DNA of 44,176 nucleotides from Cyanophora paradoxa CCMP329 (Eukaryota > Plantae > Glaucophyta): contig QPMI01000431.1 in NCBI GenBank assembly GCA_004431415.1, positions 1 to 44,176 of the forward strand, given 5' to 3'. Every line of letters begins with the position of its first letter. Positions within the stretch are counted from its first letter, which is position 1. The notes below the pieces were generated by a model. It searched no databases and was not told where the DNA came from. It was given only the letters and a program-made list of their open reading frames with translations. The translations under genes and the position numbers were made by a program. Shown here piece after piece: positions 1-44,176 of this stretch.

Positions 1-193
1 GCTTCAAAGGAGTTCGATTCCATGCTGGGGAAAATATCAGACTGACATTCAGTCTAAGCACCATGGTCGTTACTTTAAACGACACAGCACCGCAGAAGAG
101 GCCGCCCCGATTATGATCGCATGGCGAGACTCTGCATGGTGCACAGGCCCATCTCAACTTTCCTACGCAAGACCCGAGACTTGCGGAAGTTAG
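1..193 (+). CDS. C-terminal AP2 DNA-binding domain, probably of an HNH-AP2 endonuclease (5' truncated, frameshifted)
   Basis: Manual reading across frameshifts gives FKGVRFHAG...HSTAEEAA-DYDRMAR-HGAQAHLNFP, the AP2 signature (GV...TAEEAA.AYD..A...G..A.LNF). End coordinate is approximate. Confidence 0.6.
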   Translation, partial: LQRSSIPCWGKYQTDIQSKHHGRYFKRHSTAEEAAPIMIAWRDSAWCTGPSQLSYARPETCGS

Positions 194-1204
194 AGATCAT
201 GCGAGAGCGTCTTGTCCACCGTGCCGTCGTCCGGACCACGAGATTTTCTCCGTTGACGTCTCGCCCTCCAGTACTCCTTGGATCCGATCGGACGGGGCGG
301 CTCCTCGGCCTTGTAGACGTAAGGACGTCCAGGGGGTTCGTAGAGTTTTGGAAGAATCGATGATAAGGCAGTGGTTATCCTGCGTGTACTTATCGAGCAG
401 GTAGTAGAAGGCGCGCTGGGAGATGATGTCGCCCCACTCCTTTGCGAGGGCCTCGCGCTGCATCGCCTGCGAGCACTTGAAAATGACAGCCAGATCAGTA
501 TTGGAGCGCAGGACGGATTGATGCCCTTGCATACTGCGTCGTGATAAGGGTCATGATTTGTAGTGGCGCCCCGCCACGAACAGCTCGTTGAGGCCTCGTC
601 GTACGCAGCCGCGAGTCGGAAATCACGTCGTCGAGCAGCACGAAAATCGCGGATCGACGGATCTTCCTTTCCGGCCAGCACGTCTTCCGACTTGTTGTGC
701 TGCATGATCGCCTGCTGCCTTCTGAATAAATGGAAGAGCACCCCCGGGTTGTACTTGGGCCAGATGAAGCGCTGCGGGATGTACTGCTTCCAGTACCCGT
801 TCAGGCGATCGGTCTGGCTGATCACGATACCCCCGGAAGGTGCCGAGAGGTTGAACATGAGATCGCGAAGGAAAAGGACTTGCCCGTGCGCCGCTTGCCG
901 ACGCAGACGACGGTGGCGTCCGGCTTGACGGTGTTCACGTCGAACCACTTAAGTTCGGGAGGCAGGCCATGCGCTCGATGCCGCCCGTCTTCGAGTTGTC
1001 GAGGAAGGCGTTTACTGCTCGGGCGTGAGCTGCATGCCGTCCTCTGTCATGCCCATCGCGCAGCTGGCGCCGGCGGCGGGGGCGTGCCCGAGCCCGAGCC
1101 GGTGGCCTGGCCGGCGGGGGCGGGGCCGCGGGCGCTGTGCCCTGGGCTGGGCGGCCTGGGCTTGGCCGCCTTCGGCTTCTTCGGCTTCTTGGGTCCTTGG
1201 CCAT
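190..1204 (-). CDS. A32-like (FtsK-HerA superfamily) genome packaging ATPase, multiple 1-nt frameshifts
   Basis: Stitched reading: VVCVGKRRTGKS (Walker A, ~877-915), LRDLMFNL, FVLLDDVISD (Walker B), LFVAGRHY, LITTQY, LRSNTDLAVIF. N-terminus is low-complexity K/P-rich and starts at ATG 1204. Confidence 0.9.
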
Positions 1205-1240
1205 TTTACCCCTTCATTCAGATTTTCTTGTGACCTCGGG

Positions 1241-1715
1241 ATGAAGATTCTCGGCGTGGATGTGGGGGTCATTAATTTCGCCTGGTGCCTCATCGAATTC
1301 GATCCGCAGACAAAGAATCCCAGATTCTCGACTGGCAAAAGATCGCCCTCTTCCCGTCTGCGCGCTGCTGTGGCCGCCTGTTGCGCGCCTGGTTGAGGTT
1401 ACTCGCGGCCATAGCGCCTTCGGCCTTCCCGACCAGATCGCGATCGAGGGCCAGAGGACGGGAATCAATCGCTGCATCGAGTGCACGCTCCACGCCCTCC
1501 TGTACGGGCGTGCGCGCATCGTGAGCCCGCGCGCCATCAAGCACTTCTTCAAGATCTCGAACCCGAGCTACAAGGAGCGCAAGCGCGGCGCCGTGGACAA
1601 GTGTCGCGACCTTGTACCCGCCGAGCTCGCCGGCATCGCGGATCGAAACGGCAAGCTAGACGACCTCTGCGACGCCTACTTAATCGCCCTCTACGCCGCC
1701 CTCAATCCGTTGTGA
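1241..1715 (+). CDS. RuvC-like Holliday junction resolvase (poxvirus A22 type), frameshifted
   Basis: MKILGVDVGVINFAWC (catalytic D), IAIEGQ (catalytic E), YKERKRGAV, KLDDLCDAYL (C-terminal acidic pair). Confidence 0.85.
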
Positions 1716-1747
1716 TCCCATTGTGATTTCTAGGCCCCGCCCGCCAG

Positions 1748-1912
1748 ATGGGATCCTCGTGCCGCAAGCCCAGGCCCCTCTGCTGCGAAATCTGCCGCCT
1801 GTCGCAGACCAAGCGCGGCTGGGTGCTCAAGGCGGGCGTCTACGTCTGCTGCGCCCGGTGCGCCGTCCGCTACTACGCACTTTTTTCTGAAGGCTGCTAC
1901 ATCCGTAGCTAG
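1748..1912 (+). CDS. 54-aa Cys-rich putative zinc finger (not in ORF track)
   Basis: MGSSCRKPRPLCCEICRLSQTKRGWVLKAGVYVCCARCAVRYYALFSEGCYIRS*, with two CxxC motifs. Preceded by GATTTCTAG (C at 1730). Confidence 0.5.
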   Translation: MGSSCRKPRPLCCEICRLSQTKRGWVLKAGVYVCCARCAVRYYALFSEGCYIRS

Positions 1913-1916
1913 ATCC

Positions 1917-2309
1917 ATGGAGCACGCCCACTACTGCTTCAAGTGCCGTTCCAACACCAAGCTCGCCAACGTCGAGGTGCGTACCAGCAAGAACAACCGC
2001 CAGGTGGCCGTCGGCTCCTGCACGCAATGCAGCGGCCGGGTCTCGCGCTTCATGCGCCGGGTCCTCGAGGAGGGGGCCCGGGAGACCAGCCCCCCGCCGC
2101 AGCGCCCCCAGGTGGCCCACGCCACTGGCCCGGCCGCCGGCTCGAGCCAGGCACCGGCAGCCCCTACGGTCCCGAAGCCCCCCGCGGCGCCCCGCGCGAG
2201 GAAGGCGGCGGCCCCGGCGGACGACTCGGCGCCCGCCGAGAGCCAAGTCCCGAAGCGCCAGCGCGCGCCGAAGAAGGCGGCGAGCGAGCCTGCGATTCTT
2301 CAGCAGTGA
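1917..2309 (+). CDS. DUF5679-like zinc ribbon with Pro/Ala/Lys-rich tail
   Basis: YCFKCR...TSKNNR...GSCTQCSGRVSRF matches the DUF5679 pattern. Upstream TTTTTTCTGA. Confidence 0.65.
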   Translation: MEHAHYCFKCRSNTKLANVEVRTSKNNRQVAVGSCTQCSGRVSRFMRRVLEEGARETSPPPQRPQVAHATGPAAGSSQAPAAPTVPKPPAAPRARKAAAPADDSAPAESQVPKRQRAPKKAASEPAILQQ

Positions 2310-2354
2310 TTCGGCGGCGCAACTGCCCGGTGCGCCTTTTCTGAAGCTTAGCCG

Positions 2355-2604
2355 ATGGAAGGGATAATTACAGTTCAGACTCGCCGGGGTCCGGTAGACT
2401 AACTTTCCGTCCTGATTCGCAGTGCCACTGCTTCGTCTGCGACTACCCCCCCACCTGCTTCCCGGGCCACCTGCAGTTCGGCCACGAGATCACGGTGGCG
2501 CGCGTGGGCGGGCGGGCCCGCCTCGTCTGCAGGCGCTGCGCGCGCGGCCTCTTCGCCGACTTTCGCAGGATCCGCGACAGGGAGCTCACGGGCAGTATTT
2601 CTAA
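2355..2604 (+). CDS. Small zinc-ribbon protein, frameshifted; end uncertain
   Basis: ATG 2355 follows TTTTCTGA. Stitched reading MEGIITVQTRRGPV-LTFRPDSQCHCFVCDYP-TCFPGHLQFGHEITVARVGGRARLVCRRCARG. Confidence 0.4.
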
Positions 2605-2624
2605 GTCCCTCCCCAAATTAAGAA

Positions 2625-2888
2625 ATGGCCTCCCTGCTGTTCGATAGGGATATGTACCAAATGCGCAACCATTTCGAGGGCATCTACCCGCCTCGCGTGC
2701 CGCAGGAGCAGTTCCCGCGCCCGCACTACACGGACCACCGCACGCACGGGCTGAGCAGGCCGGGGGCCGCCCAGCTGCTGCAGCACCACGGGGGCGCGGC
2801 GGCGGAGCGCGACTGGTCGCCCCTCTGGATTATAGCGGGGATCCTGGTGGGGTACCTCCTCTTCCGACCCAGTGTAATTTCTCAGTGA
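2625..2888 (+). CDS. Small protein with C-terminal transmembrane helix
   Basis: LWIIAGILVGYLLF; upstream TATTTCTAA. Confidence 0.55.
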   Translation: MASLLFDRDMYQMRNHFEGIYPPRVPQEQFPRPHYTDHRTHGLSRPGAAQLLQHHGGAAAERDWSPLWIIAGILVGYLLFRPSVISQ

Positions 2889-2900
2889 TCCCGTACCCCG

Positions 2901-3239
2901 ATGTCTCGATCTGTCCCTTACTGGGCCCCAATTGACACGCAAATTGAGATGCTGCGCGCTCGCATGCAAAAGCTGACGCTAGAGGACGACCCCACGGACG
3001 TGCCCGAGATTAAGGCGGGGTTGGCCACGCTGCCGACGGATATCGTCGAGTACATCCGCGATTGGGTGTACAGGCTGCAAGACGAGGCGCGTGCACGGCT
3101 CTGGCAAATCGTAATGGGGCAGCGGGCGGCGGCCAGCAGGAGCTTCGACGCGCAGAGGGACGCGGCCATGCGCAGGTGGGAGAGGCAGTTCCCCGAGACG
3201 TACGGGGGTGCGAACCCATATTTTTCTGGTGACGGTTAA
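2901..3239 (+). CDS. Hypothetical protein with weak F-box-like segment
   Basis: Upstream AATTTCTCA; LATLPTDIVEYIRDWV resembles the LP.EI...I F-box start. Confidence 0.5.
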   Translation: MSRSVPYWAPIDTQIEMLRARMQKLTLEDDPTDVPEIKAGLATLPTDIVEYIRDWVYRLQDEARARLWQIVMGQRAAASRSFDAQRDAAMRRWERQFPETYGGANPYFSGDG

Positions 3240-3241
3240 AC

Positions 3242-3520
3242 ATGCCGGAGACGCAGAAGAAGCCCGCGAAAAAGGCGCCCACGAACGGGCAGGAGAAGCC
3301 GACCAAGGCCGAAGTGAAGGAGGCGAAGGAGAAGCTGAAGGGACCGCCCGAATTTCCAAAGGGGCCGAAACCGCTGTACGAGGACGTCTCGCCCGGCGAA
3401 ATATTCGTGGCGATGCGCCCGACGAAGCAGGGGAAGAAGGGCGGCGATAAGAAGGACGGGAAGGAAGACAAGGCCAAGACCGATAAAATTTCAAAGCCCA
3501 CCCCTAAGAAGAGCAAATGA
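3242..3520 (+). CDS. Lys-rich basic small protein (candidate DNA-condensing protein)
   Basis: Very Lys-rich 92 aa; upstream TTTTTCTGG; overlaps the next ATG (ATGA). Confidence 0.55.
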   Translation: MPETQKKPAKKAPTNGQEKPTKAEVKEAKEKLKGPPEFPKGPKPLYEDVSPGEIFVAMRPTKQGKKGGDKKDGKEDKAKTDKISKPTPKKSK

Positions 3521-5445
3521 GGGGGCTCGCCTCGCGTTTTGCGCCCCGCAACGTGCTGGCAGTCCCGGGGGGCGGGGACTCGCACATCACGCCCTTCGAG
3601 AGCGATAAGTACGCGCACTTTCAGCAGATGGCCAAAACCGCGCTGCACCGCTCCGACGGGATGCGCGTCGAGGATAGGGCGAAAACCGACAAGCTCGCGG
3701 AGGTGGAGGCGCAGGCCATCGCCAACGCCTACTACATCAACAAATTCAAGGAGATGGAGTCCGGGCTCGACGAGGAGTACGAGGAGGGCTTCCGCTCCTG
3801 GCTGATGGGCCAATCCGCCTTTGCCATCGACGCCGCGAATCAAACGAACCGAAAGGCGCGGGGCGCGGGCGCGTGCGACGTGGACGGCAAGAATTTGACC
3901 ATGCTCCCGGGCGTGCGCGATTTTTGCAAGTCGAAGGAAGACCAGATCACAGAGTTCTTGAAACGCAAAAAGCGACTCGAGACCCTCGGGCCCATGAACT
4001 TGGATGACGCGTACTACTACTACAAGTACATCGTGAACGGCGAGGAGTTCAAACCGACGAGCATTTATGCGCGCGAAAACCTACCGGAGGAGAAGAAGAG
4101 CTACGCGGATAGGAACACCTCGCAGCCGTTCACCCAGGCCGAGCCACCCGGATCGGACGACGAGGGCCCGGGCCCGGACGAGGGCCGGCTGAGGGACACG
4201 CGCGCCGAGATGCGACGCCTGACGGCCGCAATGACCAAGCTCGTTAAGATTGCCGAGGGCAAGGAGCAGGAGGCGCGGATCAGAAAGAGGACAACGCGGC
4301 CATCGATGACAACGGGGCCATCGCTCTGGGTCGAATGCGCGGAGGGGCGCCAAGGAGGCGCTGATCCAGAAGGCGCTGCCGAGTAGGCGCGAACGGCCCG
4401 CAGAAGGCGGCGGGGGCGGGGGCGGTGGCGGCGGGGCGGCGGGGGCGGTGGCGGCGGGGGCGGCGGGGGCGGTGGCGGCGGGGACGACGGCGACGGAGGA
4501 GAGGGTGGCGGCGATGGTGGCGAGCCACAGCCACCGCCCCTTCCTAGCGTCCCCTCAACCCCGGCTCCATCGCCCGAAGCTTCCCCCCCGGCCGCCCCGG
4601 GCACATCCGTGGGAGCGCCCGCGGCCGGTCCTTCTGATGCCGAGCTGACGCCGGCGACGGTAGAGGCCGCGGTGAGGGGGGTGCTGGCTGCCGTGGGCGT
4701 TCCGACTGCGCCGCCGGCGACGTACGCCGCATCGTCCGCGAAGTCGAAAGACCGCAAGCTCAAGAAGGGCATAGATGCGGACGAATCCCGGGAGGCGAGG
4801 CTGGAGTCGCTGGATGCGCTGCGTAGCGCAAAGGGGGCGGCTCTTCTTGCCAAGGCGCGCAGACAGCTGATCACCGACGTGGCGGCCGATGCGGCCCCTG
4901 ACAGTGAGCTCGCGACCGTTTCGGAGTTCATCCAGACGGAGCGGCTGCAGGCGGACGTGATGGAGGCAGAGGCGACGCTTGAGGTACGCAAACGGGCACT
5001 CGAGGAGGCGGCCGAGCGCACACGCAGGCGCCGGTGGGACATTGGCCCCACGGGAGAGGTGATGCCGGCGCCCGCCGCGGGCCCAGTGCGCCCCCAGCGT
5101 GCCCCTCCCGCCCGCAAACAGCGATGGGACGTCGGCCCCGATGCAGCTCAGATTTCGGCGTTTCTCGCGGGCAACCCTGACGCGGAGGAGCGGCGCAGGT
5201 GGTTTGAGGATCAAAAGAGCGTGAAGATCCAGGGTGCCTACAGCAAGGCGCTCAAAGACATACAGAGGCGCTTCGGAAACAATGACGAGGCCCTCGGGAG
5301 CTTCGCGGAAATTGCGATTTCCCGGTACCACGCGGCCAAGGGCGTGCCCGGGCAGATTATTGCCAACGTGCCTGCGCGGCTGCTTCGAGATTATTTCTCG
5401 GGGGACGGGCCCGACATCGATTTTTGGAGGTTTGTGGACGCATAG
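3517..5445 (+). CDS. Hypothetical protein upstream of MCP; one gene split by frameshifts around a poly-Gly/Pro linker
   Basis: Track ORFs 3517-4386 and 4609-5445 join through the GGC-repeat tract at ~4405-4520. ORF 4609 has only a GTG start and no upstream motif. N-terminal domain has FRSWL...LPGV...GPMNLDDAYYYYKY. Confidence 0.6.
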
Positions 5446-5484
5446 GCGCCCATCCACAAAATTTTCTCAACGCACCCCTAAACC

Positions 5485-6942
5485 ATGGCTTCCGCGCTCA
5501 TCTCCACCCCCACGACCGCCCTCGCGCAGTCGCTCCTGAGCTCGAACTCGTCGGTGCACGTGCCCGACTCCTTCGACACGGCGACGCCGTTCGTGGACGA
5601 GGTGCTGGAGGTCAGCCCCGTGCAGGCCTCGCCCAATTTCGACTCCGTGGTCGATTTCGTCGTGCCCCACTCCGGCCCGTTCATCTCCGATGTCTGGCTC
5701 CGGGCGACCCTGCCCGACCTTGCGGACGACACCAAATTTTACCTCCCCAAGGCCGGATTTATTTTGCTCAAGAAGGTCAAGGTGTTCGTTGGGACGCAGC
5801 TCGTGCACGAGTACGAGGGCGCCTACGATGCGATCTACGACGAGCTCGAGCAGGACCGCTCCCTCCCGCACAACGCCAACCTCATCAACGAGTGCTGGGC
5901 GCCCCAGCTCCTTCAGCGCCGCTCCAACCACGGGGCCATGAGCCTCACCATCCCACTGCGCATTCTCAACGGCTTTGGTCGCAAGAACGCCGTGCCCCTC
6001 TACAAGCTCCGCGGCACCGGCAACGACCTGAAGATCCAGATCACATTTGCGCGCCTCAACGAGCTCAACGTCACCTACGCCTCGACCGCAAACCACACGG
6101 CCGGGACCAGCGCCGGCAACCTCGAAAGCGTCAAGCTCATGGTCCGCTACACGCACGTTTCCGCCTACGAGCTGAGCCTCCAGCCCAACAGCGTTACCTA
6201 CCCCGGCAAGTTCATGCAGTCCTACGAGGTCGGCTTCAAGTCGGGCACCGCGATTCGGCTGCCCTTCACCGGAGTTTGCTACGAGCTGGTGGTCGTTGTG
6301 CGCGATGCCACGCCGACGGCGGCGGCCAAGGAGTTCTGGAAGTTCCGGCCCCTCACGAAGATCGGCCTCAAGTGCGATAATATTAAGGTGGTGGACGACT
6401 CCGTCCTGGACGCGAATTTCATCCGCACTGTCATTTGTTCGCGCGAGCACCGCAACGTGCCGACGCGCAAGTTCCTCGAGCTGCTGCAGGGCTTCGCGGC
6501 GTCCACCGACGCGGAGGCGCAAAACCTGATTACGGCGCCCGCCGCCGGGGATGTCGCCTACGACGCAAGGGAGGCCGCGGCGCTCAAGGCCCTCCAGACG
6601 GCGCTCCTTGCCAACCCCTGGTCGGGCAACGACACACCCGTCACGACCGTGGAGACGCAGGACAGGACCAACAGCGACATTGTTCCCGCCTCGACCGCGA
6701 CCGGCCAGTTCGGCGTCGAGTACATCTACTCGCTGCCCTTCGGCACCGAGGTCGGAGACGACACCAAGATGTTCGGCGGCCTGGACTTCGGCGCCTTCAA
6801 GACCGTCGAGCTCACCCTCACGACGGCCAAGACCGGCGCGGGCAACCCTCCCGCTGCCTTCGAGGGTCACGCCACCATCTACTGCCGCTACTACAACGAG
6901 ATCAGCTACGTGGGCGGCGGCGCCTACCGCCGTTTCCAGTAG
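5485..6942 (+). CDS. Major capsid protein, Nucleocytoviricota-type double jelly-roll
   Basis: VDFVVPHSGPFISDVWLRATLP, LLKKVKVFVGTQLVHEYEG, LTIPL...AVPLYKL, LPFTGVCYELVVVVR, YIYSLPF...GGLDF, YYNEISYVGG parallel the NCLDV MCP motifs (I.R.GDL, IGGQ.ID, LPLIAL, FNHP.KEL, YSF...GxLNF, NYN.L). 485 aa with strong codon bias. Confidence 0.92.
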   Translation: MASALISTPTTALAQSLLSSNSSVHVPDSFDTATPFVDEVLEVSPVQASPNFDSVVDFVVPHSGPFISDVWLRATLPDLADDTKFYLPKAGFILLKKVKVFVGTQLVHEYEGAYDAIYDELEQDRSLPHNANLINECWAPQLLQRRSNHGAMSLTIPLRILNGFGRKNAVPLYKLRGTGNDLKIQITFARLNELNVTYASTANHTAGTSAGNLESVKLMVRYTHVSAYELSLQPNSVTYPGKFMQSYEVGFKSGTAIRLPFTGVCYELVVVVRDATPTAAAKEFWKFRPLTKIGLKCDNIKVVDDSVLDANFIRTVICSREHRNVPTRKFLELLQGFAASTDAEAQNLITAPAAGDVAYDAREAAALKALQTALLANPWSGNDTPVTTVETQDRTNSDIVPASTATGQFGVEYIYSLPFGTEVGDDTKMFGGLDFGAFKTVELTLTTAKTGAGNPPAAFEGHATIYCRYYNEISYVGGGAYRRFQ

Positions 6943-7020
6943 TCGCCTAGCTATAGCCCCCGCCCCTGTACGCCGATGTGAACCAATAAATTTTCCCACT
7001 GGGATCCTAACCGAGGCACG

Positions 7021-8130
7021 ATGACGAAGGGCCACTCTATGATGGACATTGGGGAGGGCTCTAAGAAGCAGCGCCAGTCGCTGAAGAACGACCTGAAGGG
7101 CGAGGTGACGGGCATCATCGAGAAGTATGCGCCCGGCACGATCATGCCCGAGGTGGCCGTGACGGATAAAACAAAGGCCGACGTCTACACGCCAGAGGAT
7201 AAGGCCCGTGGTCTGGGGTGGAACGAAGCCGTCGACACCAAGGCCCTGCCGGCCATGAAGTACACCCCGCAGATGGAGAAGCTGATGCGGATGGGCATTC
7301 GACAGCAGCTGCAGAATGCCTACCCCAACCGCCAGATCAACGAAGAGGACGTCGAGAATGCGTTCGCGCTGCGGAAGGAAATCATGATTCGCGATTTCGA
7401 CCAGTGGGCGATGACGGCCTTCGACCTGAAGCAGCCGGGTGTCGCGAAAATGCTCGAGGAATATTACCCAGAGCTGCTTGAGAGAATTACGAACATGATC
7501 GAGCAGGATATCGAAATTCAGCGGTTCGATAAATACCAGAAGGTTTTCTTCCCGATGAATTACGATGATCTCGTCATGAAGTGGGCGCGCGAGCGCGGCT
7601 GGATCAAGACGATGGAAGAAATCGAGAAGGAGAACCTGCTCGGCCCCGTGGGCCGCTACGGCTCTGCCAACCTTCGCGCCGGTTACACGCCCGACCTGTC
7701 CCCCATGTTCAACGCCCAGACCGCGCAGATCAGCGGGCCGGGCAACCTCCCCTACGGTCGGAAAGACATCGATTTCAGCAAGGGCAATCCGTTCAACGCC
7801 ATTCTCATGGACCAGCACGGCACGCGGGGCCCGGCCATGGCCACGGCGGTCCCGTATGCGGACCAGAACCTGCTCCCGTCGACCGTCAACCCCATGCCAG
7901 ATCTCGGGGAAGCCCAGGCGGATATGGGGCTAAGGAGCGGGATTGCGGAGGCGAGGGGCAAGGGCTCCGTTGCCGGGTCGACGGCGACACAGCTGGGGCT
8001 TCGGGCGACAATCCAGAATCTCGTTGGCGTCACGGCGTCAAGGCAGTCGCAAGTGCGGACCCAGATTGCCTCGAACATGTCAGAGGCGTACAAGCTGGCG
8101 GCGGACCAGTACAGGCGGATGAATACCTAG
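7021..8130 (+). CDS. Hypothetical protein downstream of MCP; probable distant paralog of the 3517 N-terminal domain
   Basis: 369 aa, upstream AAATTTTCC. FDQW...YPE-x-FPMNYDD aligns without gaps to LPG-x-GPMNLDD of ORF 3517. Confidence 0.7.
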   Translation: MTKGHSMMDIGEGSKKQRQSLKNDLKGEVTGIIEKYAPGTIMPEVAVTDKTKADVYTPEDKARGLGWNEAVDTKALPAMKYTPQMEKLMRMGIRQQLQNAYPNRQINEEDVENAFALRKEIMIRDFDQWAMTAFDLKQPGVAKMLEEYYPELLERITNMIEQDIEIQRFDKYQKVFFPMNYDDLVMKWARERGWIKTMEEIEKENLLGPVGRYGSANLRAGYTPDLSPMFNAQTAQISGPGNLPYGRKDIDFSKGNPFNAILMDQHGTRGPAMATAVPYADQNLLPSTVNPMPDLGEAQADMGLRSGIAEARGKGSVAGSTATQLGLRATIQNLVGVTASRQSQVRTQIASNMSEAYKLAADQYRRMNT

Positions 8131-8140
8131 AACCCCCGCT

Positions 8141-8150
8141 AATTTCTAAC
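8141..8150 (+). promoter_or_regulatory. Representative instance of the element-wide upstream motif WWTTTC(T)RR
   Basis: AATTTCTAAC with its C 19 nt before ATG 8165; about 20 similar instances precede other starts. Confidence 0.7.
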
Positions 8151-8164
8151 GCACACGCAAGCAC

Positions 8165-8494
8165 ATGGCAGCGGCGGAGGCGACGCTGGGCGAGCAGATC
8201 GAGGCGCGCTGGGGCCGCTTCCTCGACCTGCTGGAGCCGGAGGCCAAGGAGCCGGGGGTGCGGGCGCAGATTCAGTCGCTGCGCGGAATAGGCGCCACGG
8301 CGGTCATCGTTCTATTTAGGAGGCACATCAACGCGGAGGCCGAATTAATTAAGGCGCGGGACGACGGAGTTTTCGAGAAGCTGCCGCAGGAGTACGCCTC
8401 GGCCGTGCGCTCGCTCTTCTACGGAAGCGGACCCGAGCTGCGCGAGAAACTGTGGCTTTACATCGAGCTCTTCGTCGAGCTGACATCAGAGTAA
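8165..8494 (+). CDS. Small helical protein resembling a conserved NCLDV family
   Basis: IVLFRRHI...IKARDDGVF...REKLWLYIELFVEL resembles the I..F...I...DE.FF...K..IW.Y pattern recalled from NCLDV hypotheticals. Upstream AATTTCTAA. Confidence 0.55.
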   Translation: MAAAEATLGEQIEARWGRFLDLLEPEAKEPGVRAQIQSLRGIGATAVIVLFRRHINAEAELIKARDDGVFEKLPQEYASAVRSLFYGSGPELREKLWLYIELFVELTSE

Positions 8495-8517
8495 ATTTCT
8501 AAGGGGCAAGCGTAACG

Positions 8518-9321
8518 ATGGACCCCTCGGCGATGCTGGGCTTCGACGCGCTGGCCGTGGACGGGCCGAACCCGGTGGGGATCCCGCAGCCTCGGAAGAA
8601 GGGCCGCCCCGCGAAGGAAGGCAAGGAAAAGGGCGAGAAGGCGCCGAAGGCAGACAAGACGTCGCTGCCGGGCGACGGGCCCACGGTGCCGCCGACGGCG
8701 CCGAGCAAGGGCGCGAGCTTCAGCGTGCAGGAGCACATCGAAATGACGAAAAAGAAGGAGCAGAGCGTGAAGAAGGCGCTGGGGATCGACCTGCAGGAGA
8801 AGCCGCGCGACGAGGCGCAGACGGACGTGGACGAGAAGAAGCAGGTTCTGCGGCAGATCGCGCAGTACAGGCGCTCGTTCGGGGGCGAGCTGACGTCCAC
8901 GAAAAAGCTGAGCCTCGCGACGCCGCTGGACGAGCTGAAGGAAGAGTACGAGGAAATTCAGCGCGAGCTGAGCACGCGGGGTTCGCTGGAGGCGGCGCGC
9001 CTCTTTCTGATCGCGGGCATGCACTCGCTGGAGCACCTTAACAAAGCGTACGATCCGATCGGCCTGAAGCTCGACGGGCTCGGGCAGGCGACGCTCTCTT
9101 CCATGGACCAGGTGCAGCCGATCTTAGAGGAGCTGGTGATTAAGTACTCGCGCTACGTGACCCTGGGGCCCGAGGCGCGCCTGGGGATGGCCCTTGTGCA
9201 GACGGTGCTGGCGGTGCACGCGGCCAACGCGAACCCGGAGATGATGAAGGAGGTGACGGAGGCGGCGGCCTCGACGGCGGCGGAGCCCAAGGCGGTGGGC
9301 GGCAAGTTCAACGGCCTTTGA
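8518..9321 (+). CDS. DUF5767-like conserved Nucleocytoviricota protein
   Basis: LEHLNKAYDPIGLKLDGL...ILEELVIKY...GPEARLGMAL...VHAAN matches E.LN..YDP..LKLDGW...FEELY.KY...PE..L. Upstream AATTTCTAA. Confidence 0.7.
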   Translation: MDPSAMLGFDALAVDGPNPVGIPQPRKKGRPAKEGKEKGEKAPKADKTSLPGDGPTVPPTAPSKGASFSVQEHIEMTKKKEQSVKKALGIDLQEKPRDEAQTDVDEKKQVLRQIAQYRRSFGGELTSTKKLSLATPLDELKEEYEEIQRELSTRGSLEAARLFLIAGMHSLEHLNKAYDPIGLKLDGLGQATLSSMDQVQPILEELVIKYSRYVTLGPEARLGMALVQTVLAVHAANANPEMMKEVTEAAASTAAEPKAVGGKFNGL

Positions 9322-9375
9322 TTGTAAACGCTTGTAATCAATTGCACCAGAGAATTTACAATTTATTCGTCTAAA

Positions 9376-10158
9376 CTACTGCATGGGGGTGGTGTACATA
9401 GACTCGGGGTTTAGGTAGGGCTCGAAATCGGCCTCGTTGTCGTAGGGCTTGAAGGCCAGCTCGGGCGTGCGGCCGGCGAAGCGAAAGGCGCCGACCTTGC
9501 ACTGCTGCACGGCGAGGAAGGACCACTTGAGGCCGAACTTGCCCTCGGGGATGGCGTAGGCGGTGTCGATTTTAACGAGGGCCGCCACCAGGTCTCCGGT
9601 GCCGATGGTGGCGCGCTCGGTGATGAGGTAGTTGGACATGTCGACGACTGGGATCGTCTTGCGCTTGCCCGCCATCGTCTGCGTGCGGATGCGCATGTTG
9701 AGGTACTTGTAGAAGGCCTGGCCCGACTCCTTGTCGACCTTGATGCGCACGCTGGGCGTCTGCAGCACCGAGATCTGATCCTTGGAGAGGGCGCGCCCGG
9801 GCGAGACCTTGAGCTTGGCCTGGTTCTGCTGCACGAACTCGCAGAATTTCGCGTCCAGGGCCTCCAGCAGCTTGAGGAACTCGTCCGCGGCTGGGTTCGT
9901 CTGGCCGTCGACGGCGCTGAGATCGGTGAGGTCCAGCGTGTAGAATCCGCCGTTTTCTTCCATGACGAAGGCCTTCTTCTCGTCGCTCCACGCCTTGCCT
10001 TGCTCGGTGTTGATGCACGGGTTGATCGTGACCATGGGCGGCGCGTACATCATGAGGCCCTGCAGGCCGTCGTACTTGGCCTTGATGCGGCCGTTGGCGT
10101 CGATTTCGAAGGCGAGCTTGGCCGGGTCGATGTCGGAGGCGTTGCGGACGGTGGCCAT
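9376..10158 (-). CDS. NCLDV-type (DUF2738-like) OB-fold single-stranded DNA-binding protein, full-length copy
   Basis: YTLDL...FLKLLEALD...ALVKIDTAY...GKFGLKWSFLAVQ pattern with an acidic/aromatic C-terminal tail. Confidence 0.65.
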   Translation of the reverse strand: MATVRNASDIDPAKLAFEIDANGRIKAKYDGLQGLMMYAPPMVTINPCINTEQGKAWSDEKKAFVMEENGGFYTLDLTDLSAVDGQTNPAADEFLKLLEALDAKFCEFVQQNQAKLKVSPGRALSKDQISVLQTPSVRIKVDKESGQAFYKYLNMRIRTQTMAGKRKTIPVVDMSNYLITERATIGTGDLVAALVKIDTAYAIPEGKFGLKWSFLAVQQCKVGAFRFAGRTPELAFKPYDNEADFEPYLNPESMYTTPMQ

Positions 10159-10271
10159 GGTGTCTGAGCTTAGTGTGCGATCAGCCTAGCGCTAGAAAAT
10201 ATTTAAGGGCACCCCACCCGACTTCAGCTGACCTCGGGTGAGCGCTCAGGTGATTCAGGTAAAACACGTGT

Positions 10272-10541
10272 TCAATTCACCATCAGATCCTCTACGACGG
10301 CTACACGAATCGAGCTAATCTTGAACCTGCCTACAATGCACTTATCTCTCCAGAGTACGAGCTCGTTCTTGAGGGGGAGGAGCTCAATCCAATCGTACTC
10401 ATCGCCCTTGCGGTGCTCCGAAGAAATGTCGCGAAGGAGCTTGCAGAAGTAGAACGTGTTGCGCCTGAAATCATCGTCGTGCATTACGTACGCGAAGATG
10501 CCGAAGGTGAGGCAGCAGGTGAAGTAGGTGGGGGTGCACAT
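10272..10541 (-). CDS. Hypothetical 89-aa protein, N-terminal hydrophobic segment (copy 1)
   Basis: Identical copy at 14094-14363; flanked by TCANNTGA arrays. Confidence 0.5.
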   Translation of the reverse strand: MCTPTYFTCCLTFGIFAYVMHDDDFRRNTFYFCKLLRDISSEHRKGDEYDWIELLPLKNELVLWRDKCIVGRFKISSIRVAVVEDLMVN

Positions 10542-10680
10542 TCTCGGTTTCTCTTGGCTGTGAAGTGTGAGAGCGATGCGGCGCGGCCGAGGTTTTAACG
10601 GGCTTCAGGTGAGCGCTCAGCTGAGGGTCAGGTGAGCGCTCAGATGAGGAGGGGGGGAGAAGTGACGCGGACGCAAAAGA

Positions 10681-10735
10681 TTCCGTCATGGACGATTCCG
10701 TCATGGACTGGAACTTGGACTCGGGACTCGGGCCC
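10681..10735 (+). promoter_or_regulatory. Dispersed ~55-90 bp module TTCCGTCATGG x2 + CTGGAACTTGGACTCGGGACTCGG (copy 1 of 5)
   Basis: Other copies at ~12496-12558 (+), ~13901-13955 (-), ~15289-15351 (-), ~15545-15600 (-). Confidence 0.75.
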
Positions 10736-10801
10736 AGGTCCCCGCCGAGTAAAAAAATAAACTCAAACTTGGCGCCATTTTCTGATGCAAGTCTACCCAC
10801 C

Positions 10802-11356
10802 ATGGAGCCCGCCATCTCCCAGCTAGTCTCCCAGGGCGCCAAGCTCGACAAGGCCCTCAACATCTACCTTCAGCTGATCGAGCTGGCCTGGCCGGAGCCA
10901 ATGATAGCTCAGGCCTGCAAATCGCTCCACGTGGCGTTCGATGCGCCGTTCTCAGGTGACCCGGATCATGTGACATCCTGGACCAAGGAGGAGATAAAAG
11001 CCGACTTCGTGGCGCTTTTCTCATTTATGAGCAAGAAGTATGCAGAAATTGAAGCAGCCAAAGCCTCAGCCGCAGCCGAAGTCGAAGGCGCAGAAGGCAC
11101 TGAAGCCTCAGCCCAAGGCTCTGGGATTCGCGTACCCCGACCTGGAGAGAAAGTAGGTGGCGGGCTCCTGCCCGCTGGGCGCCTCTCCGGCTGCCGCGAA
11201 TCGCCTCGGCGGCGCCTCCATCCCTCCTTTAGCTGGTTAGCCGCGCGTCCGTTAGGAATCCGCTCCGTGGGTCGGTTCGGCGAGCCACTCCAGCGGACAC
11301 CAGCGGCGGCTTTAGCAGCTGCTCTCTCGTTCAGCCCAAGCACTTCTCTGCGGTAG
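10802..11356 (+). CDS. Hypothetical protein (copy 1); start revised to ATG 10802
   Basis: CCATTTTCTGA lies 20 nt before ATG 10802. The track start at 10688 falls inside a non-coding repeat module. Confidence 0.5.
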   Translation: MEPAISQLVSQGAKLDKALNIYLQLIELAWPEPMIAQACKSLHVAFDAPFSGDPDHVTSWTKEEIKADFVALFSFMSKKYAEIEAAKASAAAEVEGAEGTEASAQGSGIRVPRPGEKVGGGLLPAGRLSGCRESPRRRLHPSFSWLAARPLGIRSVGRFGEPLQRTPAAALAAALSFSPSTSLR

Positions 11357-12039
11357 CGATCGGCCGCCCGCGGCTATGGGGTCGGCGACCTGCGCTGCGC
11401 CCGCGCAGATGATCGTCGGTCGTGTGAGTGCACGCCCGCGTCGCGGCCGTGGGCGTCGCGGCCGCACAGATGCTTGGATTCCTGGCGAGGCGATGTGCTT
11501 CTGAGCACTCGGGCGGCCCGGGGCCTCCCAACCCCCGCCGCAGCGGATTCCGCGTGCGCACGCGCGCCAGCTGGAGGAGGTATCTCTCGGCCGAGGAGCA
11601 CAGCTTGCTGGTCTCGGCTGGCGACGCTGTGCGCCCGCCGGTTTTCACCCGGGCTCTCACGGGCTCCGGTTTCCGGCCCTCCCTGGGGTTAGCTGGCTTT
11701 GTTCCCTTAGTGTGCATCTTCCCTATCAGATGGAGGGCTATAGTTCAGGCTGCGCGGCTCCAACCCCATATCCTCGCTTATACCTGGGTTCTCTCCTGTA
11801 GGCTCCCACGTCTTGAGGGGGGGTTATGGTTGCTCTGTCCTGATTTGGCTCTCTAGGTAGGAGTAAGTAGCGTTGCTAGGTGTGTGTAGGTCGCTTTCCT
11901 CAGTACAATAGCTCCACCCTGTCCGGTTTCTGATGGCTAGCATTGCGCCTTAGCCTAAATTGTTACCTTTCGACATGACACAGTCAGACACCCCAGTTAC
12001 ATCACTAGCTGTACTGTCTCGGTGTGTGCGAATTCAGTG

Positions 12040-12399
12040 ATGCAGCCCAAGGCTCTACCGGCGACGAAGGCACCGAAGTTCAAGGCGCTGGGCCCTCTGC
12101 AGAGGGCGAAGGCCAAGGCCGACCTGCTTCCGCGTAGGCCCAAGGACATAGCCAAGGAAGCAAGCAGCCACAGGCCCGACTGGCCGGCGCCGGCGCCCTA
12201 CCGCTACCTCAAGCTGGACAAGAGCAACGATACTGGCTTCACTAGGAGAAGGTGGCCTGAGCCCCTTCGGTGGCTGAAGCCAAGGGAGATCAAGTCTGGA
12301 GGCGGTATCGAGCTAGCGCTAGCGCTAGGAGGAGGCGGTGCAGACTTAGAGGAGCAAGCGCTGCTAGATACCATCAACTTGGGCCAGGTAGAGCTGTGA
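12040..12399 (+). CDS. Hypothetical K/P/A-rich protein in the spacer between the inverted arms
   Basis: 119-aa ORF with viral-like AAG/GCC usage in its 5' half; no recognisable domain. Confidence 0.35.
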   Translation: MQPKALPATKAPKFKALGPLQRAKAKADLLPRRPKDIAKEASSHRPDWPAPAPYRYLKLDKSNDTGFTRRRWPEPLRWLKPREIKSGGGIELALALGGGGADLEEQALLDTINLGQVEL

Positions 12400-12407
12400 T
12401 AGCTATC

Positions 12408-12558
12408 TGGTATCGATATCTAGCTAGCTAGCGCTAGCCTAGCGCTTGCTTAATTAATTAACTGAAAGGTTGCGGAGGTTGCGGACGCGTCACAATTCCG
12501 TCATGGGCGGTTCCGTCATGGGCTGGAACTTGGACTCGGGACTCGGCCGGGACTCGGC
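12408..12558 (+). repeat. 151-bp inverted repeat, left copy (partner 15289-15439)
   Basis: TGGTATCGATATCTAGCTAG...GGGACTCGGC is the reverse complement of 15289-15439, with one mismatch seen. Confidence 0.9.
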
Positions 12559-13279
12559 GTAAAAAAATACACGTGTTTTTTGTCAAGTTTAACGTACCAA
12601 CTCGTTAACGTCTGAATTCGCACACACCAAGACAAATGGCTAAGGATAAAACTGATGTGTCCATCTGTGTCAAGTCGAGAGATGAGCCTACGGGACTAAG
12701 CCTTTCGGACATCGGACCGGGTGGAGCTATTATACTGGAGAAAGAGCCTATACCTGCCTAGAAACGCTGCCTACACCTGCCTAGAGAGCCGAAGCAGAGC
12801 TGAGCTACTATAACCCCCCTCAGGACAAGGGCGCCTACAGAGAGGACCGATGTATAAGCGAGGATGAGGTCGAAGCGGCTGAGCCTGAACTATAGCCCTC
12901 AGTTTGGTAGGGAGGAAACGTACTAAGAAAGCAAGGAGATCTAACCCAGGGAGGGCCGGAAACCGGAGCCCGTGAGAGCCCGGGTGAAAACCGGCGGGCG
13001 CACAGCATCGCCAGCCGCAGCCAGCGACCCGTGCTCCTTGGCCGAGAGATACCGCCTCCAGCTGGCGCACACGCGCGCGCGCGGGGAGTCCGCTGCGGCG
13101 GGGGTTGGGAGGCCCCGGGCCGCCCGAGTGCTCAGAAGCACGTCGCCTCGCCAGGAATCCAAGTATCTGTGCGGCCGCGACGCCCACGGCCGCGACGCGG
13201 GCGCGCAATCACACGACCGACGATCATCTGCGCGGGCGCAGCACAGGTCGCCGGCCCCATAGCCGCGGGCGGCCGATCG

Positions 13280-13834
13280 CTACCGCAGAGAAGTGCTTGG
13301 GCTGAACGAGAGAGCAGCTGCTAAAGCCGCCGCTGGTGTCCGCTGGAGTGGCTCGCCGAACCGACCCACGGAGCGGATTCCTAACGGACGCGCGGCTAAC
13401 CAGCTAAAGGAGGGATGGAGGCGCCGCCGAGGCGATTCGCGGCAGCCGGAGAGGCGCCCAGCGGGCAGGAGCCCGCCACCTACTTTCTCTCCAGGTCGGG
13501 GTACGCGAATCCCAGAGCCTTGGGCTGAGGCTTCAGTGCCTTCTGCGCCTTCGACTTCGGCTGCGGCTGAGGCTTTGGCTGCTTCAATTTCTGCATACTT
13601 CTTGCTCATAAATGAGAAAAGCGCCACGAAGTCGGCTTTTATCTCCTCCTTGGTCCAGGATGTCACATGATCCGGGTCACCTGAGAACGGCGCATCGAAC
13701 GCCACGTGGAGCGATTTGCAGGCCTGAGCTATCATTGGCTCCGGCCAGGCCAGCTCGATCAGCTGAAGGTAGATGTTGAGGGCCTTGTCGAGCTTGGCGC
13801 CCTGGGAGACTAGCTGGGAGATGGCGGGCTCCAT
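13280..13834 (-). CDS. Hypothetical protein (copy 2 of 10802-11356)
   Basis: Identical translation within the inverted arm. Confidence 0.5.
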   Translation of the reverse strand: MEPAISQLVSQGAKLDKALNIYLQLIELAWPEPMIAQACKSLHVAFDAPFSGDPDHVTSWTKEEIKADFVALFSFMSKKYAEIEAAKASAAAEVEGAEGTEASAQGSGIRVPRPGEKVGGGLLPAGRLSGCRESPRRRLHPSFSWLAARPLGIRSVGRFGEPLQRTPAAALAAALSFSPSTSLR

Positions 13835-14093
13835 GGTGGGTAGACTTGCATCAGAAAATGGCGCCAAGTTTGAGTTTATTTTTTTACTCGGCGGGGACCT
13901 GGGCCCGAGTCCCGAGTCCAAGTTCCAGTCCATGACGGAATCGTCCATGACGGAATCTTTTGCGTCCGCGTCACTTCTCCCCCCTCCTCATCTGAGCGCT
14001 CACCTGACCCTCAGCTGAGCGCTCACCTGAAGCCCGTTAAAACCTCGGCCGCGCCGCATCGCTCTCACACTTCACAGCCAAGAGAAACCGAGA

Positions 14094-14363
14094 ATGTGCA
14101 CCCCCACCTACTTCACCTGCTGCCTCACCTTCGGCATCTTCGCGTACGTAATGCACGACGATGATTTCAGGCGCAACACGTTCTACTTCTGCAAGCTCCT
14201 TCGCGACATTTCTTCGGAGCACCGCAAGGGCGATGAGTACGATTGGATTGAGCTCCTCCCCCTCAAGAACGAGCTCGTACTCTGGAGAGATAAGTGCATT
14301 GTAGGCAGGTTCAAGATTAGCTCGATTCGTGTAGCCGTCGTAGAGGATCTGATGGTGAATTGA
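14094..14363 (+). CDS. Hypothetical 89-aa protein (copy 2)
   Basis: Identical to 10272-10541. Confidence 0.5.
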   Translation: MCTPTYFTCCLTFGIFAYVMHDDDFRRNTFYFCKLLRDISSEHRKGDEYDWIELLPLKNELVLWRDKCIVGRFKISSIRVAVVEDLMVN

Positions 14364-14476
14364 ACACGTGTTTTACCTGAATCACCTGAGCGCTCACCCG
14401 AGGTCAGCTGAAGTCGGGTGGGGTGCCCTTAAATATTTTCTAGCGCTAGGCTGATCGCACACTAAGCTCAGACACC

Positions 14477-15163
14477 ATGGCCACCGTCCGCAACGCCTCC
14501 GACATCGACCCGGCCAAGCTCGCCTTCGAAATCGACGCCAACGGCCGCATCAAGGCCAAGTACGACGGCCTGCAGGGCCTCATGATGTACGCGCCGCCCA
14601 TGGTCACGATCAACCCGTGCATCAACACCGAGCAAGGCAAGGCGTGGAGCGACGAGAAGAAGGCCTTCGTCATGGAAGAAAACGGCGGATTCTACACGCT
14701 GGACCTCACCGATCTCAGCGCCGTCGACGGCCAGACGAACCCAGCCGCGGACGAGTTCCTCAAGCTGCTGGAGGCCCTGGACGCGAAATTCTGCGAGTTC
14801 GTGCAGCAGAACCAGGCCAAGCTCAAGGTCTCGCCCGGGCGCGCCCTCTCCAAGGATCAGATCTCGGTGCTGCAGACGCCCAGCGTGCGCATCAAGGTCG
14901 ACAAGGAGTCGGGCCAGGCCTTCTACAAGTACCTCAACATGCGCATCCGCACGCAGACGATGGCGGGCAAGCGCAAGACGATCCCAGTCGTCGACATGTC
15001 CAACTACCTCATCACCGAGCGCGCCACCATCGGCACCGGAGACCTGGTGGCGGCCCTCGTTAAAATCGACACCGCCTACGCCATCCCCGAGGGCAAGTTC
15101 GGCCTCAAGTGGTCCTTCCTCGCCGTGCAGCAGTGCAAGGTCGGCCCCCTCTATTTCACTTGA
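14477..15163 (+). CDS. SSB copy lacking the C-terminal tail
   Basis: Identical to the 9376-10158 product up to ...QQCKVG, then PLYFT* from unrelated AT-rich DNA. Confidence 0.6.
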   Translation: MATVRNASDIDPAKLAFEIDANGRIKAKYDGLQGLMMYAPPMVTINPCINTEQGKAWSDEKKAFVMEENGGFYTLDLTDLSAVDGQTNPAADEFLKLLEALDAKFCEFVQQNQAKLKVSPGRALSKDQISVLQTPSVRIKVDKESGQAFYKYLNMRIRTQTMAGKRKTIPVVDMSNYLITERATIGTGDLVAALVKIDTAYAIPEGKFGLKWSFLAVQQCKVGPLYFT

Positions 15164-15288
15164 AGGTAATTTCAAGTTCCCAATGACATCATACTCAAGT
15201 TGCTATGACATTATCGTAATTCACAATCAATGAATGCTTAAATGTAGTATAGGGGTACGTTGTTTTTGTTCAAGTCTCGAACTTACCG

Positions 15289-15439
15289 GCCGAGTCCCGG
15301 CCGAGTCCCGAGTCCAAGTTCCAGCCCATGACGGAACCGCCCATGACGGAATTGTGACGCGTCCGCAACCTCCGCAACCTTTCAGTTAATTAATTAAGCA
15401 AGCGGTAGGCTAGCGCTAGCTAGCTAGATATCGATACCA
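15289..15439 (-). repeat. 151-bp inverted repeat, right copy
   Basis: Reverse complement of 12408-12558. Confidence 0.9.
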
Positions 15440-15453
15440 CCTAGCTAGTAGCA

Positions 15454-15494
15454 CTTGGACATTTGGACACTTGGACATTTGGACATTTGGACAT
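15454..15494 (+). repeat. 8-bp tandem repeat (TTGGACAY) x5
   Basis: CTTGGACATTTGGACACTTGGACATTTGGACATTTGGACA. Confidence 0.9.
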
Positions 15495-15682
15495 AGGGGG
15501 TACCCCCGCCGAGTTCAAGTCTCGAACTTACCGGCGAGGGTCTGGGCCCGAGTCCCGAGTCCAAGTTCCAGCCCATGACGGAACAGCCCATGACGGAATC
15601 TTCCGCGTCCGCGTCACTTCTCCCCCCTCCTACGTTCGCAGCCGCCGGGCGCCCCCACAATTTTCCGAGGTACCCAGCAAGC

Positions 15683-15973
15683 ATGGACTTTACTGACTGC
15701 GCAGGTATCAAGCAGGAGCCCGAGGACCTTCTCTCCGTTGCCGCCGCCTCCGCCCCCAAGCAGCGCCGCCGCCGCGGGCCCAAGTCCCTCAGCTCCGAGC
15801 CCGAGATCCTGGCGACGCCGGCCCGCGAGCCAGAGACCGTGGACTTGACCCTGGAGGAGCCCGCGCGCGGCCCGCCCCGCCTCCTGATCCTGGCCGCGGC
15901 GGCCGCGGCGCTCTACTACGCGGCCCGGCGCCTGGGCCCGCAGCTCTCGGGCCTGGCCCGGAACCTTTTCTAA
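15683..15973 (+). CDS. Small membrane protein; start revised to ATG 15683
   Basis: AATTTTCCGA lies 18 nt upstream; hydrophobic LLILAAAAAALYYAA. Confidence 0.55.
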   Translation: MDFTDCAGIKQEPEDLLSVAAASAPKQRRRRGPKSLSSEPEILATPAREPETVDLTLEEPARGPPRLLILAAAAAALYYAARRLGPQLSGLARNLF

Positions 15974-15983
15974 GTCTTGCCCA

Positions 15984-16325
15984 ATGGAGGCCCTGCTAGA
16001 TCTCATGGCCTTTGCGCTGCCCATCTTCTTCCTAGTGGGCCTCAGCCGCATGGAGCGCGAGGCGCGCCAGCCCGAGCGCGTCGAGCGCGGCCTCACCCCC
16101 GAAGAGCAGCGCGGCCTCACCGAGTGGGACCTGGCGCTCATGGCCGGCCGCATGCTCGACGGCAACTGGCTCGAGCCGGGCCACTGCCTCAAGCTAGAGG
16201 ACGGCGGCACGGCCGTCTGGACGGGCGAGGCCTGGACGCACGACTCGACGGGCGAGCCGATGAAGCTGCTCGCCTCCGGCAACAAGTACTGGCGCGGCGA
16301 CTCGATGGAGTACCGGCGGCCGTGA
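15984..16325 (+). CDS. Hypothetical protein with N-terminal signal or TM segment
   Basis: TTTTCTAA 14 nt upstream; LMAFALPIFFLVGL. Confidence 0.6.
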   Translation: MEALLDLMAFALPIFFLVGLSRMEREARQPERVERGLTPEEQRGLTEWDLALMAGRMLDGNWLEPGHCLKLEDGGTAVWTGEAWTHDSTGEPMKLLASGNKYWRGDSMEYRRP

Positions 16326-16351
16326 TTTTCTAGCCCTTCTACCAGCAAAGA

Positions 16352-16636
16352 ATGGCTGACCCCTCGCCCGACCCGGCCGCAGGCGTCGAGAGCGCGGGCA
16401 GCTCGGACGAGTACTCCGAGCTCACGGACCCCGACCCCGACGAGCCCGGCGACGCCTTCGCGACCGAGAACGAGCGCTCCCTCATGCGCATCTACGAGTC
16501 CCTGCGCGAAGCTATCTACTGGGAGGACCCGCGCCTGGGGACCCTCATGAACTTCTCCAAGTTTGCCGAGTTCATGTTCGCTATGACCGTGCCCTTTACC
16601 CGAGTCGTGCTCTGGGATAGGAACAGGAACTGGTAG
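16352..16636 (+). CDS. Hypothetical acidic protein
   Basis: GATTTTCTAG 22 nt upstream; viral codon usage. Confidence 0.6.
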   Translation: MADPSPDPAAGVESAGSSDEYSELTDPDPDEPGDAFATENERSLMRIYESLREAIYWEDPRLGTLMNFSKFAEFMFAMTVPFTRVVLWDRNRNW

Positions 16637-16652
16637 TATTGAGTACAGAGCC

Positions 16653-17056
16653 CTACGAGCTAGAGCTGCTATCGCCCGAGTCCAGGCGCGCCTTCTTGGC
16701 CTTGGAGCGGCGGAGGCGGGAGACGTACTGCAGGCGCAGGTTGCGCACGAGCAGCTCGCCGGCCGTGGTGCCCGGCAGCCCGGGAACCGCGTCCGTGGGC
16801 AGCAGCTGGCCCTCGCGTATAGCCTTGTACGTCTTGCGCTTGTTGAATGCAACCTTCTCCGTATCTTCCGTGCCGTCGTACTCGGACGTGGGAAGGAACT
16901 GCGAGGCGGTCTTGGGGACTTCTAGAACCAGCGCGCGCTTGGCCTTCTTGATGGAGACTGCGTTCGCGCGCTCCAGCTTGACGCCGGGCTCCAGGGGGGT
17001 AGCGGCGACTTCGTTCTCAGCGAAGGAGACACGGGGGAAGAGCCGCCGCGGGGCAT
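16653..17056 (-). CDS. Hypothetical basic protein (not in track; 1-nt frameshift in a homopolymer run near 17035)
   Basis: MPRGGSS-RVSFAENEVAATPLEPGVKLERANAVSIKKAKR...RRSKAKKARLDSGDSSSSS*. Minus-strand TATTTTCTAA lies 27 nt upstream. Confidence 0.55.
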
Positions 17057-17072
17057 GGTTCGCTCGCTTTAC

Positions 17073-17399
17073 CTAGCGTTTAGAAAATAGCGCGCGAGCC
17101 TCGAGCACCAGGAGACCCGCCACAACCGCTGCGGCGATGACCACGGCAACCTTGAGCCAGTGCCAGAAGCGCTCGGCCACGTCCGTGAGCGCGCGGCCCG
17201 CCTTGCCCGGTGCGGTGAGTGCGGAGCCCAGCGCGCCCGCCGCAATGTCCGCCCACGCGCCTCCGTCGCCGCGCAGCACGTTCTCGCGGTTCTTCATCTC
17301 GACTGTGGCGCCGATCGCGGCGTTGAGCTCACCGAACTGCAGCCGCGGCGCGCCCTTGGGCCCAAAGGTCTTGGTGAGCAGCGCGTCGAGCCAGCTCAT
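17073..17399 (-). CDS. Small membrane protein
   Basis: C-terminal VAVVIAAAVVAGLLVL; upstream GATTTTCGAA. Confidence 0.6.
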   Translation of the reverse strand: MSWLDALLTKTFGPKGAPRLQFGELNAAIGATVEMKNRENVLRGDGGAWADIAAGALGSALTAPGKAGRALTDVAERFWHWLKVAVVIAAAVVAGLLVLEARALFSKR

Positions 17400-17428
17400 C
17401 TCTACTAGCTAGCGCTTCGAAAATCTAT

Positions 17429-17926
17429 CTAAATCGCGAAGCCGCGCAGGTACCAGACCATGAGGAGCGAGCCGCCGAGCGCCACGAGCAACGGCAGGTG
17501 CCCGTCGACCGCGCGCCGCGCCTCCCAGGCCCAGATCTCCTGGCGGCTCAGCTCGTTCGCGCCGTCGAAGTAAGCGCTGACGCAGTACTCGCGCGCGGGC
17601 GCAGGCTGCGACCAGAGGCCGGCGCTCAGGCGCGGCGCCCCCTCCCTCTGCTGCTGCGAGGCCAGCGCCGCCGTCGCCGCGTGCGCCGCCTCGCGCTGGC
17701 CCGGGGCGATCGAGACAAGGGGCAGGGGCCCGACGCCGCGGCCCTTGCCCGCAGCCTTTATCGACTTCAGCGCCGGCGGCGCCGGGTCCGCGCCCCTTAT
17801 CTTAGGCCCCTCCGCCCCGCCGCCGGCCTTCGCCCCGCCCCCGCCCTTGGCAGCCTCGCCGATCTTGCTGCAGCGCGAGTCCGATTTGAACACCGTACAC
17901 AACAGCTTCTCTACGGCGTTCGGCAT
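17429..17926 (-). CDS. Protein with C-terminal TM anchor
   Basis: LPLLVALGGSLLMVWYL; upstream AAATTTTCTT. Confidence 0.55.
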   Translation of the reverse strand: MPNAVEKLLCTVFKSDSRCSKIGEAAKGGGGAKAGGGAEGPKIRGADPAPPALKSIKAAGKGRGVGPLPLVSIAPGQREAAHAATAALASQQQREGAPRLSAGLWSQPAPAREYCVSAYFDGANELSRQEIWAWEARRAVDGHLPLLVALGGSLLMVWYLRGFAI

Positions 17927-18030
17927 GTTCAGACGTGTAACGTGAATGAAGAAAATTTAAAAGGGAACGTCGACGGACTTGAGCAACTTGGAAAAGGGAA
18001 AGGGGGGAATGAACGTTTGAAAAGGGAGAG

Positions 18031-18222
18031 TTAACGCCCGGCGGGGCGCATGCCGGCCGTCGCCTGCGAGTAGGAGCCGGGGGTGTAGAGGGTCTTGGCG
18101 GCGTAGCCGAAGCCCACGCCGATGACGGCCGAGGCCGTGGGTGTGCCGCCGAGGAGCCAGGTGAGGGTCGCGGCGAGGGCTCCAAGGGTGTAGTGGTTGG
18201 GATAGGAGTCAGCGAAGGCCAT
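18031..18222 (-). CDS. 63-aa hydrophobic protein; start revised to ATG 18222
   Basis: MAFADSYPNHYTLGALAATLTWLLGG...; minus-strand TTTTTCTAA 21 nt upstream. Confidence 0.55.
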   Translation of the reverse strand: MAFADSYPNHYTLGALAATLTWLLGGTPTASAVIGVGFGYAAKTLYTPGSYSQATAGMRPAGR

Positions 18223-18290
18223 GGTTTCGATGTCTGAATTTAGAAAAACTGCCAGTGTGTCTGCAGACTTTTTTCTAAGCTCTAGCAAAG

Positions 18291-18920
18291 ATGCAGGGAA
18301 CAGCCGGAAACTGCATAGAGGTGAAATTATCAGGCAAACATGGCGAGGGCCTGCACATGCTCATCGATGCCGAGGACTACGAGCGAGTGTCGAAACATGG
18401 TTGGAGCGTCAACTACCTGGGCTACGCAAAGGCATACATGAAATGGAACGGAGAAGGAAAACATCGAAACGTGCTGATTCATCATTTCATCATGGGCAAG
18501 CCGCCTGCAGGAAAAGAAACGAACCACATTAACAGAAACAAGCTCGACAATCGGAAAAGCAACCTAGAGTTCGTCACTAAATCCGAAAACTGCAGGAACA
18601 GAGCCAAGACACGTGCACCAGCTGGTCGTGAATTCACCTCGAAGTTCAAGGGTGTGGGCTTCCGGAAACGAGAGAAACTCTGGGCGGCCAAAATAAAGGT
18701 GGCCCCGAAGAAAGTGAAAGAGTTCTACTTCAAAACAGAAATTGAAGCAGCTCAGTGCTACAACATTCTCGCCTTGGAGCATCATGGACGCCATGCTGTT
18801 CTGAATGAGATCCCGGCGCAGGCGATACCGGCACTGCCGATTCCAGACACCCTCCCCGCCCTCCCTAAGGCGCACCCCCTTCCCACGAACTTGCAGGCAG
18901 CCATGTGTACAGATGCGTAG
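18291..18920 (+). CDS. HNH-AP2 homing endonuclease
   Basis: LIHHFIMG...NHINRNKLDNRKSNL..VT.SEN (HNH_3), followed by TSKFKGV...WAAKI...TEIEAAQCYN (AP2). Lower GC than neighbours. Confidence 0.9.
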   Translation: MQGTAGNCIEVKLSGKHGEGLHMLIDAEDYERVSKHGWSVNYLGYAKAYMKWNGEGKHRNVLIHHFIMGKPPAGKETNHINRNKLDNRKSNLEFVTKSENCRNRAKTRAPAGREFTSKFKGVGFRKREKLWAAKIKVAPKKVKEFYFKTEIEAAQCYNILALEHHGRHAVLNEIPAQAIPALPIPDTLPALPKAHPLPTNLQAAMCTDA

Positions 18921-20750
18921 TTTGAGTGGCCTTGAAAAAACACAGTGACTCGAGCGAGGGGCAGGGGAGCCGGGCGCCTTGGCCTCCGCCATCTCGACGT
19001 CTGCGTCTGCAGGGCTCGGGCTCCGTCTTGAGCACTGGCGCCGCAGCCTGCGAGCCCTCCGCTACGAACCCTCTGCGGCGCGGGGCAGGGTTAGCTAGCT
19101 ATAGCGCACACGAGGCGGGGCGGGCGTGGCGGGCGGGGCAGGAAAGGGCGAGTGGCGCGATTGGAGAGCCCAGCGCCCTGCAAAAGGGGCTCAGGTCGGG
19201 GGTCAAGGCAGGCGGCGGGCGCACTCACCGGGCCAAGGACGGCGCCCTGACCGCTGGGCCAGCGGCGGCCTCCCGCCCCATGGGCCCTGCGTCGCGCTGA
19301 GCAGAGATCCGGGCCAGGCGCCGGCGGGCGGGCCTTAGCTAGGCGGGCGAAGAGGTCGGGGCGCGGGGGGCGGAGCCGAAATCGGGGCCCGGAGCGCCGG
19401 GCCAGCGCGCTGGAACGCTAGAGCGTATCTAGAGCACGTGGACGTGCGCAGCTTGCAAGCGCGGGCCCCCGGGATGCGCAGGACCAGACTCTCGGGTGCA
19501 CCTGCACTGCGAGGCCCGAGTTTCAGCCGAGGGCCGGAGCAACGGGCCGCGGCTCCGGAGCGGTTCAGCGCGGCTAGTACAGCACCGCAAGAGCGAGCGC
19601 GGGGCGAGAACAGCGGGCGCGCACCTGAAGAGACCGCGGGTCGGGAGAGCTCGAGCGCTGGTCAGACTCGGAGAGCTCCGAAGGCCGGCGGCCGCGGCGA
19701 TCGGGCCTGCGCAAGGCGGCGTCAGTCGGGCGTCGAGAGAGCCTCCAATCGGGGCCGCGCCGGCAGCTAGAAGGCGTAGGCTGCGTGGCTCGGGACTCGG
19801 GACGCGGGCCGGGCCGGGGGCGCACGTACACTCGTACACGGGCGAGGCAGCCGCGTCGACATGGGGCTGCTCGGGCCACGATGCACGGCTCTCGTCACAG
19901 TGCGTACGGTTCCGGTGCAATGCCTCTACGGGCAGTCTACGAGGCTACGACACGCGCTGGCCTCTGCAAGCTCGCCGAATCGAGCGGGCTGCAGCTGCAG
20001 AGAGCTCAAGGCCGCAGCAATGCACCGGTTGCGCAGCGCTGCAGGCGTCGGCCCGGCGCGCAGCTGGCCCTGAGACTGACTTCCGACGGTCGACAGCACC
20101 GACTCCGAGCTCAGCGAGCACTGCCAGGCTGAGCAGTGCGGACTCCCGGACTCTGGCAGGCGCGCGGCTACCGGCGCTGCACTGTGCACCGCACTACCGT
20201 AGCACCGTAGTTCGGTGCTAGGCCGCTCAGCGGCTATAGCTGGCACAGCCTAGCAGCCCGGCGGGCCGCAGCGGCCTAGCACAGCCTAGTACTAGCCCAC
20301 TACTAGCCACTAGACCACCGGGCCTGGGTGGGCCAGCTACTACTGGCAGATAGCTACCGACTCTAGTACCGAGTAACCTAGTAGTACCAACGCCTGCCGT
20401 ACGTACCGCCGGTACCGGTAGTACCAGCGCAGCTAGCACTACTACGTACCGTACTAGTAGCCACCGGCGGTTCGTGGACCGTCAGACTCTGAAGCTCAGA
20501 CACGTTTTTTTGTCGACCAATCACCCTCGAACACGTGGATGCACACGGCCGTCCCACAAATTTCTAAACCCAGGCTAGCTAGCACTGCGGCCGCCGGCGG
20601 CGCCGGGCCTAGAGACTGGAGCTCGAGCCCAGGACCGACGGGACTAGGCCGGCTCCCCCTCCACCTGCCGGGCCTGTACCCTATTAGGCTAGGGCGCTCA
20701 ACGGGGTCCGGTTGAGTGAGTGCTAGCTAGGCCGAGGTCAGGCCCAGGCC

Positions 20751-21050
20751 TGTTACACGCCCCTCGTCCGACTGTTACACAGGGCCCGCGGCTGTGTTAC
20801 ACGGCCCCCGCCTGCCGCCCCGTCTCTCACAGCTAGATCCACGCGTGTTACACAGATCCACGTGTGAAGGCCCCAGATCCATCCTTCAATTTTACTTCTG
20901 AAGTCGTCGGACGAGTCCCTTCCCATACAAAACTGTGTAACGTACGCTTGAGATCTGTGTAACAGAAGCTAGACTCTTGTGTAACAGTCCGACGTAATTG
21001 TGTAACACAGCCTCAAATTCTGTGTAACAGACAGACGAAGTCGTGTAACA
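20751..21050. promoter_or_regulatory. Iteron-like array, putative replication origin
   Basis: TGTTACAC at 20751, 20773, 20795, 20846; GTGTAAC(A) at 20935, 20957, 20979, 21000, 21022, 21043 (21-22 bp period); spacer between the opposed sets. Confidence 0.6.
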
Positions 21051-21285
21051 GTGCTAGCCTATACGGCCGTCCTACAAATTTCCAAACTACAGCCAGACAG
21101 CAACAGCCATCCCAGCTTTTCTTCTTATTGGACGGACGACGGTACTGTCCGGACCTTTCCGATAATCTATATGATTCTAGGGAGGGTCCGGACAGCTGCA
21201 GGTGCAAGTGGGCGAGCGAACTCATTCGAAGCCCCGAGCCTTGCAGTGCAACCCCAAAAAATTCTGAGCACAGGACATCGTAGGA

Positions 21286-22233
21286 ATGGCGCCGGCCAGC
21301 GTGTGCAGCGACGAGCTCCTCTCGCGCCTTCCAGGTGTTCAGACCATCAGCTTTAGCGACGAAGAGGCCACCTTCTTGCTTCGCTTCCCTCTCGTCTGTG
21401 CTACCAAGAGCTGGAGCCCGGTGCTGGGCGCCGTCGTATGCATTGCCCACCCGCCTGGAATTACACCCAGCTGCTTTTCGGGAGCCGGCGACGAGACGAG
21501 CTGTGCGGCTGCTCGCGCGTACGTGGATAAATACGGAGGCCTCACGTTCTCTCGGCCTGTGTCGAATAACCCGCAGCTGCGAGTTGCTTACGTCGTTCAA
21601 AACCAAGAGGTCTGTGCCTTTGCAGCCTGGGTTCTCGGCTCATCTGGAGCGCTCGAGCTTCAATTCGATAGCGGCACTGGCGCGGCGGCTCTTCGGTCGA
21701 TTCCGGACGGCGGCGCTCATGATCTTGCGACGGACACTTGCACCTCGGCTTGGAACTCGAATCCCGCGGCGGATGCTGTAGCTGCAGCTAGCTCAGTTTC
21801 GAGCTCGAGCGCCATTTTCAAACGATTCCTTGATCTTTTGCACGAGAACAAGCTGGTGCGAGATGAGCTATGGCGAGCTGGTCAGGCTCTGCGCATCAGC
21901 ATCGACTTGCACGACCACCGTCGAGTGCAAGATCTCCAGCCCGGGCCCGATGGCTCCATACTAATACTCATTAACTGCCCCCTAATTGCGAGTCCAGGGA
22001 CAGCATTCGCGTTTAGGATCACTATACGCGCGTATGGGATCGAGGTGGAGCCTGAGGGCAGCTCGTCCGCTGCGCGCGCTTTCGGGCAGTATTTCACAGA
22101 CCCAACCCAGCCCGTGGCATTTGACATTGCGCTACCGACGCTTCTGCTCGCACTCGAGTCCGCAGACATGGTTCCGTCCTCTGTGAGCTACGAGCTCGTG
22201 GACGAGCGCTTCCTGACTCGCGACATTCTAACT
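21286..22233 (+). pseudogene. Hypothetical GC-rich gene truncated by the AT-rich element
   Basis: AAAAATTCTGA lies 22 nt before ATG. Composition switches abruptly at 22234, and the track's C-terminal ~65 aa are translated hairpin DNA. Confidence 0.55.
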
Positions 22234-22526
22234 ACACATAGAGAAACGCGGCGTTTAAACCCTCGGCTAATCTTAATTGATCTTGTTAATATCTCTCGTA
22301 TATTTTATATCAATCAATCGATAATCTGTGTGAAATCTATCAAATTATTAAATATTTTGATTTTTGTGTATTTCATTTATAATTTATTGATGTTCTATGG
22401 TAAATTTATCTTAATTTCGATTTGTCTTACTTAAATCAATCGTGAATTTGTATAAGTTTCCGAATAATATAACTGGATCTTAATTAGATCTTGCCTCCGG
22501 TTTAAACGCCGCGTTTCTCTATGTGT
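22234..22526. repeat. 293-nt imperfect palindrome closed by a perfect 28-bp inverted repeat
   Basis: ACACATAGAGAAACGCGGCGTTTAAACC (22234-22261) pairs with 22499-22526; the AT-rich interior keeps pairing in short blocks. Confidence 0.85.
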
Positions 22527-22657
22527 GATTTTAACGCAATAAACGCGATTAATATGCAAATTCGATATAATCTCGATTGAAGGAACATAATTTTTGTGAT
22601 ATAATCACGAATGAAGTAGTCCACCGCCCATTCTATTGTAAAACGCAAAAATTCACA

Positions 22658-23012
22658 CAGAGTTGCATTACGTCCAATTAAACAATCGATGAGATTCCGG
22701 GAAACAAAAATGACCCCAGAGTTGCATTACGTCCAATTAAACAATCGATGAGATTGCGGGAAACAAAAATGACCCCAGAGTTGCATTATGTCCAATTAAA
22801 CAATCGATGAGATTTCGGGAAACAAAAATGACCCCAGAGTTGCATTACGTCCAATTAAACAATCGATAAGATTCCTGTTAAATTTCTACTGTATCAAAAA
22901 TGACCCCAGAGTTGCATTATGTCCAATTAAACAATCGATAAGATTGGATTCTGTTTTTTACTGTATCAAAATTGTGTTTCAAGTGTAACATGTCCAATTA
23001 AACAGTCGATAA
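22658..23012 (+). repeat. Subterminal 59-bp tandem repeat, 5 copies plus a partial
   Basis: CAGAGTTGCATTAYGTCCAATTAAACAATCGAT starts at 22658, 22717, 22776, 22835, 22907; partial copy ~22991. Confidence 0.95.
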
Positions 23013-23017
23013 TCAAT

Positions 23018-23293
23018 GTGTAACAGGTGAATCCCAAGGTGTAACGGGTGTAACAGGTAAATCCCAAAGTTTTGGATTTTTCATCTCCTATGAGGAAAGT
23101 TTGGGAAACACCTGTTACACCTGTTACATGACACTATAATCAATGTAAGGAATCGAATATATTAATGCTTTGTTTGATAGATGTAACAGGTGAATCCCAA
23201 GGTGTAACGGGTGTAACAGGTAAATCCCAAAGTTTTGGATTTTTGGCCTCCCTAGGAGCGAAGTTTGGGATTTACCTGTTACACCTGTTACAC
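23018..23293. repeat. Two tandem copies of a palindromic GTGTAACA...TGTTACAC module (23018-23128, 23182-23293)
   Basis: TGTAACGGGTGTAACAGGTAAATCCCAAA...TTTGGGA(T/A)..ACCTGTTACACCTGTTACA; third copy at 41727-41811. Confidence 0.9.
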
Positions 23294-23343
23294 CTGACGA
23301 TATTCAATAAGACATGTTATATTTCTTCAAAATCTCAGTGTGA

Positions 23344-23742
23344 TTAACTCGGAAATCGCGCTGCTATCTGCTTCTCCGCTTTCTCCAACCCTGAAAAGAT
23401 CTCTGTTATTCTCTCATCTATCAATTTAGATATTACGGAGGTCTTACTTTGCGCTTCGGTTCCGCAAGTGAATACATCAATCGCTAACATTCCTTGGTCA
23501 GAGTAACAATGAGCGGTGCAATGGCTCTCATCAAGAAGTAATACCATCGCAAAACCCGGTGGCGAAACACCACCATCGAAAATCTCGCAATGCTTGTGAA
23601 CAACTCGGATACCTTGCTCTTGTATAATAGATTGTAAAAATTGCATTAACCACGTTGTTGTGGTCTCCAAGTTTTCCAATCCCACCATCAATGGATGATT
23701 GAACTTGTAATCTAACATTACATGGGAACCGCGATGATTCAT
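23344..23742 (-). CDS. speD: S-adenosylmethionine decarboxylase proenzyme (prokaryotic class 1B type)
   Basis: GSHVMLDY, PPGFAMVLLLDESHCTAHCY (E|SH pyruvoyl cleavage site), AIDVFTCG. Confidence 0.88.
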   Translation of the reverse strand: MNHRGSHVMLDYKFNHPLMVGLENLETTTTWLMQFLQSIIQEQGIRVVHKHCEIFDGGVSPPGFAMVLLLDESHCTAHCYSDQGMLAIDVFTCGTEAQSKTSVISKLIDERITEIFSGLEKAEKQIAARFPS

Positions 23743-23782
23743 TTATGAATTATATAGAAAAATAAAAAACGAAATTGGTAGG

Positions 23783-23932
23783 ATGCGAACCATCTTAGCG
23801 AAAGTATTTCCGTATGAGTTGGTCGATATCATAATGCTCCATTATCATAAGACATGTCCGAATTGCTTTGATACTTGCATAATAACCAAAGGTAAATGCG
23901 GAAAGATGCTCATTTCTCTTTCGAAACTCTAA
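23783..23932 (+). CDS. 49-aa ORF with F-box-like and Cys motifs (not in track)
   Basis: MRTILAKVFPYELVDIIMLHYHKTCPNCFDTCIITKGKCGKMLISLSKL*; fills the gap between speD and 23929. Confidence 0.35.
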   Translation: MRTILAKVFPYELVDIIMLHYHKTCPNCFDTCIITKGKCGKMLISLSKL

Positions 23933-24201
23933 TCAAAATATAACATAATCGGTTTCTCTTCTATTACGATTCCCCATGTAGTCTTTTTTCTGTATGCATG
24001 AGAGTGTTTCTTAGAACACTGTCTACATCCTGACCCCTTTATATGGTTAAATCCATAAGTCTGAAAGACTTTATTACATTGCAGGCATCTCACAGATACC
24101 TTCTCTTGCGCCTTTTTATAGACAGTTTCGGTGTAATCAAACTTATCAAGTCCATGAACCATTATCGCAGACTCAATAAATCTCCTTGTTTTTTCATCCA
24201 T
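23929..24201 (-). CDS. Stand-alone DUF723-like zinc-ribbon domain
   Basis: FIESAIMVHGLDKFDYTETVY...VSVRCLQC...F...NHIKGSGCRQC; no nuclease domain attached. Confidence 0.7.
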   Translation of the reverse strand: MDEKTRRFIESAIMVHGLDKFDYTETVYKKAQEKVSVRCLQCNKVFQTYGFNHIKGSGCRQCSKKHSHAYRKKTTWGIVIEEKPIMLYFD

Positions 24202-24222
24202 TCCTCTATATATACCGTAGAT

Positions 24223-25068
24223 TTATGGTAGCGGATCGCTACCGCCGATGGGATTATAGAGATTTGTGGTTAGATATTGACCATAGCGGTTTCCTCTTGC
24301 GATTGCATCGTTTCTTTCGGCATACATAATAACCGTGAATGTTCCTTGTTGTGTTGCCCTAATTATATATTCATCATCTTGCGTATCCAAAAGAGGCAAT
24401 GAATGGAAAGCAAGACCAAAATTATCGACGGGGACTACTTGAACTGTAATACGTGGTCTTGCTCCATCGGTTCTCCTACATAATGCATAAATATCCGCAG
24501 GTAGCTTTTCGGTATATCTGTAATGGTTTCCCAGCGGTTCTATTATGTCAATTACGGCAGTTTGCAGGTTTATTATAATCGTGTTTATTTTAATAATGTA
24601 AGGTTCATTCATACCCGGGCAATACGTTCTAATTCTCGTGTTTTCATCATCAGGATTGGGTTGGTCATTTACGATTAGAGGCGCTCCAATGATACCACCA
24701 ACTCTTAGTCCGTCCCCAATATAAGCGCCTCCGGATCTACATTTAATTGCGCCCCTTCTTGCTTCGTAAGCAAAGTTGGTAACCTTATTATCATCATTGT
24801 AACTGTCGGGATCTCCATAATGAGCGTTGAAGTTCGCATTTGTTACAAGAAGTCTCGTTGTTTTCACCACTCCACTGTTGGTGTCACATCGCAACTCTCT
24901 CAGTCTCAGCATATGAGTATCACCGAAGGTATTGAGAGTTGGTGCGATTTCTGTGGATTCGAGACCATCGATATTATCGATAATAGCATGCTGTAATACG
25001 TGGTTTGCGGGCGCAGCTAACGATAGTTGCGCAGTTAAGATGCGTTCAGGTGGTGCAGGTGCAGCCAT
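24223..25068 (-). CDS. Fibre-like hypothetical protein, paralog 1 (281 aa)
   Basis: Shares NSGVVKTT.LLVTNANF, RSGGA.IG.G.RV.G and LP..IY..CR with 25088-25933; C-terminus resembles beta-rich fibre C-terminal domains. Confidence 0.7.
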   Translation of the reverse strand: MAAPAPPERILTAQLSLAAPANHVLQHAIIDNIDGLESTEIAPTLNTFGDTHMLRLRELRCDTNSGVVKTTRLLVTNANFNAHYGDPDSYNDDNKVTNFAYEARRGAIKCRSGGAYIGDGLRVGGIIGAPLIVNDQPNPDDENTRIRTYCPGMNEPYIIKINTIIINLQTAVIDIIEPLGNHYRYTEKLPADIYALCRRTDGARPRITVQVVPVDNFGLAFHSLPLLDTQDDEYIIRATQQGTFTVIMYAERNDAIARGNRYGQYLTTNLYNPIGGSDPLP

Positions 25069-25087
25069 TTAATATATCGAAACATAA

Positions 25088-25933
25088 TTATGGGACGGGA
25101 TCTTCGGGGTATGGTTCATTATAGAAATTCGATAGTTGAGCATCGGGATTTATGCAGTTAGCAACAGCCCATGCCGCCTCATCATTACGATATCCATAAA
25201 TCATAATATCATAACCTCCAACCTCAGATGCCCAAAAATCAAAAGTGTTGGGTTGTGTTGCAGGATTTCTTATAACCCATCCACGCCCTCCATGACCTAC
25301 CGCTTGAACAATGAATGTATATCCTTCTACACCTCCATTCTGAGAGCGACACATGGAGTAAATCGCTTTCGGTAAAAGTTGATCAGCCATTTTCCAAGGT
25401 CCGTCAATACCTTGGGGTTGGGTAGCATCATTTATATTTACATTTGCTCGTATGATAGCAAAAGCATATGGGGAATCTCCACATGGAAGAAACATACGCA
25501 TTCGTTGGGGATTATCTGCATGTTCAGGTAAGGTGTCCGGAATATCGTTAAACGCAGCAGAAGAGCCAAGCATTCCGGATACTCGGCATCCACCACCAAT
25601 AACAGCGCCTCCTGATCGGATAACGGCGGCGGCTCGCGTATTGTCGAATTGGAATGCTTTGATATCTACACCATACGCATCGGGTTCTCCGTTTGCTGAT
25701 TGAAAATTCGCATTTGTAACCAATAATTGAGTTGTTTTTACCACACCCGAATTCTTTTCGGCTCGTAGTTCTTTTACGCGAATCACACTGTTTTTATCGA
25801 ACGCATTTCCTGAGTTTGCGCGTTCTGTTGATTCCATACCACGAATCTCATCGGATACTTCATGTTGTCTGAAATGAATTGCGGGCGCACCCAATGCGTA
25901 AACCGGTAATTGGACTCGGTTGTATTCACCCAT
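25088..25933 (-). CDS. Fibre-like hypothetical protein, paralog 2 (281 aa)
   Basis: Paralog of 24223-25068; minus-strand TATTTTTCTAA ~25 nt upstream. Confidence 0.7.
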   Translation of the reverse strand: MGEYNRVQLPVYALGAPAIHFRQHEVSDEIRGMESTERANSGNAFDKNSVIRVKELRAEKNSGVVKTTQLLVTNANFQSANGEPDAYGVDIKAFQFDNTRAAAVIRSGGAVIGGGCRVSGMLGSSAAFNDIPDTLPEHADNPQRMRMFLPCGDSPYAFAIIRANVNINDATQPQGIDGPWKMADQLLPKAIYSMCRSQNGGVEGYTFIVQAVGHGGRGWVIRNPATQPNTFDFWASEVGGYDIMIYGYRNDEAAWAVANCINPDAQLSNFYNEPYPEDPVP

Positions 25934-25982
25934 TGCTTCTTTTACTAAGAAGATTAGAAAAATAAAGCGATCTGTGAGTTAA

Positions 25983-28900
25983 TTATGGTATACCATGACA
26001 TGTCCAATGGATAGTGCATGTGATACTTCGACTTTCAGATAGAGTAGGGGATGCTATGAATGTCACATAGATTGTTGTGTAGTTAGCTGTGGAGTTTGAG
26101 ATTCCAATTCTAAAATCTACATCCCCTGGGTTTGTTGCAGGAGTTCCTTGAAGTGTGGCATTTACAACAGGTGTCTGAGTGTAAAAAGGTGGGTCCCAAT
26201 ATAAAACATATGCATGCTGTGTTGTTTGACCCGCGCTTATAACACCACTTGTGGCTTGATATTTTCCTGATTTGAAACGTCTTTCTATATCATACCAAGA
26301 TGGAACTTGGCTGATTGTGTTTGTGGTTCCTGCATTCATCGCATAAAATGCTCTTGCATAAGCATTTCCACGACAGAGCAGTGTTTTATCATAAAAGTTT
26401 GCGGAATTGTGGAAGAACCATGTTTCTTGGTTTGTGGGTGATGCAGGAGTTACTATTGAACCCGATCCTACATACATAGTATTATTTGCTGTGATCGTAT
26501 TGGCTGTGAATGGATCAAAAGAAGGCAAATCTGAGATTTCTGATTTAGTGTGAGTATGGGCAAAATCTGTAATATTTGCCTTTGTGTGAGTATGTGCAAA
26601 ATCTGTGATATCTGCTTTGCTGTGTGAGTGAGGACCGACAGATGTTGAAGCTGTTGGTTTTCCGAAGATATTATCCCAATGACAGTAACCACTGTGTGAC
26701 GATATAGCAGGGTTTTTGCTCCAACCAACAGTAATCGGACCTGGAAGATAAATTCTTCCTTTCTGTCCATGAACACCAACTTTGGTTAGTCCTTCACAAT
26801 TTATTCCAACAAACTGTTTAAAATCTCTTACAGGATTAATTGCAGGAGCATAGGCATTTACTCGTAAACGAATATAAGTATTGTTTGATGGTTCAATTCC
26901 AACAACATTAAAGTATCTACTGTCATACTGACACGTATAATAGATATAACATGATTTCATGTCTGTTGGAACAGTCCAATACATCTTACAGCTACTACAA
27001 TCATCATCACCATCAATCCATGTGTTTGCCCAAGTGCTTGTGTTACCTACAAGTGGTTGCCCAAAATAATCTCTCCATTCTCCTGTGCGGTCTGTGGAAA
27101 TACCACTTGTAGCGTCAAAATTTGTGGGCGCTGTGTATGTTGGCTTGTTAATTAAATCATCATATTTTCCGGTTGTCGCAACAGTTGCAAATGTTGGTTT
27201 GTCTGTAATATCATTCCATAAATGAGTGTGAGCTGTTGCCGGAAATGTTAATGGTTTTTCTGTTATACTACTCCAAGGGTGTGTATGAGCATCGGGCGGA
27301 AACAGCAAAGGTTTATTTGTAATACCTATCCAATCATGAGTATGAGCAGCAGGTGCAAATGTTAATGGTTTGTTTGTGATGTCATTCCATAAATGAGTGT
27401 GGGCAAAGTCTGTTATCTCTGACTTTGTATGAGAATGGGCGAAATCTGTAATTTGAGACTTTGTGTGAGTGTGCGCAGAAGGAGTAAACGTGAGCGGTTT
27501 GTCTGTGAGATCTGCCCATAAATGGGTGTGGGCGAAATCTGTAATTTGTGACTTTGTGTGAGTGTGCGCAGAAGGAGTAAACGTGAGCGGTTTGTCTGTG
27601 AGATCTGCCCATAAATGGGTGTGTGCAAAATCTGTAATCTCTGACTTTGTGTGAGAATGGGCGAAATCTGTAATTTGAGACTTTGTATGAGTGTGCGCAG
27701 CAGGAGCAAATGTTAACGGTTTGTCTGTGATGTCTGCCCATAAATGGGTGTGGGCGAAATCTGTTATTTGAGACTTTGTGTGAGTGTGTGTAGAAGGAGC
27801 AAACGTTAATGGTTTATCGGTGAGGTCTGCCCATAAATGAGTGTGTGCAAAGTCTGTTATCTCTGACTTTGTGTGAGTATGCGCAGAAGGAGCAAAAGTC
27901 AGCGGTTTGTCTGTGAGGTCTGCCCATAAATGAGTGTGGGCGAAATCTGTTATTTCCGACTTTGTATGAGAATGTGCGAAATCTGTTATTTGAGACTTTG
28001 TGTGAGTATGCGCAGAAGGAGCAAACGTTAATGGTTTATCAGTGAGGTCTGCCCATAAATGAGTGTGGGCAAAATCTGTTATTTGAGACTTTGTGTGAGT
28101 GTGTGTAGAAGGAGCAAACGTTAATGGTTTATCGGTGAGGTCTGCCCATAAATGAGTGTGTGCAAAGTCTGTTATCTCTGACTTTGTGTGAGTATGCGCA
28201 GAAGGAGCAAAAGTCAGCGGTTTGTCTGTGAGGTCTGCCCATAAATGAGTGTGGGCGAAATCTGTTATTTCCGACTTTGTATGAGAATGTGCGAAATCTG
28301 TTATTTGAGACTTTGTGTGAGTATGCGCAGAAGGAGCAAACGTTAATGGTTTATCAGTGAGGTCTGCCCATAAATGAGTGTGGGCAAAATCTGTTATTTC
28401 CAACTTTGTATGAGAATGTGCAAAATCTGTTATTTGAGACTTTGTGTGAGTATGCGTAGAAGGAGCAAAAGTCAGCGGTTTGTCTGTGAGGTCTGCCCAT
28501 AAATGAGTGTGGGCATCAGGAGCAAATGTTAACGGTTTATCTGTGATATCCACCCATAAATGAGTATGGGCAAAATCTGTGATCTGATCTTTTGTGTGAG
28601 TATGGGCAAAATCTGTAATCTGGGCTTTTGTGTGAGTGTGATTTTGAATCCAACCTTGAACCACATTAGAGGTTGGATGATGTGGTAAATTTGCATTGCT
28701 TGTAACTGTAAGGTAATCTATTACAGTATCAGGTGAGGTTATTTTTAATCCTCTGTAAATATTCAGAGTCTGGGTATGAGTGAATCCATATTTTTGTTGA
28801 ATGTAATACCTCACAGCATTCTTTTCAGAAGTTGTCAAAGCCCTATTGAAAACAATCAACTCGGAAATACCACCATTCACAATATTACCAAATCCGAAAT

Positions 28901-31900
28901 GATTGACAGTATTATCTGGTAGATAATTTGTTCCTACAAGTGTTTCAATATCTACTCCATTTAACCCGACTGTGTAGCTGTTTGGAGTAATTGTTTGGTC
29001 AGTGTAATACCATGTATTTATTAAAGAAGGAACCGTAATAACTGGGCGGGTTTGGGATACTCCATTAATAGTAAACTGGTTCATTCCAATAGCAGTAGAA
29101 GATGTTGCCCCATAATAACAATATCGTGATGGAGAGGCGCTTCTGTAAAGTCTCAAATGAACTTGCATAGAAGAGGTAGTTGGATGATATTTTCCCACAA
29201 AGAAAAATGTAAGCCCATTTGAGAAATCAATAGTCCTTGTAGCAGAGGTATATGCATAAAAAGTGCCTGTTGGGTTTGAAACACTAACTTGGTTGTTGAT
29301 TTCGGGATTGGTGTAATAGGAACTGACTCCGGAGATAAACAAGTCTGGAACAACTGAATTTGGGACTCTACTTATTATAGTTGTATACGTTGCTGATTGA
29401 CCTGGTTCTCCTGATGCCTTCCAAGCAAAAATGCAGTTCGAGATATTTGATGCTGGATCAAAGCTTGGTGGGACATCATACCATTCTTCGTAAACCTGAT
29501 TCATGGTATTGAAATTGCAAGAGCCAATCGTTAGAATTCCATTTACTTTCAAATTGCTGGTCTCTATATTGCTACTGTAAATATTACTATTTACCGTAAG
29601 GTCTCCTGTGATTGTCCCACCAACAAGCGGAAGATATTTTGATAATTCATCTGCAAAGTCTGTTATCTCTGACGTTGTATGAGTATGCGCAGAAGGAGCA
29701 AACGTTAATGGTTTATCTGTGATGTCCGCCCATAAATGAGAATGGGCGAAATCTGTAATTTGAGACTTTGTGTGAGTGTGCGCAGAAGGAGTAAACGTGA
29801 GCGGTTTGTCTGTGAGATCTGCCCATAAATGGGTGTGTGCAAAATCTGTAATCTCTGACTTCGTATGAGAATGGGCAAAATCTGTTATTTGTGATTTTGT
29901 GTGAGTGTGAGTAGTAGGAGTAAATGTTAACGGTTTGTCTGTGAGGTCTGCCCATAAATGAGTGTGGGCAAAATCTGTTATCTCTGACTTTGTGTGAGTG
30001 TGCGCAGCAGGTGCAAATGTTAATGGTTTATCAGTGAGGTCAGCCCATAAATGAGTGTGGGCGAAATCTGTTATTTCTGACTTTGTATGAGAATGGGCGA
30101 AATCTGTTATTTGAGACTTTGTGTGAGTGTGGTGATCTATCCATTCTTGAACCACATTTGAAGCTGTTAATGGAGCAATCCACTCCTGAACCACATTTGA
30201 AGCTGTAAATGGAGCAATCCACTCCTGAACCACATTCGATGCTGTTAATGGAGCAATCCATTCCTGAACCACATTTGAAGTGGTATAGTTTGGAATGATA
30301 GCATTTGAACCAATGTGTAAGTTGTTTAGATAGAGATAGTTTGCTGATATTCGCATATTATCAGGATAGTAAAGAGGTTGAGTTATAGGAAAGCCATACA
30401 GCTGTTGAATATAAAACCTTACCTGTTGCTTTTCAATCTCAGACAAGGCCCTGTTGAAAATAATAAGTTCGGCAGTCTCCCCCCATGCATGCCTTGATCC
30501 TATATTATTAAATGTTGATGGTGGAAGCCAGTTACCAGCAAGAGTTCCTAAATGCTTTCCATTCATTGAATACGATATGCTATTTGAAGTCACAGTGGTG
30601 TCCCAGTATGCACATTTCCAATTCGTATATTCTTCAAAAGGCATATGCACAGTCGGGAGATTACTATATGTTGGCTGACCGTATTGCATGTTTATTCCAG
30701 CTGCTGCATTAATATATCTACTCATGCCCCATTTACAGACAGGTGGTGACACAAACCAATCTATATGCGTTCCAAACACACATTCATGCACTCCATAATT
30801 AGCGATATTAAGCACCCCGTTGGTGTAGTTTTGTGACCTCACACTTCCCACAAAGAAGAATGTTAATCCAGCACTCCAATCAACAGTATCTACTCTATTT
30901 GTTGCCAAATCAACAGTTTGACTACCATAGTTTAAGGTGAGTTGATTGTTTAGTAAAGGATTTATTTTATAGTATGATGTGTATGGTGAATTTCCACCCA
31001 GAGAAAATGATGGGATAAATGGAACAGCCAATGTTGCTCGGTTAACAATAGTAGTCCCACCTGCATTTTGTAGATGGGCGTAGCCAGATGGTTTTGCAGC
31101 TATCAAACAGTTCGGAATTGTAAATGCAGGGTCAGTGTTGGATGTAATTGGATAATAGGGTGTGTCATAAGTCACATCTAAAACCGTCCCATGAGTTCCT
31201 AATTCAATGTTGCTTGACACTTTGAGATTACCGGAAATGGTAAGATTACTTGACAGTGTCCCGCCTGTGAGAGGTAAGTAATCTGATAACCATTCTTGAA
31301 CTACATTCGATGCTGTTAATGGCGCAATCCATTCCTGAACCACATTAGAAGAAGTATAATCACTCTCTATGGTAGTTATTCTCGTTGCAAGTGCGGCATC
31401 CTCAGTTTGGAGTGCTGTAATTGCCTCTTGTTGTGTATAAATACTCTCTTCCAAGCTATTTGTTTTTTCTTGAAGGCTCATAGTCGATACTGTGCCTGAG
31501 GTTGATGTAGTCATAATAACGTTCGTCGCCAAGAGGGTGCCGGTTACTTTAAACTCATTAGTTCTAACAAGAATCTTGTTGTTATCCAATGGATATGGAT
31601 TTAAAGGGTCTTCCGGAAAACCGTATTTTTGCTGTAAATACCATCTAATATTTTGTAGTTCTGTATCTGAAAGGGTTCTACCATAACAAAGAAGTTCGCA
31701 TAAATCGAATTTTGAAACGCTATCACCCACATGTATTTTATTGACATCTTGGCGTGGATATCTTGAATCGGCGGGAACAGATATTGTATCTCGATGAATT
31801 CCATTAACTCCAAAATGAACAGTTGTGCTTGTTACTCGAATATCGAACATTGTCCAAGAATTCCCTTCTGTTGTTGATATTGGAATGCTCACTAAATCGT

Positions 31901-33877
31901 AGCCATTCTTATTGACATTCAAATACCCGCTTGTTTTAGTAATCAACCAACTGAGATTGTTTCCATTCACATGTGTTGAGCCGTCGATTCGTAAAACTGT
32001 TTCATTTGGAACGCTTGGTTTAAATCGAATGACAAATGAGACCGTAATTCCGCTGAAAGGAATAGTATCATAAAGAGTAGAAGTTTGATATTGATAATTG
32101 ATGAATGAAAATGTGTTTGTGGTAGCCACCTGGTAGAACTTTTTACTATTTGGACCGAGGAAGCTGAAAGTAACACTGCCGTAACTAACAAGAGTGTTAA
32201 CTACATTAATATAATTCCAAACTGAGCCGCCCCTTGCGTAATTTTGAGTTCATAAACAAGCGCTCCACTCTTCCAATTATCAGAGTTTGCGTTAAAGTGA
32301 AGTAGGCAATCTGCTATTTCCCTTGGATTATATGTAGATAAATCTTGGGATCCTCTCTCGAACTGATTTCCACTTAGGTGTATCTCTTTACCTACACTCA
32401 ATGTATCATTGACTGTCAGATTACCTGTTATGGTTCCACCTGTGAGGGGAAGGTAGTTACCTAACCAAGATTGGACAGTTGAAACTGCCGCCAAAGGAAG
32501 CAAAGCCGTAGCTAATTCGGTTCCATCTATGTAATTCTTGTTTTCTAAATAATCCTCTGTGACCACTCGTGATATTGTTTCGTTGTGTATGTTTTTTGCT
32601 GCTGCTCTCTGATTGATTTCCAAGACCCCTTGCTTATCAACATCATTATAATTGGTTTTAATCCACCCTATCTCACATTGCTTATAATCGTCTCGATCTC
32701 CAATTAAATCATCAGGTAAGAGCCGTTCTCGACTGAATATTAACTTTGGTCGCGATCCATCAAAAGCGCTTACATCAGTAACGTTAATTTGGATTGCTGC
32801 ATCTTTGTCTACAAAATTAATTGGATCAGCTGGAAGAGATGGGATAGGTGGTAATGTAACTGTCATCGGGATGTCATCTGGGTAGTAACTTGTTAGATAG
32901 ATGCCCGGTTTATTCTGCATTACTCCAATACCTCCACCTGCTGCAACTAAATTAACTCGTGTAGGTGGTCTGATATATAATTCGCCTTCCATTGTGGTGC
33001 CTGCATTTATTCCATGGCGATTGACGTAATACGCATCTAACATTAATCTTTCCTCTGTGTCTATATTCTTATAGAGACTCACACCATGTAGCCCATCATT
33101 CACAGCATCACCTGCTGATGCGAACGTAGGTTGCTGATCGATTTCGTCCCAATTGTGTCTATGTGGTGCTGGTGGAAACTCTTCTGGTGCATCGATTTCG
33201 TCCCAAGTGTGTCGATGATCTGCTGGTGGGAATTCTTCGGGTATTCTGTCAATATCCTCCCAATCGTGTCTATGATCCACAGGTGGAAATCTATCAGGTT
33301 TGTTTTCGATCTCGTCCCAATCGTGAGCATGGGGATCAGGTGGATATGTTTGGGGTTTATTTCGGATGTCCTCCCAATCAACAATGAAATCAAATAGATC
33401 GGGTGCGAATCCATCAGGTAAAAGCTGTTCATCATATGGTTCGTAGCGATCGTATGTTATAAGGTTTGGATCGAAACCATCAGGTAACTCATTATCTTCT
33501 TCGAATCGTCGATCTTCAAGAGGTATAACGTTCACATCTGGTGCAAGAAGCTCTTCTGTTGGTGGTTGATACACTGTAAATACTGGTTTGTTTCGGACCT
33601 TCTCCCAACTCACGATATGTTGACCAAAGGCAACGTTCTCTTCTGCTGTGTATTCCCTTCCTGGCTGTTTTTTTGGTGTGAGATCCGGTGGATCCCATGG
33701 AAGCGGAAACGGAACAGGGGTAGGTCCGTAATGCTCAATGATTTCTCTTATTGTTTTCTCACTAACAAGTTTCTCACCGTTTGCATACACATTGCTACCG
33801 TGAATATTTCGCCATTGTCGGGTTCTAATACCAAGGTCTTTGGTGTTTGTCTTCAAAGGTAAATGGTGGCGATCCAT
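25983..33877 (-). CDS. Giant phage-type fibre (~2,600 aa): HxH repeats, three LamG/ConA-like domains, lectin-like tip; one gene split by a 1-nt frameshift near 32243
   Basis: Adding one A to CTCAAAATTACG joins track ORFs 32201-33877 and 25983-32129 (LVYELKNYARGGSVW). Repeats HTHTKSQITDFA and HTHLWADLTDKPLTFAP, YLPL.GGT, and three ELxxxxRxL(S/T)xxE...RxYxQQxYGF modules. Confidence 0.85.
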
Positions 33878-33906
33878 TTCGACAAGGTCGGGGTGTAAAT
33901 GAATGG

Positions 33907-34503
33907 CTACTGGTTGACTGGGCTACTGTCGACCGTGATAGAGTCTTTCTCTTTGGAAGTATCCTGTGGAAGAGTGAAACCAAAAAGTGCGTTAGTTTCT
34001 GCATTGTCGACGATGTCCTTCGGATAAATACTGTTGGTGTGGCGAATCTGATTCTCTTCACCATGTGGGGCTACCTGTAATATCTGAGGGATTTGTGTTA
34101 TCGCGTTTGATCCTTCATTATAAATTCTCAAACCGCTACGATGAACTCCCTTCTCATCCTGGACATTGAATACCAAACGTCCGCTATCGAATCGTGTGGG
34201 AATATCGGGATGCGTTCCACTGGTTTTAAGTTTCCGTGGTCTCCTTCTGGTTGCCTTGATCTCTGCAACAGCGTTTTTTTTAACATTGCCCAAACTGAAA
34301 GCAATGCTAACATCTTCTTTATCAGGATCCGTTTGGTTCACCGATAAAGCATGAACCCGGGGATGAGTTTTCGAGGGTTTATCCGCGCTCTGATCAATAG
34401 AAGCCGACCCTTTAATGGTGATATTATCAAAGTTCACATGTTTTGGGTTCCCTTTACCACCACCTGATACTGTCTGTAAATTTGCTGGATAATTGAAACT
34501 CAT
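33907..34503 (-). CDS. Hypothetical protein upstream of the fibre gene
   Basis: 198-aa ORF, divergent from patatin. Confidence 0.55.
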   Translation of the reverse strand: MSFNYPANLQTVSGGGKGNPKHVNFDNITIKGSASIDQSADKPSKTHPRVHALSVNQTDPDKEDVSIAFSLGNVKKNAVAEIKATRRRPRKLKTSGTHPDIPTRFDSGRLVFNVQDEKGVHRSGLRIYNEGSNAITQIPQILQVAPHGEENQIRHTNSIYPKDIVDNAETNALFGFTLPQDTSKEKDSITVDSSPVNQ

Positions 34504-34551
34504 CCTGCTTGCTCTACTTATACAGATTTATTAAATTTAAGATAAGTAAAG

Positions 34552-36087
34552 ATGCCCCTAAAAGTCGTATTATCTTTGTCCGGAGGTGGCGCTCGTGGAA
34601 TCATCATAACAAGGTTGCTAAAAGAGATCGAAACAAGAACCGGTAAACGCGTTATAGATTTGGTCGATCTCGTAAGTGGAACATCCACAGGCGGTATTAT
34701 TGCTATCGGTCTCAATGTGAAAAATCCCGAATTTCCCAATGAACCTAAACTAACTGCGACCAACCTTCACGATACTTACCTCTATCATCTCCCATTGATC
34801 TTTGCGAATCCACGAAATATCATCTCAAATGCCCTTTTTAATACGAAATACGACGTAACACCATTAGAGACCGCCATTCTCTCTGTGACTGGGGAAGCTC
34901 TCATACAAGATTCACTAAAAGACGTTGTGATTACGACGTTCGACACAGTGAGTATGAAACCCATTTTTATAGCAAACGACAATGACTACAAGACCATACC
35001 AAGTAAGATTGCGGCACGTTCTACTTCTGCCGCTCCTACATATTTCGCTCCTGTCGATTACGACGGAATGTGTCTAATTGATGGCGCAATATCAGGTAAC
35101 AATAACCCAAGTGTTTGTGGTTACAGTCATGCGAAAAAGATATATGATAACGACGACGACATTATAGTTATTAGCATCTCGTGTGGTGAGGTTAACGAAA
35201 CCGACGCACCGAATGTAGGTTACTCATACGAAAACGTGAATACCTGGGGTATTCTTTCATGGATTGCTTCAACTTCTGGAAGTCCATTAATCAATATGCT
35301 AATGGCTGCAAGTGAACTTTCGGCACTTGAAAAGATGCATGAGTTTCTACCATATAATGAAGACCAAGGTTACGCTCGATACTATCGTATCTCAGTTCCC
35401 CTTCCAAAAGATATATTAAACTCCCTTGATGACAAAACAAAGATCCCTGAAATGATAGCTGCGACCGAATCGTATATAGAAGCAAACGACAATATGATTA
35501 ATAGACTCTGTGATTTGCTGGTAACAAACTATGAGATTAAGAACCCTGTCCGATCGTATGTGTCATCCACTCTCAATAACATACCTCCCATCGATGCTAA
35601 TTGGTATCTTCTGCCGGATAATGCGTTTACCGCTTCGTCTGCAAAATTCGGAAAGGAGGCATTTAAAGCCCGCCCATCATTAACTGGTTGGGAAGCGAAT
35701 GCATCCGCAATTAACGGAGTATGGGAAACGCCAACAGAATATCTGCAAATAGCATTCCCATATACATATGAGATCGCTTCGATAATTGCTTATGGGTCAG
35801 GTATAACAACTGCGTTTATTAAGACTTTCAATGTTGCAACATCGCAAGATGGGGTTTCATGGTCATATATCAAGTATGAAGGTGTGAATAGAATGTTTGT
35901 ATGTGAGAATATAAATAATGCACATAATTCTGGGGATGTATCATATAACGGGGGCTTTCCGCTTGCAATAAACGATGTTTTCTATATAGGTTTCCCACTG
36001 AGAACAAGATATATACGAATATATCCGCTGGTATATATAAATGCCCCGACCATGAGAGTCGATGTGACGGGCGCATTTATACGATAG
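34552..36087 (+). CDS. Patatin-like phospholipase fused to an F5/8 type C (discoidin) domain
   Basis: LSLSGGGARG, GTSTG, ARSTSAAPTYF, IDGA. C-terminal EYLQI...SQDGVSW...PLRTRYIRIYP...MRVDV. Confidence 0.9.
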   Translation: MPLKVVLSLSGGGARGIIITRLLKEIETRTGKRVIDLVDLVSGTSTGGIIAIGLNVKNPEFPNEPKLTATNLHDTYLYHLPLIFANPRNIISNALFNTKYDVTPLETAILSVTGEALIQDSLKDVVITTFDTVSMKPIFIANDNDYKTIPSKIAARSTSAAPTYFAPVDYDGMCLIDGAISGNNNPSVCGYSHAKKIYDNDDDIIVISISCGEVNETDAPNVGYSYENVNTWGILSWIASTSGSPLINMLMAASELSALEKMHEFLPYNEDQGYARYYRISVPLPKDILNSLDDKTKIPEMIAATESYIEANDNMINRLCDLLVTNYEIKNPVRSYVSSTLNNIPPIDANWYLLPDNAFTASSAKFGKEAFKARPSLTGWEANASAINGVWETPTEYLQIAFPYTYEIASIIAYGSGITTAFIKTFNVATSQDGVSWSYIKYEGVNRMFVCENINNAHNSGDVSYNGGFPLAINDVFYIGFPLRTRYIRIYPLVYINAPTMRVDVTGAFIR

Positions 36088-36266
36088 AAAAGAGAGGGAA
36101 TTTTTTCCGATTTTTTTGATTATATATATGTATATGTATACGTATATATACATTTTTTCCAAACATTTTTTTCTTGGTCAACCGGCATTACGGAGGTTTT
36201 GGTATATATAGTGTATATATGTCGTGACGTCACGTGTATATATGCGGTATATATGTCGTGACGTCA

Positions 36267-36508
36267 TTGGGGGAAGAAGTGTGATATGATAACTGGGGAT
36301 GAAGTATGATAACTGGGGGGAGAAGTATGATATGATAACTGGGGGATGAATTATGATAACTGGGGATTAATTATGATAACTGGGGGGAAGTATGATAACT
36401 GGGGGGGAGAAGTATGATAACTGGGGGGGAGAAGTATGATAACTGGGGGGGGAAAGTATGATATGATATGATATGATAACCGGGGGGAGAGGTATGATAT
36501 GATAACTG
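36267..36508 (+). repeat. G-run minisatellite, ~10 units of AAGTATGATAACTGGGGG(G)
   Basis: GATAAC at about 36288, 36308, 36334, 36355, 36375, 36394, 36416, 36438, 36475, 36501. Confidence 0.9.
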
Positions 36509-36620
36509 AACCCAAAATTCCAAGAAATTCATACACACTGCTGTAACTCTTCACCAACTCATCCATTTTCGAAACCGCGACCATCGCCGGAATCCTCTTT
36601 GCATCCTCTACACATCTATG

Positions 36621-38020
36621 CTACTTTCGCGAACTGGATCTTAGATTTACCCGGGTTTGTGGGGCTGAATATGTCTCTTTTGAGGTCTGAAAGTCTGTAT
36701 ACCATCTCTGACTGTTGACTTCTGATAGTTTCTGGGTTCCTGCTATGGTTAACTTCTTTAATTCACGTTCCGCCTTACCTTTCTTCTTGGTTCTGGCTTG
36801 TGTTAACGGTTCTTCTGGGACGTCATCCGCTTTTTCGATGCCTTCCTTGCGAATTGCCGAATCGACCCGGGCTTCTTCTTTCGCTTGTTCAAGTGCATCC
36901 ACTGTGGGCGCTTCGTGATACTCAACACCTTTGATAGGTAACAGTTCGTGGAAAGCGAATCTCCCTTCGACCATTTCGCCGTTCGGATTTCGCAACCTGA
37001 ACTTGAAACCCTCTCTCCTTCGACAGTATAGACGATTCGCGACCAATTGACACCTTGTTTAGCGAATGGGTTCTTTTCTATTCTCACTCTCACAAACATA
37101 CCCTGTTTGATACCATCCAAGTAAGCAATCGACTTCTTGAACCTCTCATCTTCTAATCCGATAATCTCACGGTAATGATCTTCCGTCGTTTCTGCTGGTT
37201 TTCTCTTGGTTGCTGAGTGGATGGTATTATTATAGTTATACTCAATGTCTCCCAATACATCGAAGAATCGCGCTGTGTTGTTTGCTATGCAATAGTTCGT
37301 GATCAATCGTTTGATCTGCTTGTTAAACGCTTCGATTCTACCTTGGCTTCGATGATCTGCGACATCGCTTATCTGATGGTCTATGAACTTCTTAGCAAGG
37401 TAATTCGTGAACATGTTATTTGTGAACTCGCTTCCGCTGTCACTCTGAACGCGTGCGATAGGTCGAGGAACTCTTCGTTGTAGCTGTTCAAACGCCGCAA
37501 GCGCCGTAAGAGCGCTCTTATCTCTCATCGGAATGATGTAACCCGTGCGTAAGGTAGATTCCATCGCGGACATGAACGTATCGTATCCGTCGTTTTGGTT
37601 CTTGTATGCTGGGAAGAAGAGCAGATCGATTACGTAGGTATCGAGAGGTTGCCGAATCGGAATCATCGGATCTCTCTTTCTTGAAAGGGTCGGTGCGTTT
37701 ATCTGAACGACTTCCTGTTTATCATACCATTCTCTCATCTTCTTGTAGTCTTCCTCTGGTAGTTCCTTTCTCATTGCCCCGAAACCTTTGTAACCTGTGC
37801 GCGGATCGTAAAACTTCTTCGCGATCTTCGATTCTTTCGTTACAGTCTCAGTAGGCAATGCCTCCGGGATCAGTTGTTTAACCATCTCCGACTTCTTTAA
37901 GATTCGTGTGTTCTTCTCTTCGACCGGAATGGTTATCGGTAGCATGTTCCCTTGGTCTTCTTTCATGCTCTTCTTTACGATTTTAGGAATGGGTCGCAAT
38001 CCTATCTGTGCTGAGGGCAT
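36621..38020 (-). CDS. Polinton-type retroviral-like (rve, DDE) integrase, 1-nt frameshift near 37030
   Basis: YVIDLL (D), QSDSGSEF (D), RIEAFNK (E), YNNTIHSATKRKP, GMFVRV. C-terminus continues in track ORF 36621-37046 (FRLRNPNGEMVEGRFAFHEL). Confidence 0.9.
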
Positions 38021-38204
38021 CTTTACTTTATTTTCAATATATTAATAATGGACGAGCCGGTTTGGACAGAACACCCGAAACCAAACTACTTTGCGATCGA
38101 TCCAAATGACCCCGGTTTAAGGTGCATATGGTTGCTGCATCTGATCCGTGGTTTGCTGCTACTTGGAGATCGAAAAAATAAAAGAGAAGTATTGAGCAAG
38201 TATA

Positions 38205-41200
38205 TTAAAGACCAAATGGAATGCTGTGAATGCCGTCGGCTGATATCTTCCGTTTGCTATCGAGTTGGTTTAGAGCGACCCTTCTGCTCTCCAAGTCATA
38301 TAAGTTGTGGTCTTGCCTTCGCTTGTTTGTTACTGATACTGTTTTTATGATGCCTTCGAACAGACATCTCTTAAAATCATCAAAATGAACCTCTTTCGAG
38401 GAAGTCCCCGACATCTTTACTCTTTCGTTGGTCTCAGTTCTGAAAGCATAGAGTTTCGATCTCAGACCCACATACTCCATGATCTTTGCATTTGGGAACT
38501 CATTTTTATATTTACCTGGAACCATGCGGTTTTTGATACTCACGAGAGGATGGGATTTATCGTAATTGCTCCTATCGAGATACTCACCTATCTCTTTCAT
38601 ATCTTCGTTCAGATTATTGGTTTTCAGGAAAAGACAGAACGAATCGGTATCGTGGAACAGTAATTTAGCGGTTTCCCACTTCTTCCTTACTACATCATAG
38701 AAGAACCGATAGTTATGTAGTTTCGCAAAATCCAAAACGAAAGCGCCAATTGCTACGGGTTTATCTAAGTTCACATGCTTCGAATACATCTCAAAGGCAA
38801 CGGCATTCTCGTTTAATACATTGGTCGCTTTGATAAGCGGACTTGCTGCGTATTTCTTACAGAGTTTCTCACTGTTAGCGATCTTGACAGTTGAGCGACC
38901 CCTGCAAGATTCCAAGCATTTACCGTAAATTGCATTGTTCATGAGTTTAAAGAAGTCGCTTTCGAAATGGTTAGTAGATTCATGCCTGAGAAGAGTATTC
39001 AAACCAATGTAAGACTTCATGAATGGGAAGTAGCGAAAGAGAGAACCTTATTTATTTTCTTGATTTCAACACCCTTCTTAACGATGTAATTAAGAAGAGG
39101 TCGAGCAATCACGTATTTATTCTTGGGTGTAAATGTCGCTGTAAGTTTGGGGTCTTTGCTGATCTTTTCGCCCGTCAGATCTAATAGTTTCTGTTGATAA
39201 TCACCAAGCATCTCATTGGTGATCACTTCTTTATTCACAATCAGTGGGAAATCATAATGTTCTTCAAGCGATGTGGGGTATTCAAGGTCAACTTCAATAA
39301 ATGCGCTTCGACCCTCTACCTCTTTAAGTGCCTCTGTGACATCTTCCCATCGATAATCTCCGATAGGTAGTGGTTGGCTGAGAGCATACCCATAAAGATT
39401 ATTTGCGTCCAACAAAACTATATGATCGTCAGCATTCTCTACCTTTGCGTATCGTGTGGGCATGGTAGCAAATCCACCTCTAATGGCTCTCTCAACAAAT
39501 TCGTATTTCTCTACATCATCGATAAGTTCAATCTTAACTTTCGTATGTTTGAGCATAGCGTCCCAAGAGAGACCTGGTGCGCTAACATAATGTGCGGGAT
39601 CCAATCCATATTGAGAAAACGCCAATTTGCGGAATGCTTCAAACTTTCTCATTAAATCGCCCACATCCACAGATTGGAAATCCATGAAATGGGAAGCATC
39701 AATGAACTTCCACATGCCCCATTGAAGCGATAGGTATTGATCGAAATTCTTGCTCAGAATCTCAACACGAAGTTTATCGTCTTGCTGTGCAATCTTGCGG
39801 AATATTCCGTGTCCGCATTCATCCATGTGATCCACCACAATAGCTACTTTGGTTTGCTTCGAAATTCGCCGGTGGAGGTTACAGTTTCGGCATGCCTTTC
39901 CGATGAAATCGCCGGATTGGTGGCAATGATCTCGAACCGGGAAGTTTTCGTGGGTGAATCTCTGAGAGCAAATGTAACAGTGTTTTGTTACCTTGTATTC
40001 CGCCTTCTGATCATCTGTGAGTGGATGCATCGGAATATTTCTAAATAGCGTCTCAACGATTTCGGGTCTGATATCTTGGAGAGTTACAAAGAGAGAACCG
40101 AGCGGATCGATTCCCTCGAAATGGTATGCTCTCACTTCGTCTCCCATTACCACTCGCAATGAAACCGCTTTAATCTCACGTTTACTCCTCTGAGCATCAA
40201 TAGCGACCGAATGATCTTCGACTTTAACGTAACAGATCACAGGGAGCCACACAGTTTTACGCAAGTGTTGCAGACCGAATTCAATTACGCTTCCCGCTTT
40301 TGGGCATTTGCCTTTGCTCTCCTCCAATCAATGCAGCGATTCGCTTCAACATGCATGTCTAATTTCTCCTGAGTTCTGAAACGCGACAAGCAGGTTTCAC
40401 AGTAGTAAATGCGACCATCACATGCTTTATCAAACGTAGTTTTCAGAAGACGACTAAAAGACATGATAGTAATGTAGTGTCCCCGATCATCTTCGGTGTT
40501 TTCGATAAGTAAAAGATTAATCTTGGTCTTTCTTCTGGGTTACTTGATTGATGGAGAGATAGAAACACTCTTTGGCGTTATCGGCTCCGTAAATGTTAAT
40601 AGAAAGTTCGGGGTTCAGTTCTTCGAATCGATCGATTACCTCAGCATCACAGGCAACGGGAAACTGAATACCATCGAAATTGAGTTCATTTAACCATCGG
40701 CGTATTGGCTCGGTTCGTTACTCTTGTGTTTATTGATGTCCTTTCGATGCAGGTAAGCCAAATCGCATACTTGAAGCAATCTTGCCCGTCGATATTCTTA
40801 ACATTCACCGTCGCTTTCTTGGATGCGATCCATTCGGGAGTTGCGAAATAGCATCCTCCACAGGTGCATAAGACATGATAATGCTCTAAGTATTTCGATC
40901 TTCTCCAAACGGTAACTATCCACTTGCGTCATTTCCTCTTGCATTTTCTGTAACGCTTTGCGAACTTCTGTGTCTATGTTGCGGGATCGGGTAATTACGA
41001 AATAATCGCTGTAAATGAATTTGGTGATATAGATGCGCGGATTACCTACTTTGGTAAATTTGCAAACGAAAGTCAGACGGACTTTAACGGCTCTCAGTTG
41101 CTCTAAGCGGGTTTTAATGCGTTGCGGTAGACTTGGTGCGATTCTTTCGAGGAATTCGATAGCATCACGACAATTCATTTCGGGCGCGATAGGTCAACCA

Positions 41201-41470
41201 CGAATACGCTTGATTCATCGCTTGTCCATCTTCGATATCCGGTTCAATGCTCCTAATCTCTGTCCTTCACCATAAATTCCTCCATTCGTTGCATGCGATC
41301 GTAGAGGTCATTTGCAATCTCAGTGAGTTGACCTAATCGCGGTCGTCTATCTAAGATGGCGGTTCTCTATCGTATTCCGCTTCGGTGATCTCACCTGTAA
41401 CTAGAGAGTTCCTAACAATCCAAGTATTTCATTTTCTTTTCTTTGATCAGTCTGTTGTTTGGCGGGGCAT
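38205..41470 (-). CDS. Protein-primed family B DNA polymerase (Polinton-type, with endonuclease VII-like Zn module), frameshifted; start approximate
   Basis: CFKYAI, HYITIMSFSRLL, YYCETCL, CYIC...VRDHCHQSG...ACRNCNL, YGLDPAHY.SAPGLSWDA, IRGG, LDANNLYG, KLMNNAIYGK, HDTDS, GLRSKLY. Confidence 0.88.
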
Positions 41471-41726
41471 CTTTGCTATAAAGAACATTTTTATTTTGGA
41501 TTTTGAACGCATTAGTTCTAATGATTCTCACCGTTGTTTCCTTTGGATATATATAGTACATAGTTTCTCTTCCGCCTGTTATTGATACCACAATTATACT
41601 TTATGAACTTTGCAACCTCTTCCAATCACCTTCCACAACCGATTGGTTCATTTTGACGCTATTCATTTTCAACTGAGACACACGTTCAATTTTTAATCAC
41701 CAGTCAATTTTTATTTTTTATTCGGT

Positions 41727-41811
41727 TAACGGTGTAACAGGTAAATCCCAAAGTTTCGGATTTTCACCTCCTAGGAGCGAAGTTTGGATTTACCTGTTAC
41801 ACCTGTTACAC
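41727..41811. promoter_or_regulatory. Third copy of the palindromic GTGTAACA module, ~70 bp downstream of the helicase stop; putative origin
   Basis: GGTGTAACAGGTAAATCCCAAAG...TTTGGATTTACCTGTTACACCTGTTACAC next to T-rich DNA. Confidence 0.55.
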
Positions 41812-41878
41812 TTACTGTTTCAGTAAGGTTATAAAAAAAAGTATGAATTATCAGTAAGAATAGTATGTTTTGTTGTAA

Positions 41879-44176
41879 TTAGTTGGAGCCTCTACGTCGT
41901 CGTCATCGTCGTCCTCATCATAATCTTCTTTTCAGTCCGAGTAACCACGCTTCACCTGACCTCTTTCTCGAACAGTTTCAGACTTCACATTAAAGACTTC
42001 GCGGACTCGCTTCCAATACTGGCGGCATCGTTTTATCATCAACAGAACGATAGCCAGTAATGATAGCTTCACTCCTAATGAATCGTTTCGGCTTCCAGTC
42101 TTCTCATAAGTGCTGCGGAGCCACTCCCGATTTTATCGTTATCATTGAAGTATTCCAGTCCTGATCGATATAGACTGTGGCGGATTCATCAGCAGCTGTG
42201 CAAGATCCTGTTTCTTCCACATGTCCAAGAAGATCGACATTTGAGCCATCTTGTATTCGTCGTCATTCATGATGACATAAGTGAAGTATCGCTTTCTTCT
42301 CACCAGGTTGAGGGTTGGGCTTGAAGACGCAAGAGAAACGATAGTAAGAGAGTCGCCGGTAAATCGCAGCTCGGGTTTACTCATCCCCAGGTTCTCATTC
42401 GTCGATAAGAAGATTTGACCCATAGGAATTAGTAACAGGATCTTTGAACAGGGCGCAACCTTCATCTCGTTACCACCTGTAATCTCTTTGATCTTGCTAA
42501 TTTGAAGCTTGTCGCCATCTTCCGCTTCATTTGAAAAGATAATGCGACGACCCAGAATATCCGCAAGTTCAGTGTAGCGTCTGATGCATTCTTTTCGGTT
42601 TCGTCCAATATGACATATTGATTGTTCCGAAATACTGTCGAATTTTGCTTGACCATCTCCTGAACGAGAGATTTCCATTGGCTCCAATTCCAGTCCAGAA
42701 ATTGAACTTTTGAATATCTGTGCGACCACTCAGAGAGAAAGCGATCGAACCATCACGAAATTGCGCTCAATTTCCTCTTCGATGATGTCAGAGTAGATGG
42801 AAAGATCTTGTGACTTTCACAGAATCCACCTCGGGCAATAATCATAACCAACAGTCTACTGATCATGTCTTCTGGGAGTCCCCTTCGGAAAGTCATAGAT
42901 TCAGATCAATACGCATTTGTGAATCCAATCACATTGGTAACAGATCAAGTCTCTCGAAGAATGTCTTATCGTTCATCAGAACTGTGAGATCAGACAGAAG
43001 AGAAGTTCGGTAATTAGTCTGTTTGAGTTTCTTTGCGATACCAAGAAGAACTGTGATCTCTCTCCCAAAGATGGCACGATTCTCTTCATCACGAAGCGCT
43101 CTCTGAGCGAATTGCACAGCAGTTGAAGATAAGGCCGGGCAAACCCTGCAACTCAAACAAGATAGATTCGTTTCCCGTCTCATCCATCTCCAGATTCCGT
43201 AAGCCTCGTTGAACTTGAACCAAGTCTTGTTTGAATACTTGTAGCTGTCTCGCAGAACAAGAAAAGCAACCTGGGCAACATCATAATGTCCGCCATCAGA
43301 TCCAATCGACCGATCAATTAGCTTTTCAATCTGAATCGGTATCAGCTTGAAACGCGAACCGTCATAACTCGCTTCTTGCAATTGGTGCTATATTGAACAA
43401 TATACTTGTCTTTCTCGTTCCCTTGAAGTATATACCAATTGTTGGAGTCATGGCTTCCCTTGCAGCAGGGACAATCAGACCTTTGTTCTCAGCAGTGAAA
43501 CTGTAACCTTCTCGGTCTCATTAAGATTGTGGGTAAGATGAAACCAAATTCTTCAAGTTTCCGGAGAATGTGTTTCTGCAAATCCTCTTCAATGCTCCTA
43601 TCAATAGAAGAGTGTCCGCCTTTCGGAAAAAGGTAGTTGTCAATCATCCACTTTTTGGAGTTCAGCACTCGGTTCGATCAACTCACAGCCTTCCGCCCAA
43701 TGGTTCTCTGATCCAAGTTTACCGGGGCTTGGGGAAACGTTGATCAACCCAGCAGTTCCAGTGGACGCAATTGTCTTACAGTCGATCTTAGGATACCTTT
43801 GAAAGCACCCGCTTTATCCCAGATTTCACAGCATCGAAGTCAGAGGACGAGAGAAGTAAACATGATATCCTTTTTTGGTTTTAGCAAGAGGATTGACACC
43901 ACCGAAATCATCGGGGAATTGCTCCTCGATTTGTGAAATCCCTCTTTGGTCGAAGTCGATAACCACGATATTGCGAGCGAGAATGCCCAAGCACATACTT
44001 ACCGGATTTCAGGGCTTCATCGAATTTATCCCAAGTCCACGATCCGTCTTTATGGGCGAAAGGGGTTTTTTGGTATCGGGATCAACGGGTATTACGATAT
44101 TCTCAGACAGGACATCGTCTTCACGAAGCCAATCAACAAGGCGTTTCAGGATTTCTTGGCGGCAGCGTTCATTTCG
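41879..44176 (-). CDS. Prim-Pol (AEP) + D5_N + SF3 helicase, heavily frameshifted, 5' end at or beyond window edge
   Basis: LGILARNIVVIDFD and TKKGYHVYF (~43855-43990), HYDVA...FFERLD-NVIGFTN-FRRGLPEDMIS (D5_N), FWTGIGANG-S (Walker A, ~42670-42700), GRRIIFSNE...IKEITGGN; acidic tail, stop at 41879. Confidence 0.85.

Follow-up and report, generated by a model that had tools for sequence, protein, structure and literature searches.

Two abutting and probably independent endogenous viral elements in a contig of Cyanophora paradoxa

The window analyzed here, meaning the whole 44,176-nt stretch of DNA, changes abruptly in composition at 22233/22234. This raises the question of whether its halves form one viral system, a helper with its satellite, or two viruses that abut. 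The GC content fell from ~0.57-0.73 to ~0.39-0.44 at the junction (0.61, 0.44, and 0.19 in consecutive 100-nt intervals across 22101-22400), and the codon GC3 was 0.82-0.93 for genes of the GC-rich half (GC element) versus 0.37-0.54 for those of the AT-rich half (AT element). No blastn match was found between the two halves. This composition step, together with the gene content described below, bears out the original prediction of two distinct viral elements. The 20 runs containing the junction-spanning 9.9 kb were all (20/20) from one organism, with 0.79-0.85 of the 9.9-kb words present. Both halves are therefore resident in one genome. The window likely derives from the nuclear genome of Cyanophora paradoxa, with two endogenous viruses abutting in it.

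The features of the GC element are as follows.
197..1046, minus strand: A32-like packaging ATPase, split over three frames
1241..1715, plus strand: RuvC/A22-like resolvase, in two frames, with a sub-cutoff Pox_A22 match
1917..5445, plus strand: small and medium GC-element ORFs, including DUF5679 (1917-2309) and ORF 3517-4386 (Pfam)
5485..6942, plus strand: major capsid protein (MCP), double jelly-roll, NCLDV-type fold (Pfam, model, Foldseek, tree)
7021..9321, plus strand: conserved block of a 369-aa ORF, a 109-aa ORF, and a DUF5767 protein (multicopy clusters)
9376..10158, minus strand: conserved 260-aa protein of a 22-member cluster
9487..15148, no strand: inverted duplication with arms 9487-12037 and 12612-15148
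15575..18222, no strand: small-ORF arm, with clusters of 6-15 members and high depth

The MCP matched Capsid_N in Pfam (E 1.6e-8). Its predicted model was a double jelly roll, and the best Foldseek matches were the PBCV-1, iridovirus, and EhV capsids (E ~1e-24). In the tree, which included no named relatives, the Cyanophora MCPs formed a single long branch (support 100/100), and no MCP relatives above ~30% identity were found outside Cyanophora. The ATPase (~200-1000) gave a three-frame tblastn match to an ATPase ORF of locus L136 (E 3.7e-9) and has a Walker A motif at ~899; no Pfam match to Pox_A32 was found on its pieces, and its frame splits are likely contig-end indels. The RuvC-like gene scored 21.1 bits against the Pfam cutoff of 22 for Pox_A22 (E 3.7e-4), and its N-terminal piece matched Ydc2 (E 0.045). 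These three genes agree with the original prediction, weakly so for the sub-cutoff RuvC-like gene; the SSB label given to the 260-aa protein found no Pfam, PHROG, or PDB match. The DUF5767 assignment had a Pfam E value of 2e-13, and the ORFs at 1917..5445 have homologs in the fused gene models P0025, P0031, and P0032. The arms of the inverted duplication are 95% identical overall (99-100% over the outer 2 kb) and contain the 260-aa gene a second time in truncated form; the duplication is likely specific to this copy and not a pair of terminal repeats.

The GC element belongs to a collinear family on ~27 C. paradoxa contigs. Its looked-up clusters carried C. paradoxa accessions with ~27 contig names, and all 14 MCP relatives retrieved (14/14) bore EukProt names. 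The MCP and the 260-aa gene were 4 gene numbers apart in 10/10 contigs, and on other contigs the latter gene lay 2-5 gene numbers from the homolog of ORF 15984 (6/6). The median depth at 15.7-18.2 kb was 10-23x baseline, where contig depth is not equal to copy number and the baseline carries no check against a host single-copy gene. No replicase or integrase was found for this family, no helicase in 1-22233 (where ORF 21286 matched no family), and no RNA polymerase in the window. VLTF2 and VLTF3 had no Pfam match in the window ORFs scanned, the GC element running off position 1. No HUH endonuclease family was matched in the truncated element, and the sole match of a crude HUH motif scan was an off-frame reading.

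The mriyavirus-like label attached to this half agrees with the NCLDV-type MCP and the A32-like ATPase; no VLTF2, VLTF3, or HUH was found within the window, and membership in Mriyaviricetes is unproven. Like the Mriyaviricetes and the NCLDV-like dwarf viruses (Gamadviridae, Phaglo-G), the GC element is small and combines an NCLDV-type double jelly-roll MCP with an A32 ATPase and a candidate RuvC, with no DNA polymerase (PMC11253617, 10.1101/2022.07.28.501842); Phaglo-G itself has 61% GC and comes from an algal genome assembly (PMC11253617, 10.1101/2022.07.28.501842). Unlike the Mriyaviricetes, it shows no VLTF2, VLTF3, HUH, or helicase in the window, occurs on at least 27 contigs in a glaucophyte host, and has MCP relatives of at most ~30% identity outside Cyanophora. 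By description and not by sequence comparison, it also resembles the NCLDV-like Polinton-like virus (PLV) groups Zoravirus/VC102, VC134, VC218, and Zephyr/VC40, which are 15-30-kb viruses with NCLDV-like capsid modules; according to the available portion of that source, VC40 members have no detectable replication genes (10.64898/2026.06.19.733378). The same portion mentions neither Cyanophora nor glaucophytes and reports no endogenous Zephyr members (10.64898/2026.06.19.733378). The GC element apparently represents an undescribed glaucophyte virus family with giant-virus-type capsids.

The AT element contains the following features.
22234..23340, no strand: left end, with a 28-bp inverted repeat (22234-22261 and 22499-22526), 59-nt tandem repeats, and two octamer hairpins
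23344..25933, minus strand: AdoMet decarboxylase, a zinc-finger ORF, and two 281-aa paralogs (36% identical)
25983..34503, minus strand: fibre-like genes (2048 aa and 558 aa) and a 198-aa ORF (Pfam PTR, E 8e-19; PHROG tail and virion matches)
34552..36087, plus strand: patatin-like phospholipase with an F5/8 type C domain (Pfam; patatin E 5e-23)
36621..38020, minus strand: rve-type integrase (Pfam rve, E 1.8e-4; PHROG transposase, E 4.9e-12)
38205..41193, minus strand: part between the integrase and the octamer hairpin
41727..41811, no strand: octamer hairpin, likely an origin, directly downstream of the primase-helicase and 87-92% like the left-end units
41932..44176, minus strand: primase-helicase in many frames, continuing beyond the window (PHROG primase, E 3.5e-5)

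A protein-primed PolB (pPolB) was recognized on one frameshifted piece (PF03175, E 1.5e-5, 24.6 bits, just below the cutoff of 25.8). Judged from the sequences of pPolB and the rve integrase, the AT element appears to be a PLV. It is multicopy, with a depth of 3-60x baseline (up to 14-60x at its left end) versus ~1x for the target DNA. The pPolB, integrase, primase-helicase pieces, two fibre-like genes, and patatin (lipase) listed originally were all recovered, and the scanned ORFs contained no MCP or ATPase. No MCP, penton, or ATPase was found in 22234-44176. The capsid-less status drawn from this list was not supported: the contig end truncates the element, and its own capsid gene likely lies beyond 44176. 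The complementarity of the two gene sets would then stem from the contig cutting off both elements. We infer that the octamer hairpins would be the origins from which the AT element replicates, using its own pPolB and primase-helicase. For packaging it would use a capsid module beyond 44176, like other Polinton-like families of this host, and the fibres and lipase would function in its own virion.

The AT element resembles protist endogenous PLVs and Maverick-Polintons in its pPolB, rve integrase, and primase-helicase, its low GC relative to the host, and its many copies (PMC10120064; PMC8502044). It differs in that the right terminus of this copy, and likely its capsid module, lie outside the window, and in carrying an AdoMet decarboxylase and very long repeat fibres. 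C. paradoxa was already known for 366 PLV MCP genes in two clusters (PMC10120064, Tables S2, S4) and for adintovirus-like PolB/integrase contigs (PMC10120064; PMC8502044). The listed PLV MCP representatives are unlike the GC capsid, and their motifs are absent from the window (PMC10120064). No capsid gene was found in linkage with the AT element, and we infer its tie to the 366 MCPs. One listed PLV MCP (1/6 rows) shares contig tig00020936 with a GC-type MCP.

Between the GC core and the AT element lies the target region, with four features.
18291..18920, plus strand: HNH endonuclease (HNH_3, E 1.2e-8, Pfam), with the GC-element promoter motif, at baseline depth
20751..21050, no strand: octamer array of TGTTACAC four times and then GTGTAACA five times, mostly at 21-22 nt spacing
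21147..21194, no strand: 48-nt hairpin (z -6.2), a multicopy island in baseline-depth DNA
21286..22233, plus strand: interrupted orphan ORF 21286, with 316 codons ahead of the junction

The AT half had been said to start inside an ORF of the GC half. ORF 21286 is indeed cut at 22234, where its GC3 steps from 0.64 to 0.28. It lies, however, outside the conserved multicopy GC core, in DNA at 0.96-1.76x baseline (18.2-22.1 kb, one short-repeat bin omitted from this range) versus 10-23x. A CTAG-rich non-coding spacer of 2.3 kb separates it from the core. The ORF had no homolog at 173-2000 aa, host gene models included, no Pfam or PHROG family, and no primase similarity, and its predicted structure model had a pLDDT of 34. 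The octamer array (9 observed versus 0.03 expected) likely consists of iterons of the origin type that belong to an element distinct from the AT virus. The hairpin gave a depth spike with loose ends on either side.

An empty-site allele of ORF 21286, sought on the basis of the original prediction, was present in 3/4 runs. X1 record 4, X17 record 11, and X8 record 27 match the window as far as 22233 and then continue for 744, 2237, and 2289 nt, respectively, of other sequence. Contigs in X1 and X2 leave the AT end at 22331 into unrelated GC-rich sequence. The AT insertion at 22234 is likely polymorphic, and the Polinton-like virus likely jumped in recently. The rve integrase would have placed it in an ORF that other cultures or cells carry without the interruption. 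We consider it fairly probable that two independent many-copy endogenous viruses abut here, the AT virus having been inserted at 22234 by its integrase.

The cis signals thought to be common to both halves did not tie them together. The motif [TA]TTTCT occurred at most 45 nt upstream of 14/21 GC ORFs (background 3.4%) versus 2/10 AT ORFs (3.2%), and TTTTCT showed no enrichment in the AT half (20 observed versus 26.9 expected); it is mainly a GC-element signal. A looser WWTCTA core lay upstream of 8/19 GC and 3/8 AT genes (P 0.004 for AT, one of five patterns tried) and is weakly common to both. The octamer GTGTAACA was absent from 1-18198, occurred 9 times in 20751-21050, and had 10 copies in the AT half, with different spacing and polarity on the two sides. 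It also lies beside unrelated primase-helicases in 19/37 intergenic viral loci, which makes it a generic motif associated with these genes and not a specific common signal.

Other readings of the junction have to be weighed. The join at 22234 may be a misassembly, a library or assembly chimera that fused a baseline-depth locus to a multicopy AT copy from elsewhere. This is rather unlikely, although the uninterrupted site was at full baseline depth in three of the four runs, no contig bridging 22233/22234 was among the 32 pieces listed (2361 further), and X17 record 12 begins at 22234 with 2 letters unaligned to the window. The window also has indel errors relative to run contigs (5-7 gaps over 18686-21175 or the portion of it that is covered), and frameshifts concentrate at both of its ends. 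On the other hand, X2 record 19 stops exactly at 22233, as expected of a fork between two alleles, and the join is the first base of the 28-bp inverted repeat, not a random position in the AT element. It is also possible, if unlikely, and compatible with our preferred reading of two independent viruses, that the nesting is true and did damage. Here 18.2-22.2 kb would be a variable replication arm of this GC-virus copy, with the array as its origin and ORF 21286 as the beginning of its primase-helicase, whose cutting by the AT insertion would explain why the GC half shows no replicase. The octamer adjoins primase-helicases elsewhere, the empty allele goes on for at least 2.2 kb, and the hairpin has a GC-core-like depth. 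ORF 21286 is intron-free with CTAG as low as in GC-virus genes (0.30 versus 3.73 in the spacer), and the N-terminal domain of the gamadvirus SF3_hel2 has no known relative either (PMC11253617). This has to be set against the lack of any homolog or primase similarity of ORF 21286, the spacer separating it from the core, and the divergence of other copies past the hairpin.

The original prediction went further and took the AT element for a capsid-less satellite aimed at the GC virus, using its capsid and ATPase and perhaps lending it a replicase. Complementary gene sets within the window, the missing GC-family replicase, the weak WWTCTA overlap, and octamers on both sides of the junction are in its favor. 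We nevertheless hold it to be very unlikely: the AT element is truncated and multicopy while its target has baseline depth, hundreds of other PLV MCPs exist in the host, the octamer is generic and absent from 1-18198, TTTTCT belongs mainly to the GC side, and the halves differ in codon GC3 and have no nucleotide similarity. Still more improbable is a resident partnership in which a replicase-less dwarf virus with a giant-virus-type capsid would package a capsid-less Polinton-like replicon carrying its own fibres, the latter inserting at an origin-bearing arm and supplying integrase and polymerase. The target is baseline-depth DNA outside the conserved GC core, and no cis signals specific to such a pair were found beyond the weak WWTCTA overlap. 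The two elements are probably independent residents. Independence would be compatible with one or both being virophage-like and activated by an undetected giant virus via a late promoter of the TCTA type, which we regard as conceivable but doubtful. The WWTCTA counts, the use of TCTA as the mavirus/CroV late promoter in the available part of PMC8547959, and the lack of VLTF or RNA polymerase matches in the window point that way. The motif, however, is short, was picked post hoc, and is weakly represented in the AT half. No giant virus of glaucophytes was found, and VLTF genes may precede position 1.

Nested endogenous viruses as such are already known. The available portion of one source describes 5 PLVs and 9 virophages in other viral elements of Halocafeteria seosinensis (10.64898/2026.07.28.741278). 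These and the EMALEs of Cafeteria resemble the present case, as far as the parts available go, in their strain-specific insertion sites and TCTA-like promoters (10.64898/2026.07.28.741278; PMC8547959); in contrast, the neighbor here has an NCLDV-type capsid, and the target ORF is only a candidate viral gene. A helper-satellite pair, if true, would be much more surprising, but the balance of the findings is against it. As an apparently undescribed lineage of small viruses with Nucleocytoviricota-type capsids, present in dozens of almost identical copies in a glaucophyte available in culture, the GC element would extend the mriyavirus/PLV continuum, thought to resemble the ancestors of giant viruses, by a tractable case. 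No integrase or replicase was detected that would account for its many copies. The coexistence of empty and filled sites suggests that the Polinton-like virus may still integrate in laboratory cultures.

The GC content falls from about 0.6-0.7 to about 0.4 across 22233/22234, and the elements on either side of this junction (the GC element and the AT element) both extend beyond the window ends. Two of their genes are as follows.

5485-6942: double jelly-roll capsid gene (MCP) of the GC element (Capsid_N, E 1.6e-8)
23344-23742: S-adenosylmethionine decarboxylase gene in the Polinton-like AT element

The capsid and A32-type ATPase genes predicted for the GC half were confirmed, the first by its Capsid_N match and the second as a frameshifted gene; the RuvC-like gene scored slightly below the Pfam cutoff. 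The SSB label given to a 260-aa gene (9376-10158, minus strand) was unsupported by family or structure-database searches. A DUF5767 gene was also present. The best structural matches of the MCP model (pLDDT 68.5) were the capsids of PBCV-1, an iridovirus, and EhV. Identity of the MCP to relatives outside Cyanophora was only 24-31%, and in a tree with 15 proteins from outside Cyanophora the nine Cyanophora MCP rows formed one long branch (100/100). A related-locus search found no free relatives of the MCP in viral contigs or metagenomes, tblastn of the MCP and pPolB against phage records gave no match, and an Rfam search returned 0 matches. ORFs 3517 and 7021 gave a BLASTP E of only 0.77 despite a paralogous look by eye. 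Small cysteine-rich, zinc-finger-like readings lie behind the GC promoter motif at 1748-1890 and 2354-2600, one of them apparently frameshifted.

All 14 MCP relatives from a word-indexed search bear EukProt names. The clusters looked up contained Cyanophora paradoxa accessions, with up to 99-100% identity to window proteins, and about 27 differently named contigs carry MCP models. The MCP and the 260-aa gene are four gene numbers apart in 10/10 contigs having both, and the latter is two to five gene numbers from the homolog of ORF 15984 in 6/6 contigs. By these spacings, 1-18.2 kb is one collinear multicopy endogenous virus. The 20 runs containing the junction-spanning 9.9 kb were all from one organism, with 0.79-0.85 of its words present. 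An inverted duplication at 9487-15148 is likely particular to the window's GC copy; it was rejected as a pair of terminal repeats, since in other contigs the gene order continues straight through. Its identity declines from 99-100% at the outside to 71-91% inside, and a module repeated five times bounds it (near 10680, 12495, 13905, 15301, and 15548). An invertible segment is one possible explanation, an assembly effect another.

The junction was examined by aligning the contigs of four sequencing runs (X1, X2, X17, and X8) on 15700-26400; X21, with 0.04 of the words, was left out. With the flat stretch at about 19.3-21.0 kb as a provisional baseline, contig depth, which does not equal true copy number, had medians of 10-23x over 15.7-18.2 kb; it stood at 0.96-1.76x across 18.2-22.1 kb (one short-repeat bin left out) and at 3-60x across the AT part. 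Three of the four runs show an empty site: in each, a contig aligns to 22233 and then runs on into other sequence, for 744, 2237, or 2289 nt. An X2 contig stops exactly at 22233, as expected for a fork, and record 12 of X17 starts at 22234 with 2 unaligned letters. A recent, polymorphic insertion at 22234 fits these results best. Among the 32 records listed (there are 2361 more), none bridges 22233/22234. A chimeric join seems unlikely to us. Frameshifts were rejected as proof of decay, since they cluster at contig ends and the window has indels relative to the run contigs.

The presumed insertion point interrupts an orphan reading frame, ORF 21286 (21286-22233). It had no homolog among proteins of 173-553 or 554-2000 aa, no family match, and no usable Atlas match, and its single-sequence model (pLDDT 34) was uninformative. 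It is therefore at most a putative capsid-virus gene. That it is the cut-off replicase of the window's GC copy would be compatible with an insertion here; given the failed searches, we consider it doubtful. Nearby, a 48-nt hairpin at 21147-21194 (z -6.2) has about 13-25x the depth of its surroundings and different flanks in other copies; a recombination site and a small repeat are both conceivable. CTAG is 3.7-fold enriched in 18920-21285 and near-absent from 22234-44176 (3 seen, 23 expected).

The predicted gene set of the AT half was confirmed: pPolB, an rve-type integrase, fragments of a primase-helicase, two fibre-like genes, and a patatin (the predicted lipase) were found, together with the AdoMet decarboxylase. 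Family searches with the AT-part ORFs gave neither a capsid nor an ATPase match within the window, which shows about 22 kb of the element with one end only. According to the related-locus search, neither pPolB (in viral contigs or metagenomes) nor a 281-aa ORF had free relatives, and the two AdoMetDC-bearing loci found were unrelated tailed phages. The Atlas leads for ORF 25088, all below 0.9, went to phage hypotheticals and were set aside. The convergent patatin and integrase genes are separated by an AT-rich spacer with ATGATAACTGGGG repeats (36259-36508), which may be a second origin or mark where two modules meet.

The original prediction also held that the two halves share cis signals. 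No copy of the octamer GTGTAACA lies in 1-18198; 20751-21050 has 9 copies and the AT half has 10. Copies in the 20751-21050 spacer are mostly 21-22 nt apart, with reverse copies first; those in the AT element form hairpins in which paired copies are separated by 9 nt, and one hairpin sits just downstream of the primase-helicase. No match was found by blastn between the two halves. In viral contigs the motif is frequent, with about 210 and 39 stretches matching two patterns. Of 161 octamer-bearing loci, 119 had at least 4 kb of DNA and 84 a distinct ORF of at least 200 aa within 400 nt; removal of 47 with the match inside an ORF left 37 intergenic loci. A Pfam primase or helicase adjoined the octamer beside a large ORF in 19 of these 37. 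The families included DUF927, DUF3987, DUF5906, and VapE, which we take to be replicative helicases, and many of the neighboring proteins also carried Prim-Pol, DnaG zinc-finger, or Toprim matches. Counts of plain Walker A motifs showed less enrichment (16/80 and 6/39 vs 12/126 control positions). Four loci with DUF5767 and MCP matches (L027, L033, L080, and L136) were rejected as close relatives, being giant-virus-like contigs caught by chance. Since the layouts differ, the halves lack a blastn match, and the motif is generic near primase-helicases, the arrays are probably iterons at the origins of two distinct replicons rather than one common signal. In unrelated viral contigs, DUF927, DUF3987, VapE, or Prim-Pol genes have GTGTAACA/TGTTACAC repeats at a distance of at most 400 nt (L008, L014, L024, L043, L045, L046, L048, L059-L061, L068, L069, L075, L125, L138, and L151), which suggests a widespread origin motif.

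The promoter motif [TA]TTTCT was upstream of 14/21 GC ORFs vs 2/10 AT ORFs, so that this signal is mainly one of the GC element. What survives is a weak overlap in a WWTCTA core, one of five patterns tried (8/19 GC genes and 3/8 AT genes), and not a sharing specific to helper and satellite. The late promoter of mavirus and CroV is described as TCTA (PMC8547959), and the core speaks for late transcription of the giant-virus type, not for a private partnership. Dependence on an unseen giant virus would accord with this core and with two independent elements; we hold it possible, if rather improbable.

The claim of a nested two-virus system thus stands for the two elements and the insertion-like junction, with its empty site in three of four runs, but not for a capsid-less satellite in its helper. 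The missing capsid match favors such a pair; against it stand the cis signals and the capsid-bearing PLVs of this alga, and we rate it very improbable. C. paradoxa is reported to have 366 MCP genes, 272 in one cluster and 94 in another (PMC10120064), and adintovirus-like PolB and integrase relatives occur in its contigs (PMC8502044). Most simply, the AT element would be a member of one of these capsid-bearing PLV families. Short motifs from six representative PMC10120064 MCPs were absent from the window, and four window-MCP motifs were not found among the supplement rows listed, a weak test with long cells given in part. One of the six MCPs lies on tig00020936, which also has a GC-type MCP; with 27 GC-type contigs, chance alone could account for this co-occurrence. 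On balance, we favor a reading in which a single algal genome houses two real, probably independent endogenous viruses, one of which is likely a polymorphic insertion next to or inside the other. Nesting has parallels, as 5 PLVs and 9 virophages are reported within other viral elements (10.64898/2026.07.28.741278); Phaglo-G (10.1101/2022.07.28.501842) and further related work (10.1101/2025.10.09.676808, PMC12220804) may be compared.

Mriyaviruses are defined by MCP, ATPase, VLTF2, VLTF3, RuvC, HUH, and usually a helicase (PMC11253617). The GC element has the MCP and ATPase and, weakly, RuvC, whereas none of the remaining markers was found within the window; hence functionally it resembles a mriyavirus or an NCLDV-like dwarf virus, without being classed as one. 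A replicase-less capsid virus has precedent, since some NCLDV-like PLVs of 15-30 kb are described without detectable replication genes (10.64898/2026.06.19.733378). In the literature, we found neither an account of the GC family nor a helper-satellite pair in Cyanophora, though subscription papers and bioRxiv supplements may list either. The lasting interest lies in the GC family itself, a glaucophyte group with giant-virus-type capsids that appears to be undescribed. Its MCPs come in at least three variants (55-99% identical), while adjoining genes are 90-100% identical, a pattern that suggests capsid-gene swapping between copies.
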